Assembly: GCA_018609125.1 (NCBI GenBank)
Contig: JABAYF010000003.1
Span: 8,879 to 72,878 of the forward strand
Reading direction: 5' to 3'
Source of the DNA: Candidatus Nanopelagicales bacterium
GTDB taxonomy: Bacteria > Actinomycetota > Actinomycetes > S36-B12
DNA length: 64,000 nucleotides
Below the pieces are notes generated by a model. That model worked only from the letters and a program-made list of their open reading frames with translations. It had not been told where the DNA came from and searched no databases. Position numbers and translations under genes: made by a program. How positions within the stretch are numbered: position 1 is the first letter of the stretch; each line of letters begins with the position of its first letter. Positions 1-64,000 of this stretch are shown here, piece after piece.

Positions 1-468
1 AACCATGACCACCGCGTGCGGGTTTGGCGCCCACACCGCCATACCCGACCAACTTCGTTCGCCAAAGGTAACGTCCGTTGGCGCCTGAATTCCCCGATCG
101 CTCGCCCGACCCATGGTGATCGAGACATCACCGTCGCCGGGGCAGTTCGCCCAGATCAGACCACTGCGGGTATCGAAACTGAACTCACCGGCCGAGTGGT
201 AGGACTTATCGACGAGGTAGCGGGCAAACACACGGGCCCCATTGCCGCACATTTCTGCGACGGAACCATCGGCATTGCGGTAATCCATGAAATAGCCGTG
301 ATCGACCGAGCGAACCACGCGCAGAACACCATCGCCACCGATGCCGCGGTGCCGGTCGCACAGGGCCTGAATAAGGCGGGGGTGAAGATCAAGATCGTCA
401 TTGAGATCGGGGATGACAATGAAGTCATTTCCCGTGCCGTGACCCTTGGCAAATTCAATACCTGTCAT
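1..468 (-). CDS. dapF: diaminopimelate epimerase, N-terminal 156 codons (gene continues past the left edge)
   Basis: Own translation of the minus strand from ATG at 468: MTGIEFAKGHGTGNDFIVIPD...DGSVAEMCGNGARVFARYL, with GNDF and catalytic CGNG motifs. It is missing from the ORF track because it has no stop inside the window. The listed + ORF 16..483 is its shadow. Confidence 0.85.
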   Translation of the reverse strand, partial: MTGIEFAKGHGTGNDFIVIPDLNDDLDLHPRLIQALCDRHRGIGGDGVLRVVRSVDHGYFMDYRNADGSVAEMCGNGARVFARYLVDKSYHSAGEFSFDTRSGLIWANCPGDGDVSITMGRASDRGIQAPTDVTFGERSWSGMAVWAPNPHAVVMV

Positions 469-502
469 CACTGGGAAGTCTAATGCCTTCACCGACATAC
501 CT

Positions 503-1633
503 TCACTTCATCGTCCCACCGCTGCCGCAGATAGCCTGGTCATACGCAGCGTGTGCAGCTGCGTGTACCTGCTCCCAGTCACAACCGGGTGGTACAGCCG
601 CATGTGCCTGCACAGCTGCCATGCGCACATTATCGCTGGCCAAGGCCACGATGGCTTCGGTGATGCCAAGGTCGTCGTTTGCCAAGATCCCATCCAACCC
701 GTCCGTGAGAAACTCCCCCGCACCCGTCTGACTACGAACGATCACCGGCACTCCACTTGCCCGCGCCTCGAGAGCAGCGATACCGAAAGATTCACGTACC
801 GACGCTTGAACGAAAAGGTCGCTGTGAGCGAACTCCCGTTGAATGCCCCTGCGATCTAGGCGACCCGTGAGACGAATCGATTCGCCCATTCCATGGTGGT
901 CAATGCGGCGTTGCACGATGGCACGAGCCGGCCCGTCTCCGATGATGTGGGTAACCACATCCTTCGTTGGCGACAATCTTGCAGTAGCAGCCACAATCGC
1001 ATCAATCAGGGGAACAGCACGCTTGCGCGGCGCCAACCGAAGGACAGAGACCAGTTGCAACACATCAGGATCTGGCTGCCACTCGCGCAACGGCCAAAGC
1101 GACGCGTCAATACCGTTGGGGATAACGCCGACGGGCACACGAAGTTGTCGGTGCACTATTTCAGCCGCAACTGAACTCACGGCCGTCACCACCGTGTGAT
1201 CGTCACGCCATGGCAGCGCGGATACGAGGAGGCGGTGACCAGGCTGGGCAAGGGGACCCCAGATGCTGTGCACGGTGACAACTCGGGGCACCTTGGCTTG
1301 CGCCGTGGCACGAAGGGCACTCCACGCAAAGGGGGACACAACTCCGGTGTGCACGTGAACAACATCGGGTTGCCATGAGCGAAGAAGTTGACCGGTTCGG
1401 CGACCGGCCCGTGGGTGAACCGGTAGGTCGCCTGGGACGTGTGCGGCTACCCGAAAGACGGTCACCGCACCGTCGCTATCCCGGCCCGACCGAACGGTGC
1501 CCGCACCTGGAGTCGCCGTAATGACACATACGTCGTGACCGGCTGCCGACTGCGAGCGGGCAAGCGCGCCCACCTGAGTTTCGATGCCGCCGGTTCGCGG
1601 CGCGTAACAGTCAGAAACATGGGCGATGCGCAC
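503..1633 (-). CDS. glycosyltransferase family 4 (retaining GT-B)
   Basis: N-terminus MRIAHVSDCYAPRTGGIETQV and C-terminal ESFGIAALEARASGVPVIV (E-x7-E) are typical GT4 signatures. 376 aa. Confidence 0.8.
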   Translation of the reverse strand: MRIAHVSDCYAPRTGGIETQVGALARSQSAAGHDVCVITATPGAGTVRSGRDSDGAVTVFRVAAHVPGDLPVHPRAGRRTGQLLRSWQPDVVHVHTGVVSPFAWSALRATAQAKVPRVVTVHSIWGPLAQPGHRLLVSALPWRDDHTVVTAVSSVAAEIVHRQLRVPVGVIPNGIDASLWPLREWQPDPDVLQLVSVLRLAPRKRAVPLIDAIVAATARLSPTKDVVTHIIGDGPARAIVQRRIDHHGMGESIRLTGRLDRRGIQREFAHSDLFVQASVRESFGIAALEARASGVPVIVRSQTGAGEFLTDGLDGILANDDLGITEAIVALASDNVRMAAVQAHAAVPPGCDWEQVHAAAHAAYDQAICGSGGTMK

Positions 1634-2410
1634 AGCGGTTTACGCTACGCGACACTTGAACCTGTGACCACGCTGGCATTCGTTCATGCCCACCCCGATG
1701 ATGAGGCACTCCTCACCGCCGGCACCATGGCCCGCGCGGCGGCGCTCGGACATCGGGTGGTGTTGATCACCGCCACTGACGGTGCTGCCGGACTGACCAG
1801 CCAGGAGTTCGCTGTCGACCTCGTAGAGCATCGCCAAAAGGAACTGCTCCGGTCGGCCGAGGTCTTACACACCGCAGCGGTGCACACCCTCGGATATCGC
1901 GACTCGGGTTTGACAGGTGCTGCCCCCGGAGGTTTCGCACAACTACCGGTCGCCGACGCAGCCGACTCCATTCGCACTATCGCAGAATCGGAGGCAGTTG
2001 ATGTACTCATCGGGTATGACCCCGCCGGTGGCTATGGCCATCCCGACCACCTGCAGGTGCACGCCGCTACCCGGGCGGCCCACGCACTCTTGGACCCGAC
2101 CGTTCGCCTCTTTGAGGCAACCCTCCCGCGCGAACCCATCGCCCGCGTGGCTGCGGGTGCTGCCGCGTTGCGACTGACCCCAGCCACCTTCGATCCGAAA
2201 GAGTTTGCCCGCGCCTGGACCCCACGCAACCACATCACGCACCGGGTCAACGTGCGCGGTTACCTACACCAAAAGCGAGAAAGCATGCGCTCCCATGCCA
2301 GCCAAAGGGTGGCCGATGACAGCGTGCGCACCCTGGCAATGCTCGCCCGACTACCAGCGCCCGTGTTCGCCGCGCTGCTGGGCACCGAATACTACGTAGC
2401 GGTGTCCTGA
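1619..2410 (+). CDS. PIG-L/LmbE family N-acetylglucosaminyl deacetylase
   Basis: AFVHAHPDDEAL and GYGHPDHLQVH zinc-binding motifs of the PIG-L family. Start is uncertain: ATG 1619 overlaps the divergent GT start by 15 nt, and GTG 1664 (VTTLAFVHAHPDDE) is the alternative. Confidence 0.75.
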   Translation: MGDAHSGLRYATLEPVTTLAFVHAHPDDEALLTAGTMARAAALGHRVVLITATDGAAGLTSQEFAVDLVEHRQKELLRSAEVLHTAAVHTLGYRDSGLTGAAPGGFAQLPVADAADSIRTIAESEAVDVLIGYDPAGGYGHPDHLQVHAATRAAHALLDPTVRLFEATLPREPIARVAAGAAALRLTPATFDPKEFARAWTPRNHITHRVNVRGYLHQKRESMRSHASQRVADDSVRTLAMLARLPAPVFAALLGTEYYVAVS

Positions 2411-3321
2411 ACGACCTGTTCAGCGAGTTTCATCGCGTCTTCGTCACCGTCGAGCCAGGTGATGCGCCGATCCTGACGGAAGCGGCGCTGCTGTCGCCGA
2501 GCGAACCGTTGTGTTGCCACCACGGTGGCCTCCATCGCCTGCTCCTGCGTGCTGCGACCCGCTAGGTGATCTGTGATCTGGGAATAGCCCAGTGCTCTTT
2601 CAGCCGTACGGCCAAAACCCGATTCGCTTAACGCCGCGACTTCCCCGAGCCAACCGGCCGCCCACATCTGTTCTACCCGGTTGCGAATTCTGCTGTCCAA
2701 TACGGCTCGATCAACGTCGATTCCGTACCAGCGCGTGGGACACCACGAGGTGGGCTGGGGCAGACTACTGGTGAACCCTCCCTGCAACTCAACGACTTCT
2801 AGAGCTCGTACGATGCGTCGACCGTTAGAGGGCAGTATGCTCTGTGCTGCAGTTGGATCGAGCCTGGTGAGCTCAATATGCAGCGCAACGGCGCCTTCAC
2901 TAGCAAGACGTTGCTCCCAGCGAGCCCGCACGATCGGATCGGTGGGTGGGAACTGAAAATCATCAACAATCGCTTGAACGTAGAGCCACGATCCGCCCAC
3001 AACAACAGGTGTGGCGCCAGCAGCCACGACACTGGCCAAGGCGCGGCGCGCCTCATCACGAAACTCGACCACGCTCACCTCGTGCGTTGGCTCCCACACA
3101 TCAATAACGTGGTGGCAAATACGCTCTTGATCCGCCCGCGTTGGTTTGGCCGTGCCGATGTCCATACCGCGATAGCCCTGCATCGAATCCGCGTTAATGA
3201 TCTCCCCGGACGCCAGGGCGCACACCTGCATGGCGACGGCTGACTTACCGGCCGCGGTGGGTCCCACCAGGGCGATGGCTGGCTTGTTAGCCGACAACGG
3301 GCTGCCAGTCAGCCACGGCAT
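2392..3321 (-). CDS. miaA: tRNA dimethylallyltransferase
   Basis: P-loop ALVGPTAAGKSAVAM, then DSMQGYRGMDIGTAKP, and conserved position next to miaB. Start is uncertain (ATG 3321/3342 or TTG 3297). Confidence 0.85.
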   Translation of the reverse strand: MPWLTGSPLSANKPAIALVGPTAAGKSAVAMQVCALASGEIINADSMQGYRGMDIGTAKPTRADQERICHHVIDVWEPTHEVSVVEFRDEARRALASVVAAGATPVVVGGSWLYVQAIVDDFQFPPTDPIVRARWEQRLASEGAVALHIELTRLDPTAAQSILPSNGRRIVRALEVVELQGGFTSSLPQPTSWCPTRWYGIDVDRAVLDSRIRNRVEQMWAAGWLGEVAALSESGFGRTAERALGYSQITDHLAGRSTQEQAMEATVVATQRFARRQQRRFRQDRRITWLDGDEDAMKLAEQVVQDTAT

Positions 3322-4033
3322 AGAGCACGCCGTAGGGATCATCGAGGTGACGCACTTCACCGTGCCAGTTCCGCCCCGACCCACTCACAATTTCAGCCGC
3401 CAGTGCCCAGGCACCCAACCCCTGGCTACCAAATGCGGCAGCGTCACGGTTGCGGTCGGCGTGGGTGAACCAATCGGTGTTCACCGACGTAAGCGCATCG
3501 GTGAGTTCCGCATCGTGTTCAATCGCGCCCAGCACCTCAGACCCGGGCGCCTTGGGCCCACGACAGCAGGACCCATCGGCGACAACCAGCAGACCAATCT
3601 GCCCGTGGCGGTTCAGGGCTTCGTTGAGTTCCCTTGTCCCCGGCGCTGTGTCGGTGCCGAACCCCTGAGTCGGACAGATGAAGTAGGAACGCCGATGGCT
3701 GCTGTGTACTGAGTTCAGCAGCCACGCGGCCACCATGATCGGTACCGGCACTTGTCTCGAATCGGTCGTGGGCGTTGCATTGGGTGCCAGGCCCTCCACT
3801 CCGACATAACCCACCGGTGCCCACGTACCCCAGCCTTGCGCGGGGCTCGATGAAATGTGGGTCGCTGCCGGGGTTCCTGCCAGCACCACCACTTCGTCGC
3901 ACGCTTCATTGAGTTCGCGGGTCACATTCAGCGCAGCGGCACGTAACCCGGATAGTTCTTCGGCAGCACCGGCAGCGATGGCGGGCACTAACAGCGCCGT
4001 CGCGGGCACCGACGCAACCATGCGCAGGGTCAT
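3287..4033 (-). CDS. conserved hypothetical protein between miaB and miaA
   Basis: 249-aa ORF whose ATG (4033) overlaps the miaB stop in an ATGA junction, and whose 3' end overlaps the miaA start. No motif I can assign. I recall homologues annotated as extradiol-dioxygenase-subunit-B-like but cannot verify this. Confidence 0.55.
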
Positions 4034-5463
4034 GGCAGCGTGGGCATCGCCAAGAACACCCCGGGTGCAGTATCTGCCTTTTTGGTAACGCCCAGTGACC
4101 ATGCGTCACCGGCCCTGGTGGGGATCACGCCGATGACTTCGTCAGCTACCAGATGGTGGGGCGCGGCGTGGGTGACCTTGGCGCGCACAAAGTCACCGGG
4201 GCGGGCATCAGCGTGGTGAGCAACATGGACGAGTCGATTGTCTTTGGCACGACCAGATAGTCGTTCGGTAGCAGCATCTTTACGACCCTCAACCTGGCTC
4301 AGCAGCACCTCAACCTCGGTTCCCAGAAGGGTGGTGTTGATCTGCCAAGCGATGTCCTTCACGACCTCGGCTAACCGTTCGTAACGCTCCTGTACAACAC
4401 TTTTTGGGATCTGATCATCCATGGTGGCCGCCGGCGTACCCGGCCGCGGTGAATACTGGAAGGTGTAGGCACCGGCAAACCGGGCCTGCTCCACCACGTG
4501 AAGGGTGTCGAGGAAGTCCTGTTCGGTTTCGCCGGGAAAACCAACAATGATGTCGGTGGTAATCGCAGCGTGGGGAATCACCTCGCGGACCCGATCAATG
4601 ATGCCCAGATAGCGCTGCTGGCGGTAGGACCGACGCATCCGCTGCAGCACCGAGTCCGAGCCAGACTGCAGCGGCATATGCAACTGGGGCATCACATTGT
4701 GTGTCTGCGCCATCGCTTCGATCACATCATCGGTGAAGTCCCGCGGGTGCGGACTGGTGAAACGCACCCTTTCCAGGCCGGAAATATCGCCGCATGCGCG
4801 CAGCAGGTCGGCGAATGCTCCACGATCGCCAACCTCCACCCCGTAGGCGTTGACGTTTTGACCTAGCAGCGTCACTTCGATCACTCCCTGGTCCACCAGG
4901 GCCTTGATTTCGGCAAGGATGTCGCTGGGGCGACGGTCCTTCTCAGTGCCCCGAAGGCTGGGCACAATACAAAAAGTGCAGGTGTTATTACACCCCACAC
5001 TGATCGACACCCACGCTGAGGAAACTGAGTCTCTCTTCGTGGGCAGCGTGGAAGGGAAAACCTCGAGGCTTTCTAGGATTTCCACCTGGGCCTCCTGCTG
5101 AATGCGGGAGCGCTCCAGGAGCACCGGGAGAGAACCAAGGTTGTGCGTACCAAACACCACGTCAACCCACGGTGCTCGCTGCACGACAGTGTCGCGGTCC
5201 TTCTGGGCTAGACATCCCCCCACCGCGATCTGCATACCGGGACGGTTGGCTTTGATCGGGGCGAGGTAACCCAGATTGCCATAGAGCCGATTGTCAGCAT
5301 TTTCCCGAACCGCACAGGTGTTGAACACCACCACATCAGCCTGAGCATCGGCCTGCGCTGCCACGTACCCCGCTGCTTCCAAGACTCCGGTAATACGTTC
5401 GGAGTCATGCACGTTCATCTGGCAGCCGTAAGTCCGTACCTCATAACTTCGTGCCGGTGACAT
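4030..5463 (-). CDS. miaB: tRNA-2-methylthio-N6-dimethylallyladenosine synthase (radical SAM methylthiotransferase)
   Basis: [12 protein letters not shown]-terminal domain, radical-SAM cluster [15 protein letters not shown]-like C-terminus. Start chosen at [17 protein letters not shown] (ATG 5463) rather than the ORF maximum at 5559. Confidence 0.9.
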
Positions 5464-5473
5464 GACGAACAAC

Positions 5474-7852
5474 CTAGACCTTGACCTCAAGCAATCGTGG
5501 GTCGGAGTCAGGATCCGGACCGTCCACGTCGGAAACAATTTCGTCCTCGCCGTGTTCAACCTTGATGTTAGGCAGGATGCGATTTAGCCAGCCGGGCAGC
5601 CACCAGTTTGCCTTACCCAGCATGCTCATCAACGACGGCACCAGGATCAACCGCACGATGAATGCATCGATAATGATCGCGCTGGCCAGAGCTATGCCGA
5701 AGAGTTTGATCGTGGAGTCCGGTGAGGGCACGAACGCTAAGAACACGCTGGACATGATGGCCGCGGCAATAGCCACGACGCGCCCTGATCCGGCCAAACC
5801 GCGCCGCACAGATGCTCGATTATCTCCGGTGCGACCCCATTCTTCTTGCATGCGACTCACCAGGAACACCTGATAGTCCATCGACAGTCCGAACAAAATA
5901 GCGAAGACCATGACCGGCAGGAAGGGAAAAATGGGCCCGGTATTGCTGATACCCAATAGCCCTGACGCCCAACCCCACTGAAATATCGCCACCGTGATTC
6001 CCATGGCTGCTGCGAAGGACAGCAGACTGGTGACCGCAGCGGTCAGTGGCACCACGATGGATCGGAACAACACCATCAGGGCGAGGAAGCCCAGGGCAAT
6101 GACAACGCCGAGGAAAATCGGCAGAGCGTCGGTGAGAACTGTCGTGAAGTCTTGCGTCACCGCTTGGGCCCCACCGATATACACCGCGGCCCCCGTGCTC
6201 GCCAGAATGGCCGGATCCGTCACGGTGCGTAGTTGCGTCAACAGGTCGCGGGTGGCCTGATCCTGCGGCGCTGATGCTGGTGTTATGAGTACCGATCCCA
6301 CTAAACCATCGGGAGAAAAGGCGGCCGGATTGTTCAACACCAGTGGCAGCATCTCCACGGTAGGAACCGTGCCGGCAACGCCGGGGGTGTTGGCCAAGTC
6401 GGTGACCGCGGTGGCAAAAGCCTCGGCATCACCGGGCTCTGGCAAGACCACCGCCGCAAAGAACGGGCCATTCGCGCCCGGACCGAAGCCTTCGGCGTTG
6501 AGATCATAGGCAATCCGCTGCGGGCTCCCCTCTGCTCGACCACTTTCATCGGCGAAACCCAAACGTAGTGATAGCAACGGGATTGCCAGCACCAAGACGA
6601 CGCCCAGAGCCACCAGCGTAGGAATGATGGGGCGGCGCTGAAGGAAATGGCCGTAACGGATGAAGTACTTACCCTCTTGGTAAGGCTTGGCCGCCATGCG
6701 CTTCTTGCTTGCCCAGGGCAGGCGCAAGGCAAGGGCCTTACTCCCCAGCAGTGACAGCAGCGCCGGGAGTAACCACAGAGCTGAAAGCATGACCGAAAAC
6801 ACCGTCGCCGCAGCAGCCAGAGACAGACCATTGAAGAAACTGATGCCGAGTACGAAGAGTCCTAGTAGAGCAAAAATCACGGTGATACCGGCAAACTGAA
6901 CAGCGCGACCAGCGGTGTTGACCGCTTCCATCGCGGCCCTCTTGGGATCATGTCCCACCAGCACCGCCTGGCGATATCGATTGAGCACGAACAAGGCGTA
7001 GTCGATACCGACACCTAAACCGATCATGGCGGCAAGTGTGGGGGCAAAGGTGGCGACATCCATGAAACGTGCAACCACCAGAACAAGCATCTGGCCCACG
7101 GCCAAGCCGAACAGAGCCACCGCAATCGGAATGCCCGCGGCCACGACCGAGCCGAAAGCAATCAGCAAGATAATGATGGCAACAAGAATGCCGATCGCTT
7201 CACTTGACGGTGGCGCAGTCGTCGCTAGGTCCAGGATCTGCCCAATCGCCCCCACCTGTAATTCAGGGCTATTGATGGCATCTACGTCGGCCACGAGGGT
7301 GCGCAATTCTTCGGTGGGCACATCGGTGCCGTCGCCGGGAAAACTCACGGTGGCGTACGCCACGGCACCGTCGGCACTAATCGGAGACCGCACCGAGATC
7401 GCGGACTCGATGGCCGGCTGCAACTGTTCGAGTTCTTCAGGGGTGAGGTTTGCGAACGCAGAATTGTCAGCCGGCGCAGGGCAATCGGTACCGAAGGTGG
7501 CACGCGGGCCCGCTGGATTGGCCGGGTCTGCCGGGTAGGGCGATTGCACACACTCCACCGCACTCAGGGTGGAGATCTGTTCTAGAACCGGGGTGACCGT
7601 GTCGACGACGGCAGGATCAAGGACGGTGCCCTGCGTTGGGGACCACACGATGCGCACGCTGGCACCGGAGGAGCCACCGGCATTGGGAAGTTGACCGAGA
7701 TACTCCTGGGCCACCGTGGACTCCGTGTCAGGCAGATCGAAAGAGTCGTTGAGGTTGCCACCGAAACCCAGGCCCACACCAACAGCGATCACCACGGTGA
7801 CGAACCAACTAATAAGCGCAATAACCGGACGACGAACCGCCCAGCGGGCCAT
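5474..7852 (-). CDS. MMPL family (RND superfamily) membrane transporter
   Basis: About 790 aa with two 6-TM bundles separated by soluble loops, and a typical MMPL N-terminus [24 protein letters not shown]. Alternative upstream ATG at 7894. Confidence 0.85.
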
Positions 7853-7920
7853 GATTCCCACGATCGAACACTCCCTCAATGCCCGCACGGACATTTCGAT
7901 TGAAGTACAACAACTTGAGG

Positions 7921-7935
7921 AATATAGACTATATT
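7921..7935. promoter_or_regulatory. perfect 15-bp palindrome AATATAGaCTATATT, probable MarR operator in the MMPL/MarR divergent spacer
   Basis: Read directly. It lies in the only AT-rich stretch of the window (7900-7941), between divergent genes, and is flanked by ACAACT (7910-7915) and AGTTGT (7936-7941). Confidence 0.45.
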
Positions 7936-7941
7936 AGTTGT

Positions 7942-8532
7942 GTGACACACGCAAATGACGTCCCGGGTCTTCATCGGGCGTCTCCAGAACCCCGGGAGGA
8001 GACTCTCGCCCGGCTAGCCCACTCAATAAATCGTATGCGTCGCATTGTCACTCGTCCCCCCGCTGGTGGAGTGGTGATTAGTGCCCTAGGCCGTCATGTT
8101 GACCTAGCAAAGATCGTGGCCTGTGAAGCGGTGTCTGATCTAAGTCTCGTGGCTACCCCGGTGACGGTGTCCGACGTGGCCGCTGCCTTGCGGTTGGATC
8201 GCTCAACAGTGAGCCGCCTGATGGGTGAATGCGAAACTGACGGCTTGGTGCACCGGGTACGACTGAATACCGATGCGCGACGTGTGGGGCTAGAACTCAC
8301 TGCCGATGGCCAGGCGGTGATTGCAGAGTCCATGCATGAACGAGGGCGCTTTTTAGGCTTCGTAACGCAGGGTTTTAACGAACCAGACCTGGAAAATTTT
8401 GTGGCACTCCTGGAACGCTTCGCCGATTCAGTGACCACCGGGCTAGACCAGTGGCTTACCCATCAGGCGACCTGCACACCGGCGGTCTACGAGACGTCGA
8501 CCGAATCCAAAGCTTCACGCACGACCGAGTAG
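7942..8532 (+). CDS. MarR family transcriptional regulator
   Basis: Winged-helix region VTVSDVAAALRLDRSTVSRLMGECETDGLVHRVRLNTDARRVGLELTADG. Start is uncertain: GTG 7942 was chosen, because the ORF-track ATG 7879 would overlap the divergent MMPL gene. Confidence 0.75.
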   Translation: MTHANDVPGLHRASPEPREETLARLAHSINRMRRIVTRPPAGGVVISALGRHVDLAKIVACEAVSDLSLVATPVTVSDVAAALRLDRSTVSRLMGECETDGLVHRVRLNTDARRVGLELTADGQAVIAESMHERGRFLGFVTQGFNEPDLENFVALLERFADSVTTGLDQWLTHQATCTPAVYETSTESKASRTTE

Positions 8533-9002
8533 GCCAGGGCGGATGAATAGCCTTTGCGCGACAACTGTCCAACGAGGCGACGAATAACCACCTCCGTCTC
8601 AAGGTGGTGCATGCGAGGCAGTTTGTTGTGCACCAAGGCCGTGGCGCGCTCTCGCTCATCATCATGATCGATCAGCTCTAACGCCTGATCAATGGTTTCC
8701 GGTGCCACTCCTTTACGACGCAGTTCCAGGCCGAGCACGCGCCGAGCCAAGCCCCGCCCTCGATGGCGGGAGGTGACCCAGGCGGCGGCGAAGGCAGCAT
8801 CATCGATAAGGCCGACCTCGCAGAACCGGTCCAAGACCTCGGTGATCGCTCCTGCTGGCACACCTTTGTCGGACAGGGTGATGTGCAGCTCATGGCGGGT
8901 GCGTGGGGCTGCCTCCAGTCGCCGTAACACGATGATGCGCGCTAGAGCGACCGGATCGGCCTCGTCAGGTGCAGATTGTTCAGGCATCCATTCTTTAGAC
9001 AT
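8487..9002 (-). CDS. recX: recombination regulator RecX
   Basis: Immediately downstream of recA. Repeated three-helix RecX pattern (LIDDAAFAAAWVTSR..., LELRRKGV). 171 aa. Confidence 0.85.
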   Translation of the reverse strand: MSKEWMPEQSAPDEADPVALARIIVLRRLEAAPRTRHELHITLSDKGVPAGAITEVLDRFCEVGLIDDAAFAAAWVTSRHRGRGLARRVLGLELRRKGVAPETIDQALELIDHDDERERATALVHNKLPRMHHLETEVVIRRLVGQLSRKGYSSALAYSVVREALDSVDVS

Positions 9003-9014
9003 GGCGTGTGACGC

Positions 9015-10112
9015 CTAGTCGATGGGCACCACGTCGACCGGGGCGTCCAGGTCAGGGGTTGACTCGGGTGCGTCTGCCTTGGCGTCTAGTCCCAGCGCTT
9101 CGCGGATGCGTTTTTCGATTTCTAGGGCCAGGTCTGGGTTATCCCGCATGAACGCACGGGCATTTTCTTTGCCCTGACCTAGTTGGTCACCCTCGTAGGT
9201 GTACCAAGCGCCAGACTTCTTCACGATGCCGGTGTCGACGCCCACGTCGATCAGACTGCCCTCGCGAGAAATACCCTCGCCATACAAAATATCGAACTCG
9301 GCGAGTTTGAATGGCGGTGCCATTTTGTTCTTAACGACCTTGACGCGAGTGCGGTTACCCACCGCTTCGGTGCCACCCTTGAGCGTTTCGATGCGACGCA
9401 CATCGAGTCGAACCGAAGCATAGAACTTCAGTGCCTTTCCACCGGTGGTGGTTTCCGGTGAGCCGAACATCACGCCAATCTTTTCGCGCAACTGGTTGAT
9501 GAAGATGGCTGTGGTGCCGGTGGTGCTCAGCGCACCAGCCATCTTGCGCAGAGCCTGGCTCATCAGTCGGGCCTGGAGGCCAACGTGGCTGTCGCCCATC
9601 TCTCCTTCGATCTCCGCACGTGGCACCAGCGCAGCCACGGAGTCAATGACGATGAGGTCTACCGCACCAGAACGCACCAGGGTGTCGGTGATTTCCAGGG
9701 CCTGTTCACCGGTATCCGGCTGGGAGACATAGAGGCTGTCGAGGTCGACACCGAGGTTGGCCGCATAGGTAGGGTCAAGGGCATGTTCGGCATCAATCAT
9801 GGCCGCGATTCCACCGGCAGCCTGGACATTGGCGATGGCGTGGAGAGCCACGGTGGTTTTGCCAGAACTTTCTGGGCCGTAGATCTCCACGATGCGCCCA
9901 TGCGGATAGCCACCGATACCGAGGGCCAGATCAAGAGCGACTGAACCAGAGGGAATGACATCAACCGGGGGGCGGCCTTCTTCGCCAAGACGCATCACCG
10001 AGCCCTTGCCAAATTGACGTTCAATATGGGCTAGCGCGGTTTCTAGTGCCTTCTCGCGGTCAGCGCCGGGGACCGGGTGGCGCGAGGTCTGGTTCTTACT
10101 GGACGAGGCCAT
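9015..10112 (-). CDS. recA: recombinase RecA (no intein)
   Basis: GPESSGKTT Walker [11 protein letters not shown] Walker B, and a near-complete canonical RecA sequence. Confidence 0.97.
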
Positions 10113-10166
10113 CAGTACTCCTTGCTCGGGTCTGGGCGGACACAGGCTGCGCCGCCGATGTGACAG

Positions 10167-10188
10167 AACCTAAGGAACAGGTCTGACA
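10167..10188 (-). promoter_or_regulatory. RecA-NDp / PafBC-type DNA-damage promoter motif upstream of recA
   Basis: Minus strand reads TGTCAGAC-ctgttcct-TAGGTT, which fits the mycobacterial consensus tTGTCRgtg-N8-TAnnnT. It ends 55 nt upstream of the recA start. Confidence 0.45.
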
Positions 10189-10239
10189 TCACGCTGTAGT
10201 GATCGCGGGAACGGGGAGAACTCCGCGACCAACCACAGC

Positions 10240-11532
10240 CTAAACCGAACGCTTGTTCGACCGTGGTCGACACGCCGTGGTGAAAATCGCCAATCCGATC
10301 ACTGGGATAGCCGCAGCGATGCACAGCACCGAATAGGAACTCAGCCACACGATCAGTCCAGCCGCCGCACCCCCCACCGCTCCGGCCACATTCATCACCA
10401 GGTCACTTAAGCCTTGAACGCTCGGGCGTTCCTGCGGTGCGATGCCATCGACGAGAAGAGTCGAGCCCGCAATGAGCGTGCATGACCAACCCAGACCCAA
10501 CAAAAACAGACCAATACCCAACGTAACGATGTCGTCACCGGCGGCAACCCCGGCGAAGGCACACGAGGCGAGCAAAATCACAACGCCGGTGTAAATAACC
10601 GGAATGCGCCCAAACCGGTCGACTGCCCAGCCCACCACCGGAGATAACGCGTACATGCCGGCGACATGCACGCTGATGATGAGCCCAATGAGCTGCAAGG
10701 TGACATCAACGTGGGCCATGTGAATGGGGGTCATCACCATGACGCTCACCATGGCCACGTGACCGATCGCAATGGTGGTCATTCCCAGTAGGGCAGAGCG
10801 ACTGGTGCGCAGATGGGCAATGCCATCGCGCAATCGTGGGCGCGCCACCTCTGCTGCGGCGATCGCACTGGCCTGGGCCGCACGCGCTCGTGCCAGCACA
10901 TAGGGATCGGGGCGCAAAAAGAACAGCAGCACCGCGGCGGCGCCGGCTAAGGCAAGACCACCCACGAGATAGGGCCCGGCGAGTTGGGGTAGCCCCAGAG
11001 CCATACCGAGTCGACCACTGACCTCGAGCAAATTCGGGCCCAGCACCGCGCCGACCGTGCCCGCCCACACCACAATCGATAGCGAGCGACCGCGAGCGTT
11101 CTCCGGCGCTAAATCTGTTGCGGCGTAACGTGCCTGATAGCCAGCCGCTGAAGCGACCCCCACGAGCAAGCATCCCAGGTACACCAGCGGGAGCGACCAC
11201 CACAGCGCACCGGAGATCACCACGAGACAACCCAGTGCCCCCACACCGTAGCCGGTGGCCAGCGATGCACGCCGGCCGCGCGTGAGCGCCAATCGCGCGA
11301 GGGGAAGGGCCATAATCGCCGCGCCCAGCACCCCGAAGGTTTGGGCAAGGCCAGCAGCTCCCTCGCTACCGGAAACACCTGCGGCGATGAGGGCTCCGGC
11401 GGCAACAGATCCAGCTACCGCCAGGCTGCCCAGTACCTGTCCAGAACTCAGGATCGCCACGGAGCGACGCTGAATCGAAGCAACGTCATCTAGTGACAGA
11501 CACGCAACGGCCTCGGGCTCAACTGCGGTCAT
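10240..11532 (-). CDS. MFS transporter
   Basis: 430 aa, about 12 predicted TM helices, and the MFS loop motif LTRGRRASL between TM2 and TM3. Confidence 0.8.
   Translation of the reverse strand: MTAVEPEAVACLSLDDVASIQRRSVAILSSGQVLGSLAVAGSVAAGALIAAGVSGSEGAAGLAQTFGVLGAAIMALPLARLALTRGRRASLATGYGVGALGCLVVISGALWWSLPLVYLGCLLVGVASAAGYQARYAATDLAPENARGRSLSIVVWAGTVGAVLGPNLLEVSGRLGMALGLPQLAGPYLVGGLALAGAAAVLLFFLRPDPYVLARARAAQASAIAAAEVARPRLRDGIAHLRTSRSALLGMTTIAIGHVAMVSVMVMTPIHMAHVDVTLQLIGLIISVHVAGMYALSPVVGWAVDRFGRIPVIYTGVVILLASCAFAGVAAGDDIVTLGIGLFLLGLGWSCTLIAGSTLLVDGIAPQERPSVQGLSDLVMNVAGAVGGAAAGLIVWLSSYSVLCIAAAIPVIGLAIFTTACRPRSNKRSV
10245..10260 (-). promoter_or_regulatory. LexA SOS (Cheo-type) box
   Basis: CCGAACGCTTGTTCGA matches the actinobacterial TCGAAC-N4-GTTCGA at 15 of 16 positions. 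It lies 133-148 nt upstream of recA, inside the last codons of the MFS gene. Confidence 0.7.
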
Positions 11533-11541
11533 ATCGCGAGG

Positions 11542-11736
11542 CTAGCGCAGCAGGGAGGGCACATCGGCTACCCCGCACACCGCTCGCCAGATCTCCTTCG
11601 TATCGATTCCCGCATCAATGGCTTGATAGACCGAGCGCTGACCGAGGGCACTCATGACATGATCATGTGCCCAGGAGCGGGCATATTCTGGACCGAACAC
11701 AGCGTCCATCCGTTCCCAGAAGTCGGTCAGCCGCAT
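11542..11736 (-). CDS. DUF3046 small protein (usual upstream partner of actinobacterial recA)
   Basis: MRLTDFWERMDAVFGPEYARSWAHDHVMSALGQRSV... (64 aa). Start set at ATG 11736, because the longer ORF (to 11892) would run through the lhr start. Confidence 0.7.
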   Translation of the reverse strand: MRLTDFWERMDAVFGPEYARSWAHDHVMSALGQRSVYQAIDAGIDTKEIWRAVCGVADVPSLLR

Positions 11737-11776
11737 GCCCGCAGTCTGCCCGATGGTCCAAGTGGAAGGGAGCCTC

Positions 11777-14700
11777 GTGTCCGACTCCCCCGATTCGGCA
11801 GTGTTGAACCTGTTCAGCGCACCCACTGCGGCCTGGTTTGATCGATCCTTCCCCGCCCCCACGTTGGCCCAGGTTGGCGCGTGGCGAGCCATCGCTGCCG
11901 GTCACGATGTTCTTGTCGTTGCCCCCACCGGTTCCGGTAAAACCCTCGCGGCATTTCTGTGGGCCCTTGATCAAGGCGTACGCCGGTCACTTCAGGCCAC
12001 CGATCCACCCCCGCAACGCCGCCGAACGCTCTACATTTCGCCACTGAAGGCCCTCGCCAGCGATATCGAACGGAACCTGCGCTCACCGCTGGTCGGAATC
12101 GGTCAGGCTGCGGCCCAACTCGACCTCGCACTGCCCGACATGACGGTGGGGATACGTACCGGTGATACCCCACCCGATGAGCGTCGTCGGCAGATGCGAA
12201 ACCCACCCGATGTGTGGATCACTACGCCTGAGTCGCTCTTTCTTCTCATGACTTCGGCAGCCCGCGATGCACTCATTGACGTTGACACGATCATCATCGA
12301 CGAGATTCATGCCATTGCCGGCACGAAACGTGGGGCGCACCTCGCCCTCACCATCGCTCGGCTTGAAGAGTTCATTGGCCGCCATCATCCCGATCGACGG
12401 TTGCAGCGCATCGGCCTGTCCGCCACGGCGAGACCCGTCGCTGACATCGCGCAGTTTCTGGCGCCACCCCGCGCGGATTCCAACTCAGATACCGTGATCG
12501 TGCAGCCAGAGTCGGTCAAAGCCTGGAACATCAAGGTCGTGGTCCCCGTGCCAGACATGGCAGACCTCGGCGCCACCGTGGAATCTTTTGACGGTTCGGC
12601 AGCGGGTGAATCAGCGCCTACGTCACTGTGGCCGCACGTGGAAGAACGACTTGTGGACCTCATTGCGCAACGCCAGGCCACCTTAGTATTCGTCAACTCA
12701 CGTCGCCTTGCCGAGCGACTCACCGCACGGCTCAATGAGGTGTGGCAAATACGAAATGACAGCACCGACCTGATCGCCCGGGCCCATCACGGTTCGGTCA
12801 GCAAGGACCAGCGCCGGCTCATTGAAGAAGATCTCAAGGCCGGTCGCCTACCCGCCGTTATCGCAACCTCCAGCATGGAGTTGGGGATCGATATGGGTTC
12901 CATCGATCTGGTCGTACAGGTGGAATCCCCACCCAGCGTTGCCAGCGGACTTCAACGAATCGGTCGAGCCGGACACCAGGTGGGCGCAACCAGTTACGGC
13001 GTTTTCTTTCCGAAGTATCGCGGTGACCTCGTGCACACCGCGGTGGTAACCGAACGGATGCAGGCCGGTGACATCGAGGCATTGTCGATCCCACGAAACC
13101 CCCTCGACGTTTTGGCCCAGCAGGTCATCGCTGCGGTCGCGATGGACACCTGGATCAGCACCGACCTGCTCGCGGTGATGCGTCGCGCAGCACCGTTTAG
13201 TCAACTGGGTGATCGTGCTTGGGAAGCGACCCTGGATATGTTGGCCGGTCGCTACCCCAGCGATGATTTCGCCGAACTTCGTCCACGACTTGTTTGGGAC
13301 CGGATCGCCGACACCTTGACCGCGCGACCAGGCGCCCAGCGCTTAGCCGTCACGAGTGGTGGAACGATCCCCGATCGAGGCCTCTTCACCGTTTATCTGA
13401 TGGGCACTACCAATCGGGTAGGTGAACTCGACGAGGAAATGGTCTATGAATCGCGGGTGGGTGATGTCTTTAGTCTGGGTGCCACGAGTTGGCGGATCGA
13501 AGAAATCACACACGATCGTGTCTTCGTATCACCGGCTGTCGGACAGGTCGGCCGACTACCTTTTTGGCGCGGGGATCGACCAGGACGCCCACTCGAACTA
13601 GGCATCGCAATTGGTGAATTTCTACGCACCCTCGACGTGTCGGTCGCTGCAGAAAGCACAGCTACAAAACGACTTTCCGACGCAGGTCTAGATGATTTTG
13701 CGCGTCGCAATCTTCTCGCATACTTGGCTGAACAACGCGCTGCAACCGGAGTCCTCCCCAGCGATACCTCAATCGTGGTGGAAAGGTTTCGTGATGAGTT
13801 GGGAGACTGGCGCATCGTGGTGCACTCACCCTTCGGAGCCCAGGTGCACGCTCCTTGGGCGCTCGCACTCGGCGCTCGATTGCGAGCAGAATTTGATGTG
13901 GAACCCCAAATCATGCATGCCGATGACGGCATCGTACTTCGTCTACCCGACACGATGGATGATGCAGCACCCAGGGCCATTGCCGACCTGGTGATGCTTG
14001 ACCCCGATGAAATTGACGCGCTTGTCACATCTTCCATCGGTAGTTCGGCACTGTTTGCCGGGCGATTTCGCGAGTGCGCTGCCCGAGCTTTGTTGCTACC
14101 CCGACGCAATCCTGGCAAGCGCAGCCCACTGTGGCAGCAACGACAGCGCTCCGCCCACCTGCTCAGCGTGGCGTCGCGCTATCCGGACTTTCCCATCGTG
14201 CTCGAAACCGTACGCGAATGCTTACAGGATGTATTCGATCTCACCGGCCTGCGCAAAATTTTGACCGACATTGCGCAGCGCAAGATCACCGTCGTTGACG
14301 TGGAATCCCAGCAACCGTCGCCTTTCGCCCAATCCCTCCTTTTCGGTTATGTCGCAGAGTTTCTCTACGATGGTGATGCGCCGCTAGCTGAAAGACGCGC
14401 TGCTGCCCTCACCCTGGACACGGGGTTGCTCGCCGAGCTCATGGGTCAGTCCGAACTTCGTGATCTCCTTGACTCCGAGGTCATCGCACATGTCATTGCA
14501 CGCGTGGGTAGGCATAGCCCTCCTCCACGACACGCTGAGGACGTAGCCGATTTGTTGCGCCTGGTGGGCCCCATCTCCGTTTCCGACGCACATTTACGTC
14601 AGATACCCACCGACTGGCTCACACACCTGGTAGCTACCCGGCGCGCAATAAAGGTACGCGTGGGCGGTCACGATCATTTCGCCGCCATTGAAGATGCGGC

Positions 14701-16342
14701 TCGGCTCCGAGATGCGTTGGGCGTAGCGCTTCCCGTCGGCATTCCCGATGCATTCTTGACCTCGGTTGATAAACCACTTCAGGATCTACTACTGCGCTAC
14801 GCAAGAACCCACGGACCCTTCAGCGCCCTCCAGGTAGCCACAGCTTTTGGTCTCGGCGAACATGTTGCCGAACGCGCTCTGGCCGAGCAGGTCGCGCAGG
14901 GCCGGCTGCTGGAGGGTGATTTCACGCCGGGGCGCATCGGAACCGAATGGTGTGATGCTGATGTTCTTCGTCAGATTCGTCGAGGTACCGTTGCGGCGCT
15001 ACGCAGCGAAGCAGAACCCGTTCCACCGCAGATATTTGCGCGATTTTTACCGGCATGGCAGGGGATCTCCACACCCCAGCGAGGCGTAGATGCGCTGTTG
15101 CGCGCCCTAGAGTTGCTTGCCGGGGTGTCTCTTCCCGCATCACAATTGGAGACTCTGATCCTGCCCCAGCGGGTGAAGGACTATCGCGTGGGCGACCTTG
15201 ATGCCCTGCTGTCGACCGGAGAGGTCGTGTGGTGGGGCGTGGGTGCCCTGCCGGGCGGTGATGGTTGGCTTCGTCTCGCACCCGCTGACCTCGCCGCCCC
15301 ATTGCTGCCACAAGCCCCGCCACCGATCGGCTTGGCGGGTCGAGCATTGGCCGCACTTCATGAGCGCGGTGCCCAATTCTTCCGCCCCCTGTGGGAATAC
15401 CTGAGTGCCGCAGAATCCGTCAGTGACACAGAACTTGAAGTTGCACTGTGGCAATTGGTGTGGGGCGGCCACATCACAAATGACACCCTGGCACCGCTAC
15501 GCGTGCACCTGAGTCATCCCAAGAAAAAATCTTCCCGCGCTTCCACTAAGTCGATTCATGCCATACCCGGCACCACACCCACACCCGCTCTCGCGGCACG
15601 CTCGCGCAGCGGACGCACTCGCCCCCGCACCGCACGCTTGCGCGCAGGTCGTGGCCCGACCGCCAACGGCCCCGCCAGTATGGCCGGGCGATGGTCTGCC
15701 TTAGGCCCAATCAGCACCGATCCCACCGAAAGGCTCCTCGCCAAATGCGAAGCCATTGTTGAGCGATACGGGATCGCAACCCGAAATATCGTTGCCGCTG
15801 AGGATGTAACCGGTGGATTCGCGGCTGCGTATCGAGTGTTTTCGTCGATGGAAGAAGCTCAACTGTTGCGACGCACCTACGCGATCGAAGGTCTCGGGGC
15901 CGCCCAGTTCGCCGTTCCCGGTGCGGTAGATCGTCTCCGCCAAATGGCGACCGCAGATACACCGGGCGATTCACCCACGTCGTACACGCTTGCCGCCGCC
16001 GACGTGGCACAGCCCTACGGAGCAGCACTCCCCTGGCCGCAGCTCCCCGGTGCGCGACCATCACGTGCGGCTGGTGCCTTAGTAACGATGACGGACGGAT
16101 GCCTGGTGTGGCATCTGGAGCGCGGCCTACGGACCATGTCGTCGTGGACCCATCCAGAAGCAGTACTTCGCAGCGCAGCCAAATCTTTGGCCGCCGGTCT
16201 CAGCCAACTGGACAGAAGATGCGTCATCGTGCGCATCAATGGATCTTCAGTTGGCGAACTCATCAATGACCCGGTTGTTGAAGCACTTCTCAGCGCCGGT
16301 TTTGTGCGAACCCCACGCGGCATCAGCCTGTATCGATCCTAG
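11777..16342 (+). CDS. lhr: Lhr-family ATP-dependent DNA helicase (large helicase-related protein)
   Basis: APTGSGKT (motif I), IIIDEIH (DExH), about 1520 aa with the long Lhr C-terminal extension. GTG 11777 is preceded by GGAAGGGAG. Confidence 0.9.
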   Translation: MSDSPDSAVLNLFSAPTAAWFDRSFPAPTLAQVGAWRAIAAGHDVLVVAPTGSGKTLAAFLWALDQGVRRSLQATDPPPQRRRTLYISPLKALASDIERNLRSPLVGIGQAAAQLDLALPDMTVGIRTGDTPPDERRRQMRNPPDVWITTPESLFLLMTSAARDALIDVDTIIIDEIHAIAGTKRGAHLALTIARLEEFIGRHHPDRRLQRIGLSATARPVADIAQFLAPPRADSNSDTVIVQPESVKAWNIKVVVPVPDMADLGATVESFDGSAAGESAPTSLWPHVEERLVDLIAQRQATLVFVNSRRLAERLTARLNEVWQIRNDSTDLIARAHHGSVSKDQRRLIEEDLKAGRLPAVIATSSMELGIDMGSIDLVVQVESPPSVASGLQRIGRAGHQVGATSYGVFFPKYRGDLVHTAVVTERMQAGDIEALSIPRNPLDVLAQQVIAAVAMDTWISTDLLAVMRRAAPFSQLGDRAWEATLDMLAGRYPSDDFAELRPRLVWDRIADTLTARPGAQRLAVTSGGTIPDRGLFTVYLMGTTNRVGELDEEMVYESRVGDVFSLGATSWRIEEITHDRVFVSPAVGQVGRLPFWRGDRPGRPLELGIAIGEFLRTLDVSVAAESTATKRLSDAGLDDFARRNLLAYLAEQRAATGVLPSDTSIVVERFRDELGDWRIVVHSPFGAQVHAPWALALGARLRAEFDVEPQIMHADDGIVLRLPDTMDDAAPRAIADLVMLDPDEIDALVTSSIGSSALFAGRFRECAARALLLPRRNPGKRSPLWQQRQRSAHLLSVASRYPDFPIVLETVRECLQDVFDLTGLRKILTDIAQRKITVVDVESQQPSPFAQSLLFGYVAEFLYDGDAPLAERRAAALTLDTGLLAELMGQSELRDLLDSEVIAHVIARVGRHSPPPRHAEDVADLLRLVGPISVSDAHLRQIPTDWLTHLVATRRAIKVRVGGHDHFAAIEDAARLRDALGVALPVGIPDAFLTSVDKPLQDLLLRYARTHGPFSALQVATAFGLGEHVAERALAEQVAQGRLLEGDFTPGRIGTEWCDADVLRQIRRGTVAALRSEAEPVPPQIFARFLPAWQGISTPQRGVDALLRALELLAGVSLPASQLETLILPQRVKDYRVGDLDALLSTGEVVWWGVGALPGGDGWLRLAPADLAAPLLPQAPPPIGLAGRALAALHERGAQFFRPLWEYLSAAESVSDTELEVALWQLVWGGHITNDTLAPLRVHLSHPKKKSSRASTKSIHAIPGTTPTPALAARSRSGRTRPRTARLRAGRGPTANGPASMAGRWSALGPISTDPTERLLAKCEAIVERYGIATRNIVAAEDVTGGFAAAYRVFSSMEEAQLLRRTYAIEGLGAAQFAVPGAVDRLRQMATADTPGDSPTSYTLAAADVAQPYGAALPWPQLPGARPSRAAGALVTMTDGCLVWHLERGLRTMSSWTHPEAVLRSAAKSLAAGLSQLDRRCVIVRINGSSVGELINDPVVEALLSAGFVRTPRGISLYRS

Positions 16343-16353
16343 AAGCTGTAGCG

Positions 16354-16620
16354 CTAGGCCGCGCGCACAACCGCAACCCGGCTACGTTCCGCCGCGCTCA
16401 CATCCGCAGAGACACACAGCAACACATCGGACAAATCTACGTGGAGCGCAGCGCAAATAGCGCCGAGCAACTCAGAGGAAGCTTCCTTGTGCCCACGTTC
16501 TATCTCCGACAGGTAACCTAGGGACACCTGCGCAGCACCGGACACATCACGAAGCGTGCGCCCGGAGGCCAGGCGGCGTGAGCGCAAATGCTTGCCCAGG
16601 GAGTGGCGAAACAAAATCAC
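16354..16620 (-). CDS. clgR: XRE-family HTH regulator, ClgR-like
   Basis: [42 protein letters not shown] is the ClgR/PopR hallmark. Conserved position next to cinA-pgsA, as with Rv2745c. Confidence 0.65.
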
Positions 16621-16647
16621 ACCCTCACAGTACCTTGCTCGTGGCTC

Positions 16648-17157
16648 TCACGCCTTGTTCAATGCATCCCGTGTCACAATTCCTTCGAGAAGGGTCAGCG
16701 CCCAAAGCACGGCATCGTCGCGGATCTGCCCCCGAGAGCCGGTGAGTTGCACCCGTTCCACCACGCAACTGTCCGGCCCGGATACCGCGATAAACACCTC
16801 ACCGGGCTCGATAGCGGGCAGTGCGCCACCGGGCGCCGGGTCAGGTCCGGCTGACCCGGTCGTTGCCAAGACGTAGTCAGCATTGAGCAGAGCACGCGCA
16901 CCCAGCGCCATCTCTTCGGCGACGCGAGCATCAACGGCACCAACCTGTGTCAGCAGATCACTAGACACGCCCAGGACCCGATCCTTGACCTCGATGGAAT
17001 AGGCCACGACACCGCCGCGAACTACCGGTGACGCACCCGGAATCGAGGTGAGGTGAGCCGCAATGAGACCGCCGGTCAGTGATTCAGCGGTTCCCACCTG
17101 GGCATCCATCGCTTGCAACGCGGTGATGATGGATTGGGCAAGCTCGTCAGGTTTCAT
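16648..17157 (-). CDS. cinA: CinA-family protein (PncC-type nicotinamide-nucleotide amidase domain only)
   Basis: AESLTGGLIAAHLTSIPGASPVVRGGVVAYS motif. 169 aa. Confidence 0.8.
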   Translation of the reverse strand: MKPDELAQSIITALQAMDAQVGTAESLTGGLIAAHLTSIPGASPVVRGGVVAYSIEVKDRVLGVSSDLLTQVGAVDARVAEEMALGARALLNADYVLATTGSAGPDPAPGGALPAIEPGEVFIAVSGPDSCVVERVQLTGSRGQIRDDAVLWALTLLEGIVTRDALNKA

Positions 17158-17756
17158 GCGGGTTGACCGCGGCGTAGTCGCCAGGCACGCACGAGGTAGT
17201 CCAACCCGGTGGCTAGAGTGAGTGCCACAGCGATCGCCATCGCGGTGACCTTGATTGGCTCAGCCACGACCGCCAATGGCATGAGGTAGAGGGAAATCGC
17301 CAGGATCTGCATCACCGTCTTGGCCTTACCGCCACGAGTTGCCGGGATTACCCCGTGACGCAGCACCGCGAAGCGGACGACGGTGATGCCTATCTCTCGG
17401 CTAAGAATCACCACGGTCACCCACCAGGGCAGTTCACCCAGATAGGACAGGCCGACTAACGCAACGCCGGTGATGGCCTTATCTGCGATGGGGTCGGCAA
17501 TTTTGCCCAGCGTCGTGACCGCATTACGTTTTCGTGCCAGAGCTCCATCAGCGAAATCAGTGAACGCCGCCACCAAAAACACCACGACCGCCCACCAACG
17601 TTGGGTTGTCGAATCAGCCCCGGAGCTAAAGAGCAGCCACGCCAGAACAGGTACCAGCAACAGGCGCACCAGGGTTAATGCATTGGGCAGGGTCCATACA
17701 CGTTGTGCCCCAACCGGATCGGCCACATGATCTGGCGTCTGGAACCCCCGAGTCAT
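17154..17756 (-). CDS. pgsA: CDP-diacylglycerol--glycerol-3-phosphate 3-phosphatidyltransferase
   Basis: CDP-alcohol phosphotransferase motif DFADGALARKRNAVTTLGKIADPIADK. Confidence 0.85.
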   Translation of the reverse strand: MTRGFQTPDHVADPVGAQRVWTLPNALTLVRLLLVPVLAWLLFSSGADSTTQRWWAVVVFLVAAFTDFADGALARKRNAVTTLGKIADPIADKAITGVALVGLSYLGELPWWVTVVILSREIGITVVRFAVLRHGVIPATRGGKAKTVMQILAISLYLMPLAVVAEPIKVTAMAIAVALTLATGLDYLVRAWRLRRGQPA

Positions 17757-19093
17757 GACCGGGCAACTAGATCTGGTCCATCCGTGGCGATCACCGATCC
17801 GTGCACGAAAGAGCCAACCGGTGCGTGCAGATCAGGGAAGACCGTGCGTGCATCCTCTGGGCCCTGATGGTCTGCTCGGCCCACGGTGACGCCATCGTCA
17901 ACGGACTCAACCAACATCCGCACGTGCTCACCGATGCGGTCCTCAGCACGCTGTACAACGCATTCGTCGACCAGTGCCGAAATGTGATGCACGCGTTCAG
18001 CGATCTCGTGTTCGGATACATGGCCGGGTAGATCAACCGCGGCCGTGCCGTCCTCATCGGAATAGCCGAAGACCCCGATCGCATCAAGGCGGCCTTCGGT
18101 GATGAAGTCAGCGAGGATGTCCAAATCACTCTCCGTCTCACCTGGAAAACCGACAATGACGTTACTTCGCACCCCAGCGGTTGGCGCAAGTTCACGAATT
18201 CGCCCCAGCAGGGCAAGGAAATCGTCGATTCCGCCAAAGCGCTTCATGCTGCGCAGGAGGCCCGGTGCGGCATGTTGAAACGACAGGTCAAAATAAGGCG
18301 CGACGCCAGGAGTGTTCGCGATGACCTGCTCTAGGGATGGCCGCATCTCAGCGGGCTGCAGATAGCTCACGCGTACCCGCTCAATTCCGGGAACCGCACC
18401 AAGTTCGGTCAATAAGGTTTCCAGGAGCCGAAGATCACCGAGGTCCTTGCCATAACTCGTGGAGTTCTCACTCACCAGCAGAACTTCGCGTGCACCCTGT
18501 TGGGCCACCTGCTGAACTTCGTGGAGCACATCGGAGGGCCTTCGCGAGGTAAACGCTCCTCGAAAACTTGGGATCGCACAAAACGTGCAGCGCCGATCAC
18601 AGCCAGAAGCGAGTTTGACGGCAACGAATGCATCGGTCACCGTGCGGGCGAGACCGGCCGTGCCCGGTACACCATCGACGCTGCGCTCAACCGGTGACAG
18701 GGGCAGGAGCAGGCGACGGTCGCGCGGGACATGTGAGGGCACTGCGTCACCGCGCAGCACCTGGTCTACCACCGACGAAATCGACGTGTAGGCATCAAAA
18801 CCCACCACGGCGGCTGCCTCAGGTAGTTCAGCAGCTAGATCGCGGCCGTAGCGTTCGGCCATGCAGCCGGTGACGATGACCGGGGCGTGGTCGGCGGCGG
18901 ACAGAACCGTGTCGATGGAGTCCTTCTTGGCGCTGGCAACGAAAGCGCACGTGTTGACCAGTATCGCGTCGGCCCCCGACTCATCGTCGGTGACCTCCCA
19001 GCCGTCAGCCGTGAGACGGGCACGCAGTTCATCGCTGTCGACATCGTTGCGCGAACAACCCAGCGTCGTCAGTGCAAGGCGGCCACGGGTCAC
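17753..19093 (-). CDS. rimO: ribosomal protein S12 methylthiotransferase
   Basis: LTTLGCSRNDVDSDEL N-terminal domain and radical-SAM CDRRCTFCAIP. Conserved position between pgsA and ftsK. Confidence 0.85.
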   Translation of the reverse strand: MTRGRLALTTLGCSRNDVDSDELRARLTADGWEVTDDESGADAILVNTCAFVASAKKDSIDTVLSAADHAPVIVTGCMAERYGRDLAAELPEAAAVVGFDAYTSISSVVDQVLRGDAVPSHVPRDRRLLLPLSPVERSVDGVPGTAGLARTVTDAFVAVKLASGCDRRCTFCAIPSFRGAFTSRRPSDVLHEVQQVAQQGAREVLLVSENSTSYGKDLGDLRLLETLLTELGAVPGIERVRVSYLQPAEMRPSLEQVIANTPGVAPYFDLSFQHAAPGLLRSMKRFGGIDDFLALLGRIRELAPTAGVRSNVIVGFPGETESDLDILADFITEGRLDAIGVFGYSDEDGTAAVDLPGHVSEHEIAERVHHISALVDECVVQRAEDRIGEHVRMLVESVDDGVTVGRADHQGPEDARTVFPDLHAPVGSFVHGSVIATDGPDLVARS

Positions 19094-19120
19094 CGGTACA
19101 GCCTAGGTGCTGGCTGAGAA

Positions 19121-21691
19121 CTAGTCGGTGTCCGCACCGCCGGGTGCGGCTCCACCGGCACGCAGGCTGGCGATGAGTTCGGCCATGGCCTCGGGGGAAA
19201 CGAAAACTTCCCTGGCCCTAGACCCCTCGCTGGGCCCGACAACGCCACGGGACTCAAGGAGATCCATCAGTCGACCCGCCTTCGCGAAACCCACCCGCAG
19301 TTTGCGCTGCAGCATCGAGGTCGACCCGAACTGGGTAGACACGATGAGTTCTGCCGCAGAACACATGAGGTCAAGGTCATCGCCAACCTCGGCGTCAATC
19401 ACCTTTCCGGCGGCTGCCGCTGCAGTCACGTCAGCACGATATTCCGGATCGGCCTGTTCGCGGGTATGTCGCACGAGTGCACGTATCTCAGCCTCGGATA
19501 CGAACGCACCTTGGATACGTGCCGCCTTCGATGAACCCATGGGTAAAAAGAGTCCATCGCCCTGCCCGATGAGCTTCTCCGCCCCGGGCTGATCCAAAAT
19601 CACGCGACTGTCGGAAAGCGAAGAGGTGGAAAACGCCAACCGACTGGGCACGTTGGCCTTGATGAGTCCGGTCACCACATCGACGCTGGGACGCTGGGTT
19701 GCGAGGACAAGATGAATTCCGGCCGCACGGGCCAACTGGGTGATACGCACCACAGAGTCTTCGACGTCGCGCGGGGCCACCATCATCAGGTCAGCCAGCT
19801 CGTCCACGATCACCAGCAAATACGGGTAGGGGCGCAACACGCGTTCACTCCCCGGCTCCGGCTTCAATCGACCGGAGCGAACCGCGCTGTTGAAGTCATC
19901 AATGTGCCGGAACCCGAAGTGGGCCAGGTCGTCGTATCGAGCATCCATCTCCTTCACCACCCACTGCAGAGCGTCAGCGGCTTTCTTGGGGTGGGTGATG
20001 ATGGGGGTGATCAGATGCGGAATGCCTTCGTAAGAGGTGAGTTCGACGCGCTTGGGGTCCACCAGGATCATCCGCACCTCATCCGGGGTCGCCCGCATCA
20101 AGATGGAGGTGATGAGGGCGTTAATGCAACTGGACTTACCGGCTCCGGTCGCACCGGCCACCAACAGGTGCGGCATCTTGGCCAGGTTGGCCACAACGAA
20201 GTTGCCCTCCACATCCTTGCCCAATCCCACGATCAATGGATGGTGTTCTGAGGTGGCCACCGGTGAGCTGAGTAGATCTCCCAGGCTCACCAGTTCACGA
20301 TCGGTGTTAGGAATCTCGATGCCGATCGCGCTTTTGCCTGGGATGGGGCTGAGGATGCGAACCTCGGGACTGGCCACGGCGTAGGCGATGTTCTTACTCA
20401 GGGCCGTGACGCGTTCCACTTTCACGCTGGGACCAAGTTCGATCTCATACCGTGTCACCGTGGGTCCCCGGGTGAAGCCGGTGACTTTGGCATCAATGGC
20501 GAACTCGGTGAGCACACCGGTGAGTGCATTCACCATGGCATCGTTTGCTTTCGTGCGCGTACGGGCCGCTGGGCCGGGTTTTAAGATCTTGGGATCGGGT
20601 AGGTCATATGTGGAGTCCGTGGTCAGCGGCAGTTGGACGGCTTCGTTGTACACCGGGGCCACGACCACCGGAAGAGCCGCGGTGTCATCAATGGATGCGG
20701 TGACGCCATCAACTAGATCAACGTCATAGACGAAGTCGTCGACAATGTTTGTCCGTGCATTCACCTCTGCGATATCGCTGATTTCTTCGACCACCGGTGA
20801 AATAAACGGGTGATTTCCATCGAGATCAATTCCGTCGGTGATGTCTGCTGCCGGCTGAACCTCTTCCAGATACGACTCCGTACGCTCGCTGCCAGTTCCT
20901 GATCGCACGCGAACACGGTGCAGCCCAGACATAATCCAGCGCGGAATAGCGATCAGGGGTGTGCCGGTGAAGACCAACACACCAAATATCAGCAGTAGGA
21001 CGAGGACGATCGACGTCACGACCGTGCCCAATGCAGCGGTTGTGGGTGCAGTGGTCATCCAACCGGCGATACCAGCACCATTGGCGATGGCATCGAACCC
21101 GTCACTGGGGGTGGGTACACCACGGTTGATATGCCAAAGTCCGGAAACGGCAAAGACCACTGCGAGGCCACCGATGAGCATCCGTCCGTTGGACTGCGCG
21201 GCATCTGGATGGCGCAGGATTCGCCACGCCACGGCCAACAGCAGGATGGGCACGATGACGGCGAGCGAGCCGAGTAAATATGCCGTAGCAACGCCGAGGC
21301 CGGCGGTGAGCCACCCATCGACGCCAAACCACACGGCCGCGGCGACAACGACAGCCAAGCCGACCAGCAGTAGACCTAGGCCATCGCGCCGGTGGACCGC
21401 GTCAAGATCGCGCGCCCCATGGCCCACCCGACGCACGCTCGAACCCACCACGGTGGCCGCACTCAACCACAGGCCCCGGAGGGCACGACCGAAACCCGCC
21501 AGCACCCGTGCTGGTCCGCCGGGCCCGGATTTAGCCGACTTAGCCTTGGGGCGGGCCTTGGCCGATCCTGACTTCGTCCGCGCGCTCGATGTGCGGGTGG
21601 ACTTCGCTGGTCGCGCACTAGTCCGGGAGGTGGAACGTGGGGAAGTCTTGGTGGAAGAAGCCATAGAGCGACAGTACCGGTTTAACCCCAT
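19121..21691 (-). CDS. ftsK: DNA translocase FtsK
   Basis: Basic/Ser-rich N-terminus, 4 TM helices, motor domain LLVAGATGAGKS, C-terminal gamma (winged-helix) domain. Alternative start ATG 21664. Confidence 0.92.
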   Translation of the reverse strand: MGLNRYCRSMASSTKTSPRSTSRTSARPAKSTRTSSARTKSGSAKARPKAKSAKSGPGGPARVLAGFGRALRGLWLSAATVVGSSVRRVGHGARDLDAVHRRDGLGLLLVGLAVVVAAAVWFGVDGWLTAGLGVATAYLLGSLAVIVPILLLAVAWRILRHPDAAQSNGRMLIGGLAVVFAVSGLWHINRGVPTPSDGFDAIANGAGIAGWMTTAPTTAALGTVVTSIVLVLLLIFGVLVFTGTPLIAIPRWIMSGLHRVRVRSGTGSERTESYLEEVQPAADITDGIDLDGNHPFISPVVEEISDIAEVNARTNIVDDFVYDVDLVDGVTASIDDTAALPVVVAPVYNEAVQLPLTTDSTYDLPDPKILKPGPAARTRTKANDAMVNALTGVLTEFAIDAKVTGFTRGPTVTRYEIELGPSVKVERVTALSKNIAYAVASPEVRILSPIPGKSAIGIEIPNTDRELVSLGDLLSSPVATSEHHPLIVGLGKDVEGNFVVANLAKMPHLLVAGATGAGKSSCINALITSILMRATPDEVRMILVDPKRVELTSYEGIPHLITPIITHPKKAADALQWVVKEMDARYDDLAHFGFRHIDDFNSAVRSGRLKPEPGSERVLRPYPYLLVIVDELADLMMVAPRDVEDSVVRITQLARAAGIHLVLATQRPSVDVVTGLIKANVPSRLAFSTSSLSDSRVILDQPGAEKLIGQGDGLFLPMGSSKAARIQGAFVSEAEIRALVRHTREQADPEYRADVTAAAAAGKVIDAEVGDDLDLMCSAAELIVSTQFGSTSMLQRKLRVGFAKAGRLMDLLESRGVVGPSEGSRAREVFVSPEAMAELIASLRAGGAAPGGADTD

Positions 21692-21761
21692 GCGTCCCCG
21701 GTGTCACACCAGCCACGCGTGTCGCATTCCTACAGATTATCCCGGCACGCCATAGAGCGAC

Positions 21762-23447
21762 CTACACCTCGACGATCACGGGGACGATCATGGGCCGACG
21801 GCGGTGGGTAGCGCTCACCCATTTCCCCACGACGCGACGGGTGCGTTGCTGTAGATCACGCACATCGGTGACCCCCTTGGCCAATGCCTCCTCAAGGGTC
21901 GTGCGCACCTGCTCCACGAGCGGATCTAACGCTGTGGGGTCCTCATGGAATCCGCGCGCTTCGATCTGTGGCCCCGCCACCACCCTGCCCGCGTTGATGT
22001 CGAGGGCGGCAAAAACGGAAATGAATCCTTCATCTCCCAGGACTCGACGGTCGGTGAGAGACACCTCGGTGATATCGCCAACCCCGGCCCCATCCACATA
22101 CACGTAGCCGACCGGCACCGCTCCCACGATGGTTGCGACTCCATCGGCCAGATCAATGACCACACCATTGTCGGCAAGCAGGACCCGAGACTGGTCGATA
22201 CCGGCACTGATGGCGAGGTCAGCATTGGCGCGCAGGTGGCGCCATTCACCGTGGACGGGCAGCACGTTGCGTGGCTTCACAACGTTGTAGAGGTAGAGCA
22301 ATTCACCGGCAGACGCATGACCGGACACGTGCACGCGGGCGTTTCCCTTGTGAATGACGTCGGCACCAAGCCGAGTAAGCCCATTGATCACGCGATACAC
22401 CGCATTTTCGTTGCCCGGGATCAGGGAGGACGCCAGCACGATCGTGTCGCCGGGGCCAACCTGAATCGCATGATCACGGTTGGCGATTCGAGACAGGACC
22501 GCCATGGGCTCACCCTGAGAACCGGTACAGATGAGCACCGTTTCATCATCGGGTAGTTCGTTAAGTTCATCGAGGGTCACCAGGATGCCGGCCGGAATGT
22601 TCAGGTAGCCGAGGTCGCGAGCCAGGCCCATATTGCGCACCATGGATCGGCCAACGAAGGCGATCTTGCGACCGTGCAGGGCGGCCGTGTCGATGATTTG
22701 CTGAATGCGATGCACGTGAGACGCAAATGAGGCGACGATCACGCGGCCGGAGGCTTTGAGAAAAACCGAGTCCAGCACCGGCATGATCTCGCGTTCGCTG
22801 GGAACGAAGCCGGGGACGTCGGCGTTGGTGGAGTCCACCAGGAACAGATCCACCCCTGCGTCGCCGAGACGGGCGAACCCGTTGAGGTCGGTGATGCGAC
22901 CGTCGAGGGGCAGTTGATCCAGCTTGATGTCGCCGGTATGGAGCACCACACCGGCAGGGGTGCCAATAGCCACCGCGAGTGCGTCTGGAATGGAATGATT
23001 AACGGCGAGGAACTCCAGGTCGAAGGGGGCTAAGCGCAACTTTTCGCCCTCGGTGACCAAAATGGTTTTGGCTTTGATGCGGTGTTCACGCAGTTTCGAC
23101 TCGATGAACGCCAAGGTCAGCGTTGATCCGATCAGGGCAATATCTGAACGCAGCCGCAATAGGTAGGGCACCGCGCCAATGTGGTCTTCATGACCGTGGG
23201 TGAGGACGATTCCGACGACATCGTCGAGTCGATCTTCAATCGGGCCAAAATCAGGAAGAATGAGGTCAACACCGGGCTGGAAATCCTCGGGAAAAAGCAC
23301 ACCACAGTCCACGATCAGCAGTGCGCCTTCGTAGTCGAAAACGGTCATGTTGCGACCGATTTGGCCGAGGCCACCGAGTGCGAATACCCGCAATGTGCCG
23401 GGGGGAAGTGGCGGGGGGACAGGGAGATCAAAGTGCATCTTGGTCAT
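21762..23447 (-). CDS. rnj: ribonuclease J
   Basis: Metallo-beta-lactamase motif LTHGHEDHIGA, beta-CASP region, 561 aa. Confidence 0.92.
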   Translation of the reverse strand: MTKMHFDLPVPPPLPPGTLRVFALGGLGQIGRNMTVFDYEGALLIVDCGVLFPEDFQPGVDLILPDFGPIEDRLDDVVGIVLTHGHEDHIGAVPYLLRLRSDIALIGSTLTLAFIESKLREHRIKAKTILVTEGEKLRLAPFDLEFLAVNHSIPDALAVAIGTPAGVVLHTGDIKLDQLPLDGRITDLNGFARLGDAGVDLFLVDSTNADVPGFVPSEREIMPVLDSVFLKASGRVIVASFASHVHRIQQIIDTAALHGRKIAFVGRSMVRNMGLARDLGYLNIPAGILVTLDELNELPDDETVLICTGSQGEPMAVLSRIANRDHAIQVGPGDTIVLASSLIPGNENAVYRVINGLTRLGADVIHKGNARVHVSGHASAGELLYLYNVVKPRNVLPVHGEWRHLRANADLAISAGIDQSRVLLADNGVVIDLADGVATIVGAVPVGYVYVDGAGVGDITEVSLTDRRVLGDEGFISVFAALDINAGRVVAGPQIEARGFHEDPTALDPLVEQVRTTLEEALAKGVTDVRDLQQRTRRVVGKWVSATHRRRPMIVPVIVEV

Positions 23448-24394
23448 GAATTTCCCGGGGTGAAGCCGGTGACGCCACCGGCAGCAAGGTCGGATCGAAG
23501 GGTGTTGCGTTGTTGCGTTGTTGCATTCACCAATGGGGAGCGCACGGGCCCGGCCGGCAGTGACAGGTCAGCCAGGGCGGCTTTGATGAGAATGACGCCC
23601 TGGGTACGAAAACACCCGGTGTAGACCGGAAGCAGCGCCTTATTGACCGCCGTAGCGCTGGTGGCCTCGCCGGCAAAATAGTGTTTACTCATGCGAGACA
23701 GACGATCACCGACGAGGTGACCGACTACGGAGATGAATCCGCAGGCGCCCACCGACAGCAACGGCAGGTTCAAGATGTCGTCACCGGAATACCAGGCCAG
23801 ATCACACCGCGCCAGGGTGCGTTGGGCAGCCTCTAAATCGCCCTTCGCGTCCTTATTGGCCACGATCCGGGGATGTTCGGCTAACCGCCATAGCGTCTCA
23901 GGCTCGATACTCACCCCGGTTCGTTTCGGGATGTCGTAGGTGATCACGGGAAGACCGCTGGCATCGGCGATGGCGGTGAAGTACTCAATCAACCCGGCCT
24001 GGGGCGGACGGTTGTAGTAGGGCGAGACGGCCACCACTCCCCCAGCCCCGGCTTTCTCCGCCGAGCGGGTGAGCTCTACAGCGTGGGCGGTGTCGTAACT
24101 GCCCACTCCCGCCAGGACATGGGCACGATCCCCCACGGCAGCGATCACCGAACGAAGCAGCGCGTCTTTCTCGCGATCGGAGGTGGTGGGAGCTTCACCT
24201 GTCGTGCCATTGACAAGAAGCCCATCGTGGCCGAGGTCATCGACGAGGTGTGCGGCAAGTTCGGCCGCCCCATGCTCATCGATCGCCCCGTCTGGCGTCA
24301 TCGGCGTGACCAGAGCGGTCAACATGCGGCCAAATGGAGCAGCGGGTGGCAGTAACGCACCAGGCGAGACTGTTGTTAAGCCCGGCGCGTCCAT
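23444..24394 (-). CDS. dapA: 4-hydroxy-tetrahydrodipicolinate synthase
   Basis: LTALVTPMTPDG..., GLLVNGTTGE, DIPKRTG; ATGA overlap with rnj. Start chosen at MDAPG (24394). Confidence 0.9.
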   Translation of the reverse strand: MDAPGLTTVSPGALLPPAAPFGRMLTALVTPMTPDGAIDEHGAAELAAHLVDDLGHDGLLVNGTTGEAPTTSDREKDALLRSVIAAVGDRAHVLAGVGSYDTAHAVELTRSAEKAGAGGVVAVSPYYNRPPQAGLIEYFTAIADASGLPVITYDIPKRTGVSIEPETLWRLAEHPRIVANKDAKGDLEAAQRTLARCDLAWYSGDDILNLPLLSVGACGFISVVGHLVGDRLSRMSKHYFAGEATSATAVNKALLPVYTGCFRTQGVILIKAALADLSLPAGPVRSPLVNATTQQRNTLRSDLAAGGVTGFTPGNS

Positions 24395-24442
24395 GGGCCT
24401 AAGGCTAGCGTCACCAACACCGCAGTCGCGCACACCACACGG

Positions 24443-25177
24443 TCAGGGAGAAACACGCCCATTGCTGTTGAAAGCTGCATACGTGATGGGCATGAGTTCA
24501 GCCCACAAGGTTTCCATCTGTTCAGCGACCATTTCGATCTCACGCTGAGGATAGGAGGGGAAATGACTGTCCTCCCGCTTGGTGCGCAAAGACAGAAAGT
24601 TCATCAATGCACGCGCGTTCATGGTGACGTACATCGATGAATAAGTCGCCACCGGCAGCACCACTCGGGCAACTTCGCGCGCCACACCCGCCGCCAACAT
24701 GTTGTGGTACGCCGCTGCCGCCGCCTGGCAAGCTTCGGTGATTTGCGCATGGGTCGTGTCGTACTGCTCGGCAGTGCCGGCAACAAACTCATAGGCACCT
24801 GGTTTGCCTTGCTGCACGAGGTGACGTTGGGGGTCGGGGCGGTAGAACACCGGCCGTAATTCGCGGTAGCGGCCGCTTTCTTCGTTATATGACGCGATGC
24901 GATGGCGCATGAACTCGCGGAAGACGAAAATAGGGGCGCTCACGAAATACGTGATCGAGGTGTGCTCAAAGGGCGTACCGTGACGGTCGCGCATGAGGTA
25001 ATTGATGAGCCCACGAGCCCGTTCGGCATCGCTGTCCACATCGTCCAGTGAGGCCTCCCCCTTGGTCGAGACGCGTGCCGCCCACACCACATCGCTATCG
25101 CTCGCGGCAGACTTCACCAGTTCTACCGTCATATCACTGCGAAACTCCACCGATTCCGGTGCCGAATGGGACGACAT
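24443..25177 (-). CDS. thyX: FAD-dependent thymidylate synthase
   Basis: ThyX motif FMRHRIASYNEESGRY. Start set at MSSHSAPE (ATG 25177), because the longer ORF would overlap the divergent GNAT gene. Confidence 0.85.
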   Translation of the reverse strand: MSSHSAPESVEFRSDMTVELVKSAASDSDVVWAARVSTKGEASLDDVDSDAERARGLINYLMRDRHGTPFEHTSITYFVSAPIFVFREFMRHRIASYNEESGRYRELRPVFYRPDPQRHLVQQGKPGAYEFVAGTAEQYDTTHAQITEACQAAAAAYHNMLAAGVAREVARVVLPVATYSSMYVTMNARALMNFLSLRTKREDSHFPSYPQREIEMVAEQMETLWAELMPITYAAFNSNGRVSP

Positions 25178-25228
25178 GTCAGTGACCCTACTGATAGATC
25201 CGCTACCGGGCAGTGATAGGCACAGGTC

Positions 25229-25762
25229 ATGGCTGTCCCCAATAGTGCTCGCCTTGCCCGTACTAGTGATGTTGAGGCCATCGCCGACGTTCAGCGCCGG
25301 GCTTGGCAACAGGCCTATGCCAACGTCTTGCCGGCCGAAGCTCTAGCCGACCTTGCCGCTGCCGACCTCGGCTTGGAGTGGGGTCGGGCGATTTTGGCCG
25401 GCGGTGATCACCGCGTGTTCGTCGCAATCGCCGAAGGTGCAGATGAGGGGATCGTTGTGGGCGTGGCTTCGGTGGGACCAGGGGCAGACCCCGACGTCGC
25501 TGCAGACAACGTGGGTGAAATCGGCGTGCTCTTCGTTGACCCTGATCATCAACGCGTCGGGCATGGATCTCGGCTCATGTCCGCCTGCATCGACATGATG
25601 CGGGTGGCAGGTCGCACCGAATGTGTCACTTGGATTCCCCTTGACGACGAACCGCGTCGTGCATTCTTTGCCTCTGCCGGTTGGGGACCCGACAGCGCCT
25701 ATCGCGATCTAGAACTTCACGATGCTGCGGTGCGTGAGGTTCGCCTCGTCACCGTGCTGTAG
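25229..25762 (+). CDS. GNAT family N-acetyltransferase
   Basis: Acetyl-CoA motif VDPDHQRVGHGSRLM (Q/R-x-x-G-x-G/A). 177 aa. Confidence 0.75.
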   Translation: MAVPNSARLARTSDVEAIADVQRRAWQQAYANVLPAEALADLAAADLGLEWGRAILAGGDHRVFVAIAEGADEGIVVGVASVGPGADPDVAADNVGEIGVLFVDPDHQRVGHGSRLMSACIDMMRVAGRTECVTWIPLDDEPRRAFFASAGWGPDSAYRDLELHDAAVREVRLVTVL

Positions 25763-25776
25763 CAACATACACATCA

Positions 25777-27447
25777 CTACCGTGAATCCGCGAAGAGAAC
25801 TCCCGGGTTACAAATACCCTGTGGGTCAAGCGTTCTAGCGATTGCTCTGAGCACGTCAACGCCAATGTCGCCGATTTCCTGGTTCAGCCACGGCGCATGA
25901 TCACGCCCCACCGCATGATGGTGTGTCACTGTGCCTCCCCCGTCCATAATTACATCGGTAACCTCAGCCTTCGTCCGCCGCCACTGTCCCACCGGATCGG
26001 TTCGATTCGCTACGGCTATCACGGTGGTGTAGAGGGAGGCTCCCGAGTCGTAGACGTGAGAAATGTGTGTCATGACATAGGGCGTGGTGGAATTCGTGGT
26101 GAGCGAATGATCGATGCTGCGATGAATACTCGCGCGCAGCGAGGCAAGATTTGACCATGTGGTCGCCGTTTCCAAAGTTTCTACGAGATACCCGGCGTCC
26201 ATAAGCGTGTCCCGAAGGTGTGGACCGTGAAATCTTTTGCGGCGCCAAGATTCACCCGCCTTGGCACCGAGTGTCACGGCGCCAAATCTGCGCAGGACCC
26301 GCCACGCCGCCGAGCGTCGCGAAGCCTGTAGGGACCGCTCGCTTGACTCCCAGCCCATGATCGCCAGGCAACCGTCGCGTTCGGTGATGCCTCGCCGATT
26401 CAGGTATGCGCGAACGACCGTGCCAGCAAGACCATCGGGTGCCGACATGAGCAGCGAGGTGGCGGTTTCGGGTGGATCCGAAAGCCGCATGACATCGGCG
26501 GTGAGTCCGGTTTGCGTTAACTCGCGAAAAGCGGCTACACCGTCGATGAAGCGGGGGAAGATGATGGCTTCGTAGCGTCGAGACATGGGCAGGCGCCGCA
26601 GCCGCAGGGTGACTTCGGTGATGACACCGAGTCGGCCTTCACTTCCGATCGCTACGTGCAATAAATCAGGGCCGGCCGCCGACGCCGGGGAATGTCCCAA
26701 CTGCCAATCACCACGCGGGGTGGCCAAACGTAGGCCCTCCACCATGTCTGCCACGCGCCCGTATCCACTCGATGCTTGCCCTGCCGACCTGGTGGCAACA
26801 TAGCCGCCCATCGTGGCCTGCTCCCACGATTGGGGCAGGTGCCCGAGGGTGAACCCGTGGAGGCCAATCGCGGCCTCCAACGCGGGACCGGTAAGACCGG
26901 CTCCGACCGTGACCAGGCCTGCATCATGATCGAGTTCGCTGATGTGGCGCATGCGTCGCGTGCTGATGGCAATGCGCGGACCTGACAACGACAATCCACC
27001 GACAACCGAGGTGCCGCCGCCCCAGGGCACCACCGCAACGCCAGCGTCGCTGCATAGGTGGACAACGGCCTGGGTTTGCTCATGATTGGCAGGTGACACC
27101 ACCGCGTCTGGTACATCGGTCACCGCACCACTTCTCCGACGCGCGTAGTCGGTGTAGGAGGCACCAACGGCCGCCTGCGTTCGCAACAGTGGATCCACCG
27201 ATACGTGTGCCCCACCGATCGCTTTGCCGATCCCGCGAAGTAGTTGGTCGGGCACGACCGCCGCGCCTTGGCGTGGCGCTATTGCTGCCTGCGCCGCCTC
27301 CACATCAGGCATCGGCCACGGTGTGGCGATCCCTACGTGCTCCCGCAGATAGGCACCTACCTGTGGATCTAGTTCGGCGCCATCAACCTGCCTAGCCCAT
27401 CGTCCGGGTTCAACCGGTGATGGTGTTGGTACCCAGCGATCACTCAT
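25777..27447 (-). CDS. FAD-linked oxidase, alkyl-dihydroxyacetonephosphate-synthase-like
   Basis: FAD_binding_4 region PDAVVSPANHEQTQAVVHLCSDAGVAVVPWGGGTSVVGG and C-terminal THHHAVGRDHAPWL (AGPS-type HHH loop). Start set at MSDRWVP (ATG 27447). Confidence 0.8.
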   Translation of the reverse strand: MSDRWVPTPSPVEPGRWARQVDGAELDPQVGAYLREHVGIATPWPMPDVEAAQAAIAPRQGAAVVPDQLLRGIGKAIGGAHVSVDPLLRTQAAVGASYTDYARRRSGAVTDVPDAVVSPANHEQTQAVVHLCSDAGVAVVPWGGGTSVVGGLSLSGPRIAISTRRMRHISELDHDAGLVTVGAGLTGPALEAAIGLHGFTLGHLPQSWEQATMGGYVATRSAGQASSGYGRVADMVEGLRLATPRGDWQLGHSPASAAGPDLLHVAIGSEGRLGVITEVTLRLRRLPMSRRYEAIIFPRFIDGVAAFRELTQTGLTADVMRLSDPPETATSLLMSAPDGLAGTVVRAYLNRRGITERDGCLAIMGWESSERSLQASRRSAAWRVLRRFGAVTLGAKAGESWRRKRFHGPHLRDTLMDAGYLVETLETATTWSNLASLRASIHRSIDHSLTTNSTTPYVMTHISHVYDSGASLYTTVIAVANRTDPVGQWRRTKAEVTDVIMDGGGTVTHHHAVGRDHAPWLNQEIGDIGVDVLRAIARTLDPQGICNPGVLFADSR

Positions 27448-27472
27448 GGCACCAGTATGACAACCTGCGCAT

Positions 27473-29053
27473 ATGTCCGTGGTTAATGGCGCAGGGCCGA
27501 TCGCGCATCGTGGATCACCGGATCTCAATCGGGACCGTCGGTTACAGGAGTTCAACCAGGCGGCTGAATCCGTGTCGGACGTGCTGGTCATCGGCGGTGG
27601 CATTACCGGTGTGGGGGTGGCCCTGGATGCCGCCTCGCGCGGACTCAGCGTCACCCTGGTGGAGGCTAAAGACCTGGCCTATGGAACATCACGTTGGTCA
27701 AGCAAACTCGTGCACGGCGGGCTTCGATACCTGGCACACGGTGATTTTGCGGTGGCGTGGGAAAGTGCCCGAGAACGGGCACTTTTGATGGGCACGATCG
27801 CCCCCCACCTCATTCGGCCACTCCCCCATGTGCTGCCCACCTTGACGACGGAACGTCGCGGCCAGGAACACCTCGTGCGTGCAGGTCTGCGTGGCAGCGA
27901 CCTGCTTCGCCAGGCAGCACGTACACCGGCCGGTCTACTGGCGAACTCACGGCGTTTGAGCACACCCCAGATGCAGCGGATATTTCCTACCCTTGACCCC
28001 AAGGTGGTCCGTGCTGGGTCAGGGTTTTGGGACGGCCAACTCATTGACGATGCTCGCCTGGTCATCGCGGTAGCGCGCACGGCAGCATCCTTCGGTGCCC
28101 GTATCCTGACCCGCGTTCAAGCCCGGTCCGTCGACGGCAGGCACGTTGCCGTGCGTGATCAGCTCAGCGGCGAAACCACCATATTTACCGCTCGGCAGGT
28201 GATCGTGGCGGCCGGTGTGTGGTCGGGCAATTGGGCCGATGACCTCTCGATCCGACTGTCGCGTGGAACCCACGTGATCCTTCCCCCAGCGGTGCTGGGC
28301 AACCCACGGGCCGCGCTGACCGTGGCAGTGCCCGGTGAAAAAAGCCGCTACGTGTTCGCCCTCCCCACCATCGACGGATCCATCATCGCCGGACTCACCG
28401 ATTCGCAGGCGCCGGCAGCCTCAGCGGATCAGACATCGCCGCCCGTCGATGAACAACTTTGGGTACTCGAGCAACTCTCCGCAGCCTTGCGCACTCCGCT
28501 ACGCATGACCGATGTGATCGGGGCCTACTCCGGTTATCGCCCACTGGTCGATTCTGGAAAAGAGTCAGGGTCAACCGCGGATATCTCACGGCGACACCTG
28601 GTTCATCATCGCAAGGATGGTGTGATCGTGATTACGGGTGGAAAGCTCACGACGTATCGCCGAATGGCTGCAGACGCTCTAAACGCATCATCTATCGCTG
28701 CTGGTCGTCCCTGCGTCACCAGTTCCATTCCACTCATTGGCGCGTGCGGAACTGATGGGTTTCTCTCCACCAGCGCACGACTGATCTCTCACTATGGCGA
28801 CGAAGCCGGCCGCATTGAACATGATGCCCGAACTGATCCCGTGTTGGCCGGTACTTTCACTGCAGCGTCCCAGGTGTGGCGTGCTGAAGTAGCGCATGCC
28901 ATCCGCCGCGAAGGCGCTCTTACCGTGGACGACATTGTCGCACGCCGTACGCGTCTCGCTGTCGAGTCGCGTTTCGCCGATGCGCGAGCCCAGGTCAGTC
29001 AACTCGCAGTTTCACTAGATTCCCAAATGATCACCGTTGAAGTAGATCAATGA
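27473..29053 (+). CDS. glpD: FAD-dependent glycerol-3-phosphate dehydrogenase
   Basis: DVLVIGGGITGVGVALDAASRGLSVTLVE dinucleotide fold and YGTSRWSSKLVHGGLRYL. Confidence 0.85.
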   Translation: MSVVNGAGPIAHRGSPDLNRDRRLQEFNQAAESVSDVLVIGGGITGVGVALDAASRGLSVTLVEAKDLAYGTSRWSSKLVHGGLRYLAHGDFAVAWESARERALLMGTIAPHLIRPLPHVLPTLTTERRGQEHLVRAGLRGSDLLRQAARTPAGLLANSRRLSTPQMQRIFPTLDPKVVRAGSGFWDGQLIDDARLVIAVARTAASFGARILTRVQARSVDGRHVAVRDQLSGETTIFTARQVIVAAGVWSGNWADDLSIRLSRGTHVILPPAVLGNPRAALTVAVPGEKSRYVFALPTIDGSIIAGLTDSQAPAASADQTSPPVDEQLWVLEQLSAALRTPLRMTDVIGAYSGYRPLVDSGKESGSTADISRRHLVHHRKDGVIVITGGKLTTYRRMAADALNASSIAAGRPCVTSSIPLIGACGTDGFLSTSARLISHYGDEAGRIEHDARTDPVLAGTFTAASQVWRAEVAHAIRREGALTVDDIVARRTRLAVESRFADARAQVSQLAVSLDSQMITVEVDQ

Positions 29054-29748
29054 GTGACCGCAATGCAATCTTGCGTGACTCCCTGGCCATTGGAGCTGCA
29101 ACGGCCGCTTACGGGGTGTCCTTTGGTGCCCTGGCTGTTGCGGCGGGACTCGAACCGCTGCAGGCTCAAGCTCTATCTGGGCTGATGTTCACCGGGGCTT
29201 CGCAGTTCGCCCTCGTCGGTGTCATCGGCGCGGGCGGTGGAGCGATCGTGGCGATCGCAACAGCAGCCTTCCTTGGTGCTCGCAACATGTTCTACGCCTT
29301 TCACATGGCACCGATCTTGAAAGTGTCCGGTTTGCGTCGACTTCTTGCCGCTCACATGACCATCGACGAGTCAACCGGCATGGCCATGGGTCATGAAGAT
29401 TCCATAGTCAACGCCCGAACAGCTTTTTGGTCGACCGGTTTCGCGATCTTCCTCCTGTGGAACGGGGGCACGCTGGTGGGCGCACTCGGCGCCGGGCTGC
29501 TCGGCGATCCGGCGCGCTTGGGTTTGGACGCGGCCATACCCGCTGCATTCCTCGCCCTTATGTGGCCGCGCCTTTCCACCTCGGTCGCTCGCGTGACCGC
29601 CGCCGTAGCCATCGGTCTTGCCCTCGTCGCTACACCACTACTACCCGCCGGAGTTCCCGTCCTGCTCGCGGGCTTGTCCTCGGTGGGGGTAGGCCTGCTC
29701 TATCAGCGGTGGCGACCCGCCCGGACACCGCCGACGGTGCTGCCATGA
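29050..29748 (+). CDS. azlC: AzlC family branched-chain amino acid exporter subunit
   Basis: 232-aa polytopic membrane protein with the GASQFALVG motif, followed by a coupled small AzlD-like gene. Confidence 0.8.
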   Translation: MSDRNAILRDSLAIGAATAAYGVSFGALAVAAGLEPLQAQALSGLMFTGASQFALVGVIGAGGGAIVAIATAAFLGARNMFYAFHMAPILKVSGLRRLLAAHMTIDESTGMAMGHEDSIVNARTAFWSTGFAIFLLWNGGTLVGALGAGLLGDPARLGLDAAIPAAFLALMWPRLSTSVARVTAAVAIGLALVATPLLPAGVPVLLAGLSSVGVGLLYQRWRPARTPPTVLP

Positions 29749-30059
29749 TTTGGGTGACGGTGCTGGGTGCCTCGCTATCGTGCTATTTGCTGAAACTTCT
29801 CGGTTACGTTGTGCCTCAACATGTGTTGGAGAAGCCGGCCGTCCTACGAGTAACAGCTTTAATCCCCGTGGGATTCCTCGCTGCCCTGCTCGCCGTTCAA
29901 ACCGTGGCGGGTGACGGTGGTGCCCTCACCATCGATGCGCGTGTCGCCGGATTGGCTACCGCGCTGGTCGCGCTACTTCTGCGGGCACCTTTCCTTCTCG
30001 TCATCATTTCCGCAGCCGCCACCGCTGCTCTTACACGAGCGCTTGGACTCATGTCATGA
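29745..30059 (+). CDS. azlD: AzlD family small membrane protein
   Basis: ATG 29745 overlaps the azlC stop (ATGA). MIWVTVLGASLSCYLLKLLGYVVP..., about 104 aa, 3-4 TM helices. Confidence 0.7.
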   Translation: MIWVTVLGASLSCYLLKLLGYVVPQHVLEKPAVLRVTALIPVGFLAALLAVQTVAGDGGALTIDARVAGLATALVALLLRAPFLLVIISAAATAALTRALGLMS

Positions 30060-30583
30060 GGGAACCCGTGCGCAAGCCCATCTTCACCATGTTTTTCACA
30101 CCGAAGCCCAACCAGCCCGGCCTCGGACAACTGAAGTGGCTGCGCATTCCCGCACGCGGGCCCCTTCGGGTCATGACTCTCCTGCTCGCTTCCATCCTGA
30201 CTGCGTCGTGGGTTGGGGCCGCCCTCTTCGCGGTGGCTGCGTCGAGAAATCTGACCCAACTAGCAGTGGGCCTGGCAATTGTGTTCTTAACTCTTCCACT
30301 GCTCGCGATCGGCATCCGCGGCTGGACCGTAGGAACCTACGTCAATGATGCCGGCGTGAAGATTAGTCGTTGGTGGTCAACCAATTACCTGCCCTGGCAG
30401 CAGATCCAAAGCGTGGACGTGACGAGCGCGACCGGGGGTGAGCGTGTGGTGTGCGTTACCCAGGTCGGAGATGTTGCCACCACCGTGTCTAGACGCTCCC
30501 CAGACATGTGGGGGCGCCCACACACCTGGCTCTCCGCCCGCGATCGACTACACCTGTGGTGGCGAGAGACCAGGGAAAGTTAG
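30056..30583 (+). CDS. hypothetical membrane protein (2 TM helices plus a possible bacterial PH-like domain)
   Basis: ATGA coupling to azlD. Two hydrophobic helices are followed by GWTVGTYVNDAGVKISRWWSTNYLPWQQIQSVDV. Confidence 0.55.
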   Translation: MREPVRKPIFTMFFTPKPNQPGLGQLKWLRIPARGPLRVMTLLLASILTASWVGAALFAVAASRNLTQLAVGLAIVFLTLPLLAIGIRGWTVGTYVNDAGVKISRWWSTNYLPWQQIQSVDVTSATGGERVVCVTQVGDVATTVSRRSPDMWGRPHTWLSARDRLHLWWRETRES

Positions 30584-31038
30584 CGAAACAGCGGTCCGCC
30601 GGGGGCCCGGGCTAAGCGGATGGACTCTCGCATGGCTTCACGCGCGCGGCCGCGATCTCGAGCTGCGTCATAGGCTAGCCCGAGTCGATACCACCCCGCC
30701 CAATCATCTTCATCCTGCTCAACACGCACTTTCTCTCTTGCAAACCATTCCTGAGCCGCCGGCAATTGCACGCGGCCGGAAGGTGTGCGGGGAAAGTCAT
30801 CCACGGGTAGGTCACCGATCTCAGCGAGGGTGCGCCCGATGGTTTGCAACTGTCGACCAAAGCTCACTTCACGCCACACCAGCCAGACGCCCAGTGCGGG
30901 AATGATCAGCACCGCAACGCCAAGCGCGGCGCCCACGATCGTCCCACTGTCCAGGAAAGCCCAGCCTCGAACACCGGCCAGGACGATATAGGCACCCACC
31001 GCACCGACGAGGACGACCACCCAGACGCGCGCGTTCAT
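30580..31038 (-). CDS. hypothetical membrane protein downstream of dapB
   Basis: Two N-terminal TM helices and a helical C-terminal domain. ATGA-type overlap with dapB. Position equivalent to the conserved TM protein next to dapB in mycobacteria (from memory). Confidence 0.55.
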   Translation of the reverse strand: MNARVWVVVLVGAVGAYIVLAGVRGWAFLDSGTIVGAALGVAVLIIPALGVWLVWREVSFGRQLQTIGRTLAEIGDLPVDDFPRTPSGRVQLPAAQEWFAREKVRVEQDEDDWAGWYRLGLAYDAARDRGRAREAMRESIRLARAPGGPLFR

Positions 31039-31772
31039 CGGTCGAGCAACGCCTCAAGACCAACGGTGAGACCAGGGCGTGTCGGCGCTGTTCGCACCGC
31101 GAGTAACACCCCGGGCATGTAGGACTCGCGGTCAAAGGAGTCGTGTCGCAAAGTGAACACATCTCCGGCGCTGCCAAAGAGCACTTCCTGATGCGCGATG
31201 AGACCGCGAAGGCGAACGGAATGAACCGGGATATCGCCTACCCGGACGCCTCGAGCCTTGCGGTCTGTCTCATCCGTTGAATCAGGACCGGGCGTCACGT
31301 TTGCGGCCCGGCGCGCATCGGTCATCATGTGCGCGGTCAACCGCGCGGTACCACTTGGTGCATCAAGCTTTTCCGGATGGTGCAATTCGATAATTTCGGC
31401 AGACTCAAAGAACGGAGCAGCCTCGCGGGCAAACCTCATCAACAACACCGCACCCAGACTAAAATTTGGGGCGACAATGACACCAAGGTTTGGTTGGGCC
31501 GCAACAGCTTGACCGACTGTCAGCAATTGGTCTTCATTGAATCCTGTCGTCCCAATTACCGCATGCACGCCAGCGGCGATGTATCGATCGATGCGATCCA
31601 TCGCATCGTCGGGGGTGGCGAAGTCGACAACCACGTCGGCGCGGGCAACATCGGCGAGAGTGTCGCCCACATCCATCGTGGCAACCAGTGACATATCTGT
31701 TGCTGCTTCCACCGCCTGACACACCGTGGCACCCATGCGGCCACGACTGCCGACAACAGCGACGTTGATCAT
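31035..31772 (-). CDS. dapB: 4-hydroxy-tetrahydrodipicolinate reductase
   Basis: MINVAVVGSRGRMG NAD(P)-binding N-terminus and ELHHPEKLDAPSGTA motif. The ORF-track start 31796 is a GTG abutting the upstream stop. Confidence 0.9.
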   Translation of the reverse strand: MINVAVVGSRGRMGATVCQAVEAATDMSLVATMDVGDTLADVARADVVVDFATPDDAMDRIDRYIAAGVHAVIGTTGFNEDQLLTVGQAVAAQPNLGVIVAPNFSLGAVLLMRFAREAAPFFESAEIIELHHPEKLDAPSGTARLTAHMMTDARRAANVTPGPDSTDETDRKARGVRVGDIPVHSVRLRGLIAHQEVLFGSAGDVFTLRHDSFDRESYMPGVLLAVRTAPTRPGLTVGLEALLDR

Positions 31773-31796
31773 GGATGCCAGCCTATCGCCAGCCAC

Positions 31797-33119
31797 CTAT
31801 ACGGCTGCCTTGAGCCGCTGGGCGGCCCTGCCCTTGATCGGCCCAATGACCGCCAGGGTGGGTGGCCCTGAAACGATCTGAGCCGCCACCGACTTCACCT
31901 CAGCACTATCTACCGCGTCGATATGGGCGAGCACCTGCGACATTGAGGGAACATCGCCGAAGTGCAATTCCGATCGTCCGATGCGCGACATGCGCGAACC
32001 GGTGTCCTCCTGACTGAGCACCAAACTGCCCACGACCTGCCCACGACCACGTTCAAGTTCTTCATCGCTGACCCCGTTCGTCGCTACATCAGCGAGGACA
32101 TCGCGGCTAATGGCCACGACATCGTGCACCTTGGTGGGTTGGCAGCCCGCGTAAACCCCCACAAGGCCGGTGTCAAGGAAATTGGCCGAGAATGAATACA
32201 CCGAGTAGGCCAGGCCACGCTGCTCGCGGATGGCTTGAAAGAGCCGGCTGGACATGCCGCCCCCCGTAATGGCGTTTAGGACAGCGAGGGCGTAACGACG
32301 TGAATCGTGGCGCGGGATGCCGGTGTAGCCCAGCAGCACGTTGGCCTGTTCGATCTGCCGGTGCACAACGGCGCTGGTGCCTGCGAATGGTGACCGACGC
32401 GCGGTGTGTAGCGGCCATGCCAGCGGCTGGGCGTCGGGATAATCAGCAAGACCGATCAAAGACTTGCGGACCAGCGAAACCACCTCGCCGTGCTGCACAT
32501 TGCCGGCCACTGCGATGACCATGTTGGATGGCACATACCTACCCCGATAAAAGGATCGAATACCGCGCGCCGACAGGGACTGAATAGAATCGATCGTGCC
32601 CAAAATGGGTCGACCCAGCGGGGTATCTCCAAAATGAGTCGACATGGCGAGATCGTGCACGCCATCGGCAGCATCATCCTCGGTCATGGCGATCTCTTCC
32701 AAAATCACGGCCCGCTCGCTGTCAATGTCTGCCGATGCCAGTAAACCGTCGCTGACCAGATCGCCCACGACATCAATGGCGAGGGCTACATCACGGTCGA
32801 GCACCCTGGCATAGAAACAGGTGTACTCCTTGGCAGTAAACGCATTCATTTCACCGCCGACCGCATCAATCGTGGACGATAAATCCCAAGCGCTGCGCCG
32901 ATGCGTTCCCTTGAACAGAAGGTGCTCGAGGAAGTGAGCTGCTCCGCGCTGTCGCGTGGTTTCATCGCGGGAGCCCACACCGATCCAGGCCCCAACCGCG
33001 GCACTTCTTACACCCGGGATGTGCTCGGTAATGATGCGCAGCCCGTTGAGCAAAGTAGTGCGGCGCACCACCGCTCCGTCACCTGATTCAGTCAGGGTCT
33101 GAGTAGTGGCGCGCCGCAT
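31797..33119 (-). CDS. M16 family zinc metallopeptidase (pitrilysin-like)
   Basis: Inverted zinc motif HFLEHLLFKGT (HxxEH). 440 aa. Conserved position between pnp and dapB. Confidence 0.85.
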   Translation of the reverse strand: MRRATTQTLTESGDGAVVRRTTLLNGLRIITEHIPGVRSAAVGAWIGVGSRDETTRQRGAAHFLEHLLFKGTHRRSAWDLSSTIDAVGGEMNAFTAKEYTCFYARVLDRDVALAIDVVGDLVSDGLLASADIDSERAVILEEIAMTEDDAADGVHDLAMSTHFGDTPLGRPILGTIDSIQSLSARGIRSFYRGRYVPSNMVIAVAGNVQHGEVVSLVRKSLIGLADYPDAQPLAWPLHTARRSPFAGTSAVVHRQIEQANVLLGYTGIPRHDSRRYALAVLNAITGGGMSSRLFQAIREQRGLAYSVYSFSANFLDTGLVGVYAGCQPTKVHDVVAISRDVLADVATNGVSDEELERGRGQVVGSLVLSQEDTGSRMSRIGRSELHFGDVPSMSQVLAHIDAVDSAEVKSVAAQIVSGPPTLAVIGPIKGRAAQRLKAAV

Positions 33120-33163
33120 GAGAACTTATTCGCTCTTCGTTACTGGAGTAATCGCCGCGGTAA

Positions 33164-35356
33164 CTATTCGCTCGCGTCAGCGATAACAGGCGCCAGGCTC
33201 AACTTGCCACGGGGATCAATCTCTTTGATCTCCACCTGAACCTTGTCGCCCACCTTGAGGACTTCTTCGACGTTTTCGATCCGCTTCTGGTTAGGAGCAA
33301 GCTTTTTTATCTCAGAGATGTGCAGCAAACCATCGCGGCCGGGAACCAGCGATACGAATGCCCCGAAGGTTGTGGTCTTAACCACAGTGCCTAGGTAGCG
33401 CTCGCCGACCTCGGGCATGGTCGGGTTGGCAATGGCATTGACCTTCGCCCGTGCCGCCTCAGCAGCATCGCCGTCGGTCGCACCGATGTGAATGGTGCCG
33501 TCATCTTCGATGGTGAGAGTCGCGCCGGTGTCTTCTTGAATCTGATTGATGATCTTGCCCTTGGGCCCGATGACCTCACCGATCTTGTCGACAGGGATCT
33601 TGATGGTGATGATCCGTGGCGCATACTGCGACATCTCGTCGGGTGCATCAATCGCCTCGGTCATGACATCAAGAATCGTCATGCGAGCATCATGGGCCTG
33701 ACTCAAAGCCGCGGCAAGCACCGAGGCAGGAATACCGTCTAACTTGGTATCGAGTTGCAGAGCCGTCACGAAGTCGCGCGTGCCAGCGACCTTAAAGTCC
33801 ATGTCGCCGTATGCATCTTCAGCTCCGAGAATATCGGTGAGAGCAACGTACTCAGTGGCTCCATCGACTTCACCGCTGACCAAGCCCATTGCGATGCCAG
33901 CAACCGGTGCACGTAGCGGAACACCAGCGTTGAGTAGTGACATGGTTGAGGCACATACCGAACCCATTGAGGTGGATCCGTTCGAGCCGAGCGCTTCAGA
34001 CACCTGCCGAATCGCGTAGGGGAACTCATCGCGACTGGGCAGCACCGGCATGAGGGCACGCTCTGCAAGAGCACCGTGGCCGATTTCACGACGCTTGGGG
34101 CTGCCTACCCGGCCGGTCTCACCGGTCGAGTAAGGCGGGAAGTTGTAATTGTGCATGTAGCGCTTGCGGGAGAGAGGATTGAGAGTGTCCAACTGCTGTT
34201 CCATGCGCAACATGTTCAACGTGGTGACACCCAAAATCTGCGTCTCGCCGCGCTCGAACAAAGCCGAACCGTGGACTCGCGGCAGAACCTCAACCTCAGC
34301 GGACAGGGTACGAATATCAGAAGGACCGCGTCCGTCGATGCGTACCTTGTCGCGCAACACCCGCTCGCGTACAGATGCCTTGGTGACTGCCCGAACCGCC
34401 GCACTCAACTCTTTTTCGCGACCTTCAAACTGCGCACCGAGTGACGACACGACGTCTGCCTTGATTCCATCAAGTGCATCTTCGCGTTCGGCCTTGCTCA
34501 CGATGGTCATGGCCTCGTCAACGCGGGCCTTCGCCGCGGTCGACACAGCCGCATACACGTCGTCCTGGTATTCCAAGAAGACCGCGAACTCCTGCGCGGG
34601 ACGGGCCGCGGTGGCAGCGAGCTGCTGCTGTGCCTCGCACAGTGCGCGAATGAATGGCTTCGCGGCCTCAAGGCCGGCCGCCACAACATCTTCGGTAGGG
34701 GCTGTTGCGCCGCCGCGGACCAGATCGATCGTGGTCTCAGTGGCTTCAGCCTCGACCATCATGATGGCAACGTCGTCGCCAACCACCCGACCGGCAACGA
34801 CCATGTCGAATACCGCTCGCTCCAACTGGGAATGCTTGGGGAATGCCACCCACTGGCCATCAATCAAGGCAACGCGAACACCACCGATGGGGCCATTGAA
34901 AGGAAGACCCGACAACTGCGTGGATGCCGATGCTGCGTTGATAGCCAAAACGTCGTAGAGATCATCGGGGTTGAGCGCCATCACCGTGATGACTACCTGA
35001 ACCTCGTTGCGCAGGCCCTTGGCGAACGTGGGTCGCAACGGGCGGTCGATCAAGCGACAGGTAAGGATTGCGTCCTCGCTGGGACGGCCCTCGCGTCGGA
35101 AGAATGAGCCGGGAATGCGGCCAGCCGCATACATGCGCTCTTCAACGTCGACGGTCAACGGGAAGAAGTCCAAGTGATCCTTGGGTGACTTGGAGGCTGT
35201 CGTTGTGCTCAGTAGAAGCGTGTCGTCGTCGAGATACGCCGCAACAGCTCCGCCAGCCTGACGAGCGAGGCGACCTGTTTCGAATCGGACGGTGCGTGAA
35301 CCGAAGGCGCCGTTGTCAAGAATTGCCTCGGTGGTAGTGATGGAAGAACCCGCCAT
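33164..35356 (-). CDS. pnp: polyribonucleotide nucleotidyltransferase (PNPase)
   Basis: Two RNase PH domains, KH (IGPKGKIIN) and S1 ([13 protein letters not shown]) domains. 730 aa. Confidence 0.95.
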
Positions 35357-35540
35357 GGGTTGTCTCCTTTATCTGTGAAGTGTCCATAAAGGCGATGAAC
35401 CCCGGCGCGGGCTAGTTACGTCGGTCTTCGATCGAGGCTGTCGGGAATAAAGCCCGGCAACCACTACCGAGGACCGCGGTCGCACTAGTGCCCGAGGTGT
35501 CCTCGCATGGTCAACTGTGATGGTTAATGAGTGGTGCTCG
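35357..35540 (-). promoter_or_regulatory. rpsO-pnp intergenic leader with hairpins
   Basis: CGAGGAC (35468-35474) pairs with GTCCTCG (35499-35505). CCTTTAT (35366-35372) pairs with ATAAAGG (35386-35392), and this second stem overlaps the pnp Shine-Dalgarno AAGGAG. Confidence 0.4.
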
Positions 35541-35810
35541 CTAGCGACGCAAACCCAGTTTTTCGATGAGAGCGCGATAGCGGTTGATGTCGGCGGCGGC
35601 AAGGTACTTCAGCAGACGACGACGCTGGCCCACGAGGAGAAGCAGGCCTCGACGTGAGTGGTGGTCATGCTTATGTGTCTTGAGGTGCTCGGTGAGGTCG
35701 GTGATTCGACGACTCAGCATCGCAACTTGAACCTCGGGGCTACCGGTGTCTTGAGCGGATGAACCAAATTCGGCGATGATCTCGCTCTTGGTAGCAGACG
35801 TAAGTGGCAC
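35541..35810 (-). CDS. rpsO: 30S ribosomal protein S15
   Basis: 89 aa, ...[35 protein letters not shown]... Confidence 0.95.
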
Positions 35811-35926
35811 GGTGTGTTTTCCTCTCGGGCGCGGTCAGAACCGACACACGTTGCGCCGGGGACGATAAGTCGCGAATTTCGGGGCGCCCGCCCCAAAACC
35901 GTCAAGCTGACTGTATCAGTGCCGCA

Positions 35927-36877
35927 CTAGGCCCTCGGGTGCGCACCAAGGATCGTACGTGCGCGTTCGACATCATCGTTCATTTGCTGCACCAGACCAT
36001 CGATCGAGTCAAAAACCGCCTGACCGCGAATCCGTGCCACGAACTCAACCCCCACCGACTCGTCGTACAGATCAAGGGTGTGATCGTGAAGGCAATACAC
36101 CTCAACCGTGCGCGCGGTGCCATTGAACTGCGGGTTGGTGCCCACCGAGATCGCAGCCGGCAACACCGTCGTGTGCGGCGGGGTCCCGCGCAGCAGCCAG
36201 CCGGCATATACGCCATCGGGTGGGACCGCATACGGCAGGGACAGTTCAACGTTAGCGGTGGGGAAACCCAATTCGCGACCACGCTTCTCACCGTGAACCA
36301 CGGTGCCCTCTACGCGATGGGGTCGCCCGAGAGCCCGGGCCGCCCCGGGCAGATCACCGGCAGCGATACGTTCGCGGACGAAACTCGATGACCACGTCAC
36401 GGTGCCTTCATCGCGAACCTCCTCGGTCACCAATTCCACCACCTGGACGTTGAACCCACGTTCTTTGCCCAATTGGGTCAGGAGTTCGATATTGCCGGCT
36501 GCGTACTGGCCGAAGCGAAAATTCACACCGGCCACGATCACGTCCACCGGCACCGGGTTTTCGTGTTCGTCAACCACGTCGGCAACGATGGAGTCAATTA
36601 ACTGATCCACGAATTGTTCCGGTGACAGCGCGCTGAATTCGGGAGTGAATTCAATGACGCGCACATGGTCGGCGCCGGCAGCGTGCAGCAGTTTGACTCG
36701 GCGATCGATGCCGCTGAGCAGCAGCGGGGCTGATTCCGGCCGCAAAATGGCAGCAGGATGAGGATTGAACGTGACAATCGTGACGGGCCCGCCCTCTGAT
36801 CGTGCGATGGCCTGCTGAACAAGTGCCTGGTGGCCGCGGTGGACCCCATCGAAAACGCCGATCAACACAACATGCAC
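35927..36877 (-). CDS. ribF: bifunctional riboflavin kinase / FMN adenylyltransferase
   Basis: IGVFDGVHRGHQAL, GFPTAN and PQFNG motifs. 316 aa. Confidence 0.9.
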   Translation of the reverse strand: MHVVLIGVFDGVHRGHQALVQQAIARSEGGPVTIVTFNPHPAAILRPESAPLLLSGIDRRVKLLHAAGADHVRVIEFTPEFSALSPEQFVDQLIDSIVADVVDEHENPVPVDVIVAGVNFRFGQYAAGNIELLTQLGKERGFNVQVVELVTEEVRDEGTVTWSSSFVRERIAAGDLPGAARALGRPHRVEGTVVHGEKRGRELGFPTANVELSLPYAVPPDGVYAGWLLRGTPPHTTVLPAAISVGTNPQFNGTARTVEVYCLHDHTLDLYDESVGVEFVARIRGQAVFDSIDGLVQQMNDDVERARTILGAHPRA

Positions 36878-36952
36878 GGCCGGATCCTGTCACACGAAAG
36901 GGCACATGGGAGTATGTGGCTCCATTGCGCGCTCACGCATGGAAGGGACGTC

Positions 36953-38086
36953 ATGGCATCACGTCTGGTACTGCACATCGGCACCCAAAAGTCAGGAACC
37001 ACCTATCTGCAGCGCGTCCTGGCACACCTCTCCGCTGAACTGAGCGATGCCGGCGTGCTTTACCCCACCCGGATAGGCGGACGGGGGCCGGTGTACAACC
37101 ACGAGGCGGCGGCCTATGGCCTACTAGGCACCGAGTCCTTCCCCTGGGTGTCCCCGGCACGAGCAACAGCCCAAGAGTCGGTGTGGTCGCGACTGGTCGA
37201 GCAGGTCCAGCAGTGGCCCGGGCCAGTTGTCGTTTCCGGCGAAGCTCTCTCGGTCGTGAATGCCGACGCAGCCCGACGCTTGGTGGAAGCCTTGGCCGTC
37301 ACTCCGACCGACATCATCATTACCGCACGCGATCTGGGGAGGGTAATTCCTAGTTCGTGGCAGCAACACATCCGCAATGGGCGCAGCACCACCTTCTCTG
37401 CCTATCTTCGCCAACTATCCCAACGGCGTGGAGCTTCCGCCGGTGAATCAACAAACGCGGAATGGGAACTCGACCCCGATCAGACTTTCTGGCGCGCGTA
37501 TGCGATCGGATCACTGGTCAACCGCTGGTCGCCGCTGGCTCGCAGCGTCACGGTCGTACCAGTGCCACGCGGTGGTGCTGACCCGCACGAACTGTGGCAG
37601 CGGTTTGCTACCTCCCTGGAATTAGGACATGTGCTTCCCCACATACCTCCACACATTGATTCGATCGGCGCAAACGTCGGCATCACCGAACCCGAAGCGC
37701 TCGTGCTGGCCGGATTGAATCGACAGTCTCGAAATTCTTCACTGACAGATCCGGCGCTCCGGCAATTGCGCGGCCGAATCGTGAAGGATGCCTTCGTGCC
37801 ACGGGCCGATCGCGGTAACCCGGTTCGCCTGCCCCCGGCGTGGCTTGACCAGGTTCGGGCATGGGCTGATGCCGATGTGAATGATCTCATGCGCACCGAC
37901 GCAAAAATTGTTGGTCCCGTCGAGGACCTTCGCGTCGATGCCTCCCTGCGGGCCGGTGTCTCAACGCCACCTCAGCAGGTGGCGTCAGCGGCAGGGGCAG
38001 CTCTCTACCTGCTCAATCAGCCGCCACCTGCCGAGGCACCAGCAGCTCCCACACGAAAAAAACGGCGCGGTCCCCGTAGCGGGTAG
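36953..38086 (+). CDS. sulfotransferase-fold protein, paralogue A
   Basis: LHIGTQKSGTTYLQRVL resembles the PAPS 5'-phosphosulfate loop (PKSGTTW). IIITARDLGRVIPSSW has the R-x7-S spacing of the 3'-phosphate motif. ATG 36953 is preceded by GGAAGGGA. It is a paralogue of 39136..40221. Confidence 0.6.
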   Translation: MASRLVLHIGTQKSGTTYLQRVLAHLSAELSDAGVLYPTRIGGRGPVYNHEAAAYGLLGTESFPWVSPARATAQESVWSRLVEQVQQWPGPVVVSGEALSVVNADAARRLVEALAVTPTDIIITARDLGRVIPSSWQQHIRNGRSTTFSAYLRQLSQRRGASAGESTNAEWELDPDQTFWRAYAIGSLVNRWSPLARSVTVVPVPRGGADPHELWQRFATSLELGHVLPHIPPHIDSIGANVGITEPEALVLAGLNRQSRNSSLTDPALRQLRGRIVKDAFVPRADRGNPVRLPPAWLDQVRAWADADVNDLMRTDAKIVGPVEDLRVDASLRAGVSTPPQQVASAAGAALYLLNQPPPAEAPAAPTRKKRRGPRSG

Positions 38087-38127
38087 CATTGCAAGGCTGT
38101 GCAACCACCGGCCCCTAGACTGCTGCC

Positions 38128-39126
38128 GTGCTGCTCGTCGTCTGTGGAATGCATCGATCCGGATCAACACTCGTTTGGCAGATCGCTCGCCATCTCGTGT
38201 CCGACCAGCCTGGCCTGCGCAACCCTCGCGGACTGTCAACGTCACAGTTCCCCGCCGCTGCGGCTGATTGTGACGACCTGCTGATGGCAAAAGTGCACTT
38301 TCGTCCCGCACTTGAACGCGATGACTTTCCGCAGGTGGGCGCAAAATATCTCTACACCTATCGCGATGTGCGCGATGTCATGGCGTCGCTTTACCGAAAA
38401 GGCCGCGCAAAGCCAGAGGATCCCGAACGCGGTCCTCGCAGTAGCAGGCTCGGTGCCCGACGCGAACTGCGCGGCGATACCTTCTGGCGATCGCGTGACT
38501 CGGTGTGGATCGGCAAGTACGAGCAATTCAAAGATGATGTGCCTCAACTAGTGCGAGACCTGGCCGACTTCCTTGAAGTGGATGTCACTAGCCAACGCGT
38601 AGACGCGATCGTGGCCGACGTAGACATGCAGGCCCAGCAGAGCCGCGCGGTTGACGCTAAGGCCCACGGGGTTGATGATGACCTTCGCGTCACCTCCAAC
38701 CACATCACCGATGGACGTATGGGCGCGTGGCGCGACACGTTGACCACCGAAGAATTGATCGCAATCGAAGCAGAAAGTGCCGGTTGGTTGGTGGAGCACG
38801 GCTATGAATTAGAGACCGCGGTGGGTAAACGTCGCGCCGCTCAAACCCAATCCGCCGACAGCGAAGCAGAGCCAGCACCAGATCTGCGTGAACACACTCA
38901 GCCCCAGGGCAACGATGTGAAACTCGGGGTACTAACGCTCGCTTCATCCGCCACGGCTGCAGGCGCCATGTTCACCACCCAGCGCAATTCCGGCGTATCG
39001 AATCTCCTGTGGGTGGCCGCGCTGCTGTCCACCAGTGCGCTGGCGTATCGACTAGGTCAGCAGCGTGTTGGGTTTGCGGCTGCTCCAGCGACCATCCTGT
39101 CTTCCCTTCGCTCCTTCGGTTCTTAG
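38128..39126 (+). CDS. PAPS-type sulfotransferase with C-terminal membrane anchor
   Basis: GMHRSGSTLVW (5'-PSB), YTYRDVRDVMASLY (3'-PB) and DGRMGAWRDTLTTEE (GxxGxW..LT) motifs. The C-terminal 90 aa contain two hydrophobic segments (LGVLTLASSATAAGAMF, LLWVAALLSTSALAY). GTG start, with an in-frame stop 12 nt upstream. Confidence 0.75.
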   Translation: MLLVVCGMHRSGSTLVWQIARHLVSDQPGLRNPRGLSTSQFPAAAADCDDLLMAKVHFRPALERDDFPQVGAKYLYTYRDVRDVMASLYRKGRAKPEDPERGPRSSRLGARRELRGDTFWRSRDSVWIGKYEQFKDDVPQLVRDLADFLEVDVTSQRVDAIVADVDMQAQQSRAVDAKAHGVDDDLRVTSNHITDGRMGAWRDTLTTEELIAIEAESAGWLVEHGYELETAVGKRRAAQTQSADSEAEPAPDLREHTQPQGNDVKLGVLTLASSATAAGAMFTTQRNSGVSNLLWVAALLSTSALAYRLGQQRVGFAAAPATILSSLRSFGS

Positions 39127-39135
39127 GACTAGGGA

Positions 39136-40221
39136 GTGGCCGCACGAATAGTCCTGCACATCGGACCCCGGAAGACAGCAACAACATATCTGCAGCGGTG
39201 CCTGGTGAAGTTGACCAGACGCGGCGTCATTGACCCCTCCGTTTACCCACTGAACTCTCGCGAGAAGGACGACCACAACCACGTCCCAGGCATGATTGAT
39301 CTCTTGCGCACCTACGATCAGATACCCCTACAAGATGACGCTTGGCGTCACCTCGATGGGCAGGCTGCATCAGCACTCATTGATCATGCACGACAGGCTT
39401 CGGGTCCGGTTATTTTCTCCGCCGAGGCTGTGGCCGCGACTCGACTGGCGGGTGCGCGAACGGTGATCGCGGCCTTTGCTCCCGCTGAAATCACCGTGGT
39501 TATTACTGCACGGCCGGTGGGCAGAGTGCTACCTAGCTCGTGGGCCCAGCACGTACGCAATGGCAACATCGAAACCCTGGAGAGTTATTTGGATCTGCGC
39601 CGTGCAGAACGTGCTCAGATGGCGACCCTAGAAACACGACCAGACCACGCATTCTGGCGCTCCTACGCATATGGGCACCTCGTTCGTCGTTGGCGCTCAG
39701 CCGGCGCTCGTGTCGTGGTCGCAACCGTGCCATCACATCCAAGTGATCCGAGTGAAATGTGGCGCCGCTTCGTCGCAGCGACAGGTCTCACCGATGTCCT
39801 ACCAGCAGATCCGCCGCGCATCAGCGACGCCAAAGCAAACGCGTCTCTCTCCCTCGATCAATCCCTTGCAATACAGGGCTTCAACGAGACTGCTCGAGCC
39901 GCCGGCCAGGATCGCAGATGGACGCGACGTGAGCATCGCCGGATGCTACGTCACGGGTTAAGGTCAGACCCTGAGCAAGCATTGCAGGACGGCATCCCCG
40001 AACACCTGCATGAACCAGTGCAGCAATGGCAGTTTGACGATGCCAACGACCTTTCGGTGACCGGCGTTGAAACTGTAGGGGATCTCGCTGACCTCACGGC
40101 GACACCGAAACCTGCACCTAGCGACGACGAGATGATTACTGCACTTACCGATACCGTCGGACGCGGTTTACTGGGCATGCAGGCCATGCACGCCACCTCT
40201 GATGAGAGCGTCGACTCCTAA
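39136..40221 (+). CDS. sulfotransferase-fold protein, paralogue C
   Basis: LHIGPRKTATTYLQRCL and VVITARPVGRVLPSSWAQHVRNG align with paralogue A (also FWRSYAYGHLVRRW versus FWRAYAIGSLVNRW). Acidic C-terminal tail. Confidence 0.55.
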   Translation: MAARIVLHIGPRKTATTYLQRCLVKLTRRGVIDPSVYPLNSREKDDHNHVPGMIDLLRTYDQIPLQDDAWRHLDGQAASALIDHARQASGPVIFSAEAVAATRLAGARTVIAAFAPAEITVVITARPVGRVLPSSWAQHVRNGNIETLESYLDLRRAERAQMATLETRPDHAFWRSYAYGHLVRRWRSAGARVVVATVPSHPSDPSEMWRRFVAATGLTDVLPADPPRISDAKANASLSLDQSLAIQGFNETARAAGQDRRWTRREHRRMLRHGLRSDPEQALQDGIPEHLHEPVQQWQFDDANDLSVTGVETVGDLADLTATPKPAPSDDEMITALTDTVGRGLLGMQAMHATSDESVDS

Positions 40222-41306
40222 CCACGTTGAGTTGGTTGGCTCCACTCCTGCAATTGAGATACGAAGCGCACCCCGTCATTCGCCCAGTTCATGTGCGTCG
40301 TCACCCATTCGCGACCCGTGTCGGCAAATGTTTGGCCCAGCGCCGGATCGGCGCGCCATCGTCGAACGATGTCAACGACGGCATTCGTGTCACCAAACCC
40401 AACAACTTCGCCGCCACCGGAATCTTCAATCAGTGCCTTGGTTACCGGGAGGTTCGTGGCGATCACCGGCACACCGTGAGCAAGGTACTCCATGATCTTG
40501 GTCGGGCGTGAGTGCCGATAGTTGGGTTCATCGTGGAGCAACGCCAACCCGGCGATGGCCCCCTCAATCATGGCAAGGGCCTGCTCATTGGCCACATATC
40601 CGTGCCAAATCACCTCTCCACGTTCCTGGGCGGCTCGAACAGGTGCCGTCATTTCCCTATCTACAGAACCAATCAAATGAACCGACACTTCGCCATGTAG
40701 TTGCTGAGCAACTTCTAGCATCTCTACGCCGCCACGGGCACGGGTCACGTGACCCACGTAGACGATGCGATCACCGCCAACGGCGGGAACCACCGCAGGC
40801 ACCGTGGTTGAGTTCGGGATCACCGGATGTGAATCGTGGAACCGCTGCTGATAACTATGTTCAGCAAGCAATAGGTGATAGTGGGCCTCTGCTCGCAATT
40901 CCATCCGGCGGGCAAGCTGCTGCGTGATTGATCGAAGCGGTTTGGGTATCCAACCCTTAAGGCTAATTGACGCGGGCAGGTCTTCGTGCACGTCCCACAC
41001 GATGCACCGGTGCGTCAGTGTTGCGACCGCAAGCAGCAATTCAGGTGAATGCAGCAGCAACACGTCGTGATCGGGCGCCATTTTTCGCAATGTGCGGGTA
41101 GCCGCCACAAGGGCGGAGAACCTATGTCGTCCGTGTGCAGCAGGTACATCCACGCACTCCACACCCGGCATCGGCGTCACCCCGAAGTGTTGAAAGGGTG
41201 CCAGGTAGGTCACCCGGTGGCCGGCGGCGAGGAGGCTGGCGATTTCGCGTGCCGCTATACGCGCATCCCGCGGGTCGTGAACCACGGTGGCCACCAGAAC
41301 ACGCAT
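40218..41306 (-). CDS. glycosyltransferase family 4
   Basis: MRVLVATVVHDPRDARI N-terminus. C-terminal RPTKIMEYLAHGVPVIATN (GT-B donor-binding helix). The ATG shares one base with the upstream ABC ATPase stop (TAATG). Confidence 0.75.
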   Translation of the reverse strand: MRVLVATVVHDPRDARIAAREIASLLAAGHRVTYLAPFQHFGVTPMPGVECVDVPAAHGRHRFSALVAATRTLRKMAPDHDVLLLHSPELLLAVATLTHRCIVWDVHEDLPASISLKGWIPKPLRSITQQLARRMELRAEAHYHLLLAEHSYQQRFHDSHPVIPNSTTVPAVVPAVGGDRIVYVGHVTRARGGVEMLEVAQQLHGEVSVHLIGSVDREMTAPVRAAQERGEVIWHGYVANEQALAMIEGAIAGLALLHDEPNYRHSRPTKIMEYLAHGVPVIATNLPVTKALIEDSGGGEVVGFGDTNAVVDIVRRWRADPALGQTFADTGREWVTTHMNWANDGVRFVSQLQEWSQPTQRG

Positions 41307-42238
41307 TATGCGGGATTCGCATCCGCGGCCTGATCCACCGCTTCGTGTCCAGGCCGGTCCTCTCGGCGCTGGCGACGGCGATCCTTGCGGCCCTTCTTCG
41401 ATTGCAGGCCATATCTTTTCTCATAGGCTGGCACGACTTCAAGCGGATCGCCGTCGGCAATAATCTTGCCTTCATCAAGCCATATCACCCGATCGCAAGT
41501 GGCTCGAATCGACGACATGGAATGACTTACCAAAAAGATGGTGTCCGCTTCATCGCGCAACTGCTGAATCCGCTCGGTACTGCGACGCAGAAACTCACCA
41601 TCGCCGGTGGCAAGGGCCTCATCAATCAACAAGATATCGTGGGTAACCGACGAAGCGATGGCAAATTTTAGTCGAGCACCCATGCCTGAGGAGTAGGTGC
41701 GCATGGGCATGTGAATTGCTTCGCCGATGCCACTGAACTCCACGATGTCGTCATAGAGATGTTGAATGTGGTCAGGACGCAGCCCGAGGGCGAGCAATCC
41801 AAGTTCGATATTCCGGCTGCCCGAAAGCGCCTGGATGAGTGCCGAACTCACCCCGAGGAGTGTCGGCTGGGCATCGGCATAGACAGCGCCGGACGCGGCC
41901 GGCAAAAGACCTGCAATAGAACGCATCAACGTGGACTTACCAGATCCGTTTTTCCCAATAACTCCGATCGCTTCACCCTGGCGGGCAACAAAACTCACCC
42001 CGCGCAAGGCCTGGACTTCGTGCATGACCGCGATCGGCCGCCGTCTAATTGCACGTGCGATTCGGTTCTTGCGCCGCCCGTCAGTGTGGCGTGGTTTGGG
42101 AGTAGCCCACACTCGATAAGACACATGTAAATCATCAACAACGATTTTGATGTCGCCAAGTTTGCGGTCAACAAAGGCAACGCCATCGTCGGTGTCCTCA
42201 GGCTCCGCTATGTCATGGAAATCATCTTCAGTTGCCAC
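41306..42238 (-). CDS. polysaccharide/teichoic-acid-type ABC exporter, ATP-binding subunit (Wzt/TagH-like)
   Basis: Walker A GKNGSGKST, signature YSSGMGARL, Walker B ILLIDEAL. GTG 42238 was chosen, giving an 11-nt overlap with the permease. The ORF maximum is 42346. Confidence 0.85.
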   Translation of the reverse strand: MATEDDFHDIAEPEDTDDGVAFVDRKLGDIKIVVDDLHVSYRVWATPKPRHTDGRRKNRIARAIRRRPIAVMHEVQALRGVSFVARQGEAIGVIGKNGSGKSTLMRSIAGLLPAASGAVYADAQPTLLGVSSALIQALSGSRNIELGLLALGLRPDHIQHLYDDIVEFSGIGEAIHMPMRTYSSGMGARLKFAIASSVTHDILLIDEALATGDGEFLRRSTERIQQLRDEADTIFLVSHSMSSIRATCDRVIWLDEGKIIADGDPLEVVPAYEKRYGLQSKKGRKDRRRQRREDRPGHEAVDQAADANPA

Positions 42239-43112
42239 GGCCGTACCTATTCTCCGCCCGCCAGAAGTACCACACACCGAAGATCCCGATCCCAAAACTC
42301 CACGCGGCGGCCGCCGCCCAGTTCGCTGCTCCACCGGGAGCGTCATAGGTGTTCATGAGGGCGTCGCGCATGATGTTCAGGTACACGGTGCCGGGATTAA
42401 TCTCAATAATGACCACCGCCCACGGAGGTGCGCCGAGTCGATCAAGTCGGTCCGCGATCGGAATCATGACGCCGGATGCGTAGCCCCAGAGCCGCAAAAA
42501 GTAGGGCATCACATCAGCAACATCTTGAACTGCGGCTACCACGCGCGCCATAATCATGGCCATTCCAACGGCGAATAGCGTGATGAGGGCCAACGCCACC
42601 GGTGCGAGAAGCCAATTCCAGGTGATGCGCTCTCCGGTAATAAGCAGGATTCCCAGCATGATTGGAATGGACACCGCAAAAACACGCAACTGCTTGTATA
42701 CGATGGCCAAGGGCAGCACCGCGCGTGGAAAGTGAATTGCGCGAACCAACCCAACATTGCCGGAAATACTTCGTGATCCAGCTGTAACTGATTGGCGAAT
42801 CAGGGCGAATGAAAAAACTCCCACTGCCAAGAAACCAGTGTAGTTCTCGACACTTCCGCGACCGCCCAGCAAGAACCCGAACAAGAACCAGTAAATCGCC
42901 ATGGTGAATACAGGGTCTAGGACCTGCCACAGTTGACCGAGGCGACTTCGGGAGTTCTCCGCCTCCACCTTGGCCGAGGCGAAAGCCCTGATGAACGCCC
43001 GCCGCTGCCAGGTTGCACGCAGGTAGCGGAAGAACGGTGGGCGCTGGTTAACAAGTTCAAGGCCTGACTCAGCGGCAAGGGCTGCACCCGTTATTGCCCG
43101 GCCACCCTCCAT
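42228..43112 (-). CDS. ABC-2 type exporter permease (Wzm/TagG-like)
   Basis: 294 aa, 6 TM helices, N-terminal FFRYLRATWQRRAFIRAFASAKVEAENSRSRLGQLWQVLDP, typical of ABC-2 polysaccharide permeases. Confidence 0.8.
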   Translation of the reverse strand: MEGGRAITGAALAAESGLELVNQRPPFFRYLRATWQRRAFIRAFASAKVEAENSRSRLGQLWQVLDPVFTMAIYWFLFGFLLGGRGSVENYTGFLAVGVFSFALIRQSVTAGSRSISGNVGLVRAIHFPRAVLPLAIVYKQLRVFAVSIPIMLGILLITGERITWNWLLAPVALALITLFAVGMAMIMARVVAAVQDVADVMPYFLRLWGYASGVMIPIADRLDRLGAPPWAVVIIEINPGTVYLNIMRDALMNTYDAPGGAANWAAAAAWSFGIGIFGVWYFWRAENRYGRGN

Positions 43113-43114
43113 AA

Positions 43115-44386
43115 TCAGAGTCGAACCGCCGATGAATGAGATGTCACCCCGCGGGTGTCCAAGAACAAGGTGGCGGCTGCCGCCAGCGCATCAACGTCGT
43201 ACACACGATGATTCTGCAGCAGGACACATACGTCAGCAGAGACCACCGCAGCGTCGATATCAGCGTGGACGTCTAACGTGGACTCGCCCAATTGCCACTG
43301 CTGCACGTAGGGATCGTGGAAGATCACCTCAGCGCCCTTGTCCATTAATTCAACGGCAATGGGTTTGGCCGGGGACTCCCGTTGATCGGCGATGTCTGGC
43401 TTATAGGTGACGCCGAGCAGGCAGACTCGGATGCCGCGCAACGGCTGACCGGCCTCGTTGAGTAGATCCTGGATGCGCCGCACCACGTAGGCAGGCATGC
43501 CGGCGTTGATTTCCTGGGCCAACTCTACGAACCGGAACGGGTACCCCAACTTTGCCTGCACCTGGTAGGACAGGTAGTTGGGGTCAATCGGGATGCAGTG
43601 CCCACCAACACCGGGGCCGGGGTAAAAGGCCTGAAAACCAAAGGGCTTGCTTTTCGCCGCCTCGATGACGTCCCACAAATCGATGTCCAATTCATGACAG
43701 AACCGAGCCATTTCATTGACCAGGGCAATGTTGATGTGGCGGTACGTGTTTTCTAGCAACTTCGCCATCTCCGCCTCGCGTGTCCCTCTCGCCTCCACCA
43801 CCGTATCGACGAATCGGCGGTAAAAATGTGCTGCGGCAGCGGTGCACGCCGGTGTGTGCCCCCCCACGACCTTGGGGGTGTTCCGCATACCGAAAGTGGC
43901 ATTGCCCGGATCAATGCGCTCAGGGCTGAACGCCAGGAAAAAGTCTCGACCGGCGATGAGTCCGGTAGCCTCTAAAATGGGGCGCACCTCATCGTCGGTT
44001 GTTCCCGGATAGGTCGTTGACTCCAAAACCACGAGTTGGCCCCGGTGCAGGTGGGAAGCGATATTTCCCGTGGCACCCAACACGGCTGCGAGGTCGGGCC
44101 CGCCTTCGGGCGTTAACGGGGTGGGCACGCAAATGACAACGGTTGCTGCGCCAGCAAGAACGGCGGGATCCGTCGAGGCGGTGAATCCGGCATCGCGCAT
44201 GACTTCAATGTCAGCGTCACTGAGATCATCCACATGGCTGCGTCCGGCGTTGAGACCATCAATAACATCGGTGGACAGGTCATAGCCAACAACACGCAAA
44301 CCCGCCTCGGTGGCCGCTTGAGCCAGTGGCAGGCCGACATAGCCCATTCCGATGACGACGAGATCGCACGGATCGTGGACCGTCAT
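43115..44386 (-). CDS. nucleotide-sugar 6-dehydrogenase (UDP-HexNAc dehydrogenase family)
   Basis: VVIGMGYVGLPLA Rossmann N-terminus and catalytic GVGGHCIPIDPNYL. ATG 44386 is preceded by AAAGAGG. Confidence 0.85.
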   Translation of the reverse strand: MTVHDPCDLVVIGMGYVGLPLAQAATEAGLRVVGYDLSTDVIDGLNAGRSHVDDLSDADIEVMRDAGFTASTDPAVLAGAATVVICVPTPLTPEGGPDLAAVLGATGNIASHLHRGQLVVLESTTYPGTTDDEVRPILEATGLIAGRDFFLAFSPERIDPGNATFGMRNTPKVVGGHTPACTAAAAHFYRRFVDTVVEARGTREAEMAKLLENTYRHINIALVNEMARFCHELDIDLWDVIEAAKSKPFGFQAFYPGPGVGGHCIPIDPNYLSYQVQAKLGYPFRFVELAQEINAGMPAYVVRRIQDLLNEAGQPLRGIRVCLLGVTYKPDIADQRESPAKPIAVELMDKGAEVIFHDPYVQQWQLGESTLDVHADIDAAVVSADVCVLLQNHRVYDVDALAAAATLFLDTRGVTSHSSAVRL

Positions 44387-44467
44387 ACCGATGCCTCTTT
44401 CGTGTGAATCGCGACCTAGGTCGGGGGGTGAATCCGGCTGGACCGTGTTCTTAGCCACGATCCATAC

Positions 44468-46138
44468 TCAATAACCCAAAGCAGCGTACGCGTTGGCGTA
44501 CCCCGACATCACCTGAGGCCAGGTTCGACACGCCGCAACCCACTCTTTGGCCGCCACCCCGTGCCGTCGGCGAAACTCCGGCTCGGCGTAGCCAGCCAGT
44601 GCCTCAGCCCATGCCTCAGCCGAGAAATCGCCCGCGATGGTGGACCCAGGGGCCAAGGTTTCGCGAACCGCGGGCAGGTTTGAACCCACCACGGGCACGC
44701 CGCGTGCCTGTGCCTGCACCGGCTTCAAGGCAGTAACCCAGCGGGTGAGATCAGAGTCAATGCGCGGCAGGGTCAGCACATCCAGCGTGTCGAAGTACTG
44801 GCGCACCTGGTCAAGACCAACCCGACCCGGGGAAACCAGGGGCACGTGGCGCTCTCGCGCTAGTTCCCGCCACCGCGCCAATTCAGGCCCCTCACCCACC
44901 AGCAGCACCACCACGTTGAGGCCCTGACCGCGAAGTATCGCCGCGGCATCGATGGTGGTGGCCAAACCTTCGTAGGCATACATCGTGGTCACCGAGCCGA
45001 TGACCAGGTCTGCCTGCGCATACGGGCCCAGGATGGAGACGCGATTCTCCGATGGGAAAGCGGTGAGGAAATCGATGTCGACTCCGTTGGGGACGACGAA
45101 TACGCGCTCGGGAGGCACTCCTCGTTGCACAACGTGATCGCGCATGGATTCACCCAGCGTCGTCACCACATCGACCGAGCGCAATACCTGCGTGTGCTGG
45201 GCCCGCAGCCACCGAAACATGTCGGTTTCCTCCGCCTGCTTACCGCCGTGTCCTGCCGCCCAGGTGTGCTCGAAAAAGGTCCGGACTTCATAGGCCACCG
45301 GGATCTGCAGCGCCCGACCAGCCGCGAGTGCTGTCCGACCGTTCATGGCATCGGATGCCCCATGAATAACATGGGGACGCAGCCGTCGAGCGAGTTGAGT
45401 CAGGTGCTTCTCATAGGCTTTTTCAAACCGATCGGAAGCCGGTAAATGCGTTGGCAGCAGTCGGTGATAGGGCACCGTGTCAACGGTGTGATGGTTATCG
45501 GCTGCGATGTCGCCGTGAAAGACCGGGAATCCAAGCCTGGTCACCACCTGGGCATCCCAGCCACACGCACGCTGCGAAGCCGCGACCTGCTGCGTTCGGA
45601 TTGTTGATCCGGCCTGGACTCGGGGCAGGGAGTTCGTGACGACATGCAGAATCGATAGTGGCTGGTCAGTCTTGGCAGCAACGGTTGGGGCTGGAGAAGC
45701 GGCAGCGGTCCACGTGGGCACAGCAGCCCGGGCCAGCCGACTCACCCGTCGAGCAGACGTGATCACCCGCATTCTTCGGCGGCTACCTCGACGCGGGAGG
45801 GCGGCAACCTCATTGACCTGGCCCGACAGCAGGGCAGCAGCGAGCTGAGCAGAATCGTCTGCCGGGTTCTGCGCGGTGAGCGTGGGTAGTAGCGCCATGG
45901 CTCCGGCATAGTCATCCCCCGCAACAGCCTGGTCGAAACGACCTTGAGCATTTGCGGCAGGCCATGGCGAACGTAGCGTGGGTACCGCACGCTGGAGAGC
46001 CATCACTGCGCGTCGGGGATCCTCAGCGAAACGCTGCCATGCCCCGGACGCCACGAGGGGCAGGTGGCGCACGGCGCGAGACAGGGCACGCACGCGAGAA
46101 AACGCACGGGGAGGCGGGTTCGACGGTTCAACGGTCAC
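44468..46138 (-). CDS. glycosyltransferase family 4 with ~160-aa non-GT N-terminal extension
   Basis: The GT4 core begins at LSILHVVTNSLPRVQAGSTIRT. C-terminal LKPVQAQARGVPVVGSNLPA. The upstream 160 codons are open and Ala/Arg-rich. The exact start is uncertain. Confidence 0.75.
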   Translation of the reverse strand: MTVEPSNPPPRAFSRVRALSRAVRHLPLVASGAWQRFAEDPRRAVMALQRAVPTLRSPWPAANAQGRFDQAVAGDDYAGAMALLPTLTAQNPADDSAQLAAALLSGQVNEVAALPRRGSRRRMRVITSARRVSRLARAAVPTWTAAASPAPTVAAKTDQPLSILHVVTNSLPRVQAGSTIRTQQVAASQRACGWDAQVVTRLGFPVFHGDIAADNHHTVDTVPYHRLLPTHLPASDRFEKAYEKHLTQLARRLRPHVIHGASDAMNGRTALAAGRALQIPVAYEVRTFFEHTWAAGHGGKQAEETDMFRWLRAQHTQVLRSVDVVTTLGESMRDHVVQRGVPPERVFVVPNGVDIDFLTAFPSENRVSILGPYAQADLVIGSVTTMYAYEGLATTIDAAAILRGQGLNVVVLLVGEGPELARWRELARERHVPLVSPGRVGLDQVRQYFDTLDVLTLPRIDSDLTRWVTALKPVQAQARGVPVVGSNLPAVRETLAPGSTIAGDFSAEAWAEALAGYAEPEFRRRHGVAAKEWVAACRTWPQVMSGYANAYAALGY

Positions 46139-46182
46139 GTCTGGGATAGTAGGCGGTGCAACCTCCCGACCGAGAGGCTCCG

Positions 46183-47289
46183 ATGACTCTGCTGCACATT
46201 ACTGGCGCTCGACCCAATTTTCCCAAGGCGGCTCCAGTCATCGCGGCTCTGGCGGAATTGGGGGTCCGCCAGCGCTTAGTTCACACCGGTCAGCATTATG
46301 ACGACCGCATGTCTGAAGTCTTTTTTCGCGAATTGAGTCTGCCTCAACCTGACGTGAATCTAGGCGTGGGGTCAGGCTCCCATGCCCAGCAAACGGCTGC
46401 CCTCATGATCGGCCTGGAAGAGGAAATTCTCTCGACCGAACCACAGTTGGTCATCGTCTATGGCGATGTGAACTCGACCCTGGCTGCGGCCATCGTCGCT
46501 GCCAAGCTGGGCGTTCCCTTGGCTCACGTGGAGGCCGGGCTGCGAAGTTTCGACATGTCGATGCCCGAAGAAATCAACCGGTTGGTCACCGATGCACTTG
46601 CCGACCTCCTCTTCGTGACCAGTCCGGATGCTATTGCTCACCTTGCTCGAGAAGGCGTGCCGGAAGGCAAGATTCACCTGGTGGGCAATCCCATGATCGA
46701 CACGCTCCTGGCGCAACTGCATCGCCTCAATGTAGATCAGGCCCGTCAAAACATCGGCGTGGGTGTCGACTACATCGTGGCAACCTTGCACAGGCCGGGC
46801 AATGTGGATGACCCACAGGTAGCAGCAGACCTGGTCGCCGTGGTTCACGAAGCAGCCGGCATCGCCGACATTGTGCTTCCGCTACACCCTCGCGGCAGAG
46901 CGGTACTTGAAGCTCTCGGCATCGGCGACCATCCGCGCGTTCACGTGGTGGAGCCCCTCGGCTATATCGACTTCATGTCGCTCGTACGTGGATCCCTCGC
47001 GGTCATTACTGATTCTGGCGGGGTGCAGGAAGAAACGACGGTGCTCGGTGTCCCCTGTTTAACGCTGCGGCCCAACACTGAACGCCCCGTCACTATTAGT
47101 CACGGCACCAACCAGTTGGTCACTACTCATTCGCTCCCTGCCGCACTCGCCGAGCAGGTGGCGCTACGCCGAGAACAACCCGACCGCCTTGCTCCACCTA
47201 CTCGCATCCCACCGCTGTGGGATGGTCATGCGGGCGAACGAATCGCACACCTGATCGTTGACTGGCTCGACGATCGGTACGCCCGATGA
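46183..47289 (+). CDS. wecB: UDP-N-acetylglucosamine 2-epimerase (non-hydrolysing)
   Basis: ITGARPNFPKAAPV, HTGQHYD, GDVNSTLAAA, HVEAGLRSFDMSMPEEINR. ATG 46183 is preceded by GAGAGG. Confidence 0.9.
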   Translation: MTLLHITGARPNFPKAAPVIAALAELGVRQRLVHTGQHYDDRMSEVFFRELSLPQPDVNLGVGSGSHAQQTAALMIGLEEEILSTEPQLVIVYGDVNSTLAAAIVAAKLGVPLAHVEAGLRSFDMSMPEEINRLVTDALADLLFVTSPDAIAHLAREGVPEGKIHLVGNPMIDTLLAQLHRLNVDQARQNIGVGVDYIVATLHRPGNVDDPQVAADLVAVVHEAAGIADIVLPLHPRGRAVLEALGIGDHPRVHVVEPLGYIDFMSLVRGSLAVITDSGGVQEETTVLGVPCLTLRPNTERPVTISHGTNQLVTTHSLPAALAEQVALRREQPDRLAPPTRIPPLWDGHAGERIAHLIVDWLDDRYAR

Positions 47290-48998
47290 CACCGGAAGAA
47301 GAATTCGCGCCAGCCGTTGAACCGGAGCGGGTGGCGCGCGTCACCGAAGAAAATGCTCGACTACGGATGGAACTAAGACACGCCAACGCCCGAGCGCAGC
47401 GTTTCGAAGCTGATGCTCGTCGGGTTCGAGCGTCAACTAAGTACACCGTGGGTGACCTTCTGGTTCGGGGGGCCAAGGATCCGCGTCGGCTGTTTCTTCT
47501 TCCACGCGAGTTACTCAGCCTCTACCGCCTGCGCAAACATCGACGTACCGCCAGCGAAGTAGCACTCACAGAAGTCACTCGGGCTCACCGCAGCGATTTG
47601 TCTAACGAACATGCCGCACGCCTGCTACTTCCACGTATCGGTGCCGCCGCCGATGCTTCGGTGAGCGTCGGTGGTGCGCTGAGCCGCACTACCGAACAAC
47701 TCCTGCAGCCCTATGCCGCGACCACCTCGGTACTCCCTCATGATGCCGCCGCACTCATCATGGACGCTGATCCCGATATCGTTTTCGTGGATACCGCAGC
47801 TGGCCTACCTGGCGAATCGTGGTCACACCTGGGCAACCCGGCGGCAACCGATCGGGCGCTGGCCGCCTTCGATCTGGTGACCGCGGCCAGAGAGCGAGGC
47901 CGCCCGGTCGTGATGCTGCGCAATAGCTCACCCGGTCACACAGCCGGCCTCGTTGGCATTATCGATCGATGCGATCTCGTGGTCGATGCAACCCACTCAG
48001 TTCGGGAGAACGTATGGCTGCCCGGCACCCGGTTGGACTGGTGGAATGGGCAACAGCCAGCCGATCTTGATACTCCTCGACAGCACCGGCCACTGCTCAC
48101 GGTTAGCGGTGGCGACACCAGCGGACACGTCCGAGCGTGGGCTCTTAGCCGCGGCGTAGAACCGGTCAACGTGCGCCCGCAGGCCCCACCCATCGGTGCG
48201 CTCCGGGAAGCGATAGCACTGGCCGATTTTTTCGTCGACACACAGCCGGGCACTTCCAAGCGCGTCGGCGGTTCAGCTGCCATGTGGGCCGCCCTGGTGG
48301 CGGGGCTACCCATCGTGAGTAGAGACACACACGAACTACGCTCGGTGCTAGGCGAACTCGTTGAGCCACAGCACGGCATCGTCTATCACTATGGGTCTGA
48401 ATCAGACCTCGATAACACTCTCAACGCCGCGCAAACGGGCCCGGCAAGGTCCTTGGCCACCCACTGGCAGGTGTTGCGCCGCATTGCCTTGCGCCATACC
48501 GCCCCGGTCACCCTGACCGATCTTGCCCAACGCCTCCATCTATCGATCACAGCCGGTGCGTGCCGAGGCATCGCCGTGATCGTTGACGCCGAAATCACTG
48601 CCGACCGACTGGTTGAACAATTACTCGCACAAACGTTGCGACCAGCCGAAATTGTTGTCCGAGGCAGGATCGGTGATCGCTTGCGTGACCAAGTGCTGCA
48701 GTTACACATTGACGTGATCGACGCATCCGGTGACATCGCGCACATCGCTCAGCGCACGACATCAGCTTGGATCGCTCAGGTACATTGCCCGTCCACGGTG
48801 ACCCTGCCAGCAGATCTCCTTCTCGATGCAATGATCAGCGTTGAAATCAGCCAAGCCAACCAAGTTCAGCTGGGTCACTTGGAGCCTGGTGACCTACAAA
48901 ACAACACCGGTGTGCATCTGCTCCGGCGCAGCGTCGCTCTCGGCGACGCCTCCGCACCCCTGACCATCGCTCCTCCACACCCTGGTTGGCACACATGA
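47286..48998 (+). CDS. hypothetical protein: N-terminal coiled coil plus degenerate GT-like regions
   Basis: Residues ~15-50 (VARVTEENARLRMELRHANARAQRFEADARRVRAS) look like a coiled coil. The middle region GGSAAMWAALVAGLPIVSRDTHELRSVLGE resembles a GT-B donor helix without the acidic residues. IAVIVDAEITADRLVEQLLAQTLRPAEIVVRG resembles a GT-A N-terminus without the DxD context. ATGA-coupled on both sides. Confidence 0.5.
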   Translation: MTPEEEFAPAVEPERVARVTEENARLRMELRHANARAQRFEADARRVRASTKYTVGDLLVRGAKDPRRLFLLPRELLSLYRLRKHRRTASEVALTEVTRAHRSDLSNEHAARLLLPRIGAAADASVSVGGALSRTTEQLLQPYAATTSVLPHDAAALIMDADPDIVFVDTAAGLPGESWSHLGNPAATDRALAAFDLVTAARERGRPVVMLRNSSPGHTAGLVGIIDRCDLVVDATHSVRENVWLPGTRLDWWNGQQPADLDTPRQHRPLLTVSGGDTSGHVRAWALSRGVEPVNVRPQAPPIGALREAIALADFFVDTQPGTSKRVGGSAAMWAALVAGLPIVSRDTHELRSVLGELVEPQHGIVYHYGSESDLDNTLNAAQTGPARSLATHWQVLRRIALRHTAPVTLTDLAQRLHLSITAGACRGIAVIVDAEITADRLVEQLLAQTLRPAEIVVRGRIGDRLRDQVLQLHIDVIDASGDIAHIAQRTTSAWIAQVHCPSTVTLPADLLLDAMISVEISQANQVQLGHLEPGDLQNNTGVHLLRRSVALGDASAPLTIAPPHPGWHT

Positions 48999-51235
48999 CT
49001 CGAACCCGGCGCGCCCTCGTCTATGCCGATGTGAACCTCAACATCTTGGATGGTTCAGCGATTTGGGTCCAATCGATGTGTGAGGCCCTTTCGCAAGCCG
49101 GCGTGGATACGCAGGTGTTACTCAAAGCACCGGTACTCACCGATCGACTTGTGGCTCCGCTGCGCGCCATGCCTGGCGTCACCGTCGTGGACCCCTTCGT
49201 CGACGGACTTGTCGGTAACGATGATGCCCTCTCCCCGGCACAGGCTGCTGACATCTTGCAGACACTCGATGACCGGCTGCGGGTCGATGTCATCGTTGTC
49301 CGGGGCTTGCGCCTTGCCGTAACCGCATCATCCCGCGAACAACTACACGGACGCTTGTGGACCTATCTCACCGATATTCCCCACGATGTCACCGGACTCA
49401 CCGACTCGGTGGTTGATCAACTCGTAATAGTCGCCGAAGCCAGTCGATACCTGTTGTGCCAGACCGAACAATTGCGGTCCTTCCTCGAAGCGGTGATCCC
49501 TGCAGCGGCGGGCAGATGTGTGCTGTGGCCACCGATCGTTCCCGAACCTGACTTCGAAATCGTCCCGCGCACCCCTCTCTTCGACGAATCCACCGGCAGG
49601 CCGAACCGCCCGATCCAACTGGCCTACACCGGAAAGTACGCCGCACGTTGGAATACCCTGGAAATGACCGAGATACCCCAATTGCTAAGCGAACATGGCA
49701 TCAACGCGGAACTGAACATGGTCGGTGACAAGGTGCATGATGAGCCGGATATTCCCGGCTGGTCTGATCGAATGACGGCTGCCCTACGCAACACTGCGGG
49801 CATCACGTGGCACGGTGGGGTGAGCAGGCAGGAGGCTATGCGACTATCGGCACAGGCCGACATCGGTTTGTCGTGGCGCACTGCGGACATGGATGCGAGC
49901 CTGGAACTTTCCACCAAGGTATTGGAATTCGCTCGCCTTTCCGTTCCCGTCATGCTTAACCGCACCCCCATGCACGAAGACCTTTTCGGTGCTGACTACC
50001 CGCTTTTCGTTGCCGATGCCGACGACATCGTGCAGATCTTGACCAACACCACCGGACTATCCGACACCCTCACGCGAGCAACCGCGTTGGCCTATCGTGG
50101 TGTGAGCGCACACCTGATGAATTCGGCGGTGCACCGCCTCCAAGAACTCCTCCGGCGGGCGTTACCCGATGCTCCGCCATCACATGCGGCATTTGCCGCC
50201 CCGCTGAAGGTTCTTGTCGCCAGCCACGATCTGAAGTTCTTCAGTCGACTACAAGAACATCTGGGGGCTCTCCCCAGCGTTGAACTCCGTATCGACCACT
50301 GGCCCGCTCTCGCACAGCACGATGAAGAGGTCAGTAAAGATCTTGCCTCGTGGGCCGATGTTGTTATTTGCGAATGGGCCGGGCCAAACCTGGTGTGGTA
50401 CAGCAAGAACAAGACGCCTGGGCAACGCCTCGTTACCCGCCTACACCGATTCGAACTCAGTGCAGGGTGGCTAACCGATGTCGAGATCGCCAACGTCGAT
50501 CAAGTGATTTGCGTCAGCCCCTACTACGCTCAACTCACGGCCCAAACAACTGGATGGCCGAGTGGAAAGATCGTGGTGATTCCCAACTGGGTAGATCTCG
50601 AACAGTTCCAGCGCCCCAAACTCGCTGGCGCACAGTTCACCCTCGGCATGATCGGAATCTCACCGGTTCGTAAACGTCCCGACATCGGCATCGACGTGCT
50701 CTCTCGATTGCGTCGCTACGACGCACGATTCACCATGGCGGTAAAGTCCAAAATGCCCTGGGACTACTGGTGGATCTGGCGCAAGCCAGAGGAGCGCATC
50801 GATACCGAACGACTCATGGGCCGAATCCGTGATGACCCCACCGTTCACGATGCCGTTTCCTTCGATGGTTTCGGGGGTGATGTCGCGGCGTGGTTGCGTC
50901 GCGTGGGCTGGGTGTTATCGACTTCTGAGGATGAAAGTTTCCATCTCGCCCCAGCCGAGGGCATGGCATCGCACGCGGTGCCCTGTCTGCTGCCCTGGCC
51001 TGGAGCCGACACCATTTACCACCCTCGATGGATTAGTCAGACGGCACAGGCCATGGCCGAAAAGATTTTGGACATCACCGAAGCAGGTACCTGGGAGCAG
51101 ACTGCCGAAGAGGCCTTCAAGCAGGTACGCGCATCGTTCCCGCTGACCGACGTAGCACGAATGTGGACTGAAGTTCTCACGACCGATGTGGATCCAGCAA
51201 CAGCTCAAGTTCCGCTCTACCCTACCGACGAGTGA
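48995..51235 (+). CDS. two-module glycosyltransferase (tandem GT4-like domains), candidate polymerase
   Basis: Module 1: VYADVNLNILDGSAIWVQSMCEAL ... ELSTKVLEFARLSVPVML. Module 2: LKVLVASHDLKFF ... EDESFHLAPAEGMASHAVPCLL (E-x7-E). ATG 48995 overlaps the upstream stop (ATGA). Confidence 0.7.
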   Translation: MTRTRRALVYADVNLNILDGSAIWVQSMCEALSQAGVDTQVLLKAPVLTDRLVAPLRAMPGVTVVDPFVDGLVGNDDALSPAQAADILQTLDDRLRVDVIVVRGLRLAVTASSREQLHGRLWTYLTDIPHDVTGLTDSVVDQLVIVAEASRYLLCQTEQLRSFLEAVIPAAAGRCVLWPPIVPEPDFEIVPRTPLFDESTGRPNRPIQLAYTGKYAARWNTLEMTEIPQLLSEHGINAELNMVGDKVHDEPDIPGWSDRMTAALRNTAGITWHGGVSRQEAMRLSAQADIGLSWRTADMDASLELSTKVLEFARLSVPVMLNRTPMHEDLFGADYPLFVADADDIVQILTNTTGLSDTLTRATALAYRGVSAHLMNSAVHRLQELLRRALPDAPPSHAAFAAPLKVLVASHDLKFFSRLQEHLGALPSVELRIDHWPALAQHDEEVSKDLASWADVVICEWAGPNLVWYSKNKTPGQRLVTRLHRFELSAGWLTDVEIANVDQVICVSPYYAQLTAQTTGWPSGKIVVIPNWVDLEQFQRPKLAGAQFTLGMIGISPVRKRPDIGIDVLSRLRRYDARFTMAVKSKMPWDYWWIWRKPEERIDTERLMGRIRDDPTVHDAVSFDGFGGDVAAWLRRVGWVLSTSEDESFHLAPAEGMASHAVPCLLPWPGADTIYHPRWISQTAQAMAEKILDITEAGTWEQTAEEAFKQVRASFPLTDVARMWTEVLTTDVDPATAQVPLYPTDE

Positions 51236-51243
51236 AGACGACC

Positions 51244-52146
51244 TCACCCGCTGGGAAACACCGCGCAGTAGTGCAATCGACCCTCTATTGATTCACCGAT
51301 CGCGAGCAAGCGCTGGTTGTGTACGAGCGCGGTGGCAGTGGCAGACAGCGTGTCTCCGGGCCACGGTATACGCGTGCCATGACTAATGGCCAACGCGGTG
51401 TCGGAGTCAATCTGGCACACCGGCAGCGAACGACTAGCGGCTTCTGCAGGGGACATTAACAACTTGGCTGCCTCCACCGGTGTCAACTTTTCCCACTCCG
51501 AGAGTGACTGTGCCTCAGCCAAGGTGAAGGCTCCGGAGGTGGTGCGGCACAGTGACGTCAGATGACCACCCACACCGAGTAACGCGCCGGTGTCGCGGGC
51601 TATCGCACGGATGTAGGTGCCAGCCGAACACCGAACATGAATCTCTACGTCTACGGTGTCGCTCCCCCGGGTGACCTGACCGAGTCTGAGTTCGTGGATT
51701 GTGACGGTTCGAGGCTCCAGTTCCACCTGTTCCCCCGCCCGCACCCGCGCGTAGGCACGCTTGCCGTCAACCTTTACGGCACTGACCGAACTGGGCACCT
51801 GGTTGATCGTGCCCACGTTGCTGGCGAACGCGGCCTCAATCTGGGCCTGGGTGAGCGAAGCGGTGGATTCTGCGGCGGTCTGGTTGCCTTGCGCATCGTC
51901 AGTGTCCGTGGACTGACCTAGTCGTACGGTTGCGACGTAACCCTTATCGTCCCTGGTGAGATAACCAAGGAGTCGAGTGGCCTGCCCTACACCAAGCACC
52001 AGCACCCCGGTGGCATCAGGATCAAGCGTTCCGGCATGGCCAATCTTCTTCATTCCCAGGGTTCGCCGTGCCCTTGAGACCACCGCATGGGAACTCATGC
52101 CCGCCGGCTTGTCGATAACGACAACACCGATCGGGCTATTCAGCAT
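51244..52146 (-). CDS. truB: tRNA pseudouridine(55) synthase
   Basis: GVVVIDKPAGMSSHAVV and GHAGTLDPDATGVLVLG (catalytic Asp). Start set at MLNSPIG (52146), an 11-nt overlap with rbfA. Confidence 0.9.
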   Translation of the reverse strand: MLNSPIGVVVIDKPAGMSSHAVVSRARRTLGMKKIGHAGTLDPDATGVLVLGVGQATRLLGYLTRDDKGYVATVRLGQSTDTDDAQGNQTAAESTASLTQAQIEAAFASNVGTINQVPSSVSAVKVDGKRAYARVRAGEQVELEPRTVTIHELRLGQVTRGSDTVDVEIHVRCSAGTYIRAIARDTGALLGVGGHLTSLCRTTSGAFTLAEAQSLSEWEKLTPVEAAKLLMSPAEAASRSLPVCQIDSDTALAISHGTRIPWPGDTLSATATALVHNQRLLAIGESIEGRLHYCAVFPSG

Positions 52147-52567
52147 CTTCGCTTGGGTGCCGATACGGATCGGTTTCGCCTGCGTACTGCGCCCCACTGG
52201 CCCGTGCCGATAGTTCTGCATCCGACTGCGCAGCCTGCTGGAGAAGTTCATCGATATGGCGAGCCGTATCCGGCAATGCATCCAAGATGAACGTCAGCGA
52301 TGGCGTGTGCTTAATGCCCGTTTGGCGGCCCACTTCCGTGCGCAGCACCCCTTTGACTGATTCAAGGGCGATAGCCGACGCACCACGCTGCTCATCATCA
52401 CCGAAGACTGTATAAAACAGCGTTGCTTCGCGCAGGTCGGCGGTGACCCGAGCATCGGTAATGGTCACAAAGCCCATGCGCGGGTCCTTTACTTGGAACT
52501 CAAGCGCCTGGGCAACAATGACTTTGATGCGTTCAGCTAACCGTCGAGCACGTGCCTCCGAGGCCAT
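52136..52567 (-). CDS. rbfA: 30S ribosome-binding factor RbfA
   Basis: RARRLAERIKVIVAQALEFQVKDPRMGFVTITDARVTADLREATLFYTV. Confidence 0.9.
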   Translation of the reverse strand: MASEARARRLAERIKVIVAQALEFQVKDPRMGFVTITDARVTADLREATLFYTVFGDDEQRGASAIALESVKGVLRTEVGRQTGIKHTPSLTFILDALPDTARHIDELLQQAAQSDAELSARASGAQYAGETDPYRHPSEDAE

Positions 52568-52597
52568 GATGTGCAGTCCCTTCCGTGTGCTAACTCT

Positions 52598-55402
52598 CTA
52601 AGTGCGCGCGATTTCTCGCATCTCAAAGGTTTCGATGATGTCATCAACCTTGACATCGCCATATGAGCCGAGGTTGATGCCACATTCGAAGCCCTCACGA
52701 ACCTCGGTGGCATCCTCTTTGAAGCGACGCAGCGAACTGATCGACAGATTGTCCGCCACCACCTTGCTGTCGCGAACGAGGCGCGCCTTGGAATTGCGGC
52801 GAATTTCTCCACTTTGCACGAGGCATCCGGCAATGGTGCCAAACTTGGAAGACTTAAAGACCTCGCGTACCTGCGCGGTGCCCAGCTGAGCCTCTTCGTA
52901 TTCCGGCTTAAGCATCCCCTTCAAGGCTGCCTCAACATCATCGATGGCCTGGTAGATGACGGAGTAGTAGCGAACATCAACCTCTTCTTGCGAGGCCAAC
53001 TCAGCAACCTTGCCCTCCGGGCGAACATTGAAACCGATAACCACGGCATCCGAGGCGCTCGCCAAAATGACGTCGGACTTGGTGATGGCTCCCACGCCGC
53101 GGTGAATGACGCGCACCGACACTTGGTCGCCCACTTCAATCTTGAGTAGCGCATCTTCGAGGGCTTCAACAGATCCGGAGACATCGCCCTTGATGACAAG
53201 GTTGAGTTCGCTACGTTCGCCCTCTTCCAGAGTCTTCAAGAAGTCTTCAAGCGTACGACGACCCCGACTGCGGGCCAATTGGGCGTTGCGCTCGCGGGCT
53301 TGACGTGTGTTGGCAATTTGGCGGGCGATGCGATCCTCGTTAACAACAAGGAAGGTATCTCCAGCTCCGGGAACACTGGTAAGACCCAGGACCTGAACCG
53401 GACGCGACGGCCCGGCCTCTTCCACCGGGTTTCCATTTTCATCCAGCATTGCGCGAACGCGACCATAGGCATCGCCAGCGACGATCGAGGAGCCAGCGCG
53501 CAAGGTGCCACGCTGAACAAGCACGGTGGCTACCGGGCCACGGCCTCGGTCCAGGTGCGCCTCAATGGCCACGCCCTGGGCATCCTGGGTGGGATTCGCG
53601 GTGAGATCCAAAGTGGCATCAGCCGTGAGTAGCACAGCCTCGAGCAACTCCTCGACACCCTGCCTGCTGATGGCAGACACATCAACGAACATGGTGTCGC
53701 CACCGAAGTCCTCGGCCACCAGGCCGTACTCGGTGAGCTGGCCCCGGACACGTGCCGGGTCAGCACCTTCCTTATCAATCTTGTTGACCGCAACCACGAT
53801 GGGCACATTGGCCGCTTGCGCATGGTTGAGGGCTTCGATCGTTTGCGGTTTCACACCGTCATCCGCGGCAACCACCAGGATCGCCACATCGGTCACCTGA
53901 GCACCGCGGGCACGCATGGCAGTGAATGCCTCGTGACCGGGTGTATCAATGAAGGTAATCGCACGGTCACCGGCATCGGTGTGCGTTTGGATTTGGTAGG
54001 CACCAATGTGCTGGGTGATACCACCAGCCTCACTTGCCACCACATTCGTTCGGCGAATGGCGTCCAGCAACTTGGTCTTGCCGTGATCGACGTGACCCAT
54101 CACGGTGACGACCGGTGGGCGTGCCGCGAGATCGTCAGCACCGCCCTCGTTTTCACCAAAATCAAGATCGAACCGTTCCAGCAGTTCGCGATCTTCATCT
54201 TCTGGCGAAACGACCTGAATATCGAAATTCAACTCGCCACCGAGGAGTTTCAGCGTGTCATCGTCCACCGACTGAGTGGCGGTGACCATCTCACCGAGAT
54301 TGATCAGAACTGTCACCAGGTCTGCTGGACTCGCATCAATCTTGTCAGCGAAATCGGTCAAACTGGCACCGCGCGATAGGCGTACGGTTTGGCCGCCACC
54401 CTGCGGCAATCGCAGCCCACCCATCGTGGGTGCTTGCATGTTGTCAAATTCTTGTCGTTTGGCCCGCTTGGACTTTCGCCCGCGCGCTGGGCGACCACCG
54501 GGGCGACCGAAGGCACCAGCGGTTCCGCCACGACCTGGGCCACCGCGGCCGGGACCACTACGACCGGGACCGCCGAATCCACCGCGGCCGGGTGCACCAC
54601 CACCGGGTGCGCCGCCACCGGGAGCGCCACCGGAACCGGGTGCGCCGCCGCCACCGGATGCGCCGCCGCCGGGGCGTGGACCGCGTGAGGGCGAACCGCT
54701 GGGGCCACCGGGACGACCGCCGGGTGCGCCACCGGAACCACCGGGTCGCGCGTTTGGTCGGGGGGCGCGAGCTGCGGGCATGCTACCCGGATTTGGTCGC
54801 GGGGCACCGGGGACGCCGCCGCGAGCGCCAGCGTCGGCTGCTCCTGGGCGACCCATACCGGTGCTGGTACCGAAGGGGTTATTACCCGGTCGTGGAGCAC
54901 CGGGTCGGGATCCGCCAGGTCGAGGTGCAGGACGTGGCGTTGGGGCTTCGGCCTCTTCTTCCGTCGCCCCGCCGGTGAAGGGGTTGTTGCCCACTCGCGG
55001 CCCAGTTCGTCGTGCCGCACCGGGAGTGGGGGCCGTGGACGCGGCCGATGCGGCGGCTGCGGATTCCGCTACAGGTGCCTCGTGGGCTACCGGTTCCTCA
55101 GTTTGGACGGCCGGAATCTCTTCGGCCGCAGGCTTTGCCGTCATTGGCGTCGGCGCAGCCGGGGCGGGTGCAGCTAGGACTTCAGGCGTCGGCGCGGCCC
55201 TTTTTGCGGCTGCCTTACGCGCAGGCTTCTTGGCCGCTGGCTCAACGGCGGGCATGGCCTCTTTGAGACGACGGGCCACTGGTGGCTCAACCGTCGACGA
55301 GGCAGAGCGCACGAACTCACCGAGCTCGGCAAGTTTTGCGAGAACGACTTTACTTTCGACTCCGAGCTCTTTTGCGAGCTCGTAGACCCGGACCTTCGAC
55401 AC
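52598..55402 (-). CDS. infB: translation initiation factor IF-2
   Basis: [15 protein letters not shown]-terminus (GTG start, AGGAG upstream). G domain [26 protein letters not shown]. 934 aa. Confidence 0.97.
54485..54940 (-). repeat. Gly/Pro/Arg-rich low-complexity linker of IF-2 (imperfect GGAPG / GPGRGG codon repeats)
   Basis: aa ~155-306 of IF-2: ...[42 protein letters not shown]... This region generates long spurious ORFs in other frames. Confidence 0.8.
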
Positions 55403-55617
55403 AACTCTCCTGTCTTACGGTCCGAGCAAATCTCGAACCGTCAGTGTGTAGCGAACCTGCTCATGGCTGGGAACTCATGCGTGGCTCATCTTGGGTGCGC
55501 CCTTCGGGACGTGACGGTTGGACTACGCGGTGTGGGCGGCATGCGCACACCGGTTCGCAGAGGATAAACACCTCTACAACAGGTTAAGGCTAACGGTGCC
55601 GCTTTTAGCCCTGGTCA

Positions 55618-55842
55618 TCAGCCCGCCCCTGGCCCTGGTTCGCCCGTATGACGTAATGCCCGGTCGATGGCACGCCCACGTCGTGCCCCGTCTAGGCACT
55701 GCTCATGCACCCACGCGCCTCGCCCGGGCAGACGGGCATTTTCATCGGCAACCACGCGCCCCTGGAACACGACCAGACGGATAAGTTTTGATTTGTCCGT
55801 GGTGGCCCGGCATCCCACGCAGGTGCGCTGCGGCTCAATCAC
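55618..55842 (-). CDS. ylxR: YlxR family (DUF448) RNA-binding protein
   Basis: RTCVGCR motif and GRGAWV. Overlaps the nusA stop by 8 nt. Confidence 0.85.
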
Positions 55843-56881
55843 TCGGTATGTCGGTGTTCACTTCAGCATCGGAATGAATATCGATGCGCCAACCGGTGAG
55901 ACGAGCTGCGAGTCGGGCATTTTGGCCCTCGCGACCGATCGCCAGCGACAATTGATAGTCGGGAACGACCACGCGGGCCGATCGGGAATCTTCATCAACC
56001 ACGGTGACAGAGCTCACCCGCGCCGGCGACAAAGCCTGGGCGATAAAAGTGGCTGGGTCTTCAGAGAAGTCAACGATGTCGATCTTTTCGCCGCTGAGTT
56101 CACTCATGACTTGGCGCACACGCTGTCCCATGGGCCCGATACATGCACCTTTAGCGTTCACTCCCACGACTGTCGGGTGCACAGCGATTTTACTGCGATG
56201 CCCTGCTTCGCGGGCCAGGCCGGAGATTTCCACTATGCCATCGTTGATCTCAGGAACTTCAAGGGCGAAAAGGCTACGCACGAGACCGGGGTGAGAACGC
56301 GACACCGTCACCTGGGGCCCACGAGGGCCCTTGCGCACCCCGACCACAACACACTTAATTCGTTTTCCGTGTTCATATGTTTCGTTGGGCACCTGCTCCG
56401 ACGGAGGCAGTAGGGCTTCCACCTTGCCCAGGTTTACCCGCACCACTCGCGGATCCGATGCCTGCTGAATGACACCGGATACTAGGTCGCCTTCGGTGCC
56501 GCTGAACTCACCGAACGTCCGGTCTTCGTCGGCCTCACGTAATCGTTGCAAAAAAACTTGGCGTGCTGTGGCGGCGGCAACGCGGCCAAATCCCGTGGGG
56601 GTGTCATCGAACTCACGCGCGGGCGGCGCGGCGCCGGATGAACTTGGCTGGGCAACCGGTTCATCCGCATCGACCGCATCGGGGTCAACGACGACCTCTT
56701 CGGTAGCCCATACGGTGACGTGCCCGGAATCCCGGTCAACCACCACGCGTGCCTTTGCCGCGGCCCCCGGGGATCGCTGATATGCGAAAAGGAGGGCTTC
56801 TTCGATGGAGGAAATCACCAGGTCCCACGACAGTTCTTTGTCTCGGACGATGCCCCTGAGAGCACTGACGTCGATGTCCAT
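55835..56881 (-). CDS. nusA: transcription termination/antitermination factor NusA
   Basis: N-terminal domain, S1 domain and two KH domains ([37 protein letters not shown]). Confidence 0.95.
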
Positions 56882-56943
56882 GCGGATTCACCTCCCTGTT
56901 GTGTTAAATCATCCTCTGGTCGAGGTAGTGCATCTTCGGCGGG

Positions 56944-57510
56944 TTAGGAATGCTTACCAGACTCATCAGCCTCGCCCGCGTCAGTTTCGACACTTGGGGT
57001 GGCTCTGGTGAAATCAACCTGCACGACCGCTGACGCAATATCGATCAACTGTAGAGTCACCAACTTTTCAGACTCAGATCGTAGTTCAACCACCGCATTA
57101 CTCACTTCCGCGATACGACCGGTGACTGAGGAGCCGTCAACCAAAACGCATTCCACGCGGCGCCCAATATTGCGACGCCACTGCCGTGGCTGCAGCAGCG
57201 GTCGATCGACTCCACGCGTAGAGACCTCAAGGACGTAGGGTTCCTCCCCCATGACACGCCCCGCAACAGCGTTGTCATCAAGGGCTGCAGAAACCAGTTG
57301 ACTGATCGCTGCAATCAAATCAAGATCGAGCGCGCGATCGGAATCCACCGTGATCTGGATGCGCTGACGGCGTCCAGCAGCGGTGATATCAACGTCATCT
57401 AGTTCTACGTCCTGGGCGGCCAGAATCGGGGTAAGCAGCACGGTCAATTCCGCGGCCCGTGCTTGAGCAATCGGTGCTCCCATGTGCCGACCCCTTCCAG
57501 CGCCTGCCAA
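56944..57510 (-). CDS. rimP: ribosome maturation factor RimP
   Basis: Position directly upstream of nusA. ...EEPYVLEVSTRGVDRPL... motif. Alternative start ATG 57483. Confidence 0.85.
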   Translation of the reverse strand: MAGAGRGRHMGAPIAQARAAELTVLLTPILAAQDVELDDVDITAAGRRQRIQITVDSDRALDLDLIAAISQLVSAALDDNAVAGRVMGEEPYVLEVSTRGVDRPLLQPRQWRRNIGRRVECVLVDGSSVTGRIAEVSNAVVELRSESEKLVTLQLIDIASAVVQVDFTRATPSVETDAGEADESGKHS

Positions 57511-57593
57511 TTCTTAACCGGTGGGCACGCTATCGTGACACCTGTTCAACGTGAACCAACGCCGTGTCAATTCACTGAAATCGGAGGTGAACC

Positions 57594-58076
57594 TTGCTCA
57601 GCCGCAGAGCGCTGCTGGTTGGCCTCGCAGTGGGTTCTACCGCCGTCGTCACCGGATGCACCACGAATGATGATTCACTTCCGGTCGACCCCACCTCATC
57701 TGCTGCTGAACCCGATAATGACCTCGCGGTCGCCGAATCGGTTGTGGTTAACGAAATCGCCCTCGTGGCCATGTACGAGCAGGTCATTGCATCAACCACT
57801 AACAACGCATCAACCTTGGCCCTCCTCAGCGAGATTGCCAATCAACACCGACTCCACGCGCAGGCGATGCCGACGACCTATGCGCCTCCCGCGCCATCAC
57901 CCGCGATGAACAGGCCAACGATCGACGACCTCATTGCCGCAGAACGCAATGCAGCCGATCAGCGAACGTCTTCATGCATGGAGGCCACCGCCGAAAACCT
58001 CACCAGAAGCCTGGCACTTATTGCGGCGTCGGAGGCGTCACACGTTCAGGCACTCAGCCAAGTGATTCCGACATGA
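57594..58076 (+). CDS. ferritin-like (DUF4439-type) protein with Tat/lipoprotein signal
   Basis: TTG start 6 nt after GGAGG. MLSRRALLVGLAVGSTAVVTGC contains a twin-arginine and a lipobox Cys. Confidence 0.6.
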   Translation: MLSRRALLVGLAVGSTAVVTGCTTNDDSLPVDPTSSAAEPDNDLAVAESVVVNEIALVAMYEQVIASTTNNASTLALLSEIANQHRLHAQAMPTTYAPPAPSPAMNRPTIDDLIAAERNAADQRTSSCMEATAENLTRSLALIAASEASHVQALSQVIPT

Positions 58077-58462
58077 GTGGGGCACTAGAACAGGTCATCC
58101 AGGGCGAGGAAGCTGCCGTCTACGCATACGGCCGCGCAGCACCATACCTTTCGGGGGCAGAAAACGATCGAGTTCGAGGTGGCCTCGTTGCCCACCAACA
58201 ACGTGTCACAGCGCTGCGCGCGGAACTCAACGTTCAATCTCAGCCGCAGGCACCACTGGGCTTTGAGGTACCTCAGGTCATTGACGGTGGTACCGCCCGA
58301 TCGCTACTCGGCGAGGTTGAGGCAAGACTTTCTGCGCAGTACGCGGACCTAGCCGCGGCCAGCACGGGTGACCAACGAAGGGAAGCCGTTCTCATCGCGA
58401 GAGAATGCGCGGTTCGAAGCATCACGTGGGGCGCTGCGCCACAACCGTTTCCTGGCCGTTAG
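58073..58462 (+). CDS. ferritin-like DUF4439 protein
   Basis: ATGA-coupled to the previous gene. ALEQVIQGEEAAVYAYGRAAPYL is typical of DUF4439 (from memory). Confidence 0.6.
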   Translation: MSGALEQVIQGEEAAVYAYGRAAPYLSGAENDRVRGGLVAHQQRVTALRAELNVQSQPQAPLGFEVPQVIDGGTARSLLGEVEARLSAQYADLAAASTGDQRREAVLIARECAVRSITWGAAPQPFPGR

Positions 58463-59181
58463 CGCAACAGATCAACGGTGAGGGTCACCAGCAGAATCCC
58501 CACGACAACGAGGAGCACGATGCGCACGAAATCACTCCCCCGAGCCATAGCTGTACGTGCCCCAATCACCCCACCCGCGATGTTGCAGGCACCCATTGCG
58601 AGGCCGAGCAACCAGATGACAGAACCACCCAGCCCAAAGATAATGAGCGCTGCTGCATTAGTGCCGACGTTGACCAGCTTTGCCGTCGCCGATGCCCGCA
58701 AGTAGGAATAGCCCAACGCCGCCACCAGCAAGACGATGAGAAATGCTCCCGTGCCGGGGCCCAGCATGCCGTCGTAAAAACCGATGCCGCCACCACCGAT
58801 CAGAGCGGTCCCCCATTTCCGCCTCGTAGACACGACGGGTGCTGCGGAGGACAACCAGCGAGAACGAAAGGCGATCAGTACCCACACCACGCCCAAAGCG
58901 ATAACGACAAAAGGTCGCAGCACCTCAACGGGTAGTCGCAGCGCCACCAACGCCCCCGCCCCGGCGCCAATGAACGCCGCGGCGGCCATCGGCAGGGCGG
59001 TGCGCAACTCGGGTTTAACTTTTCGAGCATAGGTAATCGCCGCAGCGGAGGTCCCCGCTATGGAGGACAGTTTATTGGTGCCCAAGGCTGCCTGCGGTGC
59101 ATCAGCCGGGACAGACAGCAGCAAAGCCGGCACCTGAAGGAGACCGCCGCCGCCACTGACCGCATCCACCCACCCGGCCAC
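58459..59181 (-). CDS. TSUP family (TauE/SafE) anion exporter
   Basis: AGWVDAVSGGGGLLQVPALLL motif and 7-8 TM helices. The true start is probably upstream of the GTG at 59181 (see findings). Confidence 0.75.
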   Translation of the reverse strand: MAGWVDAVSGGGGLLQVPALLLSVPADAPQAALGTNKLSSIAGTSAAAITYARKVKPELRTALPMAAAAFIGAGAGALVALRLPVEVLRPFVVIALGVVWVLIAFRSRWLSSAAPVVSTRRKWGTALIGGGGIGFYDGMLGPGTGAFLIVLLVAALGYSYLRASATAKLVNVGTNAAALIIFGLGGSVIWLLGLAMGACNIAGGVIGARTAMARGSDFVRIVLLVVVGILLVTLTVDLLR

Positions 59182-59246
59182 GGCCGCTACAACACATAGC
59201 AGGGCGATGGTCCAGCCGGAATCAATGAGCCCAATGCCGGCCGTTC

Positions 59247-59996
59247 CTAGGTCGATACCTCACCCCGCGCAGCGTCATACTCACTCATCCAGCGGTCGAC
59301 GACGCCAACTATTTCTCCCAGCGATCCCAGCACAGCATCAGGTTCAACTGCGATGTCAACCGCCTGGTTCCCTAACCGAGAGTGGGGAATCAGGGCGGCG
59401 CGCATCCCGACCTGTTGTGCGCCATACACGTCATCCCACGGACGATCGCCGACGAAGACTGCCTCCTCTGGCGTGAGATCAAGGGCGCTGAGTACGGCCG
59501 TGAAGGCATCAAGATGCGGCTTTGCGACAGGGATTTCGCTCGAGTAGACCGCGGCGTCGATGAGTTGGTGTAGATCGTCACGTTTGAATACCTGCTCGTG
59601 ATGTGACCGCGGCCACATCGTGTTGGACAACACCCCGATCAAAAGGCCGCGGTCGGCCAGGGCTTGCAGCGTCGACTTCGCTTCAGGGTCGGCCAACGTG
59701 TGTGGATCCCAGGCTGAGAGGTAGGCGGCCATAGCTGCGCGATGCCTAGTGGACGAGACATCCACACCAACGCTCGCCCAGATATGATCCAGCGTTCCGG
59801 TTCCCGCAGCTCCATTAGTCACTTGCTGGTCACGCCACTGGGCAATTTCGGCGGCCATGAGCCGCTCAGCCATCGATTCATCAAGTGGCGCATACACATC
59901 GACATAGTGCTGCCATTGCGCAACGAGATCGATGTCATGCCACGGCGTCAGAGTGCCACCCCAGTCGAAAATAACCCCCCGGATCTGCCGCGTCAT
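59247..59996 (-). CDS. HAD superfamily hydrolase
   Basis: Motif [12 protein letters not shown], motif III/IV ...[12 protein letters not shown]. Confidence 0.75.
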
Positions 59997-61771
59997 TTCT
60001 GACAGATTCCGCGAAGCCGTTCGACAGCCTCGGCGATCGGCACATCTGTGCGCTCGCCACTGGCACGATCCTTGATCTCAATGACCCCCTCGGTCAGTTT
60101 CTTCCCCACCACGACGATGGTCGGAATACCGATCAACTCAGAATCCTTAAACTTCACACCCGGTGACACATTGCGTCGATCATCGAGTAGGACGCTAATG
60201 CCAACAGACTCTAACTCTGCAGCTAGATCCTCCGTCGCCGTCGCAATCTGCTGATCTTTGCCAGCGGCGACGAGGTAGACGTCAGCCGGTGCGATAGCTC
60301 GTGGCCAGATAAGACCGACATCATCATGGTGCTGCTCGGCCACGGCTGCTACCGCACGCGACACACCAATGCCATAGGAGCCCATGGTCACCACAACTTG
60401 GCGCCCAGACTCGTCCAGTACGGTCAGATCTAGTGCCTGCGCATATTTGCGGCCCAACTGGAAAATATGTCCAATTTCGATCCCGCGCGCTAACTCAATC
60501 CCCGCACCACAATTGGGACACGGGTCGCCGCTACGGACCTCCGCTACATCGATCACCCCGTCTGCGGTGAAGTCTCGGCCCGCAACTAATCCGAACACGT
60601 GCTGTCCTGGCGCATTTGCTCCGGTAATCCACGACGTGCCCGTTGACACTCGAGGGTCGAGGAGGTATTCCACGCCCTGATCTGACCCGAGCATGGTTGG
60701 CCCGATGTATCCCTTTGTTAGAGACGGAAAACGGGCGAAGTCAGCTTCTTCGAATGGTCGGGCCACCCGAGGCAACAACACCGATTCCAAGCGCTTCATG
60801 TCAACCTCGCGATCACCGGGCAAGCCGATCGCCAGTGGCGACGCTTGCCCATCGGGGTTTGTCACCATCAGCAACACATTCTTCAGCGTGTCAGCAGCCA
60901 CCCACTCTCGATCGAGATGGCGCAGGTCTGATCGTTCATTCGACAGACCTACCAACGTGTCGATCGTCGGCGTGTTTGGAGTGTCATGCACCACCGCGGC
61001 GGATGCCTCGACAAATGAATGCGCTTCGCCTGCCGGCGTCGTGAAAGCCTCCACGTTTGCCGCGTAATCGCACTCCACACACCGCACAAAGGTGTCTTCA
61101 CCGTGCGGTGTCGGTGCGAGAAATTCCTCACTTAGGGATCCACCCATAGCACCGGACATCGCCGACACAATGACGTAGTTCAAACCAAGGGCGTCGAAAG
61201 TTTTGATGTACGCGGCTCGATGTTGGGCATAGGAAAGATCAAGTCCCGCATCGTCAATATCGAAGGAGTAGGAGTCCTTCATGACAAACTCGCGTCCGCG
61301 CAAAATTCCAGCCCGTGGGCGGGCTTCGTCTCGGTACTTAGTTTGAATCTGATAGAGCGAGACGGGCAGGTCCTTGTAGGAAGAGAATTCCCCCTTGACC
61401 ATCAGGGTGAACATTTCCTCATGCGTGGGGGCCAGCAGCATGTCCGACTCGCGCCGATCAGCGAGTCGAAACAGCGTGTCGCCGTAGTCAGCCCAACGCC
61501 CGGTACGTTCATAAGGTTCACGTGGCAGCAGGGCCGGGAAATGCACCTCTTGAAAACCAGCACTGTCCATTTCCGCGCGAACGATCTGTTCAACCTTGCG
61601 ATACACGCGATAGCCCAGCGGTAACCAGCTAAAGATTCCCGGCGCAATGCGCCGCACAAAACCAGCCCTCACCAAGAGTCGATGACTGGGCACCTCCGCG
61701 TCTGCTGGATCATCACGCAACGTACGAACGAACAGCGTCGACATGCGCAACAAGGTGGTTCTCCCCATCAA
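59993..61771 (-). CDS. proS: proline--tRNA ligase (bacterial type with editing insertion)
   Basis: [34 protein letters not shown]-terminus, class II motifs, 592 aa. Confidence 0.95.
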
Positions 61772-61846
61772 ATCAGCAGAACATCGGCACGAGCGGGTCT
61801 GCGCCTGACAATACTTGGCCGCATCGGGGGCGTCGCCACAGCGCCG

Positions 61847-62689
61847 CTAAAACAACACGGTGGCGAAACGCCCGACGACGTCAAAGCCAACGCGTTCGTA
61901 GCATTTGCGCGCGTACGTGTTGTAGTCATTGACATACAGACTCACCACGGGCGCTATTTCGCGGCGAGCATGCTCCACCACCGCCGACATTCCCGCAAGC
62001 GACAGCCCGCGACCCCGGTGGGCGGGGTCGACCCAGACTCCCTGCACCTGACATGCCTGTGTCGTTGACGCACCGATCTCGGCCTTAAAGATCACCCGAC
62101 CGTCTTCTATTCGCGCCAGCGCCCGCCGTTGCCGGATGAGTTCCAGCACCCGCGCTCGATAGGCGCTGAGCATTCCGCCACCGACGGGAGAAATGCCCAC
62201 CTCTTCGGTAAACATGGCGATACTGGCGGGGAGCAAAACGTCGATTTCGTCCTCGCGAACACACCGTACGAGCGGATCAGCCGGAATCTCAGAGTTCTGG
62301 ACCATGGTCATGAGCGGTTGGTTGTCGCGCACGTCGCGCGCTGGACCCCAGGCTGGCTCGAGCATGCGCCACAAATCAAGCACCTCATCAGCATTGCCGA
62401 CCATCGACGAACTGCGCCGTCCGGTCAGGCGCAGTCGACTGGCGAACGCGGCACGCGCGGCGACTGTTGTTTCCACGGGAACGATGTTGGCACCAATCAC
62501 CATGGCACTGCGAAGTTCGCCATCGACGACGTACCCCCACGCATCACAACCCGTTCTCGTGATATCTCCTGCTACGGCCACACGACCGGAAACGAAACAG
62601 TGGGTGACCGGATCACGATCCATGAGCTGCCCCAAACCGGCTGCATCACTCTGGGTGAGGTTTCGAGTGGCCGGCGCCAACGTGGTCAT
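61847..62689 (-). CDS. GNAT family acetyltransferase (DUF4081-type, Rv2867c-like)
   Basis: C-terminal VWVDPAHRGRGLSLAGM acetyl-CoA motif. Conserved position next to ispG. Confidence 0.7.
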   Translation of the reverse strand: MTTLAPATRNLTQSDAAGLGQLMDRDPVTHCFVSGRVAVAGDITRTGCDAWGYVVDGELRSAMVIGANIVPVETTVAARAAFASRLRLTGRRSSSMVGNADEVLDLWRMLEPAWGPARDVRDNQPLMTMVQNSEIPADPLVRCVREDEIDVLLPASIAMFTEEVGISPVGGGMLSAYRARVLELIRQRRALARIEDGRVIFKAEIGASTTQACQVQGVWVDPAHRGRGLSLAGMSAVVEHARREIAPVVSLYVNDYNTYARKCYERVGFDVVGRFATVLF

Positions 62690-62698
62690 GGCGATGGT

Positions 62699-63865
62699 TT
62701 AGCCCACCGAGACCACGGGTGAACCGTCAGCATCCGTATCTGCGCCCATCTCCTCGGCCAGTCGCATCGCTTCTTCAATCAGGGTTTCCACAATTTTCGA
62801 TTCCGGAACCGTCTTGATGACCTCACCACGAACAAAGATTTGTCCTTTGCCGTTGCCCGAGGCGACCCCCAGGTCTGCTTCTCGAGCCTCGCCTGGACCG
62901 TTCACGACACAACCCATCACGGCAACGCGCAGCGGAACATCAATGCCTTCGAGCCCCGCGGTGACCTGTTCAGCCAGCGTGTACACGTCGACCTGGGCGC
63001 GCCCGCATGATGGACACGACACGATTTCGAGTCCACGCTGGCGAAGGTTCAATGATTCAAGGATCCCGATGCCAACCTTGACTTCCTCCACTGGCGGCGC
63101 AGACAGCGAAACGCGAATGGTGTCGCCGATGCCCTGGGAGAGTAATGCACCGAACGCCACCGCGGATTTGATCGTGCCCTGAAAAGTAGGTCCGGCTTCG
63201 GTAACGCCTAGGTGCAGCGGGTAATCACACTGGGCGGCGAGCAGTTGATAAGCACGCACCATGGTGACCGGGTCGTGGTGCTTCACCGAGATCTTGATGT
63301 CACCGAAACCGTGTTCTTCGAAAAGCGCGGCTTCCCAAAGAGCAGACTCGACAAGCGCCTCGGGCGTGGCCTTGCCGTACTTGGCCATCAACCGCGGATC
63401 CAGCGAACCGGCATTAACGCCGATGCGAATCGGCGTGCCGGTGTCATTGGCTGCGCGGGCGATCTCTTTGACCTTGTCGTCAAACTTCTTGATGTTTCCT
63501 GGATTCACCCGAACGCCCGCGCACCCAGCATCGAGGGCGGCGAACACGTACTTGGGTTGAAAGTGAATGTCTGCGATCACTGGAATGCCCGATTTTCTCG
63601 CGATTGCCGGCAACGCGTCGGCATCGTCTTGACTGGGAACCGCAACGCGCACAACCTGGCATCCGGTTGCCGTGAGTTCAGCAATCTGCTGCAACGTGGC
63701 ATTGACATCTGACGTGAGGGTTGTCGTCATGGACTGGACGCTTACCGGGGCATCCCCACCGACATACACCGGATGCGTGTCATGGCGAAGCAGCAACTGA
63801 CGCGTGTGGCGACGTGACGCCAAGACCGGGGGCGGCGGGGCAGGTAGGCCTAGATCAATGCTCAC
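62699..63865 (-). CDS. ispG: 4-hydroxy-3-methylbut-2-en-1-yl diphosphate synthase
   Basis: [21 protein letters not shown], and Cys ligands SCPSCGR ... GCVVNGPGE. Confidence 0.95.
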
Positions 63866-63911
63866 CCGTTCAGTATCCCTGTAAACGCCTGGCGGCGCTC
63901 CAGCAGTACGG

Positions 63912-64000
63912 CTAGAACAGCGTTAGTGGGCGCACAACGTCGGCAAAGATGACGATGGCGCCCATGGCTATGAGAACCACGGCCACCACGTAGGCGACCG
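63912..64000 (-). CDS. C-terminal 29 codons of a membrane protein, probably M50 site-2 protease (Rip1/RseP-like); gene enters from the right edge
   Basis: Own translation: ...[28 protein letters not shown]. Hydrophobic C-terminal helix, and synteny with ispG as in mycobacteria (Rv2869c, from memory). Not in the ORF track because it is edge-truncated. Confidence 0.45.

Follow-up and report, generated by a model that had tools for sequence, protein, structure and literature searches.

What do eleven genes lodged between ribF and truB make, and how did they come to lie there? The window, the whole 64-kb stretch of DNA analyzed, contains 11 tightly packed ORFs at 36953-51235, with ribF on one side and truB on the other, in three transcription units, as follows. 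Block 1 (36953-40221, + strand) contains g1, g2 and g3; block 2 (46138-40218, - strand) runs from g8 to g4; block 3 (46156 or 46183 to 51235, + strand) contains g9, g10 and g11. All ORFs are where the first-pass annotation had placed them, and block 3 has two candidate starts, 46156 (GTG) and 46183 (ATG), both for g9. Junctions within the block range from -13 to +41 nt, and several stop and start codons overlap. The left boundary is ribF (35927..36877, - strand; FAD_syn and Flavokinase, Pfam), divergent from g1 across a 75-nt spacer; the right boundary is truB (51244..52137, - strand; TruB_N, 176.6 bits, Pfam), convergent with g11 across an 8-nt gap. The truB ORF extends to 52281; its 297-aa start is favored by the relatives, in which truB is called at 288-297 aa, and by the overlap with rbfA. 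Pfam matches confirm the conserved flanks, pnp-rpsO-ribF (33164-36877, - strand) and truB-rbfA-infB-nusA (51244-56881, - strand). Every known carrier is an uncultured MAG or a metagenome contig, and the locus is known from its genes alone.

The block splits a gene junction found intact in most bacteria, which would suit a recent, horizontally acquired and strain-variable accessory island. That reading, implied by the word "island" in the first-pass annotation, is close to untenable. GC content is 0.58-0.63 in block and flanks alike, and a proposed check for deviating codon usage in 36953-51235 found none (distance to the flank pool, p=0.44; GC3 0.634 versus 0.659). No tRNAs or flanking repeats were found at the locus, and no transposase or integrase domains in the 11-gene block or the other scanned window genes. 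The block occupies the same site in 10/10 same-species contigs and in all seven diverged, related lineages sampled (L034, L036, L037, L039, L040 and L041/42; GC 0.60-0.72). A recent horizontal island, as stated, is thus refuted by native composition, the lack of mobility features and a site fixed across the clade.

The junction itself had been described as conserved. Elsewhere the two genes usually adjoin: of 22 distant genomes, most have ribF and truB no more than ~1 kb apart, and among informative actinobacterial metagenome loci the distance is at most 3 kb at 44 of 54. However, other Actinobacteria can hold unrelated cargo at this junction. The block was not found at any of the 54 outgroup loci; its presence in 7/7 related lineages and absence there argue for an ancestral, clade-defining insertion. 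The block is a clade-wide, position-fixed locus of native composition, not a mobile island. One insertion between truB and ribF would date from the ancestor of a single clade of uncultured freshwater actinobacteria, labeled Candidatus Nanopelagicales by NCBI, and vertical inheritance and purifying selection would then have retained the locus in place. The block proteins are as conserved as the flanks: across the relatives, identity is 72-84% for the epimerase g9, 76-82% for the dehydrogenase g7 and 61-69% for g11, against 49-64% for ribF and 48-54% for truB.

As to the product, the predicted precursor pair was upheld. The protein g9 (46156..47289, + strand) is a non-hydrolysing UDP-GlcNAc 2-epimerase of the WecB/MnaA type (PF02350, 329 bits; TIGR00236 wecB equivalog, 292 bits, cut-off 210), and g7 (43115..44458, - strand) is a nucleotide-sugar 6-dehydrogenase with all three UDPG_MGDP_dh domains (TIGR03026, 414 bits, cut-off 190). 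Among narrower models, g7 scores 248-255 bits with those for UDP-ManNAc dehydrogenase, 187 with TviB and 125 with TuaD, all below the equivalog cut-offs; on this ranking it is closest to UDP-ManNAc dehydrogenase (WecC type). The ranking and the adjacent epimerase together suggest ManNAcA as the product, with g7 below every equivalog cut-off. That is, g9 would convert UDP-GlcNAc to UDP-ManNAc, and g7 would oxidize this to UDP-ManNAcA.

ABC2_membrane and ABC_tran matches bear out the Wzm/Wzt exporter. The ATPase, g5 (41306..42238, - strand; ABC_tran 60 bits, Pfam), is Wzt/TagH-like; its ORF reaches 42346, and gene callers choose the 310-aa start at 42238. In NCBIfam it scores highest with TagH models (173-177 bits), and 141 bits with galactan Wzt, all below equivalog cut-offs. 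The permease, g6 (42228..43112, - strand), is a 294-aa Wzm-type ABC-2 protein (PF01061, 42.7 bits, cut-off 26.9; galactan Wzm model 71 bits, sub-cut-off, NCBIfam), and it alone among the eleven products has several strongly hydrophobic segments.

Pfam domains also support the claim of four GT4 modules in three proteins, g11 having two. The 362-aa g4 (40218..41306, - strand) matches Glyco_trans_1_4, Glycos_transf_1 and Glyco_trans_1_2 above cut-offs, and its NCBIfam matches are weak and sub-cut-off (TuaC, 30 bits). The 556-aa g8 (44468..46138, - strand) matches Glyco_trans_4_4, Glyco_transf_4 and Glyco_trans_1_4, scores 229 bits with TIGR04063 (cut-off 442), has a poorly conserved N-terminal extension of ~160 aa, and has no PDB relative at E<=1e-3. 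The 749-aa g11 (48986..51235, + strand) is a tandem double GT-B (GT4-like) glycosyltransferase, with Glyco_trans_1_2/1_4 at residues 227-389 and Glyco_transf_4 at 456-540. Invariant residues occur in both halves, including E650-x7-E658; mean column identity is 72%, and no PDB relative was found. We consider g11 a candidate bifunctional polymerase.

The protein g10 (47286..48998, + strand; 570 aa) is lineage-restricted and had been called a coiled-coil protein. The coiled coil stands, and the AF2 model (pLDDT 79.5) adds a GT-B-like module. A long helix (residues 13-49, ~37 residues), conserved basic amphipathic helices (51-88) and a disordered linker come first; the core that follows (~125-420) is GT-B-like with two Rossmann domains, and an additional alpha/beta domain lies C-terminal to it. 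Foldseek matches include GtfC (9htx; prob 1.0, TMt 0.45) and MurG; no Pfam, NCBIfam or PDB sequence match was obtained. A word-seeded search of 5.8e9 proteins returned 26 homologues, and a profile search reached 305 representatives; these include proteins of other organisms in which a GT2 or a g8-like GT4 is attached to the g10-like module. On the model, then, g10 combines a coiled coil with a GT-B-like module that belongs to a wider family. In one fusion, P0318, a GT4 part 35% identical to g8 (E 1e-60) is joined to a g10-like domain; this gives g8 and g10 a functional link. The gene is the fastest-evolving of the block (over its full length, identity is 37-41% in L036, L039 and L040).

The architecture of g10 raises the proposal that it acts as a scaffold or ruler while one or more sulfotransferases add a terminal, elongation-stopping sulfate cap, comparable to WbdD/WbbB chain-length control of Gram-negative ABC O-antigens. 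The long N-terminal helix would fit, as would a GT-B-like core that is non-canonical and better conserved in its N-terminal half. In Aeromonas salmonicida, a sulfotransferase-domain ORF adjoins wzt and wbbB in an ABC O-antigen cluster, and the published bulk structure shows no sulfate, as a sub-stoichiometric cap would predict (PMC4483657); the same case also counts against a sulfated product of the block. Nevertheless, the 310-aa Wzt has no C-terminal carbohydrate-binding module with which to read a cap, its tail being short and basic; two or three sulfotransferases exceed what a cap needs; and the g10 helix is short. We regard a cap and ruler as improbable.

Three sulfotransferase-fold proteins had been proposed, of which g2 is above the Pfam threshold, while g1 and g3 are assigned on motifs, weak family matches and a weak fold match. 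The 332-aa g2 (38128..39126, + strand) belongs to the Sulfotransfer_1 family (PF00685, 53.5 bits, cut-off 22); its PSB/PB motifs are conserved, with MHRSGSTLVWQ, KVH and YTYRDxRDxxAS invariant in six orthologues, and its PDB sequence matches are weak and to cytosolic sulfotransferases. A C-terminal hydrophobic tail, with its maximum at residues ~260-300 in 6/6 orthologues, is a probable membrane anchor. Only g2 is an intact sulfotransferase in all related loci whose ribF-proximal end was read. The 377-aa g1 (36953..38086, + strand) is a divergent protein with an N-terminal 5'-PSB-like loop, HIGTQKSGTTYLQ, and a 3'-PB-like motif, ARDLGRVIPSS. The 361-aa g3 (39136..40221, + strand) is its paralogue (32% identity; first 69 nt at the 5' end 75% identical) and varies among lineages, being present in L034 and L041 and absent from L036, L037, L039 and L040. 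Members of the g1 family also occur in Actinomadura (L035) and on contig L038, with no glycan genes adjacent. The g1/g3 family has no curated HMM model.

Are g1 and g3, and possibly g2, instead other P-loop enzymes (a kinase or nucleotide-binding adaptor) or inactive scaffolds, so that the polymer is unsulfated and teichuronic-acid-like? Neither g1 nor g3 has an above-threshold HMM match (g1 has none at E<=0.01 in Pfam or NCBIfam), and hhalign comparison of the g1/g3 and g2 families is insignificant (prob 1%). The g1 AF2 model (pLDDT 92.9) gives weak Foldseek PDB matches, with P-loop proteins (GPN-loop GTPases and kinases) on top, and heparan-sulfate NST 1nst (prob 0.99, E 0.013), CurM ST and TPST also listed. 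No PAPS-synthesis genes (cysC/cysNC, cysQ) are found in the locus or the 64-kb window. Yet the loop, QKSGTT or RKTATT, fits the sulfotransferase PKxGTT 5'-PSB and not Walker A, GxxxxGK[ST], and the R-D-x3-R-x3-S 3'-PB-like motif is invariant in the family. In the 56-sequence alignment, K13, T16, T17, R126 and S134 are invariant; Sulfotransfer_3 is weakly matched in 41/56 members and Sulfotransfer_1 in 17/56, and any other family turns up in two members at most. Thus the unsulfated reading is very doubtful, and g1 and g3 appear to be sulfotransferase-clan members, on sub-threshold evidence. Given a nucleotide-binding loop at the very start and the lack of several strongly hydrophobic segments, g1-g3 are read as cytoplasmic.

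No WecA/MraY-type, LCP or Wzx/Wzy domains were detected by Pfam and NCBIfam in the block or the other scanned window genes, in agreement with the first-pass annotation. Its "complete" assembly line therefore stands as ABC-dependent logic, with priming, ligation and PAPS supply missing from the locus. On balance we lean toward an ABC-transporter-dependent, chromosomal and vertically inherited locus for a ManNAc/ManNAcA-containing anionic envelope glycopolymer, sulfated in the cytoplasm before export. The order of steps and the substrates are our reconstruction around the domain identities. After precursor synthesis, a WecA/TagO-type enzyme encoded elsewhere would supply the polyprenyl-phosphate primer; the single-module g4 and g8, with g10 as GT-B-like partner, would add adaptor or side residues; and g11 would polymerize a disaccharide-type repeat. 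Membrane-tethered g2 would O-sulfate the growing lipid-linked chain, likewise g1 and g3 where present, using PAPS made outside the locus. The exporter would then turn the chain outward, and an LCP ligase encoded elsewhere would probably attach it to peptidoglycan, a step that is pure inference.

Instead of a wall polymer, the same machinery could make a glycan anchored to lipid or borne by a surface (S-layer-type) protein, or else a capsule or exopolysaccharide. ABC-dependent routes also supply S-layer glycans in Firmicutes. Capsules, too, are exported in this way (Kps; PMC11766843), and neither locus nor window encodes an LCP ligase or other anchoring enzyme. Clade-wide fixation in a housekeeping string fits a constitutive wall polymer slightly better, as does the TagH-like ATPase; a product not linked to peptidoglycan is unlikely, though a serious competitor.

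How does the favored anionic wall polymer compare with known systems? Wall teichoic acid synthesis proceeds through TagO/TagA priming, the MnaA epimerase, cytoplasmic polymerization, TagGH ABC export and LCP ligation, and in B. subtilis initiation and ligation genes are unlinked. The Bacillus/Staphylococcus pathway and the block share lipid-carrier assembly in the cytoplasm, two-component ABC-2 export, the epimerase, TagH as best ATPase match and unlinked initiation and ligation genes. However, HMM searches of the block matched no CDP-glycerol/ribitol genes, TagB/TagF-type phosphotransferase or GT26 TagA; it has instead a uronic-acid dehydrogenase and sulfotransferases, and its TagH scores are below equivalog cut-offs.

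The ABC O-antigen and mycobacterial galactan systems likewise have a Wzm/Wzt exporter and a multi-domain processive glycosyltransferase (compare g11 with the bifunctional polymerases WbdA or GlfT2), and the former (WbdA-D, WbbB) a coiled-coil-containing accessory protein like g10. They differ in that the block lacks a Wzt carbohydrate-binding module, kinase, methyltransferase and Kdo-transferase terminator, g10 and WbdD/WbbB share no detectable sequence similarity, and the host is Gram-positive-type. Synechan export belongs to the KpsMT(ED) or Wzx/Wzy group. Sulfotransferase genes are embedded in the clusters for this cyanobacterial polymer and for the Cobetia marina and Vibrio sp. KMM 8419 capsules; these hosts are Gram-negative or cyanobacterial, with KpsMT(ED) or Wzx/Wzy export, whereas the block is actinobacterial and has three sulfotransferases, two from a family without a curated model. 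The sulfated capsule of C. marina KMM 1449, whose structure is solved, comes from a cluster with an ABC (Kps) exporter and sulfotransferases, as here, but with cysNC, cysD, cysQ and a sulfate permease in cis (PMC11766843).

Teichuronic acids share the logic: they are phosphate-free anionic polymers around an N-acetyl-hexosaminuronic acid, made with epimerase and dehydrogenase precursor steps, and GT4 proteins of the block weakly resemble TuaC and TuaH. The systems compared were the Micrococcus luteus ManNAcA-Glc polymer, B. subtilis tuaA-H and the Streptomyces utr TUA clusters. The B. subtilis tua route is Wzx/Wzy-like and uses a UDP-Glc dehydrogenase; the block differs in its ABC dependence and in the 125-bit TuaD score of g7. 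TUA in actinomycetes has been described as poorly characterized, and the utr clusters lead to ManNAc3NAcA through aminotransferase and oxidase genes (bioRxiv 10.1101/2025.04.24.650519), both absent from the block. None of these systems is described with sulfotransferases. The first-pass annotation would have yielded to a block found in all relatives and already tied to a characterized polymer; it is in 7/7 lineages, and HMM comparisons and literature alike match it to no described teichoic or teichuronic locus. The best reading of the polymer is teichuronic-acid-like, with the block as an uncommon form of a well-known pathway.

The interval between ribF and truB contains eleven genes, g1 to g11 from left to right, arranged in three blocks. 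The first block, g1–g3, occupies 36953–40221 of the plus strand; the second, g8–g4, runs from 46138 to 40218 on the minus strand; and the third, g9–g11, is again on the plus strand, from 46156 or 46183 to 51235. The spacing of the eleven ORFs is −13 to +41 nt, with stop and start codons overlapping at several junctions, and the spacers at the two boundaries are just 75 nt and 8 nt. The flanking genes are all on the minus strand: to the left are ribF (35927–36877), which adjoins the block, rpsO (35541–35810) and pnp (33164–35356), and to the right are truB (51244–52137), followed by rbfA, infB and nusA. This map, obtained by ORF listing and by Pfam and NCBIfam scans, reproduces and confirms that of the first-pass annotation. 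The rest of the window is an actinobacterial core backbone (ispG, proS, nusA, infB, then pnp, pepR, dapB, thyX, dapA, rnj, ftsK, pgsA, lhr, recA and miaA), and GC content is about 60% throughout.

Several features of the map deserve comment. The longest truB ORF, 51244–52281 (minus), has a 5′ extension that overlaps rbfA by 146 nt, and the shorter start at 52137 is the one used in relatives and by gene callers. The same is true of wzt (g5), whose longest ORF, 41306–42346 (minus), overlaps wzm by 119 nt and whose shorter start is at 42238. The dehydrogenase g7 has 423 or 447 residues, depending on the assembly's gene call. An Actino-pnp RNA (Rfam RF01688; 56.2 bits, gathering threshold 47.7) is found in the rpsO-pnp leader at 35420–35478 (minus); it is the expected cis-regulatory element and lends independent support to an actinobacterial origin. 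About 7 kb past the block is a gene for a TauE/SafE-family anion (sulfite/sulfonate) exporter (58459–59181, minus), whose place beside DUF4439 and HAD hydrolase genes is kept in the related loci L040 and L041/L042, a positional observation only. A 376-residue GT4 glycosyltransferase near miaA (503–1633, minus), which also matches Pfam GT4-conflict (PF20706, 56.9 bits), is in a position unrelated to the block. Scans for promoters and terminators gave results at chance level (5 against 5.3 expected, and 10 against 12.2 expected).

Two of the genes are assigned to precursor synthesis. The g9 protein passes the wecB equivalog model, with 292 bits against a cut-off of 210, and g7 passes an NDP-sugar dehydrogenase subfamily model, with 414 against 190 bits (both NCBIfam). 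Among the more specific models, g7 ranks UDP-ManNAc dehydrogenase (248–255 bits) ahead of TviB (187) and TuaD (125), all below the equivalog cut-off. The substrate of g7 would thus be UDP-ManNAc and its product UDP-ManNAcA. A dedicated pathway to a nucleotide-activated uronic acid, one mark of a teichuronic acid locus, is represented here by the g9 equivalog and the g7 subfamily match. The glycosyltransferases comprise g4 and g8, with one GT4 module each, and g11, with two GT-B modules that have invariant residues across both halves and a canonical E-x7-E in the second. Sequence searches of the PDB, run with g1, g10, g11, g8 and two family profiles, returned nothing meaningful.

The g10 protein has no match in Pfam and no sequence match in the PDB, and just 26 word-seeded homologues were found; an exhaustive profile search extended the family to 305 representatives, with E under 1e-30 for 85. 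Its AF2 model (pLDDT 79.5) has a long N-terminal helix (residues 13–49), strongly conserved basic amphipathic helices (51–88), a disordered linker, a two-Rossmann core, for which Foldseek matches the GT-B enzymes GtfC (prob 1.0) and MurG, and an additional C-terminal α/β domain. The C-terminal half is usually the donor-binding half of GT-B enzymes. Since the more conserved half of g10 is instead the N-terminal one, a catalytic role is uncertain. Fusion proteins point to its partners. The metagenome protein P0318 (1237 residues) joins TPR, GT4 and g10-like domains, with 35% identity between its GT4 portion and g8 (E 1e-60); in P0337 (1053 residues), a rhamnosyltransferase-like region and a GT2 domain are joined to a g10-like domain. 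These natural fusions tie g8 to g10 in Rosetta-stone fashion. We therefore take g10 to be a module of glycan assembly acting together with GT4s of the g8 type. The named members of the g10 family are all from uncultured Actinomycetota or freshwater metagenomes.

Three further proteins, g1, g2 and g3, differ in how firmly they can be called sulfotransferases. The g2 protein passes the curated Sulfotransfer_1 threshold (PF00685, 53.5 bits against a cut-off of 22); its HRSGST, KVH and YRDxRDxxAS motifs are invariant, and a hydrophobic C-terminal tail is kept in six orthologues. The paralogues g1 and g3, 32% identical to each other, have no above-threshold match in Pfam or NCBIfam, the best for g1 being Sulfotransfer_3 (15.4 bits against a cut-off of 27), with none for g3 at E ≤ 0.01. 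Their family has 218 database matches. In a 56-sequence alignment, K13, T16, T17, R126 and S134 are invariant, and these residues are part of the loop QKSGTT and of the motif R-D-x3-R-x3-S. A 5′-PSB loop (PKxGTT or RSGST) and a 3′-PB motif (R...S), which we assign from the general pattern of sulfotransferase structures and not by structural superposition, are conserved in both g2 and the g1/g3 family, and the two g1/g3 motifs fit these patterns and not that of Walker A. A permissive scan of every family member weakly matched Sulfotransfer_3 in 41 of 56 (best E 1e-4) and Sulfotransfer_1 in 17 of 56, and any other Pfam family in at most two. The AF2 model of g1 is confident (pLDDT 92.9); its Foldseek matches, all weak, include P-loop GTPases and kinases as well as heparan-sulfate NST (prob 0.99), CurM ST and TPST. 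In an hhalign comparison of the g1 and g2 families, the 3′-PB motif alone was aligned, at a probability of 1%. We therefore treat g1 and g3 as candidate sulfotransferases, an assignment that is probable but unproven.

The g1 family is not specific to glycan loci, since two homologues, in Actinomadura (L035) and on another contig (L038), are not beside glycan genes; the g1/g3 family probably has several acceptor types. The former is in Actinomadura sp. WMMB 499 (CP044407.1, about 822.6–823.8 kb) and the latter at 10001–11173 of its contig, both at 40–45% identity; one follows a gene for a 339-residue protein with no Pfam match, near bacA, and the other is between glnA and glnE. As for the sulfate donor PAPS, no APS kinase gene (cysC or cysNC) is found in the 64-kb window or in the 10-kb flanks of related contigs. 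Sulfation is uncertain because PAPS genes are absent in cis and because g1 and g3 score below threshold.

The exporter is encoded by adjacent, overlapping genes within the glycosyltransferase block: g6 is an ABC-2 permease (PF01061, 42.7 bits) and g5 an ATPase (PF00005, 60 bits). A permease and its cognate ATPase encoded with glycosyltransferases are the first hallmark of ABC-transporter-dependent assembly. The second is the absence of Wzx and Wzy together with soluble or peripheral polymerising glycosyltransferases in the cytoplasm, and it too is observed: HMM scans gave no Polysacc_synt or Wzy-type match among the 11 proteins, and the glycosyltransferases are without several strongly hydrophobic segments. 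The best NCBIfam matches of g5 are TagH and then the mycobacterial galactan Wzt, all below equivalog cut-offs. The protein has 310 residues, with a nucleotide-binding domain at about residues 45–275 followed by a 35-residue basic tail, and no C-terminal carbohydrate-binding module; in Wzt proteins, that module defines the terminator-dependent subclass only. Its absence bears on a minor alternative, in which the sulfotransferases and g10 would cap the chain or set its length. An ABC-dependent O-antigen cluster of Aeromonas salmonicida offers a parallel, having an ORF with a sulfotransferase domain and yet no sulfate reported in the polymer (PMC4483657), but a Wzt of the g5 type would be without the means to read a cap. 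For g10 as a WbdD-like ruler, the shortness of its helix counts further against the idea, which we keep as a minor rival only. We prefer to see the sulfotransferases as modifying the chain. No initiating polyprenyl-phosphate transferase of the WecA/TagO or WbaP type is found in the locus or among the other window genes scanned, and no LCP gene is found in the window; the gene for the initiating transferase may lie at another place in the genome.

The block is a fixed feature of its clade. A look-up of exact proteins with S15 gave ten contigs of one species, and the block is beside ribF in all ten. More diverged relatives were reached through homologues of g1, g10 and g11. In all seven such lineages (L034, L036, L037, L039, L040, L041/42), with GC contents of 0.60–0.72 and identities to the window of 83–92% for PNPase, 85–88% for InfB and 48–54% for TruB, the same block is between ribF and truB. 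MAGs that carry the locus include GCA_030729085.1, GCA_030728295.1, GCA_049276975.1, GCA_030726405.1 and GCA_965657825.1. Identities within the block (dehydrogenase 76–82%, epimerase 72–84%, g11 61–69%) show it to be conserved like ribF and truB or better. Variation within the clade is limited to the absence of g3 from four related lineages, an internal in-frame deletion in g1 of L039 (residues ~183–301) and a shuffled gene order in L037; the remainder of the block, g2 included, is its constant core. The L039 deletion suggests that the accessory sulfotransferases may be decaying or labile. In L039, g1 (1208–2014) was not called by gene finders, and the dehydrogenase was also called short, at 305 residues. 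With synteny kept across seven lineages, a chance juxtaposition of unrelated genes is rejected. The g11 protein has 1485 database matches; the best 120 are 60–69% identical, except for one 99% near-copy, and about 741 residues long, and they come from many lake metagenome assemblies, such as the BUCK21 sample series. It follows that, in freshwater data sets, the clade carrying the locus is abundant and microdiverse.

The first-pass annotation read the block as an island that looks like a complete ABC-dependent assembly line for an acidic, modified envelope polymer. The glycopolymer locus and its ABC logic stand, with priming and LCP functions absent from the locus, and the term island, in the sense of horizontal transfer, does not. 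Codon-usage distance from the block to the flank pool, a check that the annotation had proposed, is indistinguishable from that of the flanks (p = 0.44), and GC3 is 0.634 against 0.659 in 23 flank genes (p = 0.047). No transposase or integrase was detected, and no tRNAs, flanking repeats or att-like features were found, the only notable repeat being the g1/g3 paralogy. Among the properties of genomic islands, absence from outgroups is the only one displayed. Recent horizontal transfer is rejected, given the native composition, the lack of mobility features and a site fixed in seven lineages, with the block present in all relatives.

The outgroups were sampled by a metagenome scan with a TruB profile, which gave 80 actinobacterial loci (TruB 45–61%, InfB ≤79%, PNPase ≤80%). 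None of the 80 has a homologue of g11, g1, g2, g3 or g10. In 44 of the 54 informative loci, including low-GC contigs (0.45–0.49), ribF is within 3 kb of truB. A separate genome scan with a single TruB sequence, which reached only distant genomes through chance 8-mers, supplied further outgroup junctions; truB and ribF are contiguous in two Microbacteriaceae genomes and in most of the other bacteria of that scan. Ten outgroup loci carry other cargo at the junction or are rearranged. In L060, the cargo (10966–14430) is an OpuA-like glycine-betaine ABC transporter, consisting of an ATPase with a CBS domain, a permease and OpuAC, and in L079 (10878–16078) it is a trypsin-like protease and a methyltransferase. 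The junction is therefore permissive in Actinobacteria, where it seems to have taken insertions repeatedly. For the present block, the best reading is that it was inserted once, in an ancestor, and so defines one clade, labeled "Candidatus Nanopelagicales bacterium" at NCBI, for which the insertion is a clean synapomorphy.

What the data show is the domain content, the cytoplasmic topology, the kept synteny and the fusion that links g8 and g10; upon these we place an inferred order of steps, as follows. UDP-GlcNAc would be converted by g9 to UDP-ManNAc, which g7 would oxidise to UDP-ManNAcA. A lipid-linked primer would come from an unlinked WecA/TagO-type enzyme, with g4 and g8, the latter together with g10, building an adaptor or adding side residues, and the tandem glycosyltransferase g11 would polymerise the repeats. 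Sulfation from PAPS would take place at the cytoplasmic face, by the membrane-tethered g2 and by g1 and g3 where present. Wzm/Wzt, unable to read a terminal cap, would export the chain, and an unlinked LCP enzyme would ligate it to peptidoglycan. The least certain points are whether the chain is sulfated, which uronic acid it contains and where the polymer ends up, be it wall, capsule or glycoconjugate.

Few bacterial polysaccharides are sulfated, and there is no end to the variety of polysaccharide clusters. The few documented sulfated cases that we found in the literature are Gram-negative or cyanobacterial. The locus shares its assembly logic with TagGH- and Wzm/Wzt-dependent polymers and its precursors with teichuronic acids of the ManNAcA type. 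The capsule of Cobetia marina is a characterised precedent for sulfotransferases within an ABC-exported polysaccharide cluster, but one that differs in its Kps export and in having cysNC, cysD and cysQ in cis (PMC11766843). Knowledge of the teichuronic acids of actinomycetes is acknowledged to be poor, and the utr clusters of Streptomyces differ from the present locus in precursor chemistry (bioRxiv 10.1101/2025.04.24.650519). Literature searches that paired sulfotransferases with teichuronic acid, with Wzm/Wzt or with Nanopelagicales turned up no description of the locus, nor any of a sulfated actinobacterial wall polymer.

In sum, this glycopolymer locus has clear limits and is fixed in its clade; its set of sulfotransferases is unusual, and it contains members of two protein families that have no annotation, the g1/g3 sulfotransferase-like family and the g10 GT-B-like module, neither of which has a curated model. 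Should the sulfotransferases be inactive, it would be one more uncharacterised actinobacterial cluster of the teichuronic acid type. The prediction that abundant freshwater Actinobacteria have a wall polymer that is sulfated and free of phosphate is specific and can be tested. It is tempting, if rather unlikely in its full form, to propose that, in a widespread uncultured clade of freshwater actinobacteria, the locus constitutively makes the main anionic polymer of the wall, a sulfated teichuronic acid without phosphate produced with the g1/g3 family and the g10 module, as a fixed, clade-wide, phosphorus-sparing adaptation of the envelope. Carboxylate and ester sulfate, in place of teichoic acid phosphate, would then supply the negative charge. 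Plankton replace phospholipid by sulfolipid, and Bacillus under phosphate starvation switches from teichoic to teichuronic acid; the proposed polymer would be analogous to both. It would be, as far as our literature searches show, the first wall glycopolymer with sulfate in a bacterium of the Gram-positive type, and it would give a functional context to the g1/g3 family, with its 218 database matches, and to the g10 module, with its 305 representatives. For the organisms themselves, a clade-wide wall polymer with sulfate and uronic acid would show the source of surface charge under phosphorus limitation in abundant freshwater Actinobacteria, affect how phages and grazers recognise the clade, and add sulfated, uronic-acid-rich material to the dissolved organic matter of lakes.

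Follow-up and report, generated by a model that had tools for sequence, protein, structure and literature searches.

Few bacteria are believed to make sulfated polysaccharides. In rhizobia, surface glycans are sulfated by cytoplasmic PAPS-dependent sulfotransferases that have a dedicated PAPS supply, as with KpsS of Mesorhizobium loti and with LpsS of Sinorhizobium, which works with nodPQ. In Mycobacterium tuberculosis, CysD and a fused CysN-APS kinase supply PAPS to sulfotransferases, and the mycobacterial Stf enzymes sulfate membrane lipid, glycolipid, or quinone-type targets. We know of no teichuronic acid that is sulfated. A 2026 paper treats sulfated polysaccharides as essentially cyanobacterial and describes an actinomycete case of predicted sulfation, the wps-1 cluster of Actinoplanes missouriensis, in which an adjacent sulfate adenylyltransferase/APS kinase gene was found to matter for the phenotype (PMC13390465). 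KpsS is named in a study that defines sulfotransferases by the motif R-x3-D-x3-S together with a Lys/Arg loop and accepts Arg in the loop (PMC11625862). A literature search on sulfotransferases in Nanopelagicales returned nothing.

Gene content and conservation of the ribF-truB locus

The stretch of DNA analyzed here (the window, 64 kb in length) comes from a freshwater actinobacterium and contains three consecutive genes, here called A, B, and C, beside a set of glycan genes. The features between ribF and truB are as follows.

35927-36877, minus strand: ribF, which borders the inserted glycan locus on the left
36953-38086, plus strand: gene A, open reading frame of 377 amino acids
38128-39126, plus strand: gene B, open reading frame of 332 amino acids
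39136-40221, plus strand: gene C, open reading frame of 361 amino acids
40218-41306, minus strand: GT1/GT4-type glycosyltransferase, convergent with gene C and overlapping it by 4 nt
41306-42346, minus strand: ABC transporter ATPase (TagH/Wzt-like) without a C-terminal carbohydrate-binding domain
42228-43112, minus strand: ABC-2 permease (Wzm/TagG-like)
43115-44458, minus strand: nucleotide-sugar dehydrogenase, whose best equivalogs are UDP-ManNAc dehydrogenases, under their cutoffs
44468-46138, minus strand: GT4 glycosyltransferase of 556 amino acids
46156-47289, plus strand: wecB, non-hydrolysing UDP-GlcNAc 2-epimerase, passing its equivalog cutoff
47286-48998, plus strand: 570-amino-acid protein with no family match, kept in related loci at 37-39% identity
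48986-51235, plus strand: 749-amino-acid protein with two glycosyltransferase-like regions
51244-52281, minus strand: truB, which borders the locus on the right

All three open reading frames of the A-B-C block are intact, lie on the plus strand, and are spaced by 41 nt (A/B) and 9 nt (B/C). They form their own transcription unit, which converges with that of the GT1, Wzt, and Wzm genes. Alignment of homologues placed the start of gene A at ATG 36953 and not at the upstream GTG 36830. A scan for promoters and terminators gave a result equal to the shuffled expectation.

The initial annotation had assigned these genes to an ABC-dependent glycan locus, and this assignment was borne out: the locus is conserved and includes wecB and a UDP-ManNAc-dehydrogenase-like gene. 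The wecB product scored 292 against an equivalog cutoff of 210. The dehydrogenase passed only a generic subfamily model, with the UDP-ManNAc dehydrogenase equivalogs scoring 248-255 bits against cutoffs of 459-750. The exporter carries ABC2_membrane and ABC_tran domains, and its best NCBIfam matches, TagH and galactan Wzt/Wzm, were below the equivalog cutoffs. No LCP or TagO/WecA gene was present in the locus, whose product may be a wall-linked (teichuronic) polymer or else a capsule or lipoglycan. From this gene content, the 14-kb ribF-truB block would represent an ABC-transporter-dependent cluster for a cell-envelope glycan, which probably contains N-acetylmannosaminuronic acid.

The insertion between ribF and truB is conserved in approximately 30 high-GC metagenome-assembled species labelled Nanopelagicales, in which the order ribF, A, B, (C), GT1, Wzt, Wzm, dehydrogenase, GT4, wecB is kept and the identity of A is 50-67%. 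Gene C, an accessory gene, was missing from 11 of the 31 informative related loci, about a third, so a set of three is not a fixed feature of the locus.

Gene B and its sulfotransferase motifs

By its profile and its motifs, gene B is a canonical PAPS-type sulfotransferase. PF00685 (Sulfotransfer_1), for which the cutoff is 22 bits, matched it with 53.5 bits and E 2.9e-14 over positions 5-239 of the 255 in the model. Among the homologues listed, all 120 carry PF00685, and the NCBI annotation of gene B is already that of a sulfotransferase. The three hallmark PAPS-sulfotransferase motifs that had been picked out by eye are all present: GMHRSGST (residues 7-14, nt 38146-38169), YTYRDVRDVMAS (residues 76-87, nt 38353-38388), and GRMGAWRDTLT (residues 196-206, nt 38713-38745). 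The residues concerned are the loop R10-S-G-S-T, K55-x-H57, R79-x3-D83-x3-S87, and G196-x2-G-x-W-R202; the 3'-phosphate motif R-x3-D-x3-S reads R79-D-V-R-D83-V-M-A-S87. Among 16 homologues, K55, H57, R79, D83, and S87 were invariant and R10, S11, G12, S13, and T14 were each conserved in at least 90%. The segment G196-x2-G199-x-W201-R202 aligned residue for residue with the amine sulfotransferase 7v1o, and K55/H57, the latter a candidate catalytic His, resemble SULT Lys106/His108 at the level of pattern only. Both the loop and the R-x3-D-x3-S motif fit the published definition (PMC11625862). The protein would be an O-sulfotransferase that resembles the cytosolic SULT enzymes and takes its sulfate from PAPS. 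Its C terminus has a pair of weakly hydrophobic segments (residues 264-307), and a hairpin formed by these may hold it at the membrane.

Genes A and C and their relatives

Gene A (NCBI MFY9220200.1) is annotated as "hypothetical." The proposal that A and C are paralogous was confirmed by BLASTP, which aligned 327 residues of the two at 34% identity (E 3e-52). The motif strings first noted in them were also located, as were all of those quoted for the three plus-strand genes at 36953-40221: HIGTQKSGTTYLQ (residues 8-20, nt 36974-37012) and ITARDLGRVIPSSW (residues 123-136, nt 37319-37360) in A and HIGPRKTATTYLQ (residues 8-20, nt 39157-39195) and ITARPVGRVLPSSW (residues 123-136, nt 39502-39543) in C. 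The key residues of A are a PAPS-type loop, K13-S-G-T-T, followed by S95-x-E97, R126, and S134. In an alignment of 52 divergent members of the A/C family, H8, G10, K13, Q20, S95, E97, and R126 were invariant and loop residues G15, T16, and T17 were each found in 49. The loop in C is K-T-A-T-T, with Ala at position 15 as in Stf0, and every family-invariant residue is kept. An Arg-to-Ser spacing of +8, likened initially to the 3'-phosphate-binding motif of cytosolic sulfotransferases, does occur in A and C (R126 and S134) but does not extend to the whole family, in which R126 is invariant and position 134 is Ser in 34 of 52 members and Ala in the other 18. H50 was considered as a catalytic base and was dropped because Gln takes its place in 25 of 52 members.

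The family is large, with 11,777 clusters at 50% identity (E <= 1e-3), and has no Pfam or NCBIfam model. The initial claim of three sulfotransferases fared differently for the three genes in profile searches, with B above the PF00685 cutoff and A and C below every Pfam sulfotransferase cutoff. Gene A reached 15.4 bits with Sulfotransfer_3 (cutoff, 27), C had no Pfam match, and neither had an NCBIfam match. Among 30 family members, sub-threshold Pfam matches were to Sulfotransfer_3 in 23 and to Sulfotransfer_1 in 8, and none of the 30 matched a kinase family. Two relatives with a second domain did pass the cutoffs, and they did so in the very regions that are homologous to A, which establishes transitive homology. 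In P0260, Sulfotransfer_3 scored 38 bits against 27 at residues 402-547, within the stretch 397-598 whose counterpart in A is 4-224 (E 6e-24); in P0296, Sulfotransfer_1 scored 25.3 bits against 22 at residues 415-578, and the alignment is to A 7-220 (E 3e-13). Comparison of the A/C and B families by hhalign gave a probability below 1%, the alignments covering either just the loop or just the Arg-Ser segment. No sulfotransferase turned up when PDB sequences were searched with A, C, and the family profiles A1, A3, and A5 (A5 being an intermediate-sequence profile).

AlphaFold models of A and C (pLDDT 92-95) have four parallel strands, of which strand 1 leads into the loop and strand 3 ends at R126, ahead of a helix bearing S134; a helical domain of approximately 150 residues forms the C terminus. 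Foldseek placed these models in the P-loop kinase/sulfotransferase superfamily without favoring sulfotransferases: the top matches, all with TM <=0.45, were adenylate and shikimate kinases and GPN-loop GTPases, and CurM-ST (4gbm) ranked 9th and TPST1 (5wrj) 31st. Nucleotide kinases match at least as well as sulfotransferases, and so the structural test does not discriminate.

It is possible to suppose from such results that B is the sole sulfotransferase. A and C would then be kinase-like P-loop enzymes, phosphorylating the glycan or one of its precursors, or else accessory proteins of the pathway that bind a nucleotide without catalysis. This agrees with the Foldseek order in both models, with the scores under the Pfam cutoffs, with the lack of significant similarity to the B family, and with a 3'-phosphate Ser that is not kept family-wide. 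We nevertheless regard it as unlikely. The Walker A consensus GxxxxGK[ST] does not describe the loop (G10-T-Q-K-S-G15-T16-T17), since 49 of 52 members have Thr where Walker A has its Lys; the pattern is instead G-x4-G-T-T with a Lys two positions ahead of the Gly, as in sulfotransferases. The absence of kinase matches in the family, the relatives above the sulfotransferase cutoffs, and the repeated position of A-family genes beside cysD/cysNC also stand against it. Because of the KSGTT loop in place of Walker A, the relatives that pass the cutoffs, and the adjacency to cysD, A and C are most likely a divergent, unmodelled branch of the sulfotransferase superfamily, predicted to carry out sulfate transfer from PAPS as well. 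In such an enzyme, the nucleotide would be bound by the loop lysine, K13, together with R126/S134, and the general base could be E97, an invariant residue with which strand 2 ends.

The genomic contexts of the family are varied. Two-domain relatives occur in a teichoic-acid-like cluster and beside a GlfT2-like gene. In Actinomadura and Streptomonospora the family members are solitary genes with unrelated neighbors, which gave no functional clue. A further paralogue lies between glnA and glnE, also without a functional clue.

Sulfate supply, acceptor, and known systems

The initial annotation had proposed looking for cysD, cysN, cysC, and cysQ in the rest of the genome; none of these was found within the 64-kb window. 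Searches by tblastn with Escherichia coli CysC, CysD, and CysQ sequences likewise found none in the window, and matched only the related locus L043, where the matches were confirmed by Pfam. An A-family gene adjoins cysD in two related lineages (L043, L089, L090, L092, and L093), and in L043, L089, and L090 it is divergently adjacent to cysD and a fused cysNC (APS kinase, E 2.4e-63). In L043, cysD-cysNC is followed by genes for a UDP-Glc dehydrogenase, GT2, GT1, Wzt, and Wzm, of which GT1 and Wzt are 44% and 61% identical to those in the window. A relative 47% identical again adjoins cysD. In other genomes, the A/C family is thus linked to genes for PAPS synthesis as well as to clusters for wall glycans. 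That its many members are glycan sulfotransferases, a very large group so far unrecognised and seated in loci for cell-wall glycopolymers, is an extension that we offer tentatively, at somewhat less than an even chance.

We consider it reasonably likely that the A-B-C operon encodes tailoring enzymes of this lineage-conserved, ABC-dependent envelope glycan and that B, A, and C sulfate it with PAPS as the donor. The three enzymes would act on different positions or residues of a lipid-linked polymer at the cytoplasmic face, before export by Wzm/Wzt and any linkage to the wall. A chain-terminating sulfate cap is possible but unsupported, since the Wzt protein does not have a C-terminal binding domain. 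With one clear and two probable sulfate-adding enzymes beside a sugar-polymer export cluster, the cell surface of this freshwater actinobacterium probably bears a sulfated polysaccharide, as predicted from its genes.

The enzymes may instead sulfate another target, such as a membrane lipid, glycolipid, or quinone, with their position in the glycan cluster being incidental. Their separate, convergent transcription unit, the members outside glycan loci in Actinomadura and Streptomonospora, the paralogue between glnA and glnE, and the possibly membrane-associating tail of B are compatible with this idea, which is nonetheless quite improbable given that the same glycan genes adjoin across approximately 30 species, down to 50% identity of A, and that the A family recurs in other wall-glycan clusters. 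Least probable is that A, B, and C are intact but do not work with PAPS here, as relics or as users of another donor in a lineage that makes none: the window holds no cysDN, cysC, or cysQ and cultivated low-GC Nanopelagicales do not have assimilatory sulfate reduction (PMC12817590, PMC5301498), but those strains have a GC content of 40-51% compared with 60% in the present lineage, a related lineage has cysD-cysNC beside an A-family gene, and three intact open reading frames with every invariant residue, conserved across many species, argue for selection.

A conserved, ABC-exported, probably uronic-acid glycan with two or three sulfotransferase genes in approximately 30 species of a freshwater actinobacterial lineage points to a strongly anionic, sulfated surface, and in lakes this would have consequences for phage adsorption, for grazing, for the binding of metals, and for the export of organic sulfur. 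If the A/C family as a whole consists of glycan sulfotransferases, many Actinomycetota, widespread freshwater plankton among them, would commonly make sulfated wall polysaccharides, which would no longer be near-exclusive to cyanobacteria and a few Proteobacteria. A large protein family without a Pfam model also gains a testable function. Loci of the L043 type, with cysD-cysNC, an A-family gene, and a glycan exporter, are compact candidates for heterologous reconstitution.

In comparison with known enzymes, B shares with Sulfotransfer_1 proteins (PF00685, e.g., 7v1o) the loop, R-x3-D-x3-S, GxxGxW(K/R), and, as judged by pattern, K-x-H, and differs in having Arg rather than Lys in the loop, in its C-terminal extension of approximately 100 residues containing the two weakly hydrophobic segments, and in its placement within a bacterial glycan locus. 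The profile closest to A, C, and their relatives is Sulfotransfer_3 (PF13469; NodH, TPST, the CurM domain, and mycobacterial Stf), from which CurM-ST and TPST1 are the sulfotransferase structures that matched the models; A and C are set apart by sub-cutoff scores, the helical C-terminal domain, and their own invariants, H8, Q20, S95-x-E97, and W136.

At the level of pathways, the fused cysDNC architecture of M. tuberculosis recurs in L043 and L089, where it adjoins the A-family gene, whereas the Stf0 sulfolipid pathway differs in its acceptor (trehalose or lipid) and sulfotransferase family, and cysDNC is absent from the window. Teichuronic acid clusters (Bacillus tua and the Micrococcus luteus ManNAcA-Glc polymer) resemble the present locus in wecB and the UDP-ManNAc-dehydrogenase-like gene, in GT4/GT1 proteins with weak TuaC/TuaH similarity, and in the TagH-like exporter; here, in contrast, only wecB reaches its equivalog cutoff and no ligase is encoded. 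The synechan (xss) and wps-1 clusters, like this one, combine polysaccharide genes with two sulfotransferases of different families, but wps-1 belongs to the Wzx/Wzy pathway (PMC13390465) and the present locus has an ABC transporter and the unmodelled A/C family. Rhizobial KpsS and LpsS provide the parallel of a PAPS-dependent sulfotransferase acting on a surface glycan, which is predicted here from genes. There, a single enzyme of another family operates in Proteobacteria with an outer membrane, whereas the present locus brings together two or three enzymes from two families in a Gram-positive lineage.

Genes A, B and C, and the sulfotransferase match of B

Genes A, B and C lie in tandem, with intergenic gaps of 41 nt (A/B) and 9 nt (B/C):

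Gene A: 36953-38086, + strand, intact ORF, 377 aa
Gene B: 38128-39126, + strand, intact ORF, 332 aa
Gene C: 39136-40221, + strand, intact ORF, 361 aa

The ATG at 36953, not an upstream GTG, is the start of A, because 30 homologues open with the same MA-x-R-L-x-L-H-I-G. The product of A is 100% identical to MFY9220200.1 of NCBI, which is annotated "hypothetical protein WAO40_06660" and comes from a MAG carrying the label Candidatus Nanopelagicales; B is MFY9220201.1, already named "sulfotransferase domain-containing protein" by NCBI. The initial annotation read all three as PAPS sulfotransferases. The motifs that it quoted were all found in the named genes, and each was placed on nucleotide coordinates. 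However, profile-HMM searches bore out the assignment only for B, which matched Pfam Sulfotransfer_1 (PF00685) at 53.5 bits (gathering cutoff, 22; E 2.9e-14; model positions 5-239 of 255), whereas A scored 15.4 bits against Sulfotransfer_3, below the cutoff of 27, and C gave no score in Pfam.

Among 16 homologues of B, K55-x-H57 and R79-x3-D83-x3-S87 do not vary, conservation in the loop H-R-S-G-S-T is at least 90%, and the segment G196-R-x-G-A-W-R202, invariant save at x, matches RKGxxGxWK of the amine sulfotransferase 7v1o when aligned residue for residue. A recent review defines polysaccharide sulfotransferases by features of the type found in B and accepts a loop Arg as an alternative to Lys (PMC11625862). 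Its profile match places B in PF00685 as a new member, and B is very likely to be a sulfotransferase. Beyond residue 235, a variable linker leads to weakly hydrophobic segments at 264-284 and 288-307 (Kyte-Doolittle, ~1.36), of which the pattern, not the sequence, is kept among homologues; these might possibly form a membrane-associating hairpin. A conserved R-N-P turn separates the two segments at this end of the protein (residues 264-332, window 38917-39126).

The A/C family

The proposal that A and C are paralogues was confirmed (34% identity over 327 residues, E 3e-52). They form a family of their own, which no model in Pfam or NCBIfam covers; when 1.84 billion cluster representatives were searched with a family profile, 11,777 matched at E <= 1e-3, of which 1,422 remained at E <= 1e-30. 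Profile-profile comparison of this family with that of B was insignificant, and three A-family profile searches of PDB sequences found no sulfotransferases. The Sulfotransfer_3 enzymes NodH, TPST, and CurM-ST are closest to A and C, yet A and C fail membership by score.

Across 52 divergent family members, H8, G10, K13, Q20, S95, E97, and R126 are invariant. The family loop reads G-x-x-K-S-G-T-T: its Lys stands two residues ahead of Gly, as in sulfotransferases, and Thr takes the Walker A lysine position in 49 of the 52. Invariant E97, at the end of strand 2, is the strongest candidate general base; H50 was ruled out because it is Gln in half of the family. In the AlphaFold models, strand 3 finishes at R126, and the helix after it carries S134. 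The Arg-to-Ser spacing had been likened to that of the 3'-phosphate-binding motif of cytosolic sulfotransferases, and Ser134 is indeed present in A and C, but it is Ala in 18 of the 52 members and the correspondence is weaker than it seemed. Gene A ends in an Arg/Lys-rich tail (residues 362-377, window 38038-38086) that recurs in many aligned relatives (e.g., TRKKRRGPRSG) and might bind the membrane or an anionic polymer.

Of 30 A-family members searched, 23 gave subthreshold matches to Sulfotransfer_3 and 8 to Sulfotransfer_1, and none matched any kinase family. Two tandem two-domain relatives exceed the curated cutoffs within the A-homologous region: P0260 reaches 38 bits against Sulfotransfer_3 (cutoff, 27) over residues 402-547, and its residues 397-598 align to A 4-224 (E 6e-24); P0296 reaches 25.3 bits against Sulfotransfer_1 (cutoff, 22) over residues 415-578, a stretch that aligns to A 7-220 (E 3e-13).

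A-family genes beside PAPS-synthesis and glycan genes

In a freshwater Actinomycetota MAG of 55% G+C (locus L043), an A-family gene whose product is 41% identical to A divergently adjoins cysD and a cysN gene fused with APS kinase (domain APS_kinase, E 2.4e-63). The locus continues with UDP-glucose dehydrogenase, GT2, GT1 (44% identical to the GT1 of the window), Wzt (61%), and Wzm; this stretch beside purK-purE (L043:7190-15892) is a candidate compact "sulfated glycan" cassette. The cysNC-cysD/A-family/dehydrogenase order recurs in L089 and cysNC-cysD is kept beside the A-family gene in L090 (A-family proteins 77% and 75% identical to that of L043, respectively), and cysD adjoins another relative just 47% identical to the L043 protein. 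L092 and L093 also belong to the set of loci in which PAPS-synthesis genes lie beside an A-family gene. In actinobacterial sulfate assimilation, as known from Mycobacterium tuberculosis, APS is reduced directly. An actinobacterial APS kinase would therefore serve sulfation rather than assimilation, which makes the adjacency meaningful.

Two-domain relatives were found beside a GlfT2-like transferase. Tandem ones of 754 and 773 aa occur in a teichoic-acid-like cluster (L087:10001-22265) that also contains GT2, Glyphos_transf, GtrA, and two Acyl_transf_3-SGNH genes. The glnA-glnE interval of the MAGs that share the ribF-truB locus of the window holds a further A-type paralogue, ~40% identical and away from glycan genes (L085:10001-11173; L086:751-1923; also L058, L062, and L073). 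Because motif logic, profile signal, and genomic association, three independent lines, agree, we favor A and C as likely sulfotransferases.

The glycan locus and its analogues

Between ribF (35927-36877) and truB (51244-52281) lies a 14.3-kb block, and the A-B-C operon occupies its left end.

Other genes within the ribF-truB block
GT1 glycosyltransferase
TagH/Wzt-like exporter ATPase, without C-terminal binding domain
Wzm exporter permease
Nucleotide-sugar dehydrogenase; best equivalogs are UDP-ManNAc dehydrogenases, with scores below their cutoffs
GT4 glycosyltransferase
wecB (UDP-GlcNAc 2-epimerase), above equivalog cutoff
47286-48998: 570-aa protein, unmatched in Pfam and NCBIfam
749-aa protein with two glycosyltransferase-like regions

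The 570-aa protein has no clear transmembrane segment and is 37 to 39% identical across related loci. The Wzt ORF as listed (41306-42346) overlaps that of Wzm (42228-43112) by 119 nt and has ~100 N-terminal residues ahead of the ABC domain; its true start is probably further downstream. A TauE/SafE gene (sulfite-exporter-type anion transporter) lies 7 kb off the locus (58459-59181, - strand).

The order ribF-A-B-(C)-GT1-Wzt-Wzm-DH-GT4-wecB, where DH is the dehydrogenase, is kept in ~30 species-level MAGs of 60 to 73% G+C, with A 49 to 67% identical. A and B were found wherever contig extent permits. C is present in 20 of 31 informative loci and absent from 11 (L021, L024, L025, L027, L030-L032, L034, and L036-L038), where GT1 directly follows B. 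The count of three thus holds in the window but not as a fixed trait; the trio is a core pair, A and B, plus an accessory duplication, C.

No cysDN, cysC, cysH, or cysQ was found within the 64-kb window. With ~60% G+C throughout the window, this lineage differs from cultivated Nanopelagicales (40 to 51%), which lack assimilatory sulfate reduction (PMC12817590; PMC5301498).

The observation of the genes themselves stands, and the sulfated glycan proposed from them is the best available explanation, supported in part. The neighboring glycan is, with reasonable likelihood, the predicted acceptor, and the whole picture, of predicted sulfotransferases acting on a neighboring exported glycan, is modestly favored. 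A literature search found no paper on sulfotransferases in Nanopelagicales. The finding would gain in significance if glycan sulfation turned out to be the role of the A/C family at large. The nearest system-level analogues include the nodPQ-dependent sulfated surface polysaccharides of rhizobia (KpsS is named in PMC11625862), the sulfated capsules that marine Vibrio and Cobetia produce (PMC11641403, PMC11766843), cyanobacterial synechan, and an exopolysaccharide of Actinoplanes missouriensis that is predicted to be sulfated (PMC13390465). The present locus differs from each of these analogues in combining, in an actinobacterium, an ABC exporter with a putative ManNAcA-type supply and the A/C family.
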